Of a DNA stretch of 64,000 nt, positions 1-64,000 are shown piece by piece (positions within the stretch are counted from its first letter, which is position 1; every line of letters begins with the position of its first letter). The stretch is from positions 23,746,001-23,810,000 of the forward strand of contig CM069160.1 in assembly GCA_035221665.1 (NCBI GenBank), written 5' to 3'. The position numbers and the translations under genes were made by a program. A model generated the notes under the pieces. That model was not told where the DNA came from, searched no databases, and worked only from the letters and a program-made list of their open reading frames with translations. The stretch is from Okamejei kenojei. Lineage: Eukaryota.

Positions 1-1034
1 GAGATAGAGATAGAGGGAATGCCAGGGCCTGAGGGCTGAGGGAGAGGTGGGGAGGGGGAGGAGACAGCAAGGGTTAACAGAATTGAGACAATTCAATGTT
101 CAAGCCCAAAGGATGCAGACTCGCCAAGCGGAATATGAGGTGCTGTTCCTCCAACTTGCGGTGTTGCTCACTCTGGCCGTGGAGGAGGCCCAGGACCGAG
201 AGGTCGGATACGGAATGGGAGGGGGAGTTGAAGTGCTGAGCCACCGGGAGGTCGGGTTGGTTTTTGCGGACCGAGCGGAGGTTTTCGGCGAAACGATCGC
301 CAAGGCTCCGCTTGGTCTCACCGATATAGATCATCTGGCATCCGGAGCAGCGGATGCAGTTGATGAGGTTGGAGGAGGTGCAGGTGAACCTCTGTCGGAC
401 TTGGAAGGTCTGCTTGGGTCCCTGAAATGAGTGGAGAGGGGAGGTGAAGGGACAAGTGTTGCTTTTCTTGCGGTTGCAAGGGAAAGTGCCGGGGAAGGGG
501 TAGAGCGGTAGGGGAGGGAAGAATTGACAAGCGAGTTGCGGAGGGAGCGGTCTTTGCGGAAGGCAGACAGGGGGGGGAGATGCGAAGATATGGCGGGTGG
601 AGGGTTCACGTTGGAGGTGGCGAAACTGGCGGAGGACTATGTGTTGTATTTGCCGGCTGGTGGGGTGAAAGATGAGGACCAGGGGGATCTGCCCTGTTTG
701 TGAGTGGGGGAATGGGGAGAGAGGGCAGTGTTGCTGGGTATGGAGGAGACCCTGGTGCGAGCCTCATCAATAGTGGGGGATGGGAATCCCCGTTCTCTGA
801 AGAATGAGGCCATTTGTGATGACCTGGTGTGGAACACCTCATCCTGGGAGCAGATGCGGCGTAGACGGAGGAATTGGGAATAGGGAGTGGAGTCCTTACA
901 GGAAGCAGAGTGGCAGGAAGAGTAGTCCAGGTAGCTGTGGGAGTCAGTTGGTTTGTAATTGCACCCGCTGAGTTTCTCCAGCTTTTTGTGTAGCCCTCGA
1001 TTCTCCAGCATCTGCAGTTCCTTCTTTAACACAT
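1..1034 (-). mobile_element. 5'-truncated Penelope-like retroelement (RT thumb + GIY-YIG endonuclease) with inverted pLTR fragment at 961-1034
   Basis: ORF 74..334 YIGETKRSLGDRF..HF..E..LI..L....P.GLN (GIY-YIG C-terminal half); ORF 637..960 YKPTDSHSYLDYSSCH..PYSQFLRLRRICS (PLE RT thumb); frameshifted; 961-1034 matches the pLTR tail at 63710-63785 in opposite orientation to the ORF. Confidence 0.9.
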
Positions 1035-1620
1035 CTATTTAGCCAATCATCTTCGGAAATCGGCACTGCACTACACTACAATGTTAGAGGAAAATAATTA
1101 CATAAATGTGCAACACATAAAGATTGTTGCATAAGAATCGAATTAAGAGATTTATATGAGTTTGAAACTAAGAATAATGCATAAAAAATGCTGAAACTTA
1201 CATTTCTGTTTTACCGTCCTTAATGTGCTCAGCAGCAGTTATCACTGATAACACTGTGTTAATTTTATTTATTCCTGGTTACACCATTTTTTTGGTGTAA
1301 CCATCATGTGCGAGCGATAGCAGTCGTTCAAAACAACGTCCATAAGGGACGAGATAATTATATCCTACATAGGAACGAACGAGAGTGTAGCATCAATTTA
1401 TTTGCTTCTGCGTACGCGGCTATTGCGGCTATTAGCATATTTCATCACCAAAATGAGTCGAGCAGTGTGTTATCATCAGTCATACTCTGGACGAACTTCA
1501 GCACTGTAAAACTATTTTAGTTCCTCATGCACTTAACCATTCCGATATATATAAGACACATGAATTCTTGAAAGTGTACCACGCGTAAACATCAATTTCC
1601 TGGTTGCTGATATCTCTTAC

Positions 1621-1647
1621 CTTTTGCGCTTTGCAACATTTTAATTT
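1621..1647 (-). CDS. Micro-exon (27 nt, phase 1-1) of minus-strand host gene: EIKMLQSAK
   Basis: Minus strand ttctattttttcatacag|AAATTAAAATGTTGCAAAGCGCAAAAG|gtaaga; same EI.. class as exons at 18675, 31314, 53085, 62061. Confidence 0.75.
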
Positions 1648-2959
1648 CTGTATGAAAAAATAGAACGGAAAATTGCTAATTAAACTTTTAATTTCATGTT
1701 GAACGAAAAATAATAGTGTAGCCTCTTGTTCAAGCTTGCCTGGGATCAATGTACTTGCTCACTAAGATAAGTATCAACTGCTAGTGTATCTAAAAAAAAC
1801 GAAGGGGGAAACAGTTTTTTTTATATATTCATCTTTGACAGTTGTCCGGAAAAATCCTGCCTACTCTCAGGTTATACATCATTATATTCTCGTATAAATC
1901 AATGTCAGCGTCGCGATGGGAGTATCACTATGAGAATATGATTCGTAGAATTATTGTAAATTAAAAATGGTTGTATTGCAGGTAAACACCAGTTACAAAT
2001 ATATTTCCATCCCGGGTACATCTCTATTCAAGACAATATATCAGACCACATGTGCTCTATACTTTATTACAACGCTTTGTGCATATCAATTACGTTTTGC
2101 TAAGTTACTAAGTAAAGAACAAAGATGTGCTATGCGGTACGGGACATCTCGAATGTAGGTAACAATGTTTATAATCACGGAAACACAATTCCAGTTGGTC
2201 GATGCGTTGTTTAATGGTGGAAACACACTAAAAAGAAACGTTTTTTGGTTATACCTGCATTTTGCAAAGCAAAAATAAAGAGTGCAAGTGGACATTAATG
2301 CCGGGGAATTAATATCGGGAATTATTGCACACTCGTGGGAGTAATCTAACCAAGATAAGTAATTTAATCTTGCGGAACATTTCAGAGCGTAAATTAGCTA
2401 CGGTCACAAAGAGAGAAGCAAGTGAGGAACGAACGTTGCAAAAATCGGAAGTCGCCAGACGTGAGCGAAATTAACATCAAAATGTCTGGTGTTGCCAATT
2501 CGCACCCAAAGAATACTGGTAGTGAAAGATAAAACAAGTAACCGGAAATGTTGGTTTACCAGGGAAAGACACAACATGCTGGAGTAACCCAGCAGGTCAA
2601 GCAGCGTCCTTGAAAAACACAGAAAGGTGATGTTTTGGGACGGGGCAATTCTTGCATTTTCTACTGATGTAACGTTTGCAGTAAATATAGCCTTGGCATT
2701 GAACGAGTTAATTTAGTCACTGCTGCGATGTAATGATTTCCATCGCAGATATAAATTTTAATGAAATTCCAAGAGAACTTTGTGGCGGCTTGCAAACAAT
2801 CACAATTGAATAGATTTTACTGCAACGATTATCTCGCATTTATCTCGTGCCTAATTTGCAGGTAATTTCATATTTTTTTCTGAGGAGACCTCGTTGTAAA
2901 TGTTTCAGTTCCATGTTCACAGCGATATAAAAAAAATGCATGAACATAATGTCAATCAC

Positions 2960-2986
2960 CTTCATCTTTTCGCCTGAGCTGCTCTT
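2960..2986 (-). CDS. Micro-exon (27 nt, phase 1-1): EEQLRRKDE
   Basis: Minus strand polypyrimidine tract ending taatgcag|AAGAGCAGCTCAGGCGAAAAGATGAAG|gtgatt; paralogous to exons at 20667, 33581, 58429. Confidence 0.8.
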
Positions 2987-5314
2987 CTGCATTAAAAAAA
3001 AGAATAGTAATTTTATCATAACAGTATAAACTGAGTTAACTGAGTTATCAACTTTTTTTCTATTAATGTACTGTATTATAATTATTCATATATGTTAGGT
3101 GATGGACTTTATTTTTTATGTTGCACTTTAATTTAAATAATAAGTTAATAATAAATCATATATATACAACGTGTCAATGCAACAACAATCGATTAAATGT
3201 GTTAATTCGAGCTAACTAACTAAGAGCCAACCGGTATATGTAAAATATCATAACTTACTCTGCATATCAATAGATTATATTTAATGTTCAAATATTCATT
3301 TCGGGCTCGTGGTGTTTTAAATATTAAATTGACGGCAGGTATTCCGAACTATTATTTTTCCTAAGGAAATGCATGTCAAATTCGAAGCAAACACGTTATG
3401 AAATCAGGAAAATGTTGGGTTCCGTTATAATATTACGGGAAAAACAGCGGAAAATGAAACCCCCGCGGTCCTAATCTGAAAATAATGTTGGGAATAATTA
3501 TTTCACGCAAAGAATTGTTGGTGTATGTAACTGGCTGCAGGAGATGTGGTAGAGGCAGGTACTACTGCAAATTCTAAGAAATGTTTAGATAGGTATATGT
3601 GTAGGGTAGGTTTGGATATATAGTGCAAAATACAGGCAAGCGCGACTAGGATAGATGGGTCAAGGTGGCCGGTGTGGGAAGGATGTGCCGAACGTCGTGT
3701 ATCCGGTAAGATTTTATGGCTCAATGTTTCTAAATGCATGAAGTGTATCAATTTGACCGAATCGTACACACGATTGCCTAATCTGAATGCATCAATTACC
3801 GACGGCTTGAAACGTTATCTCTGCGTGGATCTCCACTGATACGGGCGAGTTCGGTTTATTCCGACTGACCTTCCGTGTTCTTGTTATATCCACAACTGTT
3901 TCTATGTAAGAATGCGTCACTACCATCTACTGTCACTTCGGATCTGTCTGCATGTCTCTATCTATAGATGATTGCAAGCATGTGTCTCCCTTTAATCAGA
4001 CTGCTTAATGGGCGTCCACCTGCTCAATATATCATAATGTGGATCAATGGGGAATGAGAAAATAAAGATGGTGAACCGTTTTAAAATAATATTGCCAGAT
4101 AATATCATAATTCATTTTACCATATAATACCAAAAATGCCTCGATACGCATATGCACCTTAAAACATACGACGGGATTCCCGGTTGGCGTGATATTTACG
4201 CCTGCTACTTTTAGTCGAGATAAATTGATCCAAAAAATAACTTTTTATTTGCATGAATAATTAATGTTATTTCAGCAGTGGAACAAATCAATTGTTTACC
4301 ATTGATTCTGAACTTTTGCACGATGAGATTTTCTGATATAGCATGTAACATTTGGAACATGCTCACCAACATCCTTCTTGAAGGCCTCGAGTACATCTCC
4401 TCCTGCCAATACACAAGCATAATTACATTTTCGTGACAGATTGCGACACTAAAATTACATGTCTTAACCTGTTTTACGTGCAACTTCACGATAAGTCCAA
4501 TTTGCAATTGAAAATCACTTCAATAAACAGATACCTTCGTAAGTTTTCATTATTGGCATTATGTATATCGAAAGGCGTTTCAAGCGGCCTACCTACATGT
4601 TTAAAACTATTTTTCATACCACAACCCTCAGATAATTACAATTAAACATCTATCGACTATGATGAAGTGTTTACAGATTCGTCAACACCATTATGAACCT
4701 GTATTTTTTGTTCAAATGTATTTGAACAACATATACCATGAAATAAGGTGGGTTGTGAGACAAATTTTGCTTGCTCTCGTCAGCCACTGCGAGTCGTACA
4801 AGTTAGGATTTACGTGACTCCAAGCTCGATGGTGCGTGGTATTCTAAAAACGTGAGCAAAGGCTGCAGACTGCGCATGGAGGTCAACAACGCAACTCTTT
4901 TGCAATGCGTGGTACCACGTCCAATCTATCCTGAGCTATCAACGTTTGAATTTCAGAGTAACGGCGTGGTTTTAAAAGGGAATTCCTTGTTTTACTGGTA
5001 GAATAGAGCAACAAACCAATATGTTAATTGAAAATGATGTTCATTGTGTTTGTATCGTATCGTAAATTATCTATTTATAAATGCAGGACTCAATATACTA
5101 ACATATTTATTGAACACGCTTGGTCCAATACGTTTGGATTGTTTCTAATGTCGAATAACTGTCATGAATTTCAAGACTTTTGTGGAAATTGAAATCCCAA
5201 TCGTACCACCTTGAATGTGGAATGAGTATTTCAGTATGCATCCTTGAACACATTGTTATCATGATGGCAAACGTAAAATTAAGGTTTGTAATTTTCATCG
5301 AGTCTTTAGCTTAC

Positions 5315-5341
5315 CCGCTGGTTTAATAATGGATTTATCTT
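5315..5341 (-). CDS. Micro-exon (27 nt, phase 1-1): EDKSIIKPA
   Basis: Minus strand cctttatatttattag|AAGATAAATCCATTATTAAACCAGCGG|gtaagc; flanks homologous to exon at 29079. Confidence 0.75.
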
Positions 5342-5746
5342 CTAATAAATATAAAGGTAACGATAAATACATGTGCGCAGTAGATACTGATCGGAGTACA
5401 TTTCATTTCATGTCAGAACTCGCTCGTTTTACCCGATGATCGTGATATTATATGGACTGTTATCTGCAGCTTCCCAGTACCCTCTTGAAGAGAGAGTATC
5501 ATAATTCCTTGCCACGTATTCGAGCTGTTGGCAACACATTATTTTTTCAAATGGCTACGGTGTTTTATTTTTATTTTGTTATTTCCAAACGAAGAACGCC
5601 ATGACAGATAACGAGGATTGATGTTTATGTCGATGTTTTATTATTCAAGTCGATAGTTCAAGACTGACATGCAAATCACGGTTTTGCACACACTCACTAC
5701 AGTATAACAGGCATTCCTTCTAATCTCCATACCCTGTCAATATACA

Positions 5747-6660
5747 CTAGACAATAGACAATAGGTGCAGGAGTAGGCCATTCGCCCTTCGAGGCGGCAC
5801 CGCCATTCAAAGTGATCATGGCTGATCATCCCCAATTAGTACCCCGTTCCTGCGTTCTCACCATGTCCCCTGACTCCGCCATTTTAAGAGCCCCATCTAA
5901 CTCTATCTTGAAAGCATCGAGAGAACCTGCCCCCACTGCCCTTTGAGGCAGACAATTCCACAGACTTGCCACACTCTGTGAGAAAAAAAGTGCTTCCTCG
6001 TCTCCGTTCTAACTAGCTTCCTCCGTATTCTTAAACTGTGCCCCCTGGTTCTAGACCCACCCAACATCGGGAACATGTTTCCAGCCTCAAGCGTTTCCAA
6101 ACCATTTACAATATTACATGTTTCAATGCGATTCCCACTCATCCTTTTAAACTCCAGAGTGTACAAGCCCAGGTGATCCATTCTCCCAACATACGACAGT
6201 CACGCCATCCCGGGCATTAGCTTTGTACACCTACGCTGCACTCGCCCAATAGCAAGAATATCCTTCCTCAAATTAGGGGAACAAAACTGCACACAATACT
6301 CCAGGTGTGGTATCGCCAGAGCTCTATACAATTGCAGAAGGACCACTTTGCTCCTATATTCCATTCCTCTTGTTAAAAAGGCGAACATGACATTCGTTTT
6401 CTTCACTGCCTGCCGTACCTGCATGCTTACTTCCATGTATGAGGAACTCCAGATCCCGTTGTACTTCCCCTTTTCCCAACGTGACGCCATTTAGATAATA
6501 ATCTGCCTTCCAGTTTTTGCTACCAAAGCGGATAACCTCAAATTATCCGCATTAAACTTCATCTGCGATCCATCTGCCCACTCTCCCAAGCTGTCCAAAT
6601 CACCGTGCATACTCAAAGCATCCTCCTAACAGTTCACACTGCCACGCAGCTTGTTGTCCT
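5747..6660 (-). mobile_element. 5'-truncated CR1-clade LINE
   Basis: LQLYRALAIPHLEYCVQFCSP, TRGHSLRI, KHFFSHRV motifs; conserved CR1 3' end with short (tctattg) tail repeat. Confidence 0.9.
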
Positions 6661-6719
6661 CTCTTTGATACAGGCAGTCAGAAGTGCAGTGGTAGTAAAT
6701 TGTGCACGCAGCCGCCGAT

Positions 6720-6905
6720 ATATATTGTGCAGGAACGAACTGTAGATGCTAGTTGAAACTGAAGATAGACACGTAACTCGGCGGGTCAGAGAGCATATCT
6801 GCAGAAAAGATTACGTCATTCCACCACGATCCGAAAGGTGAATGATTCCTTTTCGCCAGAGACGCTGTCTAATCCGCTGAGTTTCTGCAGCGTTTGTCTC
6901 AATCT
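6720..6905. mobile_element. Decayed Penelope pLTR-derived inverted-repeat mini-element (paralog at about 29375-29570)
   Basis: gtaactcggcgggtcaga...ccgctgagtttctgcagc arms resemble the pLTR ends at 54657-54890 and 62962-63785. Confidence 0.55.
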
Positions 6906-7312
6906 TCGCCGATATATCCTGTCCGCCATTAACCAATCTGGTGTTGGTGGCAGTGCTCACGTTTCCATATTGCAGATCCATTTTGAACTTTTCACAAATA
7001 TAACTATATTTTAATAATTTTGAATACAAAATCTTTTCATGCATTCCATCATTTTCCTTTTAGGTTCTATTAGTTTCACAAACTTACATATCACTCTTTT
7101 CCCTAATGAGCGCATCAAGTCTACGATGTGTTTATTCATTTCTATTCCGATTATTATTTTTTTGTTCTATTACGTAATATTTACTATATTTTCCCATTTT
7201 CACAGAGCCCTTAGCTGCACAAAATTCCAGTGTCTCTGTTTTCTCTTTTCCATGGGAAAAAAGCGCAGCATTTCTTGAATTCCTTTGCCATTGTTTTACC
7301 TTCCCATTCTCC

Positions 7313-9482
7313 ATTCAGTACAACATGGCAGCGCTTGGAAGTAGGCATCATGGCAGGCTGCACAGTCTCACCCTTGGCCTTTACAATGGCCATGGAAGTC
7401 ATCATCAGGGCCTCAAAATGGGAGGTGGGTGGTGAACGAACCAGAGCTGGTCTCCGTCTGCCACCCATCAGGGCATACATGGACGATATGACAACAATAA
7501 CCACTACTGCAGCATGCACCAATCGGCTACTTGGAAAGCTGCAGGAGAACATCAAGTGGGCCCGAATGAAAATCAAACCAAGTAAGTCTCGAAGCATCTC
7601 CATAGTTTAGGGGGTGCTTAGAGACACAAGGTTCTGCATCGGTGACGACCTAATACCAACAGTGTCTGAGCAGCCAGTAAAAAGCCTGGGCAGATGGGAC
7701 AACGCAAGTCTCAAGGACAATGAGCAGGTGCAACAGCTAATGCAAGAAATTGTCAACGGCCTGGAGATCATCAATCAGACCCTACTGCCTGGGAAACTGA
7801 AGCTCTGGTGCCTACAGTTTGGACTCCTTCCTCGGACAATGTGGCCACTGACCGTTTATGAAGCTCCAATAACAACTGTGGAGAAGATGGAGCGAACCAT
7901 AACTTCATACAAGAAGAAATGGCTCGGTGTCCCACGATGTCTAACTAACATCGGCCTCTATGGCAAAGGGGTCCTGGAACTACCTCTCACTAGTCTAACA
8001 GAGGAATACAAGTGTTCCAAAGTAAGACCCAGATGACACTGAGGGACTCTAGAGACAAGACCATCAGTGCTGTTGCGCCGCCCCTAGTAACCGGCCGGAA
8101 GTGGACACCATCTGATGCAGTACAGCAAGCTTCATCAGCCCTGAGCCACAAAGACGTCGTGGGGCAAGTGCAGCAGGGAAGAGGAGGCTTTGGCCTTACG
8201 ACAAGTAAACCAACTTGGCGAAAGGCCACAACATCAGAGCGAAGGACATTGGTGGTTGAGGAGGTGCGGCGACAGGAGGAGGCCGCAAGAAGTGCAAAGT
8301 CGGTCTCGCTTGCCAAACAGGGGCAATGGATGCAGTGGGAAGGTGTGGAGCGGAGGAAGATCAGCTGGAAAGAACTATGGGAAATGAAATCAAGCAAGAT
8401 CAGCTTCATGATCAGAGCGACATACGACGTCCTTCCATCACCAAACAACCTCAATCAGTGGTACGGCGAGGATCCAACTAGTGCCCTCTGCCCAACTCCA
8501 GCGACCCTCAAACACATCATGGTAGGCTGCAAGACCAGCCTCACGCAAGGGAGATACACGTGGAGGCATAATCAGGTATTAAAATGCCTGGCAACAGCCC
8601 TTGAGAACAGGCTGTGTGCGACCAACTCCTTGCCTCCGAGAGCAAGCAACCCCTCCCACTTAAGGGCGACAACCTTTGTCCGAGAAGGACAGAAAACACC
8701 GAAACATCCTTCCACTAGATCAGAAGAAGGAAACCTATGCAGGGCCCATGACTGGAGGATGCTGGTGGACATCGGCCGACAACTAATCTTTCCACCTGAA
8801 ATTGCTTCAACCAACCTCAGGCCAGATTTGGTGTTCTGGTCCCTTTCACAGAAGACTGCTTACATCATAGAGCTCACAGTTCCATGGGAGAACTCTGTTG
8901 TGGAGGCCTATGAGCGTAAGAAGCTGCGCTACACAGAGCTTGCAGCAGAGGCAACGCAGCGTGGCTGGAACATCAACGTTTATCCAGTTGAAGTGGGATG
9001 CAGAGGATTTGTTGCGTCATTTACCATCAGACTGCTGAAGGAGCTTGGAATCCACGGTCAGGCTCTGCAGAAGACCATAAGATCACTCTCAGACGCGGCT
9101 GAAAGAAGAAGCTGTTGGATTTGGCTCAAGCGGAAAGACCCATGCTGGGCCCCAAATGCGTCATGGTGAATCTTTGAGGCAGTTTAAAACGGGACACACG
9201 CTGAGGGCTGATCATCCTGCAGCGGGCCGCCCTTGTGGAGGGTGTATAGTGATAAAAGGCCGAAACACCCAGTGCTGCAAGGGTACACTACTGATGATGT
9301 GTCCTGTGCCCAGCTGTCCTGAAGGTTACCCAGGCCAAGTTATACGTATACGTACCCCCCCCCCCGCCCCCCCCCCTGATGTTGAGCGTCCACCACTCTC
9401 AGCAATCAATGAATGTCGTGAAATGCTCCCCACCTACTGGCACAAGGGACTACTTAACATCTAGTCCTGTGTATTTAATTCT
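7313..9482 (+). mobile_element. HERO-type (R2 superfamily, restriction-like endonuclease) non-LTR retrotransposon, 5'-truncated copy 1
   Basis: GIMAGCTVSPLAF and AYMDD RT motifs; zinc knuckle region LCPTPATLKHIMVGC; RHNQVL; RPDLV..IELTVPWE..ERKKLRY RLE motifs; stop and frameshift present; 3' UTR nearly identical to 17990-18301. Confidence 0.9.
9191..9305 (+). ncRNA. Candidate permuted, pseudoknotted hammerhead ribozyme in HERO 3' UTR (copy 1)
   Basis: GGGTGT-A-TAGTG..GGCC-GAAACACCC..CACTA-CTGATGA with all helices pairable; K-turn position 2b is C here (A in copy 2). Confidence 0.65.
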
Positions 9483-12429
9483 GAAAATCTGGACTTATCC
9501 AGTGACTGCTGTGAAAGGACAGCTGACAACATGGGAAAGTCCATGTGACAGCTTGGAGAGACAGCTGACAGGAGGGAACAGACCGCAATGGGGCCGTCAT
9601 GGGCTAGCTCCCCATGACAGCAGTCTCCAACGCTGTTTCAGCTAGTTGGAGACACCCGCTAAATGCTACAAAAAGTAAATTAAATGAAATACCCCTAGAG
9701 CCTGCGAGCGGGGGCGCAAGATGGCTCACCGATTGATAACACGGTTACAGACCCAGGAACGGAAACGACCACGGACAAGGAGAGCATGGCACATGAGACA
9801 TCCACAACAGCTGCGGGACACAAACTTCAGGTGTGCATCTGTGGTTGGGAGAAAGGAACATCAATGATGGGCTTGAAGATCCACCAAGGGAGGAAAAAGT
9901 GCTTGAGAGAGCAGAGACATGGGCCTCGCATTGACCAGTACTTCCTACGAAGCAACCAGTCAAATCAGTCGAATGAAGCACAGCGACGGGACGCAAACCA
10001 AAGTTCGCAGAGCATCAGCACCCATGTCACTGAAGAGGGTGATACAAGCACAGAAATGCCGGTGGAGGAGCCCACGCAACAACTACAAAGACCTCCATTG
10101 GAGGGAAAGATCAAAGGGCATAAACCTGGAGTGAAGTGGCCCAAAGCTGTTGAAAGGAAAGAGTGGGAGACGGTCAACAGTGACCTTATACATATCTTGG
10201 AGCAACAACTGGGCACAGCAGTGGAAAAGCTTGAAAGGATGGGCAACATAATCTACAGCTATGGAGAAGAACGGTTTGGGGTGAGTAAAGGGAGAGGTGG
10301 AAAGAAGTTACCAACACCAATCAAGTCCAGGAGGCAGCAGGAGATCGAGAGGCTAATCAGAGAGAGGAGACAGTTGAAAAAGCAATGGAAAAAAGCAACT
10401 GACGCAGAGAGAGAAGGTCTCATGCTACTGCAAGAGGACATCAAGAGCCGATTGGCAACCTTGCGAAAAGCAGAGAACATGAGGAAACTTTACAAGAATA
10501 AATAACACACAAGAACACGGTTCTACAAAGACCCTTTCAAGTTCATCAAAGACCTCTTCGCAAAGGAAAAAAGTGGAACTTTGAAAACATCAAAACAAGA
10601 ATTGGAGGAACACCTGGAAAAGGCCCACCAAAACACGAAAAGGAATGAGAAGTTAGTCATCCCACATGACATCACACCTATTCAACCACCTGAATTCAAC
10701 CTGGACACCAGCCCTCCGAAATGGAAAGAGGTGGAGAACACTGTCCGGCGAGCAAGAGCAGCATCAGCTCCGGGGCCAAACGGAGTACCATACAAGCTCT
10801 ACAAGAATGCACCAGATGTGTTACGCTTTCTATGGAAGCTCATGAGGGTGGTGTGAAAGAAGCAAACAATACCTCAGGTGTGGCGAAGGGCCGGCGGCAT
10901 ACTAATACCTAAAGAAAAGGATGAATTAGACATCAGCCAATTCCGGCCAATATGTCTCCTCAACGTCGAGGGAAAAATCTTTTTCAGCATTGTATCACAA
11001 AGGCTATCCACCTATCTGGTAACAAACAAGTACATTGATACATCTGTACAGAAAGCAGGAATTCCAGGTTTTTCGGGCTGCTTGGAGCATACAAGCATGA
11101 TCTGGCACCAGATCCAAGCAGCTAAGAAGGACAAGAGAGACCTACATGTGATATTCCTCGATCTGGCCAATGTATTTGGTTCAGTTCCACATGAACTCCT
11201 TTGGGAATCTTTTGCCTTTTTCCATGTACCAGAGCTCATCACCCCACTGGTCAAGAACTATTTCCAAGACCTGCAGCTGTGCTTCACAACAGCTGAATTC
11301 AGTACAACATGGCAGCCCTTGGAAGTAGGCATCATGGCAGGCTGCACAGTCTCACCCTTGGCCTTTACAATGGCCATGGAAGTCATCATCAGGGCCTCAA
11401 AATGGGTGGTGGGCGGTGAACGAACCAGAGCTGGGCTCCGTCTGCCACCCATCAGGGCATACATGGACGATATGACAACAATAACCACTACTGCAGCATG
11501 CACCAAGCGGCTACTTGGAAAGCTGCAGGAGCACATCAAGTGGGCCCCAATGAAAATCAAACCAAGTAAGTCTCGAAGCATCTCCATAGTTAAGGGGGTG
11601 CTTAGAGACACAAGGTTCTGCATCGGTGACGACCTAATACCAACAGTGTCTGAGCAGCCAGTAAAAAGCCTGGGCAGATGGTACAACGCAAGTCTCAAGG
11701 ACAAAGGGCAGGTGCAACAGCTAAGACAAGAAATTGTCAACGGCCTGGAGATCATCAATCAGACCCTACTGCCTGGGAAACTGAAGCTCTGGTGCCTACA
11801 GTTTGGACTCCTTCCTCAGACAATGTGGCCACTGACCGTTTATGAAGCTCCAATAACAACTGTGGAGAAGATGGAGCGAACCATAACTTCATACGCGAAG
11901 AAATGGCTCGGTGTCCCACGATGTCTAATAGTAAGATTAAATGAGAACTTACCAGTTCGAAGTTTGATCTGTATTTTATGAGGAGTTACGATGAGGGATT
12001 ACGCGAAGACCCCGTCCAGCACGCATGCGCGACATTTCTTCAAAGCAGCGGTGTGGATTCACAGAAAAACACAACAATTGAAATAAATATAGTAAAGAAA
12101 AAATAAGAACTTAATTACCAGTTGATTTGTATAATAGAGGGTGGGAGCGGAGGGCACGTAATCCCTCATCGTAACTCCTCATAAAATACAGATCAAACTT
12201 CGAACTGGTAAGTTCTCATTTAATCTTACTATTTTACTTCGGAGTCACGTGAGTGACTACGTGAAGACATCAAAGCTCTGTGAATCCGAACCGTGTACCA
12301 GCTCATGCTTCACTCACTGCCTGAAGACCTTAGAGGGAGGAAGCATGTTATACAATCAACAATAACCTGTTTGTGAAAAATAAAGGTTTATTATTGATAA
12401 CAAAAAACAGAGAGCTCCCCCGGCTTAAA

Positions 12430-13415
12430 TTAAATATTAGCTACAGACTCTAAAATTCTGTCTGCAAATTTAGCAGGTTCCGCCAGCGGCTTATTATAAA
12501 ACCTTTGGAAAGTTCTTTCCGAGGACCATCCTGCTCTGGCCAGAATATGGTCCATAGGCACATCCATTCGCCTAGCCGCCGACGTAGATGAAGCCCTGGT
12601 GGAATGAGATTTGTAAACATTAGTATCGACTCCCGCGGACTTAAGCACCTGCTTGAGCCATCTTGAAATGGTTTGGCTCGTCACCTGACCATGAGGCTTC
12701 CTGTGGCTTATCCATAAGGCTTTTTCTCTCCCTCTTAAGTTGTATGTTGTGTCTATGTAATTGGCGAGATGGGTCTTGGCACACAACCGTTGGTCAGGTG
12801 AATATGCCCGGAACTCCATTACTGGAGGCGTGGTACCTGGTCTAGTTTGTTTGACCAGTCCCTGAATGTGAAATGTGATACAGTCCAATGACTCTGTCAT
12901 ATTGTCCAGCCTCAGAAGGTGGAGGGACTGTACCCTTTGAGCTGATCTAGGGCCATGAGCATGACTGATTTCAGTGTAAGTTGTTCCAGAGTGAGTGACC
13001 TGGGTGGTGTCCATCCTCTAAGGTACGTCAGTACAATGCTGACATCCCAGATCTGAGTGTACCCAGGCCTAGGGGAATTGGTGTTAAAAATGCCCCTCAT
13101 GATTTTGACCACTAGTGGATGGGACCCCAAAGTCAGTTGTCCTGCTGCTGGAACCAAATAAGCTGACAACGCACTCCTGGCTGTATTAATGGCGCTGTAG
13201 CTGAGTCCTTCCCGATGTAATCCAACCAGAAACTCCACAACACTGGTGGCTGTAGCTGTAGTGTAGGTAGTTCCTGTTTTGGTGCAATACCGTTCCCATT
13301 TTCTTATGTTGGTCAGGTATTGTCTCCTGGTGGACTCCCGGTGGGATGCGGTCATCATGTTGATGGCGTCCTCAGACAGGCCCAGGCCCAGTTGAGGTCT
13401 TTTTAGAATCTGCAA
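12430..13415 (-). pseudogene. DIRS tyrosine recombinase (frameshift near 12945)
   Basis: ORFs 12912..13415 (LSYSAINTARSALS) and 12430..13014 (YKSHSTRASSTS, AGWSSERTFQRFY catalytic H-x-x-R, W, Y). Confidence 0.9.
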
Positions 13416-16400
13416 GCCAGGAGATTGACTCTGTCATGGCACGGGTGACTAATGCCTGACACTGGGTGGATTAATAACTCTCGACTGCTGGGGAATTCCA
13501 ATGGTGTTTCAACAGCCATGTCGAGGGCCACTGGGAACCATGGCTGTGTAGGCCAGTCGGGTATTATCAAGATTCCTGAAGCGGAATCCAATTGAATCTT
13601 ACGTAATACCCGACTGATGAGGCAGAAGGGAGGAGAAGCATAAAATAACTTTTTCCCCCAATGCAGCGAGAATGCATCAATTGCTGCTGCCTCAGGGTCT
13701 GGTTCCCAAGCGACAAACGTTGGTACCTGGTGATTCAGCCTGGATGCAAATAGATCGATATCTGGTGTGCCATATTGCTTTGTAATTTCAGCAAACATTT
13801 TGGAATTTAACATCCATTCGATGTTATCATTGAATCTGCGTGACCTGGTGTCTGCCACTGTATTTTGCTTACCTGGTAGGTAAGTTGCTGAAAACCAAAT
13901 ATGTCTTTCAACACACCATTGCCAGATTAGGTTGACCAAATTGTCACACGATATCGCCTTAACTCCACCCATGTGGTTGATATAAGCCACCACAGTGGTA
14001 TTATCTAATTGCAACCGGACATGTGCATGATGCGTATTAGATGAATATGCTTTTAACCCATAAAACGCACCCAACATTTCTAAGTAGTTGATACCCCGTG
14101 TCTGTAGGCAAGATGATTCAAATTTAGTCCATCTGCCCCCTGTGCTGGATTGCATGTTAGTTGCTCCCCAGCCCAAAGCACTGGCATCCGTTTGAATGGT
14201 TAATACTGGGTTGGTGATTATTATGGGACTGGAGCTGAGCCTTACGTTCCTTGCCCACCATTGTAACTCTGGAATGGATTCAGCAGTTAAACTCATAGCT
14301 CGGTCCAAGTGACCTGAGTTTTGCTTTAGTGCATGCACTTTTGCTCTTTGCAAATTTTGATAGTGCAAAGGCCCAAATTGTACAGCTGGAAAAGCTGCTA
14401 CCATTTTGCCAATAACTCTGGCTACCTCCCGTATGGTTGGCTGATGTTTATTCATGAGTTCGTTGCATGATAGTGCCAATTCTGATGCTTTCCCCTTCGG
14501 CAGAGTTACAATCATGCGAACAGTATCAATCGTAAATCCAAGATAGTCCATGGCAGTGGACGGTGTAAAATTGGATTTATCTGGATGCATGACAAACCCC
14601 AAAGTTTCAAACAAACGTTTGGTAGCTGCTACTGCCGAAATGGCTGTCTCCAAGGTTTTCCCTACTATTAAAATGTCGTCTAAATACGCCATGACTATAT
14701 GCTTTTGTTTCCTCAATAATGCCAAGGCGGGTTTTAAGATTTTAGTGAACAGCCTTGGAGCGGAGGTTAGCACATTTGGTAAGGCTTTGAATTGCCATAG
14801 CTGTTTCATCCAGATAAATTTTAAGTATTTACGATGCTCCTTGTTTATGGGTACTGAGTAGTAGGCATCTTTTAAATCAATGCTTGCTAGAAAGTACCCT
14901 CTAGAAACCAATAGTCTGGCTGTTTCAAAAGTATCCATCTTGAAATGTATATACCTGACAGACTTGTTTAAAGTAGTTAAGTCAATGATGATGCGACGTC
15001 CACCATCTTTTTTGATTTTAGTGAAAATATTAGACACAAATTCCAATGGTTCATGTTTTGTTCTTTCAATTACACCTTTTGCTTGTAACCTCATCAGTTC
15101 AGCTTGACACTCTTGTTTCCCTTTGACTGCGAGGGTGAATACCCTTTGGGGTATATGCTGAACTGGCGGAATGTTTTTATGAACAAAGTCAATTGTGTAG
15201 CCATGAATGCTGCTGAGTATATACTTGTCATTAGTGATGGATTCCCATGCATCCAAAAACAAGTGCAATCTCCCCCCTGTTGGTATAGAGCCCCTACTGC
15301 TCATATGCTGAGAGGAACCAGACCCACCTACCTCCATGGTTATTGGTGCTTCTTCTGTCTCTTCGCTGGGCGATGAGGCGTCTGCTGGGCTGTAGAGGGT
15401 TGATGTTGATGTTGATGTTGTTGGGGGTGGCGCATTTTCCATGGGGTCCGCTCTGGGCCCTGGCTTACGGGGAATGGTTGCGGACCCCGAGCTTTCACCA
15501 GTCCCATAGTGTGGTCGACGACTGGTGGACGCCAAGGGGTACTGCCGCCTGGGTTTGTTAGGTCTGCTCGGTCCCAAACCTGCCCTCACGAGACCAATGG
15601 TCTTGGATTCTTCCTCTAGGTCTTTCACCTTTTTTGGAAGGTCTTTCCCAAAGAGCAGAATAGGAGGTTCTGAACCCGGTGTTTTGCAAAGTCCCGCAAA
15701 TTTAGGGTTGAGGGCAGGCTTGATGATTTCCTTCCGTAAATTGTTTATTTCATGTTGAGTGGTGCACAGCAGAGCTAATGTGTCTTGCTGATTTGTGGAG
15801 ATGTCCACACCATCAATGGACCGAGCATATGATGTTATTCCTGCAGTTAGCAGTTTAAGGATTTTCTGGAGCTTCAACTCCAGGTTCCTGATGTTCTGCC
15901 CCAAATGTCCCCAAATGTGGCTGTTTACAGCTGGTACATTCAATGATGTACAATTTACTGGGGCTGTATATTGTTCAAGAGCCTCATTGACCACCTGTTC
16001 TTGTAGGGGTTTTGAGTTCAGGTGGTTAATGCTGGCTGCAAGTTTCGGCTCTAACGGCCGACCCGCTTGTGGAATGGCCACGTAGCGGTTGACCACACCC
16101 AGCAGCTCTTCCTGATCCTGTACACCCTGCGTACTCCCGATATCTTCAGCCAGTGACCCCTATTCTTGACCAGCCCAGACCTGGTCGCCAATGCTGCCTT
16201 CAAAAGAAGGTGAAGCAATGGCCAGTGCCGTAAAAGGCACTGAGGGAGTGCCTGAGCTCCCTTGGCGAGTCTGCTGCTGCTCTCTCAGCAGATCTCGCAG
16301 GAGCAATTGCTCCATAAGCCGTTCCATGCGGCTTAGGCGGCTGCCTGTATCGCTCTCGAGCGGTGTGGCATCTTCATCCGAATCGTCGGACACTACCGCC

Positions 16401-16645
16401 CGGTTCTGGCTGCAGGTACCTCCAGACCGCTGCTCAGGCAGCACGAGCGGTGCTGGGCTCGGCTCGGTAGTTATACCCGCCGCCTCTTGCCCCCCCTCCA
16501 AAGAGCATTCCTCAACGGAGGACGAACGGGGGCGAGCTGCAGACTTCTTTCCTCTGGTCTTGCTCATTGTTTCTGAAAACAAGCAGACCACAGAGAAAAA
16601 GACACAAGGCCACGGTAAAACATACCTGTCGGCCCGACTTTTCAA
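13403..16645 (-). pseudogene. DIRS gag-like and RT-RNase H-methyltransferase-like polyprotein region
   Basis: IDLKDAYYSVP, YLDD, IQTDASALGWG, INYLEMLGA, DNTTVVAYIN, DLFASRLNHQ, YASPPF; upstream gag ORF 16160..16645 is in the same frame but separated by a TAG. Confidence 0.9.
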
Positions 16646-18007
16646 TTTGTAGCGGGAGCGCCTTGAACTCCCGTTCGTCGCGGGTGCACTGCATGAACGC
16701 TAATGTCGCGCATGCGTGCTGGACGGGGTCGTCACGTAGTCACTCACGTGACTCCGAAGTAAAACTAACATCGGCCTCTATGGCAAAGGGGTCCTGGAAC
16801 TACCTCTCACTAGTCTAACAGAGGAATACAAGTGTTCCAAAGTAAGACTCCAGATGACACTGAGGGACTCTAGAGACAAGACCATCAGTGCTGTTGCGCC
16901 GCCCCTAGTAACCGGCCGTAAGTGGACACCATCTGATGCAGTACAGCAAGCTTCATCAGCCCTGAGGCACAAAGACGTCGTGGGGAAAGTGCAGCAGGGA
17001 AGAGGAGGCTTTGGCCTTACGACAAGTAAACCAACTTGGCGAAAGGCCACAACATCAGAGCGGAGGACATTGGTGGTTGAGGAGGTGCGGCGACAGGAGG
17101 AGGCCGCAAGAAGTGCAAAGGCGGTCTCGCTTGCCAAACAGGGGCAATGGATGCAGTGGGAAGGTGTGGAGCGGAGGAAGATCAGCTGGAAAGAACTATG
17201 GGAAATGGAATCAAGCAAGATCAGCTTCATGATCAGAGCGACATACGACGTCCTTCCATCACCAAACAACCTCAATCAGTGGTACAGCGGGGATCCAACC
17301 TGTGCCCTCTGCCCAACTCCAGCGACCCTCAAACACACCATGGTAGGCTGCAAGACCAGCCTCACGCAAGGGAGATATACGTGGAGGCATAATCAGGTAC
17401 TAAAAAGCCTGGCAACAGCCCTTGAGAACAGGCTGTGTTCGACCAACTCCTTGCCTCCGAGAGCAAGCAACCCCTCCCACTTAAGGGCGACAACCTTTGT
17501 CCGAGAAGGACAGAAAACACCGAAACATCCTTCCACTAGATCAGAAGAAGGAAACCTATGCAGGGCCCATGACTGGAGGATGCTGGCGGACATCGGCCGA
17601 CAACTAATCTTTCCACCTGAAATTGCTTCAACCAACCTCAGGCCAGATTTGGTGTTCTGGTCCCTTTCACAGAAGACTGCTTACATCATAGAGCTCACAG
17701 TTCCATGGGAGAACTCTGTTGTGGAGGCCTATGAGCGTAAGAAGCTGCGCTACACAGAGCTTGCAGCAGAGGCAACGCAGCGTGGCTGGAACATCAACGT
17801 TTATCCAGTTGAAGTGGGATGCAGAGGATTTGTTGCGTCATCTACCATCAGACTGCTGAAGGAGCTTGGAATCCACGGTCAGGCTCTGCAGAAGACCATA
17901 AGTTCACTCTCAACGCGGCTGAAAGAAGCAGCTGTTGGATTTGGCTCAAGCGGAAAGACCCATGCTGGGCCCCAAATGCGTCATGGTGAATCTTTGAGGC
18001 AGTTTGA

Positions 18008-18128
18008 CACGGGACACACGCTGAGGGCTGATCATCCTGCAGCGGGCCGCCCTTGTGGAGGGTGTATAGTGATAAAAGGCCGAAACACCCAGTGATGCAA
18101 GGGTACACTACTGATGATGTGTCCTGTG
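18008..18128 (+). ncRNA. Candidate permuted, pseudoknotted hammerhead ribozyme with kink-turn in HERO 3' UTR (copy 2, best preserved)
   Basis: CTGATGA 18111-18117, GAAA 18082-18085, GUA triplet ending 18066; stems I, II, III plus 11-bp closing helix; K-turn CCC-AGT-GA-T / G-GA-GGG. Confidence 0.72.
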
Positions 18129-18674
18129 CCCAGCTGTCCTGAAGGTTACCCAGGCCAAGTTATACGTATACGTACCCCCCCCCCCCCCCCCCCCCCGATG
18201 TTGAGCGTCCACCACTCTCAGCAATCAATGAATGTCGTGAAATGCTCCCCACCTACTGGCACAAGGGACTTCTTAACATCTAGTCCTGTGTATTTGATTC
18301 TCATGGGGGGACCTTAAGTGAACCCAAGCTAAGTTAATTAATCGTTACATCATTTTGTTCTTATAGGTGCTCTCATAGGCCAATGTAACTTTCCGCGATA
18401 ATTATTACTGTATTGTTCAACGTTGCGATCCTCTTGTTATATATTTTGGGATATTTTGGATCGGTCACATAATATTACCAAATTCGACTTGTATCTAGAT
18501 TATTGCGGTACACGAGGAAACCAAAGGAGATAACCATAAATATGTTGTTACTTTCTGATTAGACATCTTTCATAAGGAGGAAATAAGAGGTTTTATTCAG
18601 AAGTAGCAGGTGCTATAATAGTGCAACAAAGCTGAAATTGAACAGAACATGCTATTTTAAGGTTCAGCTCTCAC

Positions 18675-18710
18675 CTGCTTCTTTGAGGTGTTTTTTTAAT
18701 TCTAGTATTT
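18675..18710 (-). CDS. Micro-exon (36 nt, phase 1-1): EILELKKHLKEA
   Basis: Minus strand catttttattgtacag|AAATACTAGAATTAAAAAAACACCTCAAAGAAGCAG|gtgaga; paralog of 31314. Confidence 0.85.
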
Positions 18711-18779
18711 CTGTACAATAAAAATGTAAAATACAAGTTAGTATCATTAGCTATGGATAATGGAGTTCTGCATCGATCA

Positions 18780-19320
18780 ATGTTCAGATTTATAATCGCT
18801 GGTTAATTGTATGCAATAGATTTGGAAGAAAACATCGATGGTTTGGTTAGTAGGTATGCAGACGACGTAACAATTGTTGGAGGTGCAGAACGTGAAGAAG
18901 GCTGTCAAGGGATGCATGAGTATATAGGTCAGAAACAGCTATGAGAGGAGAAAGTTAATAGGTCGCATAATGTGAGGTCGCCATAGAGATGAACACAGTA
19001 CTATGAAATGCATAGATACGGGAGCATGCCACGTTATTTTTATCCCACAGATTGGAAATTTCCAATGTTTGAGAATTTGTTAGAGGTAAGGAAGAAAATT
19101 AATGAAAATTTGCGAAAATAAAAGGACGTGCTTGGAAGTCGTCCCAGTGGTGGTTGTGGAAGAAAACACGACAGGTGGCTTTAATGCTCTTTTTGATAGA
19201 CACGTGAGTATGCAGGGACATGGGCAGAACGTATTCTTATGAATTGACACCATGGGCAGGACAAACATCACTGGAGCAATTGGCCGTTCTTGTGCTCTAC
19301 TGCTCTTCGACTCATGTTAT
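18780..19320 (+). mobile_element. Highly decayed CR1 relic shared with the duplicate at about 31420-32290
   Basis: gtatgcagacgac (YADD) remnant and CR1-like 3' end at the same position in both duplication copies. Confidence 0.6.
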
Positions 19321-20666
19321 AACTTTCAAATGATGCATTCATAATTTTTTATCGTCTCGCCAGTGAACATCTGACAATTTGAGTCGCTAAAACATTCGGA
19401 CAAATATTTTCTGAACGGGTATCGTTGAGACTAAAAGCAATGCAGCAGCATTATCTCAAGATCATCTCCGTATATTCATCCATTGCTCGGCTTGGCGTCC
19501 ATTGCCAAATATTAGCAGTTCGCAATATACCGCTGGTATCGTCACTGATAAACTACAGAATCTTTCTGACTATTTGCAAACTATATTAGTGAGGAACAAG
19601 ATACACTTCTAGCTATCTAACTGCAGGGAGTCGTTGGACCGGTCTTCGCAATTGCGTCAGGAAGCATGCGTTTTCGGTACGAGAAAGATAAGTGGTTATG
19701 GAGCAATAGGCGCTGCATTAAAGTGAGTAGGTGGAAATTTCGTTTCCAGGTTCCAATCACATCTTCGTCAATGACATATTGAAATCAATGGTCCTATGGC
19801 CCAATTTGGCTCCCGATTCGCATTACAACCAGCAAAACCGTATGCTTTGCCAAGGACCAAAACACTAATTCGTGCAATTCTCATGGTTTTAATGTATAAA
19901 TCAGCTCATAGGTCAGATGAAATATGGTACAGAATGCTAATGCCAACAGATCTGCAGGATAGTTTTGCATCCGTGCGGCAACGTAGCGTAAATGCAAGAT
20001 CCTAGAACATGGTTCTGAAAAACCATATCAGTATTCCACTCGGGCTGAGATAATTGGCTTCCCATTCCATTATTAACTTATTTGTGCAAGAGCACAAATT
20101 AACTCATTTGATTTCATTTTAACCAGAGATCCATACCATCGCACTCTGGACAATTCTAACAGGCAATTCATATAATTTCCTTTCAACACCTGGCTGCTAT
20201 TCGGGGCATTTATTTTTCTCTGATTAAATGCTATGAAAAGGGATTGATTTGAATGCTCACACTGCAGCAAAATTCACCAATTAAAAAAAATATATATTCA
20301 AAACTTGATTGATGGCAACTTTGCGTATTTTGCTGATGATAGCGCCAGGTTGACATGTCAATCAATAGTAGAATTGCCTAGCTTTCCTTACGAATATAAC
20401 AATAATATTTTGCACAGTCAATTAGCAATCGATGTAATTCAGTCATGCTACGTAAATATGCTACGCGTTAAATGGTATCAACACAAAATATTTTGAAGGA
20501 TCTGTAACACCTTACTTTAACATGAAATATCCATATGATTGGAGGACAACGAATTGTTACAATCCGCCGAAAAATCGCCATCAATCTGGTCTCTCAAAAG
20601 TAAACATGATTGACATCTGTTATGGTTAAAAAAATGAATTGCTGCTGGTGCCAAGTATGCACGTAC

Positions 20667-20693
20667 CTTCCTCTTTTTTCTTCAGTGTTTCTG
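20667..20693 (-). CDS. Micro-exon (27 nt, or 24 nt via tandem CAGCAG acceptor; phase 1-1): AETLKKKEE
   Basis: Minus strand catgtgcccag|CAGAAACACTGAAGAAAAAAGAGGAAG|gtacgt; paralog of 33581. Confidence 0.8.
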
Positions 20694-23600
20694 CTGGGCA
20701 CATGTTTCATAGTTTCATTTACCTGATTATCGATTTCAGCTTAACTATTTTATTCAGCAGCGAATGATTTGGAAAAACAATGTTACTTTAGAAAAGGCAA
20801 TGTTTTTATTTTGCACCAATAATATACCAAATAAAGAAGTTGGTGTAGACGTGCCTAAATACGAGCAAATATGCCACAGTTGTTGAAACAGAGCAAAGCA
20901 AACTATCCTGCAGGGATATTCTTCAAACTTCCTGATATCAATGAGTCAATATTTGGACAATTACTTAATAACTGCCTAAATAATTGACAGTAATAATGTA
21001 GTAATGCTAGTGCCTTGTGAGCATATGAGAACGCTAAAATACAAAAGCACTGGACTAGTTAGTCAGACGGAAAAATGTAAAAACACTGGACTATTAGTTA
21101 GACTGTAGCAACATCCAATATATTAATTGTAAATTATGTCCATTGGGTTTGCATCTTATCGTTAATTATATCTTGACCATTGCAGGAATCAATCCACAAA
21201 CAAATTTATAGAACACATCTGGTTCAATGTAGTTCTGATATTATTCCAAGAACATCGATCAGATCAGGATCATCTCCTTGCTAAGCGTTGAAGGAAATAT
21301 CTTCTTCAGCATAGTGGCAAGGCGGCGGAACAACTTCCTCGCCAGCAATGGCTACATCGACAGCTCGGTGCAAAAGGGAGACTTGTCTGTAGTGCCGACA
21401 TGTCTGAAGCACACGGGTGACCCAGTTCATCAGATAAGCCAGGGAGAACACGGGAAACCTGAACAGCGCTCTAGCTTGACCTGGCCAAGAACTACGGCCT
21501 CTCACAAGCTGATACAGACAGTTATGGCCGAGCATCATGTGCCGGTCGAAGTGGCAGATCTCATCCAGGACAATAACCACCAGTTCAGCATGAATCTCAT
21601 CAGGGTTTCTAACATCAGAGTGGCACAGTCTGGAGGTTGTGATCATCACAGTCTGTACCATCTCTCTGATTCCTTTTGCCTTGGCGAGTAACATGATCGT
21701 CATGTCTGTTGAGCCAGACTGCCGGCACTCTCGCAACAAGTAATGAAGGTGCCAACGACCTATCAGAGCATTCATGGACGACCTGACTGTCCCCATTGAG
21801 TCAGAGCCAGGAGGCAGGTGGACCCTGCAGGGGTTGGAGAAAATGATTGGATGGGCAAGTATGCGGTTTAAGCCAGGAAAATCAAGATCACTGTTGCGGA
21901 AGAAGGGCAAAGTCATGGACAGGTTCCACTTCAGCATCGAAGGGACACCAATCCCAACTATCTCTGAAACGCCAGTGAAAAATCTTGGCAAAGTGTTTAC
22001 CAGCAGCCTGAAGGATACATCATCTGTCCAGGCAACCTGTCAGGAGCTGGGGAGTTGGTTTAAGCCAGGAAAATCAAGATCACTGTTGCGGAAGAAGGGC
22101 AAAGTCATGGACAGGTTCCACTTCAGCATCGAAGGGACACCAATCTCAACTATCTCTGAAACGCCAGTGAAAAATCTTGGCAAAGTGTTTACCAGCAGCC
22201 TGAAAGATACAGCATCTGTCTAGGCAACCTGTCAGGAGCTGGGGAGTTGGTTGAGAGCAGTGGACCAGTCGGGGCTTCTGGGCAAGATCAAATCATGGAT
22301 TTACCAGCATGGTATCCTGCCAATGATACTCTGGCCACTGCTTGTCTACGAAGTCCCAATATCCATCGTAGAGAGATGGGATGGGAATGTCAGCAACTTT
22401 CACAGGATGTGTGTGGTACTGCCCAGGAGCCTTAGCAGTAAACAACAGCTGCCCCAGACGTCCCTGGGGGAGGAGCCAGAGATGTGATGCTGTACTGGGA
22501 CTCCAGCGACGCCAAGGTGGCTCAGCAGGGGTGGGGAGTGAAACCTGGGGGGAGTGGAGAGTCGGAGAAGCCGTGCTGCAAGGGGAATATCGGACACGCC
22601 ACAGAGTCGTGATGGGAGCAGAGGCTCGGGGAAGAGCTGTTATGGGAATCTTCAAAACTCCACAGTTTGACAATGCTAAGGTGTAGGGGAGGCGCCGGCT
22701 TGTCCTGGATGAAGTGAGGGCAGTGGTGGACGGGGAGAGGTGTACGAGAGCAGTTGGATTGAGGCAGTATGGAGCCTCGTCAATGTGGGTGCAGGACATG
22801 GACGGAAAAGTTTCATGGACTGAGCTCTGTCAGGCTGATCCACAGCGCATCAAGTTCCTGGTCCAGGCAGTATATGATGTTCTGCCCAGCCCATCGAATC
22901 CCTTCATCTGGAGCAAAGCTGATCAACGGATTGCCCGCAATGCTCAGGCAAGGCGACGTTGGAACACATCCAGAGATGCTGCCCAAAGGCTCGTTAGCAG
23001 GGCCGGTACACCTGGCATCACGACCAGGTTCGCAAACACACTGCTGAAGCCATCAACATGGGAATCAGCAGCTAGAGTCGAGGTCACCCCACCACCAGAT
23101 GATCATCTTCCTGAATGCAGGCGTGCAGCTGCAAAGAACCACAGCAGCCAGTATTCCATCAGTAGTCCTGCCGATTGCGCAGCACTAGCAGATTTCTTTC
23201 AACCTGGTGAAACAGCTGAAGTTCCCACAGCACATTGCCACGACCACCCTGCGGCCAGATATCTTCGTAGTCTCAGAGGCGAAAAAAACTTTGTCTTGTT
23301 GGAACTGACAATGCCGTAGGAGGGACGTCTGGAGGAGGCCCACGAAAGGAAGATGGCCAAGTACGAAGAGCTGGTAATAGACTGCCGTAAGCAAGCCTGG
23401 ATGGCAAGGTGTATGCCCATCGAGGTTGGCTGCAGAAGTTTGGGGAGCGAGAAATGGAAGTGCAAATATGTAAGGAGATAGCAGATATTAGTTGTAAGCA
23501 CAAGGTAGTGATTGTGGGAGATTTCAATTTTCCACACATTGTCTGGAAAACACATTATTTAAAATGGCTGGATGGTTTGGAGTTTGTAAAATGTGAGCAG

Positions 23601-24464
23601 GATAGTTTTTTGCAGCAATACTTAGAGGTACCTACTAGAGAAGGGGGCAGTGCTGGCCCTCCTGTTAGGAAATTAGACAGGTTAGATGGCGGAGTTATGT
23701 GTTGGGGAGCACTTCGGGTCCAGTGATCAAAATACCATCAGTTTCAATATAATTATGGAGAAGGTCAGAACTGGACCAAGGGTTGATATTTTTGATTGGA
23801 GAAAGGTTACCTATGAGGATATGCGAAAGGATTTAAAATAAGTGAATTGGGGCATTTTGGTTTATGGGAAGGATGTAGTAGAGAGATGGAAGACATTTAA
23901 GGCGAAATTTTAAGAGTACAGAATCTTTATGTCCCTGTTCGGTTGAACGAAAACAGACAAAATTGGAAAGAGCCCTGGTTTTCAAAGGGAATGGGACACT
24001 TGGTTCGGAAAAATAGAGAGATCTACAATAATTATAGGCAACATGGAGTAAATGATGTGCTTATGGAATATAAAGAATGTAAAAAGCATCTTAAGAAATA
24101 CATAAGAAAAGCTAAAAGAAGATATGAGGTTGCTTTGGCAAGTAAGGTGAAAATAAATCCAGCGGGTTTCTGCAGCGATATTAATAGCAAAAGGATAACG
24201 AGAGATAAAATTGATCCATTAGAGAGTCAGAGTGGACAGCTATCTCCAGAGCCAAAAGAGATGGGGGAGATATTGAACCATTTATTTTCTACTGTATTCA
24301 CCAAGGAGAAGGATATTAAATTATGTGAGGTATGGGAAACAAGTAGAGTAGCTATCGAAACAACGAGGATCAAAGAAGAGGATGTACCGACAATTTTGAA
24401 AAATATATAAGTGGATAAGTCTCCACGTCCTGACAGGATATTTCCTAGGACATTGAGGGAAGTT

Positions 24465-27071
24465 TTTCTTTGTTTTTTTTTTTTTAAATATTTTTATTAT
24501 AGAAACATAATAATAACAAAAGACATTATTTTGCAATGATGAAAATATATGATATTAATGATATATTCGTACTGTTAATAATATTTGTATTATCATTGAT
24601 TATAAATTTTAAGACTATATATTTTATATAATTGAAAATACTTGGTACTAGTAATACATTCATAATATTAGTGATATATTCGTACTGTTGATAATATTTG
24701 TATTGTCATTGATTTTGAAATTTAAGACCATATTTTATATAATTGAAAAAACATAATACTAGTAACACCTTCATGCTATTAATTATATTTTCACACTGTT
24801 AATAATATTTGTATTATCATTGATTTTAAAATTTAAAATTATATATTTTATATAATTGAAAATACATGATACTAATAATACTTTCATGATATTAGTAATA
24901 TTTATATTCGTATTAATATTAAACATTTAAGATTATGTGTTTCTATACATTTTTCTATTTTTTTATAAAAGTATGAAAAAAAAGAGAAAAACAGTGTGAA
25001 AAGTTTGATGGAGAATGGAGTATTAATCATGAATCTGTCCTTGGAGATATATTCATGATTTATTATATATATTTCTTCATCCATTCAAATATTCAGGCCT
25101 CAGTCAAGCCCTCGTGCCGAACCATCATGACCCTGTAAATATTTAATATATGGAGACCAAATCGCTCTGAAGAGATCTAACCTGTCCATTAGGACAAGCC
25201 TCAATCTCTCCAGATGAAGTGTCTCCGACATTTCTGTGTTCCACATTTTGATTGTTGGGGATGGTGGGCCTTTCCAAAATTTTAGTATTAATTTTTTCAC
25301 AATTATTAAATCATAGTCGATAAAAATTATTTGGTTCATTGTTATTAGTTGGTCTGTTTCTAGTATTCCAAGTATTATTAACTTTGGATCAGGAGTCAAA
25401 ATTATATTGACAACATTCGAAATTATCTTAAATATTTCATTCCAGTATTTTGCAATTTTTATACAGTTAGTGAATGAATGTGATCAATTTGCTTCTGAGT
25501 TTTGGCATTTATCACATATAGGGGATACTTTTGGAAAGGTGTTATGTAATTTAGATTTGGAATAATGTAATCTATGTAGTATTTCAAACTGTATAAGGGA
25601 ATGTTTAGCATTTAACGAGCAATGATGTATATGTTGTAAACTTTCATCCCATAGTTCTGGCCTTATAATTTGGCCTAATTCATTTTCCCAAGACTGTCTA
25701 TATATTTCTGTTGATGGAACATCACTTTCCAATAGAGTATTGTATATATATGATATCATTTTTTCCCGTATTTGGATGTTTATTCAAGCATTCATCTAAA
25801 ATGTCTGTCTTTCTATTTCTAAGTTCTTGTGTATTTGCAGAAACATAATTTCTGATTTGTAAATATCTAAAATATTCTTTATTGTGTAGTCCATAAGTTT
25901 GTTGTAACTCTTGAAATGAAAGGAAAGAATTTTCCTCATAAAGATCACCCACCTTAGTAATTCCCTTATTTTTCCATTGTAAAAAAGCCTTGTCCATCAT
26001 TGAAGGTTTGAACGTAACATAATTGGCGATGGTAAGACATAATGGTATAGAATTTAGTTTTAATGTTTTCTTTATTTGTTTCCAGATGCGGATTCCGTTT
26101 TCTATTATCGGATTTTCACTATAAATTTTCTTAGCTAAGTTAGTGTTAGCAAATATTATAGAGCTAATTTCAAATGGAGAACAATCTTATTTTTCCATGT
26201 TTAACCAATTTGGTTTATTATCTATTTCTTCTAGCCAAAAATTCATATTTTTAATATTGACTGCCCAGTAATAAAACATAAAATTTGGTAGTGCTAATCC
26301 TCCATTTATTTTGGGTCTACATAAGTGTTTGTTATTTATTCTATGGCTCTTATAATCCCATATAAAGTTAGTAATTAGGGAATCTACCTTTTTGAAAAAA
26401 TATTTAGGGAGATATATCGGAATTAATTGAAATAGATGTAGTAATTGTGGGAGAAAGATCATTTTTATTGTATTAATTTTACCTAACATTGAAATAGGTA
26501 AGCTTTTCTAGTATACAATATTCTTATTTAATTTATTCAATAATGGGGGGAAGTTAAATTTAAATAAAGAGTCGAATCTTTTTGTAACGAAGATCACAAG
26601 ATATTTAATATTTTCGTTTGTTATCTTAAAGGGGAATTGTTGTAATATATGTAAGTCATTCACCGTTATTGGCATGAGTTCACTTTTATTCCAATTAATA
26701 CTGTATCCTGAGAAAGATCCGAATTCCGTTATTAGTTTTAACAGATTTCGGATACTTATTTCTGGTTCAGTGATATAAAGTAATACATCATCCGCATATA
26801 AGGAGATTTTATTTTTAGTGTCTCTAGTATCATATCCATGTATTTCCGGATGTAATCTCACCCTCTGGGCGAGAGGTTCTATTGCGAGTGCAAACAATAA
26901 AGGTGATAAAGGGCAACCTTGTCTACAACCTCGAGCTAAATTGAATTTAGTTGATAACATTCGGTTTGTTGTTATTCTAGCTGTCGGATTTGTATATAAC
27001 AATTTAATCCAAGTAGTAAACTTCTCTCCCAATTTGAAAGCTTCCATAACCGAAAATAGGTAAGGCCATTC
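24465..27071 (-). mobile_element. 5'-truncated L1-clade LINE with poly(A) tail and 14-bp TSD
   Basis: RGCRQGCPLSPLLFALAIEPLA, SLYADDVLLY, GGLALPNFMFYYWA; T-rich tail on + from 24465; TSD CATTGAGGGAAGTT at 24451-24464 and 27072-27085. Confidence 0.92.
24545..24920. repeat. About three copies of an AT-rich unit of roughly 115 bp in the L1 3' UTR
   Basis: Recurrent actgttRataatatttgtattRtcattgatt...tatataattgaaaa. Confidence 0.75.
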
Positions 27072-28740
27072 CATTGAGGGAAGTTAGTGTAGAAATAGCA
27101 GGGGCTATGAGTGAATTATTTCAAATGTCATTAGAAACGGGAATGGTGCCGGAGGATTGGCGTACTGCGCATGTTGTTCCAGTGTTTAAAAGGATTCTGA
27201 GAGTAAACCTAGCAATTATAGACCTGTTAGTTTGACGTCAGTGGGGGGCAAATTAAAGGAAAGGATACTTAAAGATAATAAATATAATCATCTGTATGAA
27301 GAGGATCTGATTGGGAACATTCAACATGGATTTGTACCTGGACCGCCATGTTTGACTAATCTTCTTGAATTTTCTGAAGTCGTTACTAGAGAAATTGATG
27401 AAGGTAAAGCGATGGATGTTGTCTATATGGACTTCAGAAAGGCCTTTGACAAGGTTCCACATAGACGGTTGTTTAAGAAGGTTCAATTGTGGGTATTAAA
27501 AGTGGAGTAGCAAGATGGATTCAACAGTGGTTGAATGGGAGATTCCAGAGAGTAATGGTGGATAACTGTTTGTCAGGATGGAGGCTGGTGACTAGTGGGG
27601 TGCCTCAGGGATCTAGGTTGGGTCCACTGTTGTTTGTCATATACATCAATGATCTGGATGATGGTGTGGTGACTTGGATTTGTATGTATGCAGGTGATGA
27701 TAAGATAGGTGGTGTTGTGGATAATGAAGGAGATTTTCAAAATCTACAGTGTCATTTAGGCCACTTGGAAGAGTGTGCTGGAAGATGGCAGATGGAGTTT
27801 AATGCTGATAAGCGTGAGGTGCTACATCTTGGCAGGACAAATATGAAGAGGACATGCATGGTAAATGGTAGAGCATTGAGGAATGAAGTTGAACAGAGGG
27901 ATCTAGGAATAACTGTGCATAGTTCCCTGAAGGTGGAATCTCATGCAGATAGGGCGGTAAAGAAAGCTTTCGGTGTGCTGGCCTTTATAAATCAGAGCAT
28001 TGAGTATATAAGTTGGGATGTAATGTTAAAATTGTACAAGGCACTGGTGAGGCCAATTCTGGAGTCTGGTGTACGATTTTGGTCGCCAGATTATAGGAAA
28101 GATGTCAACAAAACAGGGAGAGTACTGAGGAGATTTACTAGAATGTTGCCTGCGTTTCAGCACCTAGGTTACAGCGAAAGGTTGAACAAGATAGGTCTTT
28201 ATTATTTGTAACGCAGCGGGTTAAAGGGGGACTTGATAGAGGTATTGAAAATTATGAGCGGGATAGATAGAGTTGACGTGGATAAATGTTTTCCAATGAG
28301 AGTAGGGATGTTTGAAACAAGAGGGACACAAGTTTAGGGGTAACCTGAGGGGGAACATCTTTACTCCGAGAGTGGTAGCTCTGTGGAATGAGTTTCCAGT
28401 GCAAATGGTGGAGGCAGATTCGATTTAGACATAGATTGGATAGTATATGGACGGGAAAGGAATGGAGGATTATGATCTGAATGCGGGTACATGGGACTAG
28501 GTGAGAGTAAGTGTTCGGCACGGACTAGAAGGGCCGAGATGGCCTGTTTCGGTGCTCTAATTGTTATATGGTTATATGGTTATATGGTTTTGCAGGGCAA
28601 TCGCTATACAAAGCCTTGCGTGCACCGTGCATCACCGGATTGGCAAGGACAAGAGCCATCAAGAACACCACAGGCAGCGGAGAAGGCCTAGAGATGGCTC
28701 TGGATCAGGAGAGCAGGTCCTTGGGAAGGTGCGAATGCCA

Positions 28741-28858
28741 CCTGAACACAAGTCGTGGTCTGATCAACCACGGCTGGGTCGCCTGGACTAGGGTGTCTGA
28801 TGTTGAAAGACCAGAAACAACCAATGATGACAGGTTACATACTGAGGATGTGTTCAGG
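28741..28858 (+). ncRNA. Diverged homolog of the permuted hammerhead in the second HERO-like family 3' UTR (decayed)
   Basis: CCTGAACACA/TGTGTTCAGG closing helix, 9-bp hairpin with CTGATCA loop, GGTC/GACC stem II, GGGTGT-C-TGATG, GAAAC, CTGAGGA. Confidence 0.65.
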
Positions 28859-29078
28859 AGCATCAATAGATGCATTTTTATCAATTATATTTTGAACTGT
28901 TGAATATATGTCGAATAACTGCCCGGAATTTTATGATTGGTGGAAACTCAGAGATGAATCCTAATCATACTTCCTACAATGAGGAATAAAGAGTTCACTA
29001 TGCAAACTTGAACACGTCGTTCTCATGTTGGGAAATTGAAAATTGTAATTTATATTGTCTATTGAGTCTTTAGCTTAC

Positions 29079-29102
29079 CACATGGCGGGCAGATTGTATC
29101 TT
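29079..29102 (-). CDS. Micro-exon (24 nt, phase 1-1): EDTICPPC
   Basis: Minus strand cctttctttttttag|AAGATACAATCTGCCCGCCATGTG|gtaagc; paralog of 5315 with an in-frame 3-nt length difference. Confidence 0.78.
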
Positions 29103-29699
29103 CTAAAAAAAGAAAGGTAACGATGATTACATTTGCGCAATGGATTCTGATCGGAACTAAAATTAATTTGATGTCTGAGCTCGCCTGCACTTTTAAGCTT
29201 CATGTCGATGTTTTACTCGTCTAAACGGTAGTGTCAGACTGACATGCAGATCACGGTTCTACACGCACGGACTACAGTGCAGTAGTCATTTTCTTCTAAT
29301 TTCCAGAGCTATCAATGTCATACCGAGAGTCCAGGCTCAGTGAGAATAAGTCGCGGGCACAACCGGTGATATATCATGTGTACGAACGAACTGCAGACGA
29401 TGGTTTAAACCCAAGATGGACACAAAAAGGTGGAGTACCATAGCGGGACAGACCGCATTTCTGGAGAAAATGAATAGGCGACGTATCTCCACCTCCATGA
29501 GAAAAATCAACTAATACTTTTCTCCAGTGATGCCGTCTCAACCGTTGAGTTTCTCCAGCGTTTTGTATTTTCGCCGAAACATCTTGACTGCCTAAAGGCT
29601 CCCTGTTTTTTGTTGCAGAATTTCATCTTTCTCCATGACGTCGATCGATTGAGAATGCAATTGAACGCGAAATTCAGATACTGTGCGATTGAGAAACAT

Positions 29700-29962
29700 A
29701 AATTACGCGTGCACCAACGATCTTCACACACTAACACTATACTACACACTCGGGACAATTTACCTGACCATTTGAACGACAATTAACCTAATATCCTCTA
29801 CATCTTTGTAGTGTGGGATGAAACCGCAGCACCCGGCAGAAGCCGACAGAGGTCACGGGAGAACGTACAAACTCCGGACAGACAGCACAAGCAATCAAGA
29901 TTAAACCCGGGTCCCCGGCGCTGTAAGGCAGCAAGTATACCGCTCTGCCACTGTGCCTCTCC
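29700..29962 (-). mobile_element. tRNA-derived V-SINE-like element
   Basis: Minus strand gcacagtggcagagcgg (A-box-like), gacccgggtttaatc (B-box-like), then ggagtttgtacgttctcccgtgacc..ggtttcatcccaca V-domain-like sequence. Confidence 0.75.
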
Positions 29963-31313
29963 GGTTTTTTGCATAACTTGACAGTTTGTTCTTCGTCAAT
30001 TCCGAACACAAACGTATATCGCCTAATGTTTTTATGTCTTCTTATTTATTGAAATTATTTAACTCAACACTAAAGCCTGTAAATTAACCCACTGAACAGG
30101 TGTTTTTAAAGAATCGCTTCAACGCATCTGAGACCTGTTGCATATTTAACCCCACTTGTCAAATGCGGATTCAAGTTAACAGCATCCACCTGTTGCTGTA
30201 ATGTACCAACTGGCCTATATCTCCACCTATTGGCATCCTGTGAAATCATGGCATTCGGAATTATTGTACACATATTGTGGATAATTTAATTGTGCAGATT
30301 AATTTCAGCATCAGCAGATTGTTTTAGCTATGTATTTATGATAGGTGACATACTCTGGCGTATTACCGCTATTCGTCGTGTTCTCATCAAATCATTGTCC
30401 TGTTACGTCGGACTACGTTGAAATATTCGAAATCAAAAATTCACAAGTCAATCCGCCGCTGACAAATCACTTGTTTACAACATAGCTCACGTACATCAGA
30501 AAACGGCTTTTCTTTTTTACGCATTGATTTATTCTTTTCAAAATTATAATTATATTTTTTACAATCTTGAATAAAAAGTCATTTCATACAGTCCATCATT
30601 ATCCATTAAGGTTCTATTCCTTTCTTGGGCTTCCATTTCAGTCTTTTTCCTAATGAGAGTGTTCACATTTGTTATATTTCAATCCGTTTATATTCCAATT
30701 TGTTAGAATAATATCAAAATGTACGCACGATTACGAAAATTGTCGTTTTTTGGTGTGACTGCGTATGTTGAAATGCAGCGATGGAGTGCACCAAATCTTG
30801 GAAAGTTTTAGTCATTTTCATTCCGATTAATGTTTAACCAATAACGTGATTTTTACTTAATTTCTCTATTTTCACATCATTTGGATCCCCAAGACTTCAG
30901 TGACTGTTTTATTTTTTCCGTGAAAATAACGCATGGCATTTCTTGAATTTATTTGACATTTTATTACCTTCTCATTCCCCCAAGTTTACCAATCTTGTCA
31001 TAATTTGTCTACGCTTAAACAGGTCAATCATCCTTTCCACGTTAATAAAAAACTGACTGTTGAACGCTGCGATCCTGTCAGTTTTCTTTGGGAAATCTTG
31101 GGCTGGTCACATGATGATAACCACGTACGGATGATATTTAGATTATTGCGGTGCAAGGCAAAATCCTGGGACATTCGGACAAGCATGGTTATTTTATAAA
31201 TCGCCATTTTCATAAGGAGGAAATAAGAAAATGTCTTCTAGAGTACCGGAAGCTAGAATGCTACCACGCAGCGAAATTTGAAAGAAAATGTTATTTTAAG
31301 GTTAGGTTCTCAC

Positions 31314-31349
31314 CTGCTTCTTTCAGGCGTTTTTTCAATGCAAGTATTT
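31314..31349 (-). CDS. Micro-exon (36 nt, phase 1-1): EILALKKRLKEA
   Basis: Minus strand cattttctgtacag|AAATACTTGCATTGAAAAAACGCCTGAAAGAAGCAG|gtgaga. Confidence 0.85.
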
Positions 31350-33580
31350 CTGTACAGAAAATGTAAGATACGAATTAGTATCATTAGCTGTGTAGAGTGG
31401 AGGTCCGCAACGATGAGTGTTCAGAGTTCCCTTGTCTGTGATGTGTATACTATAGACTTGGACGAAGATGCCGGTGGTTTGGTTTGTAGGTATGCAGACG
31501 ACTCTACAGTTGGTGGTGCGAATAGTGAATAAGGCTATCAACACTTACTGTAGGATATAGGTCAGAAAGCGGCATTCGATGAGAAATGGAATAAGAAGTA
31601 TATTTCGACTATGTGACATGTTGCACATTGGGAGGCCTAACGAAGCGGGGAGAAGTGCTGCATTTGAAAGTATCGTTAACAACGTCAATGTACAGAGGGG
31701 TATTGGGTTCTAAATCCTTAGTTCCCTCAAACTAGCCGAATTATAATTTTGATCGGGGACTATTTGGAGTATTGTGTGCAGTGTTGGTCGCAATAATGCA
31801 TGAATCAAGTAAATGTTTTGGAGAGGATGCAGATGAAATTTAGCAAAACGCTCCCTGGAATTCATTTGTATTTGACGTAAAGATGTTGGAAGACTTCGTA
31901 TAGTTTCACTGAAAATTCGGGGGCTGAGAGGTGACTAGAAAGATTAATACAGCATGACGAAAGGCATACACATGGAAGAATGTCACCTTTTCCCCCTAGA
32001 TTGGAAATGTTATATGTTTGAGCATATGTTTGAGGTGTGGAACCAAATGAAAGAAGGTGCGTGGAGGAAACATTTACGCAGATGATGGTTAGTGCTTTGG
32101 CAGCGTTTCAATGGTGGTGGTGGAAGCAATTACGGCGTGGATTTCAGGCTATTTTTGAGAGACACAGGAATATGCAAGAATACAGGCAAAAGGGAGTATC
32201 ATCATTTTGAATCATGTGTAGGAAAAACGTAAACGGACCTAACGTCAAGAGACTGTTCCAATGCTGCACTGTTCTACGTCTTATGCTGTATTGTTTCCAG
32301 GTATACATTATATCGATTACATTAGATCATGCAATTTGAATATGTAATATAATCGGACATATATTTTCTGGCCGAGTAACGTGGAGATTAAAAATAAATA
32401 ATGCTGTAAGTTACAAAATATACAACTAATTACATAATATAGAAATTAAGAATCCTGTCATCGTTTTCGATATATCGTGAGAGAGGATAGTATTGCTATC
32501 GAGCTGTCGGGAATCGGTGGACCTGTCGTCGCAATAGCAGCTGGAAGCATGTGTTCTTGGCTGCGAGAAAGTTACATGGTTATTATGCAATGAGCGCTAT
32601 ATTACACCAAGGACATTGAAAACTATTCGCCAGGCACCAACCACATATTTTTTTCAATGACAGTTTGAACGGAATTGTCCGATGGATCAATTCGGCTCCA
32701 GATTCCCATTGCTGCCACGATTGGAAAATGCATTTCGAGTAATCAAGTAACAACATCGTGGAAATCTCGTGTAGTTAAAGGAGGAATGCAGATGAAATTT
32801 AGCCTCTTTGGTCAGCTGGAATCAACTGCAGGATTTTCAGCCCACCAGGTGTGAAGGGTAGTTTTGCGGGAACGTACCGTAAATGCAAGGCCTACGTACA
32901 TTTTTCTGAGAAATTATTTCAGTAATCTTCTCGGGCTGAGACAATTGGCTTCCAATTATTTTATTGTCTTATTGAGCCCCTTTGGTTCATGCAACTGTAT
33001 GACATTTGATTTCACTTACACAGGAATACTGTACTATCGCTTTTCCGACAATGCAGACATTAAATTAATATGCTTTGCTTTCAGCACCTTGGTACAAATT
33101 GACACACTGAGTGTTCTTTGATTACAGGGAAGGGAAAGGGATTGTAGTTCAATGTTCTCACCAGGACAACATTTTCCATTCGAAAAAGAACATTTTTCTC
33201 CAAAACTTTGTTCATGACAACTTTCCTTAATTTGCCGATGATCATGACAGTTTGACATGCCAATAAATAGCAGAGTCGGATAGTTTTCCTTCCAAAAATA
33301 TAATTAATAGTTTGCATTGCAACGTCGCTACCATGTTCAATCACATACTAACGTCACAATGCCATTTGTTACTAAATAAATATATATAAACACAACATGT
33401 TTTGAAGCCACTGTAACACCTTATTTTAATATGCAAAATCCATATTAGTGGAGGATAACAAATTGTTACAATTCCCCATTAAATCATTCAAATGCGTGAC
33501 GAAAAATAAACATAATTGACATATATTATGGTTAAAAATATTTACTGCTGGTGCAGAGTAAAATAAGGTTATGCCCATAC

Positions 33581-33607
33581 CTTCGTCTTTTTGCTTTAGC
33601 ATTTCTT
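33581..33607 (-). CDS. Micro-exon (27 nt, phase 1-1): EEMLKQKDE
   Basis: Minus strand gtattttcccgacag|AAGAAATGCTAAAGCAAAAAGACGAAG|gtatgg. Confidence 0.82.
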
Positions 33608-33904
33608 CTGTCGGGAAAATACTTCATAGTTTTATATTGATGTTTACAAATTTCAGCTATTTTTTTTAGCCGCCAATGCTTTAAAAGAACAGTGTTACTG
33701 CAGAAAAAGATAATGTTTTATTTCTCATTGACAATAAAACAAATAATTTGGTTTGAACGTTCTTAAAGCTACGTAGATCTGCGTCAGTTGTTGAAATAGC
33801 GCAGTTCACACTATGCTGCTTAGATACTATTGGAAACATCGTGGTATTAAACAGATAAAACTTGAATAATTTCTGCATAACCGCTCAACGAATTGACAGT
33901 AAAT

Positions 33905-36900
33905 TAGTAAGATTAAACGAGAACTTACCAGTTTGAAGTTTGGTCTTTATTTCATGAGGAGTTGCGATGAGGGATTTTGTGAAGACCCCGCCAGGAACGC
34001 AAGCGCGACATTCTTCAAAGCAGCGGTGTGGAATCACAGAACTACCTAGAAATGAACTAATATAGTAAGATTGAACAGACTCTATTTACCAGCTGACCTT
34101 ATAATAGAGGGTTGGGAGCGGAGGGCACGACATCCCTCATCGCAACAACAACCGTTTAAACTTACTATTTAATTTCGGAGTCACGTGAGTGACTTCGTGA
34201 AGATTTCAAAGCACTGTGATTACATGCCCTGGATCACGACCATGGCCACACACTGAGAAATACTGATGTAGGAAGTATGTTAACGTATTTCAGACTTGAC
34301 GAAGCTGAAAAATAATAACATTATCGTTAATACAACAATAAACCCTTGAACTCCGGGACAAACGTTTAGGGAACAGCACTTAAAATTGACTCCGCAAACG
34401 TTGCGGGAGCGGCCACAGGTTAGTTATGAAATCGCTGAAATGTAATTTCACTGGCCCAGCCCGCTATTGCGAGGACATGATCCATGAACACCTCCATGGT
34501 CCTCGCCGCTGATGTGGATGCAGCCCTGGTAGAACGACATTTTAAAATGATTAGTGTCTTACCTGCTGCACTGAATACCACCTTGAGCCATCTGGAGATA
34601 GTCTGCACCGTCACCCTGTGACGTCGGTTTCCATGGCTGATAACAGATCCGCCTCCATATTCCTGATGGCCATTTTCAGACCTGTAGTCGCAGGTCTGTG
34701 TAGTTAAAGCAACTATTTTATAAAGAAGTTACTTTATTATGGGTCAATCATTCGATCCAGGTTTAATTCCTGTAGAGTCTGGACCCGTTGTGCTGTGTTC
34801 AGTGCCATTACCATCACCAATTTAAAGTTGAGTAAGTCCAGTGGTAAATCCGTCATAGGCGACCAGCTCCTGAGTAGGGTCAATACCACCCTTATATCTC
34901 AGGTAATATAATATCGTGGTCTGGGAGGGATGGATAGAACATATCCCTCATAGTTTGGATACCAGCTGGTGAGATACCACTCCAATGTTGAGATAGGATG
35001 ACAGTGCATTCCTGGCACTGTATACGGCACTGTAACGGAGGGACTCAACAAACGAAGACCCGTGAGGATGCCAGCACATTGGAGATCGTAGCAGATATGT
35101 AGGTGGTCTTGGTCCGACTACAGAAACCTCCCATATCCTTATGTAGGTGAGGTACTGCTTCCTTGTGGACTCTCCCTGCACGATGCTGTATGGCGTCCAT
35201 GGCCCTTATGTTGCAGAACATGGTTGCGTTTTCTGCAACACCTGACTGATGAAGCAGAATGTGGAAAGCATAGAAATCCATTTGCCCCAATGTAGCGAGA
35301 ACTTGTCATCGCCACTGCCCCGGGATCTGGTTCTCTAGAGACACATATTGGTATCTAATGGTTGAACCTGGAGACAAGGAGGTCGATATCTGGTGTTCCA
35401 TATTAGGCTATAGTTTTAGCAAATATTTGGAGGTTCAACATCCACTTGGTGTCGTTATTAAATACTTGTGACCTGGTGTCCGCCACTATATTGAGCTTAA
35501 CCAGATGGCACATAGCTGATTTGTAATTATTTATTTCAATGCACCAGAGCCATATTATTTTTTTTTCCAATTCATCACAAGATATTGACTTGATACTAGC
35601 CATAAGGATTAAATTAGTCACCTCTGTGGTATTATTTTGAGATGGACATACGTATGCTGCAGATTAGTGCATTAAGGCCACAACCCGTTACATGCTCCCA
35701 GCATTTCTGACAGTCCCAGTCTTTGGTGCTTGCGTCGGTCTGTAACAGGACTAATGGGTTTTATGTAATGATGGGATTTAAAAAACACAACATTGCTAAC
35801 CCACCATTGTAGCTCAATTTATGCTTTGATTGGCGGCTGCATAGGCCCGTAAAAAATGTCCTGCATTCGTTATTAATGCAGAGATTTTGCTCTTTGCAAG
35901 CTTTGATAGTGTAACGGCCCAATTACGTAGCTAGAATGTAGCTTCACGTTTACCAATTACCTTAGCAGCATGTTTAATAGTCGGTTTCCAGGCGCAAGCA
36001 AGGCAGTTACATGCCTGTATAATGTCTATTGCTTTGTCCCTGGGATAGTGACAATCAGACCCATGTATCCCAGAATGTATGTAACACTTCCTAGAAAACC
36101 AGACATGGCTGCCGGCGGGCCTGTCGTTCTGCTTCCTGGTGTTCGTTGAATTGTGTTGAGGTGCTGCTGACGAATAGGTCCTTACTGGTCTTTCAGTTGG
36201 CCCGAGATCTTGCATATGATGTTTGCCTGCGCACTGCTGCCCTGCTGGAGGGAGGTGGGTTATCAACCCAACTGCCTCTACCTCCTAATCCAGGTCCTTG
36301 ACCTGTATGGGCAGGTCCTCGCCGAACAGCTGTCTCTGTGGTGGCGTCGCAGATGCCTTGTCCAACCCCGCAAATATGGGGTTAAGGAGTCGGTTGAATG
36401 GAGATATTTCGGGAAGTGTTAATTTCATGCCTAATATCGCAAGAGCATCCTCCTGCTCTGCCGTCATTTCCGTACTGTCAACCGACCTGGCAAAGGCAGT
36501 AATCCCCGACGTCAGCAATTTCAGCATCTTTTGTAACTTCATCGCCTGTGCCCTTATCCCGGGACTGTTGTTGCCCCAGATGGGCGTGTTGACTGTCGGT
36601 ACATTCAACGATATGCAGTTAGAAACATAGAAACATAGATATTAGGTGCAGGAGCAGGCTATTCGGCCCTTCGAGCCTGCACCGCCATTCAATATGATCA
36701 TGGCTGGTCATCCAACTCAGTATCCTGTACCTGCCTTCTCTCCATACCCCCTGATCCCTTCAGCCACAAGGGCCACATCCAACTCCCTCTTAAATATGGC
36801 CAATAGGGCCTCAACTACCTTCTGTGGCAGAGAAATCCACAGGTTCACCACTCTCTGTTGTTTGGTCCTCGTATTTGTTGATCGTCTTCGTAAGGACGTG

Positions 36901-39120
36901 TTCCTGCAGCTGGTGTGTGGTGAGGTAATCTATGCTAGCCCCTAGTTTGGGCTGTAAAAGGCTGACCTGGGTGCATCGGCTGGGCGAACCTGGAGACCAC
37001 ATTCAGCAGTTCCTCCTGGGTTTTCGTAGGTACTACAGGTTCCTGCTCCACCCTACTTACATGTCAGCCAGCTGCTGATCCATGGCATTCCCCACCAATG
37101 ACGAGGACATGCTGGGTGTCCCAGCCGCATGTCTCCAGGACTGGAGGACATCTGGTCCAGCTGCAGATATTGTGCTCTAGGATACGCTCCATCATGCGCT
37201 CCATCCGAGCCATGCGACCGCCGCCGCATCTGCGGATGACAAGTTTACTTCCTCAGGTTCTGGAGAATCTCTGAGGCTTCTGTCATCGTCCCGCACCTCG
37301 CCGAGGTGATAACAAGGGTGCCTAGACAGGACTACCGCGTGGACCTGCCAATGGCCCGCCATCTTCCGGACGGAGGCGGCCCACTAGTCTGAAAAAACAT
37401 GAGCTGTGATAAGTCGGTCCCGGCCGTCAAAGCGTGGTACCCCGACGTCCGCGAGGGCTTGACGCGTGTCCTCCTTAGGGACAAAGGCGACGTCCAATCA
37501 CGTCCGGTCACGTCCTGCCGCTCAAGGGGGATGCGGTGACCAAGTTGAGACTACACCGGCCTGCGATCTGGCAGGATCCCCCGGTGGTGAGTCTGTGCCG
37601 GCCGCACATGCGGGTCTTGCAGACCCAGGCCTCAATCCTTCACCGGTCCATGAACTGGAGGCTTCTTCGGTGGAAAGTCAACCCCGGCTCCTACAGCGGG
37701 GTTTCACCGACTGTTGTGTGATGCTTCCCCTGGTCCTCCCTCTAGTGACCTGCATAGTTGGGGAGAGAGAACGTGCCGCAAAGCGGATAACACGCTTACG
37801 TACATTTGCTCCACTGTCCCTATGCTTAGGTGACAGTGGTAGGGAGTCACGATTTTGCCTACCCTGATCCTGCGCGGTGCTCCTACCACTTTACAGCTCC
37901 ATGGCCAGCCGTGGTGGAGAATCGGGTCCTGGCTGCGCAGGGCACCCTGGTTTCCGCGTTCTTATCCTGGCCCACAGATAGGGCGCTGCCGGTGTTGCTG
38001 GCAGCTCTGGGAATAGTGGGCGATGACTCCCATCCGAAGTCCCATTGACCTGGGAGGCATACTTCGATGCCTTCATTCTGGTGTCCCATCCATTGATTCT
38101 GTAAGCAATGTCTAGTGCAGAGCTAAACGACTCAATGTTAGTATCTTACCAGAGCGTCTTTTATGAGTTTTCGGTGGAGGAGCGCACTCTCCACCCCCCC
38201 CCCCCCCCCCCCACCCAGCTCCAATGGTGACCAGACTCTCGTGCGGGACATAGACTGCCGCTAACGGCAAGGCTCCCGCCTGTGTGTGAGTTGTGGCCCC
38301 GGCTCTCTCTACTACCTCTATTGGGTAGCATAGCCGTTAGTCCGCGGAATTCCTGCGACCTGCGGCGTTGAGTCGGAGCTCCTGCTCTGCCTTCGTTGCC
38401 CCCTCCTGGTCCACGGGCTTGCCCAACCTCGGGGTTGAGTTGCCGTCAGCCCGTGGTGACCTTGCGGGTTGTGGTGTAGTTTCGGGCTGCCGATCTGCCT
38501 GCGAAAGGCGAGTGTGAACCCGGACCCTAGCGGGTCAACGAGCTGCCCAACCTACCCGGTGTAAGAAACTCCGTCAGTCCACAGAGTCCTTGCGGGCCGC
38601 GGTGTAGAGTCGGGGCTGCCCTGCAAGCGCCACTACCTGGCTAATTTAGACAGCCCGCAGTATCCTTGCAGGCTGTGGTGTGGAGTCGGCGCTGCTGCTC
38701 TGCCGTCGCTCACTGCGCACGGCGAGCATGCAAGACCCACTCCCTCGTTGATGCCTACAGCCCACAGTATCCTTACGGGCTTCGGTGTAGAGTGGGGCTG
38801 CCTCTGCCGTCCCTCCGACCGGCGAGTGTGAACCCGGACCCACCTGGGTCAACGGGCTCACCCGACCCCAGTCTATTAGTGCCGCCGCTGACTGCCCGCA
38901 TCCCGCGGTCTGCGGTCAGTGCCGAAGCGGCCTGGAGGACTCTGAGAACAGAGTCCTTAAAATGAAAAAAGGACCGACGCAGGTTAGTTTTTTCTTACCT
39001 ACCTGCAGTAGAGGAGCAACGCTCCTCACTGCCTGTCGCTCACATGCGCTCGACGGTATGTCGCGCATGCGTGCCTGGCGAGGTTTTCACGAAGTCACTA
39101 ACGTGACTCCGAAATTAAAA
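33905..39120 (-). mobile_element. Second DIRS1-like element, decayed, related family
   Basis: Ends tagtaagattaaacgagaac and gtgactccgaaattaaaa match DIRS 1 ends; partial ICR at about 34127-34200; YR remnant STRAASTS..AGWASEITFQRF; gag remnant LQKMLKLLTSGIT; GC-rich repetitive gag region 37300-38940. Confidence 0.88.
36620..36856 (-). mobile_element. CR1 3' end / CR1-tailed SINE fragment inside DIRS 2
   Basis: agaaacatagaaacatag tail followed by ggtgcaggagcaggctattcggcccttcgagcc. Confidence 0.8.
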
Positions 39121-39530
39121 AAGCAGTCAATTGAGTGATTTGCGAGCAACAGGACGCCAAAAATACTGCAGGACATAAAATGTATATATACACGTAATCC
39201 AAGAATGAATCTTTGAATTCCGAACAATTCCAGGATACAGCTGGCAAATATCTAAAAGCATATAGTGGGTTAACAGTCCTACATTTCGGATTGTTTCGGA
39301 TAAGTGGTTGTGTCTCGAATATTTATGTGTTCTCCTTGAGCAATACCATACGTGTATGACATAAAGGAAGTTGCGTCAAGGGATGTAGCCCCTTTGGAAA
39401 TACGATTATGTTCATTAGCAATGTAAACCCATTCTACATGTAACGAGAACATGTTCAATTGAATGGGATCCGCGAATCTGATTGAAAATACGAGCTGAGT
39501 AAATTTAGTGATGTTTTTCTTTTGATTAAT

Positions 39531-41950
39531 GTAACCATATAACCATATAACCATATAACCATATAACAATTACAGCACGGAAACAGGCCTTCTCGGCCCT
39601 TCCAGTCCGTGCCGACCATTTGTTTTCCCCTAGTCCCATCTACCTGCACTCAGACCATACCCCTCCATTCCCATCACGTCCATATACCTATCCACTTTAC
39701 TCTTAAATGTTAAAATCGATCCTGCCTCCACCACTTCTGCTGGAAGCTCATTCCACACAGCCACCACCCTCTGAGTAAAGAAGTTCCCCCTCACATTACC
39801 CCGAAACCTCTGTCCCTTAAATCTCATGTCATGCCCTCTTATTTGAATCTTCCCTACCCTCAATGGGAAAAACGTATCCACGTCAACTCTGTCTATCCCT
39901 TTCATCATTTTAAGACCTCAATCAAGTCCCCCCTTAAACCTCTGCGCTCCAAAGAATAAAGACCTAACTTGTTCAACCTTTCTCTGTAACATAGTTGCTG
40001 GAACCCTGGCAACATTCTAGTAAATCTCCTCTGTACTCTCTCTATTTTGTTGACATCCTTCCTATAACTAGGCGACCAAAATTGTACACCATACTCCAGA
40101 ATTGGTCTTACCAATGCCTTGTACAATTTTAACATTACTTCCCTACTCCTATATTCAATGCTCTGATTTATAAAGGCCAGCACACCAAAGGTTTTCTTTA
40201 CCACCCTATCTACATGCGATTCCACCTTCAGGGAACTATGCACAGTTATTCCTAGATCCCTCTGTTCCACAGCATTCCTCAATTCCCTACCATTTACCAT
40301 GTACGTCCTATTTTGATTTGTCCTGCCAAGATGTAGCAGTTCACACTTATCAGCATTAAACTCCATCTGCCATCTTTCAGCCCACTTTTCCAAATGGCCC
40401 AAATCTCTCTGTAGACGTTGAACATCTACTTAATTATCCACAACACCACCTATCTTAGTATCATCTGCATACTTACTTATCCAATTTTCCACCCCATCAT
40501 CCAGATCATTGATGTACATGACAAACAACAGTGGACCCAACACAGATCACTGAGGCACCCCACTGGTCACCGGCTTCCAACCTGACAAACAGCCATCCAC
40601 CATTACTCTCTGACATCTCCCATTCAGCCACTGTTGAATCCATCTTGCTACTCCGCCATTAACACCCAAAGATTGAATCTTCTTAACCAACCTTCCATGG
40701 GGAACCTTGTCAAAGGCCTCACTGAAATCCATATAGACAACATCCACTGCTTTACCCTCATCAATTTCCCTAGTTACCGCTTCAAAAAAATTCAAGAAGG
40801 TTTGTCAAACATGACCTTCCAGGCACAAATCCATGTTGACTGTTCCTGATCAGACCCTGTTTATCCAGATGCTTATATATATTATCTCTAAGTATCCTTT
40901 CCATTAATTTGCCCACCACTGACGTCAAACTAATAGGTCTATAATTGCTAGGTTTATTCTTTGAACCCTTTTTAAACAATGGAACAACATGCGCAGTACG
41001 CCAATCCTCCGGCACTATTCCCGATTCTAATGACATTTGAAATATTTCTGTCATAGCTCCTGCTATTTCTACACTAACTTCCCTCAATGTCCTAGGGAAT
41101 ATCCTGTCTGGACCTGGAGACTTATCCACTTTTATATTTTTCAAAAGTGTCAGTACTTTCTCCTCTTTGAATCTCATAGTTTCCATAGCTACTCGACTTT
41201 TTCCCCTTAACTCACATAGTTCAATATCCTTCTCCTTGGTGAATACCGAAGAAAATAAATTGTTCAATATCTCCCCCATCTCTTTTGGCTCTGCAGATAG
41301 CTGTCCATTCTGGTTCTCTAATGGTCCAATTGTATCCCTCGTTATCCTTTTGCTATTAATATAGCTGTAGAAACTCTTTGGGTTTACTTTCACCTTTCCT
41401 GCCAAAGCAACCTCATATCTTCTTTTAGCCTTCCTAATTTCTTTCTTAGGATTCTTTTTACATTCTTTATACTCCTCTAGCACCTCATTTACTCCATGCC
41501 TCCTATAATTATTGTAGATATCTCTCTTTTTTGGAAACAAGTGTCCAATTTCCCTTGAAAATCATGGCTCTTTCCAATTTTTACTATTTCCTTTCAACCT
41601 AACCATAAAGATTCTGTACTCTTAAAATGTCCCCTTTAAATGTCCTCAATTTCTCTTCTACATCCATCCCATGAAACAAAGTGTCCCAATTCACTCCTTT
41701 AAAATCCTTACGCATTCCCTCAAAGTTAGCCTTTTCCAATCAAAAATCTCCACCCTAGGTCCAGTTCTGACTCTCTCCATAATTATATTGAAACTAATGG
41801 TATTGTGATCACTGGTCCCGAAGTGCTCACCAACGCATACCTCCGTCACCTGACCTGCCTCATTTCCTAACAGGAGGTCCAGCACTGCCCCTTCTCTGGT
41901 CGATACCTCTATGTACTGCTGCAAAAAACTATCCTGCACACATTTTACAA
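39531..41950 (-). mobile_element. Young 5'-truncated CR1 LINE
   Basis: ORF2 pieces [46 protein letters not shown]; (aaccatat)n tail at 39533-39567. Confidence 0.93.
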
Positions 41951-42999
41951 ACGTTTTCGATTTTCTGTATTTGTTATAATTGTATATAAGTATACTTGAT
42001 GTTGTATTAATTTTAACATTTTAATATGCATTCTACGTATTTATCTCCTTGCATCTTCCTTCAACTATTTGACGCCTTTAGTTAATGTTGTCCTTTATTG
42101 CGGAGATGGCTGGTTTACACGACCTAACATCGAAATCTTCCTGCACATGCTATCAGCCAAACATTAGTAATGGATTTAAATTTGCTCCAAGAACCCACGC
42201 AAATGATGCAAACGGTATAACGGTACATTCACGTGCGGCGATTTTCACAGGAGGAGGTGGAACCTACACAGAACATCATTGTCTACCTATAATGAAAGCG
42301 GCCAGAAGCATAGATATTCGAACCATTCGTGGACATTGAGAATGAATTATTCTCGATACAATTAAAAAACAAATAATGTTAGGTAAGTGTATCGTGGCTT
42401 TGGAAGGTACAGAATTTGTGGAAATGACGTTCGGAAGCATGCAAGACTTCAATTCGTGGAACCCTGTAGTATAGAAAAAGTTCTGGTTCTCTCGCCCATA
42501 ACAACAGTGGAGTATTTGTCTACTTGCCCCATGGCACTTCATTATCCTACACGTGTTGTAACTGAATAACCATATAACCATATAACCATATAACAATTAC
42601 AGCACGGAAACAGACCCTCTCTGCCCTTCCGGTCCGTGCTATATATGAAGTTGAAGATATATGAAGCTATATATTCCAGTCCGTGAATATATGAAAATGC
42701 TACCGTGTTGTAAATGCATCCGTATCTGCCGTCTTGCATGAACGTTCTTTGCAGATAATCACAACACTACTCGTGATTATTCTGCCGTGCGCAGATGCAG
42801 GGTGACTTGGACAGGTTGGGGTGTGGGCAGATTCTGGCAGATGCAGTTTATTGCAGATAAATGTGACGTTACCCACTTTGGTAGCAAAAACAGGAAGGTA
42901 GGTTACAATGTAAATGGCGTTAAGTTGGGAAATGGGGAAGTACAACGTGATCAGAGGGTCCGTGTAGATCAGTCTATTAAAGTAAGCAGGGTGTACTCA

Positions 43000-45200
43000 A
43001 AATTACACAAAAACGCAGCGGGCGCAACAAGATCTAAGCAGCGAACGAGATAGGCAACATTTCGGGCCGAAACCCTTCTTCAGACTGATCGGGGGTGGGG
43101 GGAGGCGGGGGGAAGAAAGGAAAACGGAGGAGGAGGAGCCAGTGGGCTGAGGGAGAGGGAGGAAGGGCAGGAGAATGCAAGGCTTAACAGAATTGAGAGA
43201 ATTTTATGTTCATGCCAAAAGGATGCAGACTCCCCAAGCGGAATTTACTTTGCTGTTCCTTCTATTTGCGGTGTGCTCACTCTGGCCGTGGAGGAGGCCC
43301 AGGACAGAGAGGTCGGATACGGCATGGGAGGGGGAGTTGAAGTGCTGAGCCACCGGGTGGTCGGGTTGGTTATTGCAGACCGAGCGGAGGTTTCCGGCGA
43401 AACGATCACCAAGGCTCCGCTCGGTCTCACCGATATAGATCAGCTGACATCTAGAGCAACGGATGCAATAGATGAGATTGGAGGATGTGCAAGTGAACCT
43501 CTGTCGGACGTGGAACGACTGATTAGGTCCTTGAATGGCGTGGATTGGGGAGGTAAAGCGACAAGTGTAGCATCTCTTGCGGTTGCAATGGAAAGTGACC
43601 GGGGATGGGGTGGAGCGGGAGGGAAGGGAAGAATTAACATGTGAGTTGCGGAGGGAGCTATCTTTGCGGAAGGCAGACGGGGGGAGGGGGGAGATGGGAA
43701 GATGTGGCGAGAGGTGGGTTCACGTTGGAGGTGTCGAAAGTGGCGGAGGAATGTGTGTTGTATGTGCCGGCTGATGGGTTGAAATTTGAGGACCAGTTTA
43801 CTCTGCCCTTGTTGCGAGTGGGGGATGGGGAAAGAGGGCAGTGTTACGGGGTATGGAGGAGACCCTGCTGCGAGCCTCATCTCATTCAGGGAGGGGAATC
43901 CCCGTTCCCTGAATAATGAGAATATTTGTGATGCCCTGGTGTGGAACACCTCATCCTGGGAGCAGATGCGGCGTAGAAGGAGGAATTGGGAATGGGGGAT
44001 GGGGTCCTTACAGGAAGCAGGTTGGAAGAAACAGTAGCCGTGGGAGTCAGTGGGTTTACAAAGGAAGTCGGTCAGATATCTATCACCTGCGTGGGAGATA
44101 GTGAGGTCAAGGAATGGTGGGGAAGTGTCCGAAATGGTCTACGTGTATTTGAGTGCCGGATGGAAGTTGGGGGTGAAACGGATGAAGTCAGTCATCTGTG
44201 TGCGGGTGCAGGAGGTGACACTAAAGCAATCGTCGATGTAGCGGAGGTAGAGGTCGGGATGCGGCCCTGCTACGCCTTGAACAAGGATTGTTCGACGTAC
44301 CCAACCAAGAGGCAGGCGTAGCTAGGGCCCATGCGTGTGCCCATAGCTGCGCCTTGCATTTGGAGGAAATGGGAGGAGTCAAACGAGAAGTTATTGTGGG
44401 CAAAGACCAACTCCGCTAGGCGGAGGAGAGTATCAATGGACGGTTATAGGTTGCTCCTCCGGTCGAGGAAGAACCGGAGGGCTTTGGGTCCATCCTGGTG
44501 TGAGATGGAGGTGTAGAGCGACTGGACGTCCATAGTGAAGATGAGAGGATGGGGGGCCTGGAGAATGGAATGCGCGGAGACAACAGAGAGTGTCTGAGGT
44601 GTCATGAACATAGGTGGGGAGGGATTTAACCAAGGGAGTTAGGTTGGAGTCAAGGTATGTGGAAATGAGTTCGGTGGGGCACGAACAGTCAGAGACAATG
44701 GGTCTACCGGGGCAGTCAGGTTTGTGGATTGTGGGGAGAAGGTAAAATCGGGCCGTGCGGGGCTGCGGAACGACGAGGTTGGTGGCTCGGGGGGGTGGGG
44801 GGGGGGTGGGGGCAGGCAGCCTGAGATGATGAAGTCGGTGATGGTGCTAGAGATGGTGGCCTGGTGCACGCCAGTGAGGTCATGGAACAAGAATAATTAG
44901 GAGATGGTGTCCGAGAGTTGACGCGTGGCCTCAGCTTTGTAGTGTTTGATGCAGCGGACAACCATGGCACGTCCCTTGTCGGAGGGTTCATAACCAAGCC
45001 TGGGTTGTTGTGGAGTGAGTCGATGGTAGTAAGTTCGGGAGGGGAGGGGGGAGAGAGAGATTCCAGTGAGACAGGGGAGTGCAGAAGTTAGGCGGTTGAT
45101 GTCGTGACGCAGTTTTGGATAAAAATTTCTAAAGCCAGAGTCCACGAGGGGGGGGGGGGGTCCACGAGAAGGGGGTACGTTGGAGAAAGTAAGCATGCTG
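43000..45200 (-). mobile_element. Penelope-like retroelement, decayed, with minimal hammerhead at 43052-43087
   Basis: RT and GIY-YIG remnants homologous to 1-960; minus strand CTGAAGA-A-GGGT-TTCG-GCCC-GAAA. Confidence 0.88.
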
Positions 45201-45384
45201 GTGCAGCAGGCAATGATTTAAGCGAATGGCATGTTGCGCTTGTCAGCCCTTGGTCCAGACTGCCGCGTCCATCACATCACTATGAAGCGGTGTACATTGT
45301 GCCACACCTCCGCTCCACCCGACACGCAGCCTGCGGATGGTGGCCGTGGCTGAGTGGGGGCTGTTCCGAATAATGCCCAACTCC

Positions 45385-48300
45385 GGCTACTTTCAACTTG
45401 GTGCTTGGGTTCAGATTGCCCAGTCAACATGGATTGTGTGGGGAACAGGACCCCACGCTCCCGTTTCCCCCTCTTTCTCTCTCCCTTATCTCTATTTTGC
45501 TCTCTCTCCCCTCTTCACTCTCTCCTCTCTTCTCTGTGTTCCTTCTCTCTCTCTCCCATCATTACTCCCCCTCCCCCTCTATCCCATCCCTCTCCCTCCC
45601 TTCCCTATCTCTCCTTTTTCTCTCTCCGCCTCTCTCCCTCCCTTCTCTCTCCATTCTCGCTCCACCCCTCCACTCTTTCTCCATTTTCTCTCTCTCCCTT
45701 CTCTCTCTCACACTCTCCCGTCCCCTCTTCTCCTCCTCCACTCTCCCTTCGCTCTCCCATTCTCTCTGTCTCTGCCCCTTCTCTCTCTCCTCCGTCTCCA
45801 CTAGCGGGAGCGTCCCACACGCACTGACCGCGATGCATCGCCATCGGACCCCAACGCCGACACCAGTGTGATACCCTCTCCGACTTCGAACAAGTGCGCT
45901 CAAATTTAAACCTCATATCTTCTTGAGGGATTGATGGAATGGATGTCATCACCGGCTAAAGCACAGGCCGTTTGGACTGGGAAATAATTTCACCATTTAT
46001 TTAACTAAACACTGGCAGCAGTCCGTGTGAAAATACAGCACGTACCAACAATGCAGGCACTGTAAAACATGCGGCCGCTGGCCCTTCCTACGGGATGGGC
46101 GTTTAACTCGGCATTAAAATTCAAAAACAGAGCTACATTATTGGAAAAACAAAAATGTTACATGCATAAATCGTTCTTACATTCGGGAACATGTCTTTTA
46201 ACTGTCATTATTTCCCTGTCCTAACGGCCTTTGCTTTAGCCGGTAATTCAATCCATTCCATCCCTCTACTCGCAAAGATGTGAGATTTCAATTTGAGCAC
46301 ACTTGCTTGAAGTCGGAGGGAGCAGGGTCACCCTGGGGTAGTGATTTTGGTCGGATGGCGGTCCATCGTGGTCAGTGACTGTGGGACGCTCTCGCCGGTG
46401 GAGTCGGAGGAGAGGGAGCAGGGAGCGGGAAAGAGAGAAGGCAGAGAAAGGGGAGAGAAGGGGAGGGGAGAGGATGAGAGAGAAGGGGGGATATAGAAGT
46501 GAGGGAGAGAGAGCAGGAGAGAGAGAAGGGGTCCCTGTTAGGTTGAAAGGAAATAGTAAAAATTGGAAAGTGCCATGGTTTTCAAGGGAAATTGGACACT
46601 TGTTTCGAAAAAAGAGAGATATCTACAATAATTATAGGAGGCATGGAGTAAATGAGGTGCTAGAGGAGTATAAAGAATGTAAAAAGAATCTTAAGAAAGA
46701 AATTAGGAAGGCTAAAAGAAGATATGAGGTTGCTTTGGCAAGAAAGGTGAAAGTAAACCCAAAGGGTTTCTACAGCTATATTAATAGCAAAAGGATAACG
46801 AGGGATAAAATTGGACCATTAGAGAACAGGAATGGACAGCTATCTGCAGAGCCAAAAGAGATGGGGGAGATATTGAACATTTTTTTTTCTTCGGTATTCA
46901 CCAAGGAGAAGGATATTGAACTCTGTGAGTTAAGGGGAAAAAGTAGAGTAGCTATGGAAACTATGAGATTCAAAGAGGAGGAAGTACTGACACTTTTGAA
47001 AAATATAAAAGTGGATAAGTCACCAGGCCCTGACAGGATATTCCCTAGGACATTGAGGGAAGTTAGTGTAGAAATAGCAGGAGCTATGACAGAAATATTT
47101 CAAATGTCATTAGAAACGGGAATAGTGCCGGAGGATTGGCGAACTGCGCATGTTGTTCCATTGTTTAAAAAGGGTTCAAAGAATAAACCTAGCAATTATA
47201 GACCTATTAGTTTGACGTCAGTGGTGGGCAAATAAATGGAAAGGATACTTAGAGATAATATATATAAGCATCTGGATAAACAGGGTCCGATCAGGAACAG
47301 TCAACATGGATTTGTGCCTGGAAGGTCATGTTTGACAAACCTTGAATTTTTTGAAGCGGTAACTAGGGAAATTAATGAGGGTAAAGCAGTGCATGTTGTC
47401 TATATGGATTTCAGTAAGGCCTTTGACAATGTTCCACATGGAAGGTTGGTTCAGAAGGTTCAATGTTTGGGTGTTAATGGCGGAGTAGCAAGATGGATTC
47501 AACAGTGGCTGAATGGGAGATGTCAGAGAGTAATGGTGGATGGCTGTTTGTCAGTTTGGAAGCCGGTGACCAGTGGGGTGCCTCAGGGATCTGTGTTGGG
47601 TCCACTGTTGTTTGTCATGTACATCAATGATCTGGATGATGGGGTGGAAAATTGGATAAGTAAGTATGCAGATGATACTAAGATAGGTGGTGTTGTGGAT
47701 AATTAAGTAGATTTTCAAAGTCTACAGAGAGATTTGGGCCATTTGGAACAGTGGGCTGAAAGATGGCAGATGGAGTTTAATGCTGATAAGTGTGAAATGC
47801 TACATCTTGGCAGGACAAATCAAAATAGGACGTACATGGTAAATGGTAGGGAATTGAGGAATGCTGTGGAACAGAGGGATCTAGGAATAACTGTGCATAG
47901 TTCCCTGAAGGTGGAATCGCATGTAGATAGGGTGGTAAAGAAAGCCTTTGGTGTGCTGACCTTTATAAATCAGAGCATTGAATATAGGAGTAGGGAAGTA
48001 ATGTTAAAATTGTACAAGGCATTGGTAAGACCAATTCTGGAGTATGGTGTACAATTTTGGTCGCCTAGTTATAGGAAGGATGTCAACAGAATAGAGAGAG
48101 TACAGAGGAGATTTACTAGAATGTTGCCAGGGTTCCAGCATCTATGTTACAGAGAAAGGTTGAACAAGTTACGTCTTTATTCTTTGGAGCGCAGAAGGTT
48201 AAGGGGGGACTTGATTGAGGTCTTTAAAATGATGAAAGGAATAGACAGAGTTGACGTGGATACGTTTTTCCCATTGAGGGTATGGAAGATTCAAACAAGA

Positions 48301-48925
48301 GGGCATTACATGAGAATTAAGGGACAGAGGTTTCGGGGTAACGTGAGGGGGAACTTCTTTACTCAGAGGGTGGTGGCTGTGTGGAATGAGCTTCCAGCAG
48401 AAGTGGTGGAAGCAGGATCGATTTTAACATTTAAGAGTAAAGTGGATAGGTATATGGACGTGAAGGGAATGGAGGGGTATGGTCTGAGTGCAGGTAGATG
48501 GGACTAGGGGAAAACAAATGGTCGGCACGGACTGGAAGGGCCGAGAGGGCCTGTTTCCGTGCTGTAATTGTTATATGGTTATATGGTTATATGGGTGAGA
48601 GAGAAGGTAGGAAGTGTGGCAGAGAGAGAGATAGTAAAGGAGAGAGGTGAGAGAGAGAGAGGGGAGGGAGTGGGGGAGAGAGAGAAAATGGGGGAGAGAG
48701 AAGGGAGGGAGAGGAGGAGAGAAGTGGGGAGCGAGAAGATGGAAGAGCGAAGATGGGAGAGGGAGTAGGAGAGAAAGCAGGGGGAGAATGAGAAGGGAGC
48801 GAGAGAGGGGGGAGAGAGGGCAGATTGGGATATAGAAAGGGAGACGGGAGCGTTGGGGGTCATTTTCCCGCACAGGCCATAGGTGGCTGCGCAATCTGAA
48901 CCTAAGCCGCTAGTTCAAAGCGGCA
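45385..48925. repeat. Diverged long inverted repeat (arms about 45385-46000 and 46200-48925 minus the CR1), including CT-rich and GA-rich low-complexity mirrors
   Basis: ccggctaaagcacaggccgtttggac vs gtcctaacggcctttgctttagccgg; gagcgtcccaca vs tgtgggacgctc; ggttcagattgc vs gcaatctgaacc. Confidence 0.8.
46530..48593 (+). mobile_element. Young 5'-truncated CR1 LINE, nearly identical to 39531-41950 but inverted
   Basis: ORF2 pieces with [11 protein letters not shown]; (gttatatg)n tail at 48570-48593; inserted in the GA-rich tract. Confidence 0.93.
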
Positions 48926-48934
48926 GAAAATGCC

Positions 48935-49760
48935 TTCAGTTGTTTGGCTTGACCTGCCCTGCGCTTGAAACTGCAATGGCAATGGAAATGAAATGAAAAT
49001 ACTACCAGCTATATCGCCTCCCTGCGCTTGAAACTGCAATGGCAAACGAGGTGAAACGAAATTGCAGTGAACTGTTAGAAATTAGGTGCAGGAGTAGGCC
49101 ATTCAGCCCCTCGGTTAGCTATGTGCTTGAAACTGCATTGGCAATTGAGTGAAATGAAAATACAATCTGTTCGGACTGCCATGTGCTTCAAACAGCAATG
49201 GCAATTAAAATTTAGTGAAAATACAATTAGCACTTTGGCCTGCTTTGTGTTGAAACAGCAATGGCAATGGAAGTTAAATGAAAATTAATTGAGCTCTTCG
49301 TCCTGCCCTGTGCTTGAAACTGCAATGGCAAGGGAAATGAAAATGCAGTGAGCTGTTCGGCCTGCCCTGTGCTTGAAACAGCTATGGTAATGGAACTTAA
49401 ATGAAAAAGCATCAGCTATTTGGCTTGGCCTGCCATGTGCTAGGAACTGCAATGGTAATGGAAATGAAATGCAATTACAACCAGCTGTTTGCCTGCCCTG
49501 TTGCTTGTAATGCCTGCCCGGCAATGGCAATGGAAATGAAATGAAAATGGAATCAGCTGTTTGGTCTGCCCTGTACTTGAAACTGCAATGGCAATGGAAG
49601 TGAAATGAAAATACAATGAACTGTTCGGCCTGCCCGTTGCTTGTAACTACAATGGCAATGAAAGTGCAATGAAAATGCAGTTAGCTGTTCGGCCTGCTCT
49701 GTGATTGAAACTGCAATGGAGATGGAAATTAATTGAAATGTGTTGTTTGGCCTGCCTGTA
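48935..49760. repeat. Minisatellite, unit about 60 bp, about 13 diverged copies
   Basis: Unit ctgttcggcctgccctgtgcttgaaactgcaatggcaatggaaatgaaatgaaaat.. repeated head-to-tail without unique spacers. Confidence 0.88.
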
Positions 49761-50837
49761 ACCACTAATTTCGCCCACATACTCCCTATTAGGCGAGAAA
49801 CTTTTGCCCAAAATTTCTGTAATAGCACAGGAGGAGCAATTTGGCTACAATGGCCCGTGCCGCGCCAGGAAAAGTCCAGAAAAAGTGCCTTTTATTGAAA
49901 TTTCAATCACATTATGAAAATAGTTCCTTCAGCCCACCAGGCCTGCACTATTCCAGGATGCGCTCCTTCGGCCCATTATTTAGTAATCCCTCTGCAACTA
50001 TTAAACCTCATCCCGATAATATACCCTTTCCTTTCCTTTCCTCCCTGTGAGATACAGGCCAGGATAGACTTCCCGCTTCATTGCACTGGGATGCAGAAAA
50101 AGATGAAACATATAGCATTGATTCTACGCCCTCTCCCCTTCTCTCTCACAGTGTCTCTCATTAGTTTTGATCAGACTTTCTGGCAGTTTCTGAGCTGCCA
50201 GCCCACCAGACCTGAGTGTCTGAGCTGCCAGCCCACCAGGCCTGAGTGACTGAGGTGTCAGACCACCACGCCTGTGTGACTGATGTGCCATACCAATAAT
50301 CCATTCAGCCCACAATGTCCTTATTAGCCCTCTGGAAACCAGTCCATTCAGCCCACAACACCCACACTAGAGCTCCAGAAATGAACCAACCCCCTTACTG
50401 GCCACCACTATTGGAATTTGTGGAGTGGTGAATATTATGTTGAGGGAATTGATGCAGAGGTGGAATCTTGTTTAGCTCTCCCGTGTGAACATGGGATCCA
50501 ACGTGTCCCACTTAGTGTAGATCATGCTTATAGCAATACGCTACTGACATGTACGCTACCAACATGTTTTTCAACTATTTCAACATAAATTCCCCAGGGG
50601 GAAGTAACAACCGGTGGATTTTGAAAAGTAAACCTGCAAATAATTATAATCTAAGTATGTAAAATTACAGGCCCTCAATATCATTTCATTTCTTCTATAT
50701 CACCTTGTCTGTGTTGCATTTGATCGCGATTTGAGTCGTGGTTTCGATCGTCTACCCTGGGCGTTAATAGGCACAGCCTGCTGCTAAAAGAAAGAGTTCA
50801 ATCATTTGAAGTACAACATTTTGATCGCTTTTCTTAC

Positions 50838-50873
50838 CTGTGTCCTCCGTGGGTGTACTAAAACTCTCTGTAT
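50838..50873 (-). CDS. Micro-exon (36 nt, phase 1-1): (N/D)TESFSTPTEDT
   Basis: Minus strand tactttccggtcttcag|ATACAGAGAGTTTTAGTACACCCACGGAGGACACAG|gtaaga. Confidence 0.72.
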
Positions 50874-51886
50874 CTGAAGACCGGAAAGTATTTGAATAAA
50901 TCCAGTAAATTGTTAGGGACATCCACAAGGCAAACACTTTTTAAGATGGAAAGGAAAAAGAATAAAAGGCCTGGTATGCGCATTAAGTATTACCAGTGGA
51001 GTCTGAACTGGAAGAGGTAACAACGAGTGAAATAAAAATATTAACATTGCTGTTTGCACCACCATTATTATAATTTTACTAAATATGGAAAGTCACGTAG
51101 AACAAATAGAAAATGTTATGATTATGGAATTACATCTGAGAGTTTCTGTGCAAATAGCATGAGCAATTAAGGCATGAGCATTTAAGTGCAGAAATACAGA
51201 TTTGTCATAAAATGGAAGTAAACGGTAGACGCGCAAGTTGAGCGTCCAATCTACAACTGAAATGCGACATCATATGAAATGGGTCTTTGAGATGGACCCT
51301 CCATTCAAAAATAAATATTTTGATTTTCGCCTGAATAAATCAATGATAGAAACATAGCCATTTTAGGAATGGTTCTATGTACCAAGGTAATTTTTCTGTT
51401 ATCCTCTGTTTTACACCCGAATTAATATCAATCAACAAACTATCAAACTCAGTTTTCTAGGTTTGCCTCAGTATAAATATTATAATGTTACTCACAATAA
51501 AATGAAAACAATAATTCAATAATAGTCCGAGACAGGATGCGCCCACATCCTGACATTCTCTGCGCTATTTCTTAAGATGGCTGTATCAGCTGATCGCGAA
51601 ATATGCCGCCTTCATCGCATGCACCCACTAAATTCAACATCCCAACTGATAAACCAGAATAACAATACACAGTTTCGTCATACATTCACATTAGATAGTC
51701 TTCAGAAAATTAGTGGAAAGAGCAATATCCAAATAAGGCTAATAATAAATTCAACCAAGAATGTTCCTTTACTCATCCATATTCGAAACTATTATAACTT
51801 AGCCACAATTGGACGACAGAAACAGGAAAACGACGCCTAGACAATGCAAATTATGAGGTTTTATATGAACTTAGCTGCAGAATTAC

Positions 51887-51916
51887 TTCGAGGTCTCCTG
51901 AATGACTTCTTGTCTT
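51887..51916 (-). CDS. Micro-exon (30 nt, phase 1-1): EDKKSFRRPR
   Basis: Minus strand ctctttttatgcgacttcag|AAGACAAGAAGTCATTCAGGAGACCTCGAA|gtaatt; ED.. linker class like 5315 and 29079; weaker donor. Confidence 0.62.
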
Positions 51917-53084
51917 CTGAAGTCGCATAAAAAGAGGCAGCTTAGTATTCCTTCTGAATATTCATGCAATTAAACAGTACCAATTCATATAAACGTGTAT
52001 AGCCATGCCTTGTTGGTTAAAAGCACTAAATTATTGCCCAGGGAAAAATACATAAATTAAAGAAAAGTTTTATATTTATAAAAGGAATTGAGTTAAGGTT
52101 ATTAAAGGCACAATGGAATAAGCAACACACTTCACAGTGAGGCTTACGTGCATGAAATAGTTCGCGAAATGTTGATGAAATCATTGTTAGGAACATTGCG
52201 TGCCAGGAACGTTTTGCGGCTGGGTTTGATCATATCGCAGTATGACGCGGCATAAAACTGGAGGTTAGTTGAGATCAACGATTACGGCGGGATTATGTAC
52301 AATATGACACTGGAATTTACTATCTGAAACTTACATTATAGGGAAGATGTCACATGAAATGGGAATGATTCCTCAACATATCCCGTCTCCGTTTTAGTGT
52401 TATGGTCAGTGGCCTTAAAGGCATCAACGTTTTTGTTTTCCACGGGACGTCCGGCTTCTCGTTTCCTCGCGAATACTGAGGACAGTGTCAGAAAATGAAA
52501 TTCGCTCTACTCCAGAAATTCGTGTCCTAGTTTAAATTTGTGATTATTGTCAATTCACGCCTCACAGGAAGACTAATTGTTTCCCTATCCCAAAGATGTG
52601 ACATAAATTAAGGGTCTGTTGTAAATTGCCCCAAGTGAATGAATTGGCGGCCGCATTGCTGTAAGGCGCAGCATTTCATGAGCATATGAATTTGAATACA
52701 TTATAAGGAAATAATGACTCGGGTGGAATTGTTGAAATTGCTCCGATAGCCAGGTATACTCTCAAATTTTCTTATTTAGTGTGTCCAAAAGTGTATATGT
52801 TATTGGAGCAGAGATGGGCAATCCGGATCTTCGTGTTTGCACTGCCTGTCAATCATGATTGATAATTCTAACTCTCTCAATCCCAATATCATGCCTTCTC
52901 CAGATAACATCTGACACGCGTACCAATCATATTATATATATATATCAATTTAATCAATAATCAATTTAAATGTATTTAATGTTACAACTTGAACCCGACA
53001 TTCAGTTTAGTCGCTGAAACATTACATTTTCCAAGGTTAACCAGAAATACAGAACCAATCAGTAGCTGGTCTGTTTTACATTAC

Positions 53085-53111
53085 CAAGTTGTTTGCGAAG
53101 ATATCTAATTT
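53085..53111 (-). CDS. Micro-exon (27 nt, phase 1-1): EIRYLRKQL
   Basis: Minus strand ttttgtatttctccttag|AAATTAGATATCTTCGCAAACAACTTG|gtaatg. Confidence 0.78.
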
Positions 53112-53129
53112 CTAAGGAGAAATACAAAA

Positions 53130-53310
53130 NNNNNNNNNNNNNNNNNNNNNNNNNNNNNNNNNNNNNNNNNNNNNNNNNNNNNNNNNNNNNNNNNNNNNNN
53201 NNNNNNNNNNNNNNNNNNNNNNNNNNNNNNNNNNNNNNNNNNNNNNNNNNNNNNNNNNNNNNNNNNNNNNNNNNNNNNNNNNNNNNNNNNNNNNNNNNNN
53301 NNNNNNNNNN
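53130..53310. other. Assembly gap (181 N)
   Basis: Run of N. Confidence 1.
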
Positions 53311-53789
53311 TTTATTCAACAAGTGCTCATTACAGAAGACAGAACCAACATAAACCTTTCAATAATGGTCACAACACAACAACAATTATTTATCATATAT
53401 TGGTGCAAACATAACTCGCAATGCTCTCGGCCCGTCAGGTCGACCAGTGTACAATGAGAGCCCCGAGCGTGTCCATGTACACCGCGTGTTCCCTCTCCAT
53501 CATATATGGCCGGAAGAGGGGCAGAAAGCCGAATCTAGTGGGCCATCTATTGACTCTAGTGTGCTCAACGACAACCCGCGGCCTGACAGCCCGCTGCCTT
53601 CGCGACGCCCTGGAGCATATCGACAGGGGTGTCCCATTCGCATTTGCGGATCGGGACACTTGGAATACGTTAGAGAACGAATCGTGGGCATATAATTCAT
53701 ATTTATTAAGCAACAAATCACCGCCGATGTTTGTAAGTAGTGGAAACACTGAGCAGCATTTTATACTCGAAGTTACGATTAAAAACATT

Positions 53790-55340
53790 GCGCTGCGATT
53801 CCTAACTGACAGAGAACATAATTACCCGTATTATTATATCAGATGGATTACATGACATGTCCTGAAAATAACCTAAGCTACTCACTTAGCCTGTCCGTCA
53901 TAAATTCATAACGCATTGCTGGACAGTTACCCAACAGGGATTCAAGCGTTTGACCCCTCATTGTACCATTCATCTTCTTCTACCCCATGATCTCATTCAA
54001 ACACATTCCCACACTCATCTACAAACGGCTGGACCTCGGAATCAGCAAACTATCGTTCACCGCCCCAACACCTTCCCGCTGTAGATTGTCCGCCTTCTGC
54101 CACAAAGAACACAATCACTTTGGATATGTGAGAACACGCCTCCCTTACACACTTATAGCTTCGGTCCGAATTCATCTATAACTTTGCAAATCACATCACT
54201 GCGCTGGGACTGATTGCGTACAATGATGAGACACAGCACAGGAAAGATTTCGAACTAAGTACCGTAGTGCGAGGACAATATCATCTATTTCGCGATGTCA
54301 GCAAGACGATGGAAATAATTATCTAATTCAGGGAGTATGGTGGAGGAGATGCTCCCTTCAGCGCCAATGGTGCCCGAGTGAAAATAGTTGCGAATCCCTT
54401 GGCGTAAGTATCCTCAACTGTGACACATCTGTCGGGTCCACCCACATAGATGCGACAGGCAAAAATGCACACCAACGCCTCCCAGACGAGACAGAGGAAA
54501 TACGGTAAGGACTCTTAGAAGGACTCTTCCATGAATGGCAGATGTACCATAGCTGGAAAGCTTCACAGCGTAGTTTCGGATAAGTTCTGCCCAAGATCAC
54601 AAGAATCTGCAGAGAGTTGTAGATGCAGTCCAGTCTATCACACAGATCAGACTTTCCAAGGTAGACAAAAATGCTGGAGAAACTCAGCGGATGAGGCAGC
54701 AAATATGCAGCGTGGGAAATAGGCAACGTTTCGTGTCGCACCCTTTGTTTAAAAGAAGAACGTCTGAGAATGGTTTTGACCCTAAACATTGCCTATTTCC
54801 TTCGCTCCATAGTTGCTGCCTCACCCGCTGAGTTTCTGCAGCATTTGTGTCTACCTTCCATTTTCCAACATCTGCGGTTTCTTCTTAAACGATCAGACTT
54901 TCGACTTTGACTGCATCAGGACTTCACGATGCCTCGGGAAGAGCATAACCGGAGAAGTATCCTATCCCGCTCATTCATTCTTCGTTCTCCCGTTCGGCTG
55001 AAGGTACGGACGCTTGGAAATGCGTAAGACAATACTCAGAAACAAATTCATCCATTGTGTTATCAGCCTTATTTTCAATTATCCCATGAGCTCGACTACT
55101 GTCCGATTCACGCCAACACCATTGTTGACATTGGACTTTGTTATGAAACTGGCGCACAACATGCTGACAACTTCATACCGCACTGTGTACCTTCCACTTT
55201 GCTCTGTTCATAGTGCTTTGTTCTGCCTTTGATTTTACTGATGTGTAGTATAAGTTAGTCAAATATGATCCGGTGAAAACAAAGCTTTTCTCTGTACGTC
55301 GGTGGCAATATGTGGCAATATGCGGCAATATGTGGCAATA
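53790..55340 (+). mobile_element. Heavily decayed Rex1/Babar-like LINE
   Basis: Remnants collinear with the reverse complement of the 55550-58110 element (ctgcagagagttgtag LQRVV; aggtacggacgcttg); no intact ORF. Confidence 0.55.
54657..54890. mobile_element. 234-bp palindromic Penelope pLTR-only insertion with 12-bp TSD
   Basis: Arms gtagacaaaaatgctggagaaactcagcgg.. / ..ccgctgagtttctgcagcatttgtgtctac; two decayed hammerhead cores back to back; TSD GATCAGACTTTC at 54645-54656 and 54891-54902. Confidence 0.8.
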
Positions 55341-55547
55341 GTAAACCAAAGCTGAAGCCAGCCAATTTCGAAACTTACAGATTGTGGATCGTGATTTGTT
55401 CTGGTTTTGCTGCTCAACTACTGAACAAGTCCATTAATATGACAAAGAACCAATGCAACGCGAGTCATGTTCCGCTAGAATAGGTCTCAGTTTCTTCCCA
55501 AACAGTAAATTGAACGAAGGTTAGTTTCGGCAGTTTAATGACCTGCT

Positions 55548-58110
55548 TTCAATTCAATTCAATTGAACTTTAATGTCATTGCACAGATACAAGTATGGGT
55601 ACAACGGAATGCAGTTTATTGTCAGTACGTAATGATAGCAATATATAGATAAATACAGATAAATAAATACTGATGCGGAAATCTATCGGCGGGACTCCGA
55701 GTGCAGAAGTGTGATGGTGTTATTATAAAAGCTATTCATCCTCCTGCTGGTGCGGGACCTGAAGCTCCTGTACCGCCTCCCCGATGGTAAGATGGCAAAC
55801 AGTCCATGGTTAGGGTGGGAGGGGTCCTTGATGATCTTCCCGGCCCGTCTCAGACACCGTTTTCGGTGGAGGGCATCCATGGCAGGGAGCGGGGCACCGA
55901 TGATGTACGGGGCAATTTTCACCACACGTTGTAGTGCCTTCCTGACTGCTACGGTGCAACTGCTGTACCATACCGTAAAGCAGGTGGTCATGATGCTTTC
56001 GATGGTACGGCGGTAAAAGTTGGTCAGGATCTGGGGGGACAGGTGGGTTTTTTTGAGCCTCCTCAGGAAGTAAAGGCGCAGCTGCGCCTTTTTGATCTGC
56101 TTGGAGGTGTTGAGGGACCAGGACAGATTCTCCGAGATGTGTACCCCTAGGAATTTGTAGTTGGATACACGCTCCACCTCAGTCCCGTTTATATGGATGG
56201 GGGTGTGTCTGCCCCCTCTGTTCTTTCTGAAGTCGACAAAGATTTCCTTCGTCTTCTGGGAGTTGAGGACGAGGTTATTATTGGCACACCAGGTTATCAG
56301 TTGCTGGACCTCCTCCCTGTAGGCTGACTCGTCGTTGTCGCTGTCCTACCACCGTGGTGTCGTCGGCAAATTGTATCATGGCGTTGGAGCCATACTTATG
56401 GATGCAGTCATGGGTGAAGAGGGAGTAGAGGAGAGGACTGAGCACACAGCCCTATGGCACGCCAGTGTTCTGTGTTATATTGGAGGAGGTGAGGTTGTTG
56501 ACTCTAACAGACTGTGGGTACAATTCAGTGTCCATTGCAGAGGGAAGTGGAGATGCCAAGACCGCTGAGTTTGGTGATGACAGTTTTAAAGGCGGAGCTG
56601 AAGTCAATGAACAGCAGCCTGATGTAGGTGTTATTGCTGTCCAGGTGGGTCAGGGCAGGGTGTAGGACCGCCGATATGGCGTCCTCTGTAGACCTGTTGG
56701 TCCGGTAGGCAAACTGATGAAGGTCAAGTGTGGGGGGGAGGCTGGCTTTGAGGTGAGCCAAGATCAGCCACTAGAAGCACTTGGCTATGACAAGGGTGAG
56801 TGCCACTGGCCGGATATCGTTGAGACTCCCTGTCGTTGATTGATGCGGGCACTGGGCCAATGGTAGATGTCTTGAGGCAAGTGGGGACGACATCCTGGGC
56901 CGGTGACAGATTAAAAAGCTGCGTCGCGAGCCTTCAGCTGGAGTCTGGCGTCCCTGCTCATCCACGGCTTCTGGTAAGGGTAGGTCTTTATCTCTTTGTG
57001 GGTAGTCACGTTGTCCGTGCAGAATGTTATATATTCCAGAACGGTTGAGGTGTATGAGTTGATGTTCACGTGGGAGTTGAAGGTGGCCTGAGTGGCAAAC
57101 AGACACCAGTCTGTTTGCTGAAACTGTTCCTGTAAAACAGAGACAGCCCCATCAGGCCAGACCTTCACTGTCCTCACGGTAGGTTTCACACGTCTGATCA
57201 GAGGTGTGTATTTGGGGAGCAGGAACAGAGAGAGGTAGTCAGACGGTCCCAGGTGGGGGAGGGGGAGGGCTCTGTATGCTTCAGTAAGATTTTTGTATAC
57301 TAGTTCAAGAGTCTTGTTTCCTCTGGTTGGGCAGGAGACATGTTGGTGGAATCTAGGGAGTACAGTTTTAAGGTTGTAGTGGTTAAAATAACCCGCAACA
57401 ATAAAAGCCCCCCCCCCCCCCCCCTGGGTGTGCAGTTAGTTGTTTGCTTATAGCAGCTTGCAGCTCATCCATTGCTAGCCTGGCATTAGCGTCCCGGGGT
57501 ACATAGACTGCAGTGATAACAATCGATGTAAATTCCCTGGGCAGATAGAAGGGCCTGCACTTTATCATCAGGTATTCCAGATCAGCAGAGCAGTGGCTAC
57601 CAATCCTGACAGCATCTGCACGCCATGAGTTGTTCACATGAATGCACAGACCGCCACCCTTGGTTTTACCGGAGTCCTCCGCTGTTCTATCGGCCCTGAA
57701 GACAGTGCGCCCCTCCAGCATGATGGCGCTTTCCGGGATGTTGTCGGTGAGCCAGGTTTCGGTGAAGACCCTGGCGTTGCAGTCGGGGATCCGGTTGTGT
57801 GTGTTGACCCGCAGCCGCAGTTCGTCGATTTTACTCACCAGCGACCGGACATTCGCGAGCAAAATGCTCGGCAGAGCTGTCTGGTGCGGGTTTGATTTCA
57901 GCCTAGCTCGTTAGCCTCCGCGCTTCCCACGTCTTTGTTTGCGGTCCCTGCGCCGCCTCCGGGCACTTCCTGTCGGGGGAGCTGGCCCGCTAGATTTCGG
58001 TGTCCTGACGATCTCCGGCGGCAGTTGAAAGTCGCTTCAGGGGCTCGTTACGTAGAGACGGCCGAGCTCCAGTAGCTCCTGAGGGCCGTATAGAGTCTTC
58101 GCTGGAGAAG
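55548..58110 (-). mobile_element. Rex1/Babar-clade LINE (APE + RT), with deletions and frameshifts
   Basis: LANVRSL, FTETWL, GKTKGGGLCI, CRPFYLPREF (APE); [51 protein letters not shown]; (attga)n tail. Confidence 0.9.
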
Positions 58111-58428
58111 TGATAACGTTTGCCTTTCCAGTAAATAGTTATCCTACCTCTCTCAACATCACATATAAATCGTTTCATGTCATTTCACGGGCAATGTTAT
58201 TTGTTTTATTAGCCATTCGTTCCTATGTGCTCCAGACATGAAAGAAAATCGTGCTGACAGGTTGAAAGTGTTTGGCAAGGGCAAAACCTATGGTAAAATA
58301 ATAGCACCAAATTTACGATTTTTCTCTTTAAAAAAAAACGGATTTTATACAACGGATTTGGAAATATAGTTTCCACTCTTAAACGAGCTTAGACTGGTAT
58401 TCTTTTTGAATAATGTACTTTCTGATAC

Positions 58429-58455
58429 CTTCATCCTTCAGACGTAAAAGCACCT
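58429..58455 (-). CDS. Micro-exon (27 nt, phase 1-1): (E/Q)VLLRLKDE
   Basis: Minus strand tctctccgtttttccacag|AGGTGCTTTTACGTCTGAAGGATGAAG|gtatca; ends KDE like 2960 and 33581. Confidence 0.8.
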
Positions 58456-59364
58456 CTGTGGAAAAACGGAGAGACTTGAACAAATTTAAATAATACATGC
58501 CCTTTCAATTCGATGTTTCAGTTTTCACCGGACAGTTAGCAAAATTATATTTTTTTTAGGTACAATTAATTTGCTTAATAAACTATGCAGTTTAATCTCA
58601 TCTGTGCTCTGGAAGGCTACGTGCGTAATTAGAAATTTGCGTCGGGGTTGAGATGATGTTGGTGAGTTAAAAAATATTGCAATGAGCATAATAACAGAGT
58701 ATATCAACATATCATTTTGATTTGAGATTTGGATCAGAAGATAGACAAAAGGCATACGTAAAATTCATAGGTAATATCCATGGAACGTTCAGTAAATATT
58801 ATATTAGCAGTTTTTTTGTTCACTAAATCCATTTTCGATATCCATTAATAATCAGGGAATATTTCAAAGTATCTAACGCACTCACGACACACAAAGGCAG
58901 CAACTATGAATCTTCCAGACGTCGTATCTTGATTATTTAGTCGTTTATTGACGGAATACAAAACAAATGAGTAACCCATAACGTTCCGTTGTTCGACGCT
59001 GTTCCGTTCACGTCATATAAATCACTTAAAGGCTTCTTATTATAAAGGCATGTCGTCTCGTAACATATGTGTCGTGATCATGGTAGAAATATATTTCCCT
59101 TCATATTCCGACACAAACTAAAACTTCAAATCTGCGAGTCTGTTCGTGACTCATCTATCAAAAGAACACAACCCTACTACGTATCAAATTCCACATACAA
59201 ACATACAGACAGATAAAGACTGAATATTAAAAATGTTAGACAGTGCTATAATGGCTCCAACAAATGGTTCCTACAAATATATTGGTCATTTTTAATGTTT
59301 TAAGTGGTGGAGCTAAAATTAACAGAGGCAGTGAATATGGTCCAACAATATTGACGAATTGAAG

Positions 59365-59825
59365 ATAGACAAAACTGATGGAGTAACTCAGCGTGGCAGC
59401 CATGTTATCCGGATTGAAGGACTGGGTGACGGTTCGGGTCGAGAGCCTTCTTCAGACTGAGAGTCGCCGTAGAGGGATACAAAGTGCTTAAGAATGTAGG
59501 GTGTGAATATGAGACATAAAAGAGGACGGGGATCAAGGAGAATGTATAATCGATACTAGTTCGCACTGTTACCATTTCAACGAAGCATTCACAATTAACA
59601 AATAAATCATGGAGACAGTCAGACCGGTCGGTGAACTATGTCTTATTTTCACACCACACATTATTTCTATCTGTGCCGCCCTATCCTCTGACTCTCAGGC
59701 TCCAGAAGGGCTTTGACCCGAAACGACTCGCATTCCTTCTACCCAGAGATTCAGCCTGACCCGCTGAGTTCATCCAGCATTTTGTGTCTACCTCTATGTA
59801 ATGCAGCATATTTATTTCCTTCCTG
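59365..59825. mobile_element. Penelope pLTR-derived inverted-repeat insertion with two decayed minimal hammerheads
   Basis: Minus strand CTGAAGA-AGGCTCTCGACCC-GAACCGTC near 59428-59456; plus strand agaagggctttgacccgaaacg near 59704-59725; arms end in tagacaaaa / ttttgtgtcta. Confidence 0.7.
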
Positions 59826-60127
59826 CAAAATTATGACGAAATGTTACATTTATGACATCGAGGAGCTCATAGTCTCATGTTGAGGCCGATGCCGTGCAGT
59901 TCCAATGTCGCAAGAGCTTCGACTAAACCTGACCCGCGGTTCGATCGCCCGGAGCTGGTAGCTGAGATCCCCCGATGAGGGACCATGATCGCCTCGATGC
60001 AGACGGTCCGATCGCCGGATACGGGAGCCAATATCGTCCGGTCAACGGAAGGCTAGAGGCACCGGACGGCGGGAGGACAAAAGGTGTAATGGGATTTAAG
60101 CTTTGTTTTTCGTTTCCATCATAGTAA

Positions 60128-60445
60128 GGAAACATAGAAAGATAGAAAATACGTGTAGCAGTAGGCCATTCGACCCCTCGAGCCTGCACCGCCATTCAAT
60201 ATGATCATGGCTGATCATCCAACTCAGTATCCCTTCTTCTGTCTTCTCTCCATACCCCCTGATCCCTTTAGCCAGAAGGGCCAGATCTAACTCCCTCTTA
60301 AATATAGCCAATTAACTGGCCTCAACTACCTTCTGTGGCACAGAATTCCAGAGATTCACCACTCTCTGTGTGAAAAATGTTTTTCTCATCTCGGTCATAA
60401 AAGATTTCCGCCTTATCCTTAAACTGTGATCCCTTGTCCTGGACG
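60128..60445 (-). mobile_element. CR1 3' end / CR1-tailed SINE fragment
   Basis: gaaacatagaaagatag tail, gtaggccattcgacccctcgagcctgcaccgccattcaat. Confidence 0.8.
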
Positions 60446-61275
60446 TGACCACTTGTCCTGGAAGAGTCACTGTGGTGGATGTTTATGTTAAAATGTATTT
60501 GGTGTGTTTGGTAGCTTGGCATTGGTATTAATGTATGGCAAATCAAATCCCTGACATGTTACGAAATATACTTAGCTAATAAAGTATGAATATGATTATG
60601 ATTATGACAAAATTAAATTTCATTTCTTGGAGCAAGCAGGACATATCCGGATTGGACTAATGAAGTAAATGTCACAAGACAATGTTTAATTGTAATCTCG
60701 GTGCAGGCTCGAAGGGCTGAATGGCCTACTCCTGCACCTAATTTCTATGTTTCTATGTTTCTATCTAATTGTCGCTTGTATTTCGTGGTGGCTGAAAACA
60801 ATGCGTCAACGTCATTGCCGTTGAACATGGCTGCTCTGGGCTCTGCTGAGAGACCTGCCACCGTAATGTTAGAATAACAGATATGAGCTCATGAAACGTC
60901 AAAATAGGCTGCACATTGCCGCAGTTTAGCTGGCTTGGAAGTCGATAAAATATCACGAATATCTCTAATAATGGGCGATGTGCAAAAAGCACAAACCGTT
61001 TTTTTTCAGCAAATAACACAAATGTAAATACTTAACATTTCAAGTATTCCATATTGAATTCAACCCACCACAAAGTGAGCATTTCAAATGACTGAAACCG
61101 TGATGTCACTGATTCGAAAGTAAAAAGTGATCAAAATGCAGTGACGTTAAATCGGATTGCAAACATCCTTATGAATATATTTATAATAAATAATGCTGTC
61201 TTCCGATTTAAATTCGCTACATTTCGTCTTCGCTTATATTCATATTCGAATAATACATATTTTTATTTCGCTTAC

Positions 61276-61308
61276 GTTCCTTTGAATTTGTATACCTCTC
61301 AAGATTAC
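61276..61308 (-). CDS. Possible additional micro-exon (33 nt, phase 1-1): GNLERYTNSKE
   Basis: Good donor aac|gtaagc, open in phase 1, sits where a linker exon is expected, but acceptor gcaggatatag lacks a polypyrimidine tract. Confidence 0.3.
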
Positions 61309-62060
61309 CTATATCCTGCATTTTGTGTAATGTCCAATAGAAGATCATATAGTCCCAGAATTTACGATGATTTATCCCCGGAGAATGTCTGCGCGCAATG
61401 GTTTATGAATACTATGATCTTGTTAGAGGCACTTTTAGACATGCTACATACAGCGCCATATAGCAAAAGACTTTCAGGGCATATCTAAAATGCCTCGATA
61501 TCCCCATTTGTGTCGCTATTCCTGCTTCACATAAAAGCCCGTCAACAAATCTTTGTGGATTTTGGAAGCCTCGTAAATAAAGCTCGCCGGGCTATTGAAA
61601 AGGGTACGCAGGGCTTTTTCATATAGACCTCGGACCGTAGTTTGAATGGACGATATGGCTGTGCAATAATTCTTGATACGTATCCTTCGCAAAATTAATT
61701 GAAAAATTCTTACGAAATATGGAGAGAAAATTCCTACAGCTTTAAATGTGGGAAAATACGTTGTGTACCTTAAGTTTCCCGATTTTTTTCTAACAGAGGG
61801 AGTCAATTGAACTGCTATATACAATTGTTACTGTTATTCAATTTCATCTTTCAAACATGACAACATTATTTATCGTTAGGTCGTATACTGTGCAAATACT
61901 GTAGGGCATGTTTGAAGTTGATGTTGACGTATAGCCCTCGAATGCCACCTGTTATACTTGATTTCCGGAGTCAAAATGGTCCATAATATATCGTATCTGA
62001 ATTAATGGATTTGGTTCCCTACATTCACGCTCCTACAAACAATTGATAAAAATGTCTTAC

Positions 62061-62096
62061 CGACATCTTTGCGAATTACTTGTATTTGTTCTATTT
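62061..62096 (-). CDS. Micro-exon (36 nt, phase 1-1): EIEQIQVIRKDV
   Basis: Minus strand cttacatttgtttttag|AAATAGAACAAATACAAGTAATTCGCAAAGATGTCG|gtaaga. Confidence 0.75.
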
Positions 62097-62961
62097 CTAA
62101 AAACAAATGTAAGCAACTTTTATAATCATATTTTCCAATGTAAGTCAGCCATAAGTAATCCGGCATGTGTGAGACATATCATGTTCTGGGCACAGTTTGA
62201 CTACGGGCAGTAAATGTACTTTGTCCAAGGAAACATTCACTTTTAAAAAATCGGTTTGGCAAGATACGCTGACGTCCTTTAATTCCAAATTTGAACCTGC
62301 ATCGACAGATAATTCTATTATTGTCCCTCCCCCTTCCCTGTCTTCGGTATAGACCAGGAACGTCACCCATTCTGTCTCTCCAGAGATACTGCCTCAGCCG
62401 CTGAGTTACTCGAAGAGTTTCTGTCTAACTTCGACAGACAATAATATTCGCGTGTCCCTTTAGTAGAGTACTTCTACAATATTTCACTGCACGTTGAATT
62501 GCACGACTTGCATAGTATTATTTCACGGTCTTCCAAGTAAGTTCCGTGCTTCAGAGACAACTAAAATAATACTTTTTTTAGAAAGCTATGAGTGCAATTT
62601 AGGGGAATAAATCCATATTTTTCCAGGGGAATATATTCGACTATTCTCAGGAATATTATCGTGATGAGAAATTAACACTCTAAAACGGCCAATAACATTG
62701 TTCCATTCACTCGGTGTGAAGCCTTGTAGATTGCCTGCAAGTTGTTCAGAAACCTCCGGCATTCTCCGGATAGCTGCTTTGCATTGGAAACCAAAGCTTT
62801 ACTATTGACCATGCATACCTAGCAACCAAAATAACCCATTATTATTTACTATAACTTACATTGACGTTATTTATCTTCAGCGATACAATGGCACATCTAG
62901 TACAGGCGCTGCTACAAATAAGCTGAGATCTGTATACTAAACTTAGATGTTGTCTGCATTG

Positions 62962-63782
62962 GAGGTTACACAAAAGGCTGGAGAAACTCAGCGGGTGCAG
63001 CAGCATCTAAGAAGCGAAGGAGATAGGCGACGTTTCGGGTCGAGACCCTTCACCAGACTGGTCATGGTTCAGGGAAACGAGATATATAGACGGTGATGTG
63101 GAGAGATAAAGATCAATGAATGAAAGATATGCAAAAAAGTATCGATGATAAAGGGAACAAGCCATTGTAAGCTGTTTGTGGTGTGAAAATGTGAAGCTAG
63201 TGCGACTAGGGTGGGGAGGGAGATTTAGATAGAGGGAATGCCAGGGCCCGAGGGCTGAGGGAGAGGTGGGAAGGGGAGGAGATAGCAAGGGTTAACATAA
63301 TTGAGAAAATTCAATGTTCAAGCCCAGAGCATGCAGACTCCCCAAGCGGAATATGAGGTGCTTTCCTCCAACTTGCGGTGTTGCTCACTCTGGCCGTGGA
63401 GGAGGCTCAGGACCGAGAGGTCGGATACGGAATGGGAGGGGGAGTTGAAGTGCTGAGCCACCGGGAGGTCGGGTTGGTTATTGCGGACCTCCCCCACCCT
63501 AGTCGCACTATCTTCTCATTTTCACAACACAAACAGCTTACAATTGCTTGTTCCCTTTATCATCGATACTTTTTTGCATATCATTCATTCATTGTTCTTT
63601 ATCTCTCCACATCACCGTCTATATCTCTCTTTCCCCTGATCACTGACCAGTCTGAAGAAGGGTGTCGACCCGAAACGTAGCCTATCTACTTCGCTCCTTT
63701 GATGCTGCTGCACCCGCTGAGTTTCTCCATCCTTTTGTGTAACCCTCGATTCTCCAGCATCTGCAGTTCCTTCTTTAACAAC
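62962..63782 (-). mobile_element. Short Penelope-like insertion: GIY-YIG tip + pLTR on minus, inverted pLTR on plus, with TSD
   Basis: 63290-63487 matches 70-270; 63488-63742 is the inverse of 62964-63221; direct repeat ATGTTGTCTGCATTG at 62947-62961 and 63783-63797. Confidence 0.9.
63648..63683 (+). ncRNA. Minimal type I hammerhead ribozyme motif of Penelope pLTR
   Basis: CTGAAGA-A-GGGT-GTCG-ACCC-GAAACGT-A; palindromic ACGT stem III; partner copy on minus at about 63028-63060 has CTGGTGA (core mutated). Confidence 0.75.
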
Positions 63783-64000
63783 ATGTTGTCTGCATTGAAT
63801 TTGGATGTTTTTCTGTGAACTTTCTTCTCGGTGCTCTGGTTTCCTCCAACGACCATAAGTAATTCTAGAGTAATTATCCTCTGTAAGTCTCTTCCATCCC
63901 CGATTAGTGGATGTGTGCGAACATATGTGAACGGATGATTGACTGTAGGCGTGAACTCCGTGGGCCGAACTACCTTTTCCATACTGGATGACTAAGCTCA

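Follow-up and report, generated by a model that had tools for sequence, protein, structure and literature searches.

The window, a 64,000-nt stretch of Okamejei kenojei DNA (CM069160.1, positions 1..64000, minus strand), very probably lies entirely within one gene, and the small exons that it carries form the middle of that gene, which in our curated prediction is ~435 kb long with ~115 phase-1 micro-exons of 15-36 nt. On balance we favour the reading that this gene encodes a rod of ~1,140 residues, which would act as an intracellular, length-variable partner or scaffold of the B30.2 proteins of its cluster.

The first-pass annotation had described 13 minus-strand segments bounded by AG and GT, 24-36 nt in length, divisible by 3, lacking a phase-1 stop and summing to 387 nt, and all of these properties were reproduced. 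In transcript order they begin with a 36-nt exon in phase 1-1 at 62061..62096 (about model residue 758; counterpart in paralog F; electric-ray residue 153), followed by two 27-nt exons at 58429..58455 (paralog F; electric-ray residue 165) and 53085..53111 (paralogs E and F; ungapped in the ray protein), a 30-nt linker-type exon at 51887..51916 and a 36-nt Ser/Thr/Pro linker at 50838..50873 (both with counterparts in paralogs B and E). These are followed by exons of 27 nt at 33581..33607 and 36 nt at 31314..31349 (both paralogs B, E and F), a 24-nt Pro/Cys linker at 29079..29102 (paralog B), a 27-nt exon at 20667..20693 with a weak acceptor and no exact-offset paralog match, for which an alternative 24-nt form, 3 nt downstream, scores too, and a 36-nt exon at 18675..18710 (paralogs E and F). 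The last three, each of 27 nt, are a linker-type exon at 5315..5341 (paralog E) and exons at 2960..2986 (paralog F) and 1621..1647 (about model residue 890; strong splice sites; matched to a paralog exon by position alone). The 13 segments stood as claimed and the list was incomplete, as a 14th minus-strand exon of 36 nt at 4402-4367 (4367..4402; collinear counterpart in paralog F; outside repeats) had been overlooked. The proposed cycling of three exon classes (A-B-C) was likewise borne out locally, and the exon length list does not support it as a strict gene-wide rule.

Eleven of the 13 segments were recovered by scanning de novo with generic splice tables, the 12th by a profile pass and the 13th via an exon of a paralog. 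On the minus strand the generic scan returned 12 charged candidates of 24-36 nt, on the plus strand it returned 1, and 40 Markov-simulated windows gave 1.3 on average (maximum 4); filtering by charge and length in this chance test was set up once the exons were known. Of the 13 segments, 11 have a counterpart of equal length with AG and GT intact in one or more of three paralogs; segments 20693 and 1647 had none in any of the three paralogs tested. Candidate exons at 60365, 40779 and 13887 were rejected as repeat-derived (133, 27 and 13 other matches, respectively).

The gene continues for up to 272 kb past the right end of the window, with ~75 more micro-exons, the exon that holds the start codon and a first exon that is probably non-coding; past the left end, over up to 99 kb, lie ~25 micro-exons and a terminal stop exon. 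The exon array spans about 326,000 to -96,700 (window numbering) on one strand, with 91 sense versus 2 antisense calls over the 428 kb array and none in the 73-kb gap behind the array, counts that are partly circular since these exons also served to train the scoring model. For the curated exon count, 7 repeat-derived rows were removed, one row was swapped for the 27-nt form and 7 exons were added by hand. The ~115 exons of 15-36 nt supply ~97% of the model, the commonest sizes being 27 nt (n = 49), 36 nt (n = 40) and 18 nt (n = 13), with just 2 of 108 exons at 21 nt. The stop of the terminal exon is conserved in three copies of the gene, and the penultimate exon measures 23 nt with a stop in the window's gene, 22 nt in paralog B and 24 nt in paralog F. 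The first coding exon had no homolog among longer proteins and no Pfam match. Two membrane-like open frames were discarded: one at ~148-150 kb, a duplicated stretch taken as a repeat, had no exon support from donor sites or paralogs, and one at 377.6 kb had none from donor sites, paralogs or Pfam.

These gene ends bear on the likeness to butyrophilin and BG cytoplasmic tails that the first-pass annotation had raised. The check that it proposed, inspection of the flanking DNA for Ig, transmembrane and B30.2 exons, was completed with both ends located and none of these exons carried by either, and a receptor tail is not supported. That the micro-exons nevertheless form the cytoplasmic tail of a BTN/BG-type membrane receptor, with Ig and membrane exons further upstream, is very improbable. 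Phase-1 heptad micro-exons and MHC linkage do resemble BTN/BG, and the best PDB match of a sister gene's B30.2 domain is BTN3A1 (86 bits versus 75 for TRIM58). Against this, three copies share a conserved start-codon exon and promoter-like first exon, none of the 119 upstream-region open frames of at least 80 aa matched Ig, RING or B-box families, no hydrophobic segment was found, and Ig, RING and B-box domains were absent from all five homolog clusters, which come from sharks, rays and skates. The model has no Ig, transmembrane or B30.2 domain, and the window's gene is therefore not a butyrophilin or BG receptor; the receptor-tail reading is largely refuted.

The predicted rod is open across 1,138 codons, and Lys, Glu and Asp make up 44% of its composition. 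Its hydrophobic periodicity (3.55 residues, power 3.0, compared to at most 1.33 in 50 shuffles) suggests that the rod pairs as a coiled coil. The heptad spacing noted earlier was confirmed in both main exon classes, with a hydrophobic residue at codon 4 in 71% of the 49 27-nt exons and at codons 2, 5 and 9 in 80, 82 and 75% of the 40 36-nt exons. The peak 19-residue hydropathy is 0.71 and, with no hydrophobic segment, the rod is probably cytosolic. Rod length would likely vary through exon skipping. As the first-pass annotation had argued, any skip of these symmetric exons keeps the frame, but steps of 9 or 12 residues shift the heptad register, which is preserved only by a 9 + 12 pair (21 residues), an arrangement found in 48 of 114 adjacent exon pairs.

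The joined exons match RefSeq models of electric ray, little skate and two catsharks, in which exon-sized blocks occur in the same order (Narcine bancroftii XP_069775418-428 and XP_069775384-390; Leucoraja erinacea XP_055520636.1 and XP_055520639.1; Scyliorhinus XP_072329362.1 and XP_038671246.1). Four consecutive exons, three of them in the window, align ungapped to electric-ray XP_069775418 with 19 of 38 residues identical, and that order outscores all 23 others. In paralog F, the final 22 exons match little-skate XP_055520636.1 at 188 of 207 residues with no gaps and finish at the C-terminus of that protein. Internal blocks of 6, 9, 8, 8, 11, 12 and 23 residues distinguish the electric-ray isoforms from one another. 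RefSeq isoforms of this kind rest on RNA-seq, and from the RefSeq models of these homologs we infer that the window's copy is spliced. Coverage by three same-species runs over window positions 1400-21000 was confined to repeats; these runs are possibly DNA and so are evidence neither for nor against transcription. The RefSeq homologs are 213-597 aa long, all shorter than the window's gene model, and only five clusters among 1.84 billion were found at E ≤ 0.001, all from shark, ray or skate. For a ray rod homolog, the predicted fold consists of long helices only (single sequence, pLDDT 64), eight of nine isoforms have a mildly hydrophobic N-terminus (hydropathy 1.28), and a complex prediction for two copies (residues 100-441) scored 0.02 and was set aside. 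RefSeq files members of this family under unrelated automatic names (golgin-like, trichohyalin-like, CLIP1-like, TAX1BP1-like, A33-like or uncharacterized); membership in the golgin, trichohyalin or CLIP1 families was rejected, no Pfam match above the cut-off backing the rod names.

The cluster, sampled across ~2.5 Mb of the MHC class I chromosome, comprises at least six related genes in tandem and inverted copies, namely four rod-type copies and two sister genes whose related micro-exons end in a B30.2/SPRY exon. Compared to paralog B, introns of the window's gene are 78% identical, 53 of 57 exons retain AG (background 66%) and 55 of 57 retain GT (63%), and the 52 same-length exons contain 0 stops, with an only moderate dN/dS of 0.54; 3 of the 57 mapped exons are frameshifted in B. 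Splice sites and frame, whose loss the first-pass annotation had named as grounds for doubt, are preserved between gene copies. It is improbable that the copy in the window was silenced recently or is decaying, and that its exons owe their intact look to young duplication alone. The splicing of this copy is read from other species' models, its 23-nt penultimate exon holds a stop, D-type exons upstream have decayed, and in sister B some sites are lost, all of which would fit silencing. However, splice sites are 93-96% kept versus a 63-66% background with introns 22% diverged from B, there are no stops in 1,138 open codons, and dN is below dS. Decayed exon copies just upstream of the array provide the reference look of dead copies.

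The rod-only and B30.2 types have exon-encoded blocks in common, and rod genes A, E and F each have D-type sequence upstream of them in the same orientation. The rod genes appear to have arisen by repeated exon duplication and loss of the B30.2 exon. A coiled coil followed by PRY/SPRY is present in sister type D and absent from the window's gene, and the family link to B30.2 proteins runs through the sister genes. The ray ortholog of D has no RING or B-box, and ESM Atlas matches to the B30.2-type ray protein were SPRY clusters, two of them of 1,277 and 1,579 aa. Sister gene D contributes the single B30.2 exon within 1.66 Mb. With every exon in phase 1 and a B30.2 exon on the same strand 1.45 Mb downstream, the rod genes could in principle be alternative upstream modules of one giant locus, spliced to a shared distant B30.2 exon. 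We regard this as highly unlikely, as rod copies A, B and F, each followed to its end, have their own conserved stop exon, matched by the little-skate model, and copy F sits downstream of that B30.2 exon.

Each of the 15 MHC class I matches fell on the cluster's own contig (C30), which is dense in SPRY exons; the nearest lies ~15 Mb from the window, and linkage alone therefore says little on function. Among the best 150 V-set matches none was near the cluster, and an MHC class II beta search gave no match and was uninformative.

In the mechanism that we propose, the conserved micro-exons would be spliced into a coiled-coil rod without Ig, membrane or B30.2 domain, which would act inside the cell at a length set by exon skipping and would bind or scaffold the related coiled-coil-B30.2 proteins of the same cluster. 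That the rod is a partner of these sisters is a tentative, putative assignment, and an immune role is likewise putative. Somewhat doubtful, though a serious competitor, is a stand-alone structural rod with no B30.2 tie, acting on the cytoskeleton like tropomyosin or the chicken zipper protein, possibly in epithelium, germ cells or another specialised tissue. Long helices alone, the highly charged composition and the lack of a ligand-binding domain would suit such a rod, as would the soluble BG-tail zipper protein, which in the excerpts of PMC4046983 and PMC5938342 regulates brush-border actin-myosin; yet copy-number turnover, fast divergence, B30.2 sisters and the MHC chromosome would look more immune-like. 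Going beyond the partner reading, we offer as an unlikely extension a micro-exon system on the MHC chromosome of sharks, rays and skates, in which soluble B30.2 sensor heads and head-less rods would be built from modules of 9 and 12 residues that number in the hundreds and can be skipped. Such a system may preserve, in free-standing form, the heptad-B30.2 tail that butyrophilins and BG carry behind a membrane anchor. In it, splicing would set rod length and heptad register and thereby determine which partners pair. Several hundred micro-exons across megabases of the MHC chromosome escape ORF-based annotation.

No published description of this gene family was found in the openly available literature searched. 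A presumed link of the family to mammalian TSBP1/C6orf10 gained no support from the literature search. A type II C-type lectin neck was also rejected, with no Lectin_C match near the cluster and no motif. The micro-exon genes (MEGs) of schistosomes share with the window's gene a coding sequence lying mostly in tiny symmetric exons, which allows near-identical variants; their products occur in flatworm secretions and glands (excerpts of PMC4350168), whereas the skate product is a predicted cytosolic coiled coil, and the likeness is architectural and does not imply homology. Sister type D resembles TRIM-B30.2 proteins in being a cytosolic coiled coil with PRY/SPRY, as these are outlined in the excerpts of PMC8813856, but its coiled coil is divided into micro-exons and RING and B-box are absent from upstream frames and homologs. 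As in butyrophilins (excerpts of PMC8813856 and PMC12841164), gene D has heptad repeats and then B30.2. Unlike them, neither the rod nor the D type has IgV, IgC or a membrane segment and the heptad tract is far longer; the window's gene shares with BTN/BTNL the small exons encoding heptad repeats and has no signal peptide and no C-terminal B30.2. Chicken BG is also alike in design; in the excerpts of PMC4046983 and PMC5938342 it has signal peptide, Ig-V and membrane exons as well as 13-36 exons of 21 nt, or at times of 18 or 24 nt. Small split-codon exons building a long heptad tract without B30.2, a multi-copy family on the MHC chromosome and copy-number variation (for the skate, genes within one assembly) recur here, and BG is also known there as a soluble tail-only product. 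The window's gene differs in having ~115 exons of mainly 27 and 36 nt, a pair equalling three heptads, and no ectodomain or membrane segment. It would represent a second vertebrate design of a heptad micro-exon tract, with 9 + 12 residues per three heptads and no membrane anchor, and the family makes testable both the role of long polymorphic heptad tails and whether orphan B30.2 proteins pair with them, a question posed for BG in the excerpts of PMC8813856.

All 13 minus-strand micro-exons claimed by the first-pass annotation of this window, 23,746,001-23,810,000 of C30, the MHC class I chromosome, are flanked by AG and GT, have lengths that are multiples of three, are stop-free in phase 1 and sum to 387 nt. 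Its count of at least 13 was borne out and extended by a fourteenth exon (4402-4367), which has a collinear counterpart in the paralog F. Generic splice-site tables recovered 11 of the 13 on the minus strand in a window scan, a profile pass of the window recovered the twelfth, and the thirteenth (53111-53085) was recovered via a paralog's exon. On the minus strand the generic scan returned 12 charged candidates, compared to one on the plus strand and a mean of 1.3 (maximum 4) in 40 simulated windows, using a charge and length filter set only after the exons had been seen. Introns of 0.9-17 kb separate the 14 exons, and for 35% of the window the surrounding 1.66 Mb contains at least five stretches of similar sequence. 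The longest intron holds a ~2-kb inverted repeat (39,543-41,603 and 46,537-48,594; 97-98% identity), which, judging by its motifs, represents a LINE-like fragment in two recent copies, and a degenerate tandem array with a 64-nt unit (~10 copies) lies at 48,900-49,740.

We examined 2 Mb of sequence, from the window's surroundings and from related loci, with window coordinates extended past both window ends. Similar minus-strand micro-exons extend between about 326,000 and -96,700 (gene A). A tandem copy, B (about -155,000 to -541,000; 164 kb alignable to A at 78%), served to locate both ends of the gene. On the minus strand, the 5' end comprises a TATA-like box (about 336,190) beside a short, likely non-coding first exon (donor at 336,098), and a predicted start exon (about 328,104-327,989) that carries two in-frame ATGs, ends in a phase-1 donor and occurs three times in the genome. 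The 3' end comprises a penultimate exon of 23 nt at -96,723, which ends in a stop, and a terminal exon that begins at -99,091; the latter's stop follows two full codons and is kept in A, B and F. The curated model of gene A consists of 115 micro-exons, mainly of 27 nt (49), 36 nt (40) and 18 nt (13), and 1,138 codons with zero internal stops, the window representing residues about 758-898. The micro-exon count is approximate, as the model was hand-curated: from 115 rows, seven repeat-derived ones were dropped, one was swapped for a 27-nt form and seven exons were added from earlier scans.

Selection was assessed on 57 A exons that were called on the strength of their own score and lie within blocks aligned to B. 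AG was retained in B for 53 of these (background 66% of 8,390) and GT for 55 (background 63% of 8,645). Lengths were the same for 52, differed by a multiple of three for two and were frameshifted for three, with no stop in any of the 52 same-length counterparts. Between A and B, dS was 0.26 and dN 0.14; B no longer has the upstream ATG and lacks at least one acceptor. That A is itself a silent copy is improbable. Decayed copies of the last four micro-exons of gene D, a sister gene, lie just upstream of A (~337,800-347,550, minus strand) without a B30.2 exon; they have lost splice sites or frame and serve as an internal control for dead exons.

Across 1.66 Mb, micro-exon calls numbered 289 sense versus 11 antisense, in blocks with near-empty gaps between them, although these counts are partly circular since the scoring model was trained on these same exons. 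Rod-type copies comprise A, B, E (on the plus strand, from 531,000 to 861,000 or beyond at its 3' end) and F (at least C30 22.12-22.22 Mb). A further minus-strand block (-560,000 to -800,000) holds another 44, more divergent calls, and B's 5' exons recur there as a partial copy at -560,000 to -567,000. Gene D (384,000-490,000, plus strand) carries related micro-exons and a last exon of 172 codons (489,623-490,143) encoding a SPRY domain (E 7.9e-13), the sole B30.2 exon within the 1.66 Mb. The 3' end of a second D-type gene (71% identity) lies at C30 22.295 Mb. Within D, a 27+36-nt exon pair has expanded locally to about seven similar pairs (438,800-465,300, plus strand), an expansion not matched by any repeat in the ortholog of the electric ray Narcine bancroftii. 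Between A and D, a presumably DIRS-like retroelement (355,000-358,500) carries frames for reverse transcriptase and a tyrosine recombinase. Each of the 15 MHC class I matches falls on C30, at 1.5-8.5 Mb, and C30 holds the majority of the best 150 SPRY matches. On C24 (16.43-16.47 and 18.48-18.59 Mb), three related B30.2 exons have 38-39% identity to that of D, two with candidate 24-27-nt phase-1 micro-exons upstream, which suggests older family members on another chromosome.

The family is real, conserved and elasmobranch. A search of 1.84 billion representatives (E ≤ 0.001) returned five clusters, from electric ray, little skate (two) and two catsharks, whose RefSeq isoform models we assume to be RNA-seq-based. 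D's B30.2 exon matches electric-ray XP_069775385 (64%), whose gene has five isoforms with coiled coil and PRY/SPRY only, two of them short of 6 or 9 internal residues. When D's micro-exons were mapped on this protein, one residue separated neighbours, as split codons require. A second ray gene (nine isoform sequences) is rod-only, with internal gaps of 8, 8, 11, 12 and 23 residues among isoforms and the junction residue altered in two. Four consecutive A exons (64243, 62096, 58455, 53111) matched the ray rod protein ungapped at 19/38 residues, their true order outscoring all 23 others, and a seven-exon block matched at 36/68 residues once two A exons absent from ray were removed. The last 22 predicted exons of F matched little-skate XP_055520636.1 at 188/207 residues without gaps and ended at its last residue, validating the exon calling and the domain-less end. 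No transcript of A itself turned up, and its splicing is predicted from these homolog models. In the ESM Atlas, the ray B30.2-type query returned, among its SPRY clusters, two from chordates of 1,277 and 1,579 aa whose members all have SPRY; they may represent long coiled-coil-B30.2 proteins of other lineages.

The predicted A protein is 44% Lys, Glu and Asp, with a hydrophobic period of 3.55 (power 3.0 versus at most 1.33 in 50 shuffles), and long helices were predicted for the ray rod homolog. The commonest neighbouring pair, a 27-nt plus a 36-nt exon (48/114 pairs), sums to 21 residues, or three heptads. Four Pro-containing linker exons lie in the window, and such exons would split the rod into segments. 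The proposal that exons could be skipped in any combination without frameshift holds for the reading frame. Each single skip, however, moves the heptad register, and splicing would therefore alter both rod length and pairing surface. Exon-encoded blocks are common to rod and B30.2 types (E 8.7e-9) and A, E and F each have D-type sequence upstream on their own strand, suggesting that the two types were duplicated as a pair and that rods may have arisen via exon multiplication and loss of the B30.2 exon. We tentatively predict that the A product is a coiled-coil partner or scaffold of its B30.2 sisters; a zipper-like cytoskeletal role for the rod is rather unlikely.

Hydropathy of the full A model revealed no hydrophobic segment. 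Flank inspection for Ig exons, proposed by the first-pass annotation, covered 119 open frames (≥80 aa) upstream of A and D; none of them matched Ig, RING or B-box families, and those above cut-off matched transposon domains. It is highly improbable that the A exons form a receptor tail. Read-through of A to a B30.2 exon is just as improbable. The butyrophilin or BG membership that the first-pass annotation left open was not upheld, as predicted gene A lacks the defining domains of both, and of TRIM. No description of this micro-exon family was found in the literature outside subscription journals and supplements, and it is apparently undescribed so far. It is a new version of the heptad micro-exon design, with a putative function. 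Butyrophilins combine Ig domains and a membrane segment with few heptads and B30.2, and TRIMs have RING and B-box (PMC8813856, PMC12841164). In BG genes, Ig-V and membrane exons are followed by a tail of 13-36 exons, each 21 or 24 nt long, and actin-myosin is regulated by a BG tail in soluble form (PMC4046983, PMC5938342). Gene A resembles a BG tail standing alone, and it has a symmetric micro-exon design in common with schistosome MEGs (PMC4350168).

Follow-up and report, generated by a model that had tools for sequence, protein, structure and literature searches.

The 3′ untranslated region (UTR) of a retrotransposon in the genome of Okamejei kenojei contains all the conserved core bases of a hammerhead ribozyme, arranged in an unfamiliar order. 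Is this a true hammerhead and, if so, what would it do for the element that carries it? By the window we mean the whole 64,000-nucleotide stretch that was analyzed (assembly GCA_035221665.1, contig CM069160.1, positions 23,746,001 to 23,810,000 of the forward strand). The reading that we prefer, at a probability of roughly 0.6, is that the motif represents an SGC-class hammerhead re-opened at A9-G10.1 in a HERO-like, R2-type non-LTR retrotransposon, and that its cleavage would lead to a circular RNA that is copied by rolling-circle reverse transcription.

The host element and the parts of the motif

Two copies of the element lie head-to-tail in the window, the second of them interrupted by a DIRS-like insertion:

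7313..9483, + strand: copy A, 5′-truncated, head-to-tail with copy B; a second ribozyme lies at 9188-9308
9484..11928, + strand: 5′ part of copy B, with a 5′ UTR of repeated hairpins, a zinc finger and the reverse transcriptase
11929..16754, − strand: DIRS-like tyrosine-recombinase retrotransposon inside copy B, outside the ribozyme system
16755..17989, + strand: 3′ part of the copy B open reading frame (ORF), containing the CCHC knuckle and the restriction-like endonuclease and interrupted by one frameshift near 17910
18008..18128, + strand: hammerhead fold in block order S-G-C, opened between A9 and G10.1 (by descriptor and covariation)
18129..18301, + strand: 3′ tail with a poly-C tract and no poly(A); element end at 18300-18301, the putative start of reverse transcription

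The element has a single ORF with a reverse transcriptase (RVT_1 match), a CCHC knuckle and a motif that we take to be that of a restriction-like endonuclease (RLE), which is the architecture of HERO elements. The same CCHC and endonuclease motifs are present in the intact homolog P0003 and R2 proteins are among the PDB matches; a Pfam search of the C-terminal (endonuclease) region returned no match. The family is young, with 1487 candidates, of which the 40 scored are 99-100% identical, and the genome contains 497 exact matches to a 25-mer spanning the predicted cut site. The 3′ flanks of non-tandem copies (among 30 loci) are unrelated and have no common target, a HERO-like lack of target specificity, and no consistent target-site duplication was found in the 13 loci with both ends. 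The homologs listed include ones from fish, amphioxus and mollusc and so overlap with the hosts of the HERO clade, whose Repbase name suffixes presumably denote fish, amphioxus, sea urchin and leech; no relative of the element was found in viral contigs. Membership of HERO is likely, the label being given by motifs and host range. The clade is described as mostly non-target-specific RLE non-LTR retrotransposons (PMC4640811, PMC7650587).

The motif starts 19 nt past the stop codon of the ORF. Inspection of the sequence found each hammerhead part named in the original prediction where it had been placed and in the order given for it; these parts, all on the + strand, are as follows:

18008..18018: 5′ strand of the closing helix P0 (P0a), pairing with 18118-18128 over 11 bp, one of them G-U (from the sequence)
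18019..18044: hairpin P1, directly after P0 and ending at G10.1; its loop contains a 6-nt palindrome (18029-18034)
18045..18048: stem IIa, with G10.1 as its first base; pairs with 18078-18081 as a pseudoknot (by register and covariation)
18050..18059: 5′ strand of the stem III extension (18050-18057) and the non-bulged GA of the kink-turn (K-turn; 18058-18059)
18060..18071: block S, comprising stem IIIa (18060-18065), H17 (A18066) and stem Ia (18067-18071)
18066/18067: predicted cut, between these two bases (by motif position and deletion scars)
18072..18077: linker between stem Ia and stem IIb
18078..18090: block G, comprising stem IIb (18078-18081), GAAA (18082-18085) and stem IIIb (18085-18090) (by register and covariation)
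18091..18103: 3-nt bulge of the K-turn (18091-18093), its GA (18094-18095) and the 3′ strand of the extension (18096-18103); 3b-3n is U-G
18106..18117: stem Ib (18106-18110) and the CUGAUGA core (18111-18117), that is, block C without its stem II strand
18118..18128: 3′ strand of P0 (P0b), leaving directly from A9

The hammerhead core in the window is complete, with C3 U4 G5 A6 N7 G8 A9, G12 A13 A14, and U16.1-H17 with A15.1-U16.1. As the 5′ strand of P0 is continuous with P1, and P1 ends at G10.1, A9 and G10.1 are kept at a nick within one long helix, around which P0 and P1 would be expected to stack. A reading of the CUGA and UGAUGA words as box C/D elements was rejected on inspection, as their flanks are without the required pairing; the only Rfam match to a snoRNA was a chance match elsewhere in the searched sequence.

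Conservation of the fold and its relation to type SGC hammerheads

By itself the single sequence in the window is weak evidence for the fold (its nested fold, which omits stems I and II, has a z of -1.70), and it is the comparison set that settles the motif. The locus search used an alignment of 37 proteins, from 120 listed of the 369 homologs found, and the set consists of the window and 79 metagenome loci (the best 79 of 271 confirmed stretches, with 40-80% identity to the query in the endonuclease domain), making 80 3′ regions. A stricter descriptor, in the order IIa, S, G, C, matched 51 of these regions compared with one of 1775 dinucleotide shuffles, and the same order matched none of the 80 reverse strands and none of 73 upstream coding stretches. 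A second rule, in which stem II was not a selection criterion, identified the motif in 64 of the 80 HERO-like 3′ regions. Eight of the 16 regions without a match are on contigs that stop at most 150 nt past the ORF match; of the other eight, judged by eye, five appear damaged or variant and three are long 3′ regions in which no motif was seen (L071, L114, and L138). One of these, L138, appears to run at 2748-2980 into a 5′ UTR-like stretch without a hammerhead, where another structured RNA may replace the motif, and no fitting Rfam match was found there.

The register of stem II was determined from the 64 motifs found by the second rule. A complete four-pair stem II occurs 20 or 21 nt before H17 in 51 of them (19 + 32), and at any other offset in at most three. 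Directly after CUGAnGA, where a classical type I, II or III hammerhead would form stem II, it is found in none of the 64, or in eight if one extra base is allowed, and the classical readings were rejected for this reason. Several core bases are part of the search pattern, so that only the 3-8 pair, G10.1-C11.1, positions 15.2/16.2 and the free N7 count as independent observations on the core. G10.1-C11.1, which the pattern did not impose, is present in 55 of the 64 motifs; the 3-8 pair is C-G in 60, U-A in two and U-G in two, with no case of C-A, and the switch to U-A occurs in two related elements. Position 15.2 is C in 60 motifs and U in four, position 16.2 is G in 60 and A in four, and N7 is free to vary.

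Covariation was assessed in a sequence-only alignment of 39 representatives of the 64 motifs, the other 25 having been dropped at a similarity of at least 85%. In stems I-III, 95.4% of cells are paired, with 146 changes on both sides, and none of 500 shuffles matched the paired share, the cell count or the covariation score; changes on both sides occur in 12 of the 14 pairs, a pair count that was equalled in 63 of the 500 shuffles. Control alignments with slid registers were 25-47% paired. On a protein tree of the 39 representatives, in which resolution is weak and 8 of 36 branches have good support, there are at least 108 coupled changes, out of 126 on the 5′ side and 125 on the 3′ side, against a control ratio of 0.33. 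The covariation of stems I-III across distant families thus bears out the identification of the motif as a hammerhead in which stems I and II are both pseudoknots, and we regard a true hammerhead fold as highly probable.

Some variants of the motif were recorded along the way. At L096:2226-2400, two GAAAC words stand near each other upstream of one core, where the fold is possibly duplicated or has an alternative. In L131, positions 2460-2525, which immediately precede the hammerhead, are tRNA-like by eye, although no Rfam match was found in L131. In four runs (X1-X4, aligned to window positions 18058-18095), contigs of a second, diverged family overlap the core and differ in the sequences of the extension and stem I. 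All four runs consist of contigs, probably of DNA in three of them, and so carry no information on a cut.

The junction between A9 and G10.1 had been proposed to be bridged by the closing helix and the hairpin, and this too was supported, with P0 of at least 6 bp in 29 of the 39 representatives (29.5% with swapped partners) and covarying across families. The apex of P1 is a 6-nt palindrome in 21 of 38 representatives, with six different sequences, relative to a mean of 5.2 in shuffles and 1-5 at control positions; as the test is biased by the closing pairs, and as 12 of the cases have one common palindrome, we treat it only as a lead, one that suggests a possible kissing or dimerization loop.

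In standard K-turns two helices are separated by a 3-nt bulge and, after it, G-A and A-G pairs (PMC5061560), and the window motif fits this sequence definition, its kinked geometry being a prediction. The K-turn consensus is present in 47 of the 64 motifs and is specific to the 3-nt bulge, other bulge lengths giving counts of 0-10; 36 of the 47 fit a published rule for ion-induced folding, by which 3n is G or 3b is C, not both (PMC4382518). The K-turn of the original prediction therefore stands for the window and most homologs, but it is not universal, as 17 of the 64 motifs are without one. Its role, in the reading that we prefer, would be to turn the extension of stem III back toward stems I and II. 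Among the motifs lacking the K-turn are two groups (L084, L119, L122, and L128; L108, L115, L121, and L135), one with a shortened extension and the other with a plain bulge or internal loop, and would serve as natural controls for the role of the kink. In copy A, the second K-turn base of the bulged strand is changed from A to C (window position 9275), with the catalytic core intact.

No hammerhead was matched by Rfam models at E ≤ 10 in positions 10-25 kb of the window, nor at E ≤ 5 in 14 related loci, as had been anticipated for standard hammerhead models. The block order is S-G-C and not the circular order C-G-S of types I, II and III, which are three-way junctions with no pseudoknot in the core, in agreement with the claim that it fits none of the three known types. 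This order has a precedent: the type-SGC hammerheads (HRIMA-1) of Eckert, Friedrich, Weinberg and Weinberg (2023) have the S-G-C order and were validated for cleavage in vitro (PMC10085705). In that article, the examples are from metatranscriptomes, none being from genomes of known organisms, and A9-G10.1 is assumed to be a junction that cannot be interrupted (PMC10085705). Our motif is like type SGC in the order S, G, C, in its two core pseudoknots and its conserved core, in a short linker from stem I to stem II, and in having a helix that ties the other sides of stems I and II. It is unlike type SGC in that stem IIa lies upstream of block S and block C is interrupted (adjacency in none of 64 motifs, upstream register in 51), in the clamp of P0 and P1 at the junction, in the K-turn between stem III and the I-II helix, and in its host, which is an autonomous animal retrotransposon in DNA and not metatranscriptome RNA. 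We infer that an SGC ribozyme would become the present motif if its two ends were joined and a new opening made at A9-G10.1. By its sequence the motif looks like one more circular permutation of the SGC form, working like type SGC without being classed as such.

The novelty of the topology is consequently narrower, since the S-G-C order and non-circular permutations are already in print (PMC10085705); what is new is the opening at A9-G10.1, the K-turn and the host element. The text of the supplement of Eckert et al. (2023) contains no mention of retrotransposon, HERO, kink or fish. A HERO ribozyme, or a retrotransposon hammerhead with a K-turn, was not found in the open literature, and neither was a description of HERO tandem structure or a circular intermediate in the literature that was searched; as far as these searches reach, the motif is undescribed. 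It represents a natural hammerhead topology that is missed by Rfam models and departs from a rule laid down in the present scheme of permutations, it may resolve a question that Eckert et al. (2023) left open (PMC10085705), and it places non-circularly permuted hammerheads in animal genomes, in hundreds of copies.

Element ends, tandem arrays and deletions at the predicted cut

The element end and the tandem arrays, both missed by the original prediction, are what points to function. Copies end about 235 nt past the cut site, at ~18300, with no poly(A) and no common target. The cut site itself was rejected as the 3′ end of the element, as 29 of 30 loci continue to about 18300, and because copies end there and not at the cut, the template must have spanned the scissile bond. 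Among 30 loci picked by their 5′ UTR, 27 extend by 35 nt or more into a second unit's tail; in 21 the upstream sequence goes beyond the cut site and in no case does it stop there, and three start within 10 nt of the unit junction, as expected of a linear RNA starting at that point. At 44 of 65 non-tandem ends (background 33%) the first flanking base is the one with which the unit sequence would continue, an excess that fits a template continuing past the priming site and also a ragged end of a linear RNA.

The unit of the arrays is 3993 bp, repeated precisely and head-to-tail, with 37 of 43 unit junctions identical and the other six having one or two base differences. The first 100 of the 497 cut-site matches comprised 67 singles, 10 pairs, three triples and one quadruple, and the largest array seen has at least five units. 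Head-to-tail junctions were also present in 17 of 63 metagenome loci, some of which could have been created by assembly of collapsed repeats. Divergence is 0.23% within arrays and 0.59% between them, and minor alleles are common to units at 107 of 132 sites within arrays vs. 1149 of 5556 between arrays. Twenty-two array-private variants are present in all covering units, with 120 variants confined to single units. This sharing of haplotypes leads us to conclude that each array derives from one template or source.

Arrays could in principle form with no part played by the ribozyme, if new copies inserted into the 5′ ends of older ones or if there were jumps between different RNA molecules, given that Penelope-like and some target-specific elements make tandems by insertion beside existing copies (PMC6765202) and that tandems are known for Utopia (PMC4640811). 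We find this scarcely credible for the present arrays, as four sites with near-50:50 alleles show no discordant arrays (0 of 12, 0 of 12, 0 of 14, and 0 of 15) and the 3′ flanks of non-tandem copies are without a common target sequence.

The predicted cut site is marked by a class of deletions. In one array both units have a 27-nt deletion that ends exactly at 18066, and this was the discovery case. A genome-wide scan for shortened copies of a 172-nt interval produced 32 matches, of which 30 were read, with 31 distinct deletions of at least 5 nt. In five of the 31 (7, 13, 14, 27, and 58 nt) the right end falls on the predicted bond and the lost sequence lies 5′ of the cut, which is an excess at P = 0.0015 under a null of uniform placement, although three of the five can slide by one base; among the 18 events of low microhomology, none of 200,000 permutations was as high. 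With right ends weighted for ambiguity and any bond allowed the P-value was 0.0012, and without the discovery case four of 30 deletions remain at the bond (P = 0.0009 to 0.010). The 27- and 58-nt deletions are unambiguous, remove the cleavage site, and each occur in both units of a single array, with no further occurrence in genome-wide pattern scans. If left and right ends are pooled, the bond at 18052 ties with five events. Deletions are not more frequent in the ribozyme interval as such, with 32 matches vs. 48 in an ORF interval (control loci counted, not read). One 11-nt deletion starts at the bond. The predicted cut after A18066 is thus supported indirectly by the deletion scars, and from these sequences we consider it very probable that the RNA is cut at 18066 in vivo. 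Deletions that end at a scissile bond would be rare genomic fossil evidence of cleavage.

A catalytically silent or very slow element, hammerhead-shaped and serving in the 3′ UTR as a handle for proteins, might explain why the site is intact in almost all genomic copies, and there are precedents for both kinds of binding, of R2-type proteins to 3′ UTR structures (PMC6765202) and of L7Ae-family proteins to K-turns (PMC5061560). Such a handle offers no account of deletions piling up at the predicted bond, or of core covariation (the 3-8 pair, G10.1-C11.1) being kept across families 40-80% identical to the query in the endonuclease, and we judge it highly improbable.

A possible circular-RNA cycle

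Cleavage followed by closure of a circle is the cycle that we favor. A tandem array would be transcribed through its junction, and two successive ribozymes would each cut after H17, as the scars suggest, releasing a unit-length RNA. Religation of its ends would form a circle in which the ribozyme is restored. The element protein would then prime reverse transcription within the circle, always at the same site ~235 nt past the ribozyme, the position at which copies end, and copying round the circle over a variable distance would give rise to truncated monomers and to the head-to-tail arrays that are seen in the genome. Occasional trimming of the 3′ end before closure would leave a scar to be copied into every unit. 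The conserved fold, the element end, the arrays with their haplotypes and the excess of breakpoints are seen in the sequences, and catalysis, ligation, a circle and internal priming are put forward to explain them. As the usual template we would favor a covalent circle, which the sequences make reasonably probable. For the broader proposal, that a whole animal R2-type clade moves by viroid-like circular RNA, with an undescribed hammerhead topology that cuts and closes, a kissing loop possibly helping, internal priming, and arrays that feed the next cycle, we would put the chances at even.

It is feasible that the RNA is cut and not religated, and that the reverse transcriptase jumps the nick, or, on reaching the 5′ end of a linear unit, passes back to the 3′ end of that RNA in a pseudo-rolling circle. 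Scars at the scissile bond and within-array haplotypes would both be accounted for, and the sequence predicts that P0, stem II, the extension and stem III keep the two halves together after cleavage. The reverse transcriptase of R2 is reportedly able to copy across non-continuous templates, which would favor such jumping. Against jumping, there are 497 intact junctions vs. 11 altered, and template jumps are expected to be imprecise. Single-T insertions at the bond were set aside as evidence of jumping, since single-base additions are not commoner there (5 of 11) than at a control bond (8 of 11) and are assembly-level noise. Nor do 5′ truncations pile up at the bond, where just one of the 11 altered junctions is of this kind and none of the 30 5′-UTR loci stop. 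We therefore think jumping unlikely, if worth keeping in mind.

Another possibility is that the templates are uncleaved multimers made by read-through, and that the ribozyme processes only some transcripts, serving the following unit as its 5′ ribozyme, for translation or for release from a co-transcript in the manner of the HDV-like ribozyme of R2. Within arrays, about 450 nt separate the cut from the ORF that follows it, cap-independent translation is reportedly induced by self-cleavage in RNA viruses (PMC13725137), and oligomeric templates have been proposed for Penelope-like elements (PMC6765202). The units of one source array could also have a common haplotype. With an uncleaved template, however, it is hard to see why deletions should end at the scissile bond, and the 27- and 58-nt deletions remove the cut site and still stand in both units of a single array, and nowhere else that was scanned. 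We give read-through a small probability, and return to the circular-RNA cycle in comparing the element with its relatives.

Like R2, the element has a single ORF with reverse transcriptase and RLE and a ribozyme of self-cleaving type within the element; unlike it, R2 has an HDV-like ribozyme whose cut sets the 5′ end of a linear RNA, and inserts specifically into rDNA (PMC6765202), whereas the cut predicted here is within the inserted unit and restored in copies, and no target sequence was seen. Penelope-like elements and retrozymes are also hammerhead-bearing retroelements found in tandem arrays, for which circular RNA and rolling-circle steps have been proposed or reported, but their hammerheads are minimal type I or classical ones in terminal repeats (PMC6765202). 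The reverse transcriptase of Penelope elements is a different one and their endonuclease is of the GIY-YIG type (PMC8557442), and retrozymes are non-autonomous, whereas the HERO-like element lacks a terminal repeat and its protein is R2-type. It represents a new kind of host for a non-circularly permuted hammerhead, and the genomic evidence points to a cycle through circular RNA for this R2-type retrotransposon. In the usual view of non-LTR elements, priming takes place on a linear RNA, at its 3′ end; a fixed internal site on circular or multimeric RNA would be a different route. R2-type proteins are under development for gene insertion (PMC13580325), and a relative that copies circular RNA would, if true, have practical interest.

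Other parts of the element and its insertion have features of their own. The DIRS-like insert (11929-16754, − strand) contains a reverse transcriptase, a weak methyltransferase match and pieces of a tyrosine recombinase. In the tail, a short palindromic repeat is followed by the poly-C tract (18160-18197), whose length is very variable. In the 5′ UTR (9484-9600, + strand) a short hairpin comes first, and after it four or five repeated hairpins that have GAA(N)AG-type loops and GAC-containing linkers. This pattern is kept in 14 aligned families although the stems differ, and could represent a protein-binding or translation element.

Follow-up and report, generated by a model that had tools for sequence, protein, structure and literature searches.

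Does the segment at positions 28741–28858 of the window (the whole 64,000-nt stretch of Okamejei kenojei DNA analysed here) carry a selected RNA fold, and if so, what could such a fold do for the retrotransposon in whose 3′ untranslated region (UTR) it lies? The comparisons below argue that the fold is real, selected and lineage-wide. In our preferred reading, which we regard as probable, the window holds a decayed copy of a fold of HERO-like LINEs that would work on tandem transcripts as a catalytically active hammerhead with a new topology, read-through of its site being attributed to re-ligation or to control.

HERO-like families and the copy in the window

The segment belongs to a short copy of a family termed F2, and the window also holds the fold in two copies of a family termed F1:

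28591–28885 (+), 5′-truncated F2 copy of about 295 nt from an RLE non-LTR retrotransposon: ORF end, 3′ UTR fold and tail
28591–28746 (+), decayed C-terminal end of the F2 ORF, 3′ of the RLE domain
28859–28885 (+), F2 tail, to the 3′ end of the insertion
9190–9306 (+), fold of F1 copy 1, predicted site 9246/9247; the tail runs to about 9481 and is followed by a head-to-tail junction with the next unit
18010–18126 (+), fold of F1 copy 2, intact
28866–28885 and 9467–9481, regions with the TGTAT word, also present in many related loci
L011:1033–1111/1796–1874, L025:1397–1468/1794–1865 and L002:895–950/1793–1848 (oriented coordinates), long direct repeats around F2 copies

One F1 copy has a 1082-aa open frame with a match to RVT_1; the conserved C-terminal residues C/C/H/C are presumably a CCHC knuckle, and RPD, ELTVPWE and K presumably the PD..E..K of an RLE endonuclease. 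A long ORF with RT, knuckle and C-terminal endonuclease is the organization of an RLE-type LINE. The genome search for F2, in which 1016 first-look candidates were reduced to 40 scored and 30 fetched copies, that of the window among them, yielded insertions with a common 3′ end, differing 5′ truncation and target duplications, as is typical of RLE-type LINEs. Direct repeats of 79, 72 and 56 bp, which flank 3 of 29 F2 copies, resemble long target-site duplications. The F1 fold showed no differences across 29 other fetched copies, which were chosen as best matches, and F1 is evidently a young family. Named protein relatives come from bony fish, lamprey, a ray, lancelets and bivalves. We assume that the HERO label suits the F1/F2 lineage, and the elements are termed HERO-like here. 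The HERO clade itself is established in the literature (PMC7650587).

Several other features were observed. A poly-C tract of highly variable length lies in the F1 tail between fold and 3′ end (9355–9377), and a TGTAT word, a candidate priming signal, occurs in many families 20–30 nt past the fold or just 5′ of the 3′ end. Directly upstream, the F2 fragment is adjoined by the tail of an RT-coding LINE; this tail, which carries the fragment, belongs to one copy of a group found at 27072–28589, 39541–41603 and 46531–48594, two of which form an inverted pair of 98% identity. A 918-aa RT-containing frame of yet another element (13403–16159, minus strand) lies between F1 pieces, the segments 7990–9376 and 16810–18196 are 98% alike, and a degenerate tandem array of about 63-nt units occupies 48900–49733.

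The fold elements named in the preliminary description were all recovered at 28741–28858, in the order P0, H, stem II 5′ strand (IIa), S, G, stem I with CUGANGA, and P0:

28741–28750 (+), 5′ strand of the closing helix P0
28751–28775 (+), hairpin H, adjoining both P0 and stem II, with a palindromic loop at 28760–28766
28776–28780 (+), 5′ strand of stem II, starting at G10.1 and displaced upstream of the core; it forms 4/4 pairs at a constant distance in 51 of 62 full matches
28782–28790 (+), 5′ strand of the stem III extension and K-turn GA; a G is lost at 28789 in this copy
28791–28802 (+), block S: stem III strand (28791–28796), C17 (28797) and stem I strand (28798–28802)
28797/28798 (+), cleavage site predicted by analogy
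28803–28808, linker of 6 nt, which varies across the lineage
28809–28822 (+), block G: 3′ strand of stem II, GAAA (28814–28817) and stem III strand, damaged at 28813 and 28820
28823–28834 (+), K-turn bulge and GA, 3′ strand of the stem III extension; three lesions
28838–28848 (+), shortened block C: stem I strand with one base missing, and CUGANGA (28842–28848)
28849–28858 (+), 3′ strand of P0, immediately 3′ of A9

The stop codon of this copy lies within the closing strand P0. The majority sequence of the 29 other F2 copies reads GACCC-GAAACACCC and CATCA-CTGATGA and has both K-turn GA, as had been predicted for a family consensus, each motif being intact in 21–29 of the 29; all three stems (I, II, III) as well as the core are likewise intact in this majority. 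Stem II, initially given 4 bp, has 5 bp in F2. The window copy departs from the majority at nine positions of the fold rather than at three as first listed, among them the G of the K-turn (28789) and the three bases 28828–28830, and what was taken for an extra A in front of GAAA is a C replaced by A at 28813 (position 11.1), with no insertion. CUGANGA, GAAA and the NUH core bases are retained, but C11.1 is not, and the K-turn pattern is broken. With the G10.1–C11.1 pair, one stem III pair and one stem I base lost, inactivation of this copy, proposed at the outset, is likely; the window F2 copy is most likely dead.

The original argument for selection was the agreement between two families with distantly similar coding sequences. 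The ORFs of F1 and F2 are indeed only 39–44% identical, the proteins sharing 44% in the RT-containing region and 39% in the C-terminal part, and the folds do match; being identical at 83 of 119 nt, they are on their own modest evidence. Selection on the fold is supported well past two families by pairing and covariation in an alignment of 26 copies and by the core rules in 38 held-out copies.

Range, core and topology of the fold

Relatives were collected with an alignment of 39 C-terminal domains and comprised the best 80 of 361 relatives on metagenome contigs and eight from prokaryote assemblies. A strict descriptor, applied to the set without three external loci that stop short of the ORF end, parsed 41 of 85 external 3′ segments and, with one F1 and one F2 copy, 43 of 88, the window copy failing; it parsed 0/88 reverse complements, 0/155 coding segments and 0/440 shuffles (0/683 together). 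Twenty-four parsed loci and one copy each of F1 and F2 were aligned by sequence only. The invariant columns of this alignment, whose rows had been chosen for pairing, are the positions of the hammerhead core; 89.6% of cells pair, as compared to 37–42% with partners slid, and two-sided changes occur in 30 of 36 pairs. Covariation is seen in all six helices, with stem I, stem II and stem III paired in 100%, 91.5% and 98.7% of cells and changed on both sides in 4/4, 4/5 and 4/6 pairs.

Since the rows had been chosen for pairing, a covariance model was built without stems I and II. It matched 66 of the 88 related loci, once each, on the coding strand and downstream of the ORF. After two matches cut by contig ends and two with the middle lost were set aside, 62 full matches remained, 38 of which lay outside the model. 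The 22 non-matching loci include three that stop before the ORF end, seven with at most 160 nt downstream and four in which the fold is found by the descriptor or with filters off; in the remaining eight, with at least 300 nt downstream, neither model nor descriptor found it. On the tree, the fold is present across deep branches. Nested folding, which cannot represent pseudoknots, recovered P0 and H in six of six sequences and, L131 apart, stem III in those that are intact, with z about −2 to −4. A search of viruses gave no protein relative, and the model matched none of the 80 pattern loci listed, from at least 120 stretches. The matches in prokaryote assemblies lie on short contigs or MAG contigs and are probably contamination. 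A divergent copy of the fold (L198:2422–2531) was observed behind an RLE frame on a 539-kb contig of a bacterial MAG, possibly as a contaminant or chimera.

Stem I, which is absent from the model, is paired in 242 of its 248 cells, and in 146 of 152 among the held-out sequences (slid control 24–37%). A perfect core is found in 53 of the 62 full matches (29 of the 38 outside the model, 35 of 40 non-redundant): U4, A13 and A14 are present in all 62, G5, A6, G8, A9, A15.1 and U16.1 in 61 each, C3 in 59 and G12 in 57, and position 11.1 is C in 54 and U in 7. Hammerheads do not cleave at G17 and leave N7 unconstrained; here, H17 is C in 24, U in 20, A in 18 and G in none, while N7 is U in 39, C in 11, A in 8 and G in 4. 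The sequences being related to one another, such counts should not be read as probabilities. G12A accounts for five of the nine deviants, mostly within CCG, which CpG decay in dead copies would be expected to produce. Stem III extends through what we take to be the consensus of a K-turn, a 3-nt bulge and tandem GA/AG between two helices, in 47 of 62 (29 of 40 non-redundant). Judged by these rules, the fold very probably self-cleaves.

The blocks follow each other in the order S, G, C, which resembles type SGC, but by the pairing pattern stem II is separated from the CUGANGA block at A9/G10.1, which leaves no unbroken block C with a stem II strand at its end. Bases 3′ of CUGANGA pair with the 3′ strand of stem II in only 1–3 of 62, whereas its partner strand lies 19–20 nt upstream of U16.1 in 51 of 62. 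A plain SGC fold with stem II after CUGANGA was considered and ruled out (upstream partner in 51/62 versus 1/62). The bond between A9 and G10.1, direct or via 1–2 nt in hammerheads, is absent: A9 runs into P0, and the other strand of P0 runs via hairpin H to G10.1. No unpaired base occurs at the junction of P0, H and stem II in 39 of 62, and we infer that the insertion of P0 and H between A9 and G10.1 forms a four-way junction.

Tandem insertions and possible roles of the fold

All matched 5′ starts of F1 are tail-to-5′ junctions: 210 directly follow the tail of a preceding unit, and two more represent the same junction with small indels (212/212). A free-start pattern for F1, which detects about half of random flanks, yielded only these two. 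For F2, nine of the first 100 of 213 listed ends run, by eye, through the family's own junction into the 5′ end of a next unit, and other F2 ends extend a few bases into the junction. Of 37 external loci that extend 600 nt or more downstream, 11 have a next ORF there. At most of the tandem loci that show this following ORF, about 200 nt separate it from the fold upstream, and arrays of at least three units occur. A common 5′ UTR motif, CCAGTGAC followed by repeated GACA/GAAAG words, opens the next unit in distant families, F1 and F2, and is possibly a promoter or a second RNA structure:

L118, L121, L122, L126, L132, L138, L153 and L164 downstream of the fold, and window 9499–9560, shared 5′ UTR motif

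Because tail-to-5′ junctions are obligatory in F1, the junction is probably part of the RNA that serves as template, with priming at an internal position; these junctions might instead arise by highly efficient template jumping. Internal priming has been shown for a Penelope element, for which cleavage by the hammerhead was dispensable for insertion in vitro (PMC11167929).

Inserted copies mostly read through the predicted site. It is crossed by 66 of 80 terminal F1 copies (the first 80 of 353), whose ends show no step there, and by 54 of 80 upstream units (the first 80 of 210), 38 of which span the whole 0.9 kb fetched. Upstream partial units ending in the 54 nt 3′ of the site number 11, or nine without one duplicate and one ambiguous case, against an expectation of 1.8 (P about 1e-4 for the nine, in a bin drawn post hoc), and one ends in the 57 nt 5′ of the site. 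The difference between upstream and first-pass copies (9:1 versus 5:4) does not reach significance (p = 0.14), and stalling of the RT within the paired 3′ half would give the same asymmetry of ends. None of seven pattern matches, obtained with a pattern that detects about half of random flanks, starts exactly at the site; the nearest starts lie one base 3′ of it. Insertions at the site as the footprint of a nick were rejected, as their number (23) is similar to that in a control window (13) and looks like indel noise.

An active hammerhead might have a solely R2-like task, namely to release the downstream unit's 5′ end when tandems are transcribed by read-through; the template would be linear and longer than one unit, its own 3′ ribozyme remaining uncut, e.g. 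through a bound protein, and no circle being formed. HDV-like ribozymes act in this way in R2 and L1Tc (PMC6765202), and the position of the fold about 200 nt upstream of the next ORF as well as the excess of upstream-unit ends just 3′ of the site would fit. The passage of 54 of 80 upstream units through the site, with 38 spanning all of the fetched sequence, the arrays of at least three units and the lack of a hard 5′ end at the site nevertheless make this role unlikely.

Still less likely is a 3′ UTR structure without catalysis that the protein of the element binds, as in the case of the R2 3′ UTR, and that stays hammerhead-like for the sake of recognition. LINE proteins bind their template at the 3′ UTR, which is where the fold sits, and both the read-through of the site in most copies and the core changes in 9 of 62 agree with such a role. 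Protein binding, however, explains neither the absence of G at H17, where C, A and U alternate, nor the freedom of N7, nor the fact that the invariant columns are the catalytic positions; moreover, five of the nine core changes are the G12A substitutions that CpG decay of dead copies would give.

The loop of hairpin H, described initially as invariant and as a possible kissing or protein-binding site, differs across the lineage, which rules out a sequence-specific invariant site. A palindromic hexamer in a stem is scored in 36 of 62 (22 of 40 non-redundant), in six types, and a palindrome occurs in the loop window of 40 of 62 against 7.2 expected from control windows. A conserved stop codon as the general function of the UGA in the loop was also rejected, as it is a stop in 7 of 20 scored TGATCA loops and out of frame in 12. 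The kissing idea is strengthened: symmetry is kept while the sequence changes through six hexamers, which fits loop–loop pairing between two copies, but 26 of 62 are not scored palindromic, so that such pairing would be optional. Cleavage solely in dimers, with kissing palindromic loops, swapped hairpin strands and CUGANGA meeting stem II of the other copy as in dimer-dependent Penelope hammerheads, in which palindromic loops enable dimers (PMC4209133), would fit the kept palindromes but is highly improbable, given that intact cores occur in several clades whose loops are tetraloops or lack a palindrome and that all core helices can form in cis.

According to the preferred reading, a hammerhead active on tandem transcripts, the ribozyme would cut head-to-tail transcripts 3′ of H17 into unit-length RNA, which would be re-joined or circularised ahead of reverse transcription. 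P0 and H would stack and, with stem II and the A9–G12 pair, make up a four-way junction that takes the place of the A9–G10.1 bond; P0, stem II and stem III would hold both products, so that re-ligation would be favoured. Reverse transcription would prime internally at the tail of the junction-containing RNA and may go round more than once. On balance, we lean towards a re-joined or circular template, as a circular monomer would account for both the tail-to-5′ junctions and the read-through of the site. Such a template has been proposed for Penelope elements (PMC4209133).

A more far-reaching and tentative proposal, which we hold to be possible but doubtful, is that an entire clade of autonomous animal LINEs replicates via circular RNA produced by a hammerhead of new architecture: the four-way junction would replace a phosphodiester of the core and lock the cut ends for ligation by the hammerhead, kissing of the palindromic loops would join copies and let two of them exchange strands, and the RT would roll round the circle to give arrays. 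As a likely ribozyme, the fold may explain why the elements insert as head-to-tail chains, and the hundreds of young copies of the element would allow the circular-template model for tandem retroelements to be put to the test.

Comparison with known ribozymes and retroelements

Rfam models of hammerheads (types I, II and III, HH9 and HH10) gave no match in the window at E up to 1, and no Rfam hammerhead was found in ten related loci at E up to 10. No description of the split-core arrangement was found in Rfam or in the full-text literature (mostly open papers, as titles, abstract openings and passages), nor was a tested precedent for a helix insertion at A9/G10.1 found in that literature. Hammerheads with additional helices are mentioned in a passage of PMC13725137; the passages of one source behind it contain no such additional helix, and a precedent may exist. 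Eckert et al. 2023 (PMC10085705) treat the hammerhead as blocks C, G and S, with at most 1–2 nt inserted beside CUGANGA, from which six orders are derived. If the fold is a hammerhead, it would be a natural exception to the block rule behind this enumeration of all six permutations, which would explain why the standard models miss it. It would also be the first non-circular permutation found tied to a known genomic element, and hammerheads would be added to RLE LINEs of fish and probably invertebrates, as bony fish, lancelet and bivalves are among the sources of the named protein relatives. The collected loci offer about 40 distinct natural variants for assays.

The closest counterpart is type SGC, of which active ribozymes are known (HRIMA-1; PMC10085705). 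It shares with the HERO-like fold the order S, G, C, a short linker between stem I and stem II, the same core and a pseudoknotted structure. Block C of HRIMA-1, consisting of a stem I strand, CUGANGA and a stem II strand, is continuous and was assumed in that work to be uninterruptible, whereas in the HERO-like fold the stem II strand lies upstream. Unlike HRIMA-1, the HERO-like fold has two helices bridging A9 to G10.1, the K-turn pattern and a palindromic hairpin, and while the HRIMA-1 RNAs are metatranscriptomic, it occurs in autonomous animal LINEs.

The Penelope-like hammerheads, located in pseudo-LTRs, resemble it in tandem or partial-tandem insertions, internal priming and a palindromic loop (PMC4209133; PMC11167929). 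An insertion between positions 9 and 10.1 is tolerated in both, and a circular template has been proposed (PMC4209133); in Penelope, this insertion is one extra base only, the hammerheads are ordinary circular permutations, and the element has a GIY-YIG endonuclease and a telomerase-like RT. The HERO-like elements, in contrast, are RLE LINEs, and the insertion in their fold would be a full four-way junction.

The HDV-like ribozymes of R2 and L1Tc are likewise self-cleaving RNAs of non-LTR retrotransposons that are considered to release it from a longer RNA, but they belong to another ribozyme class and lie at the 5′ end of the element (PMC6765202), whereas in inserted copies the HERO-like site lies 90–235 nt in from the 3′ end. 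Retrozymes, finally, are tandem retroelements which carry hammerheads and form circular RNA, and differ from the HERO-like elements in being small and non-autonomous and in having type I hammerheads (PMC7229834).
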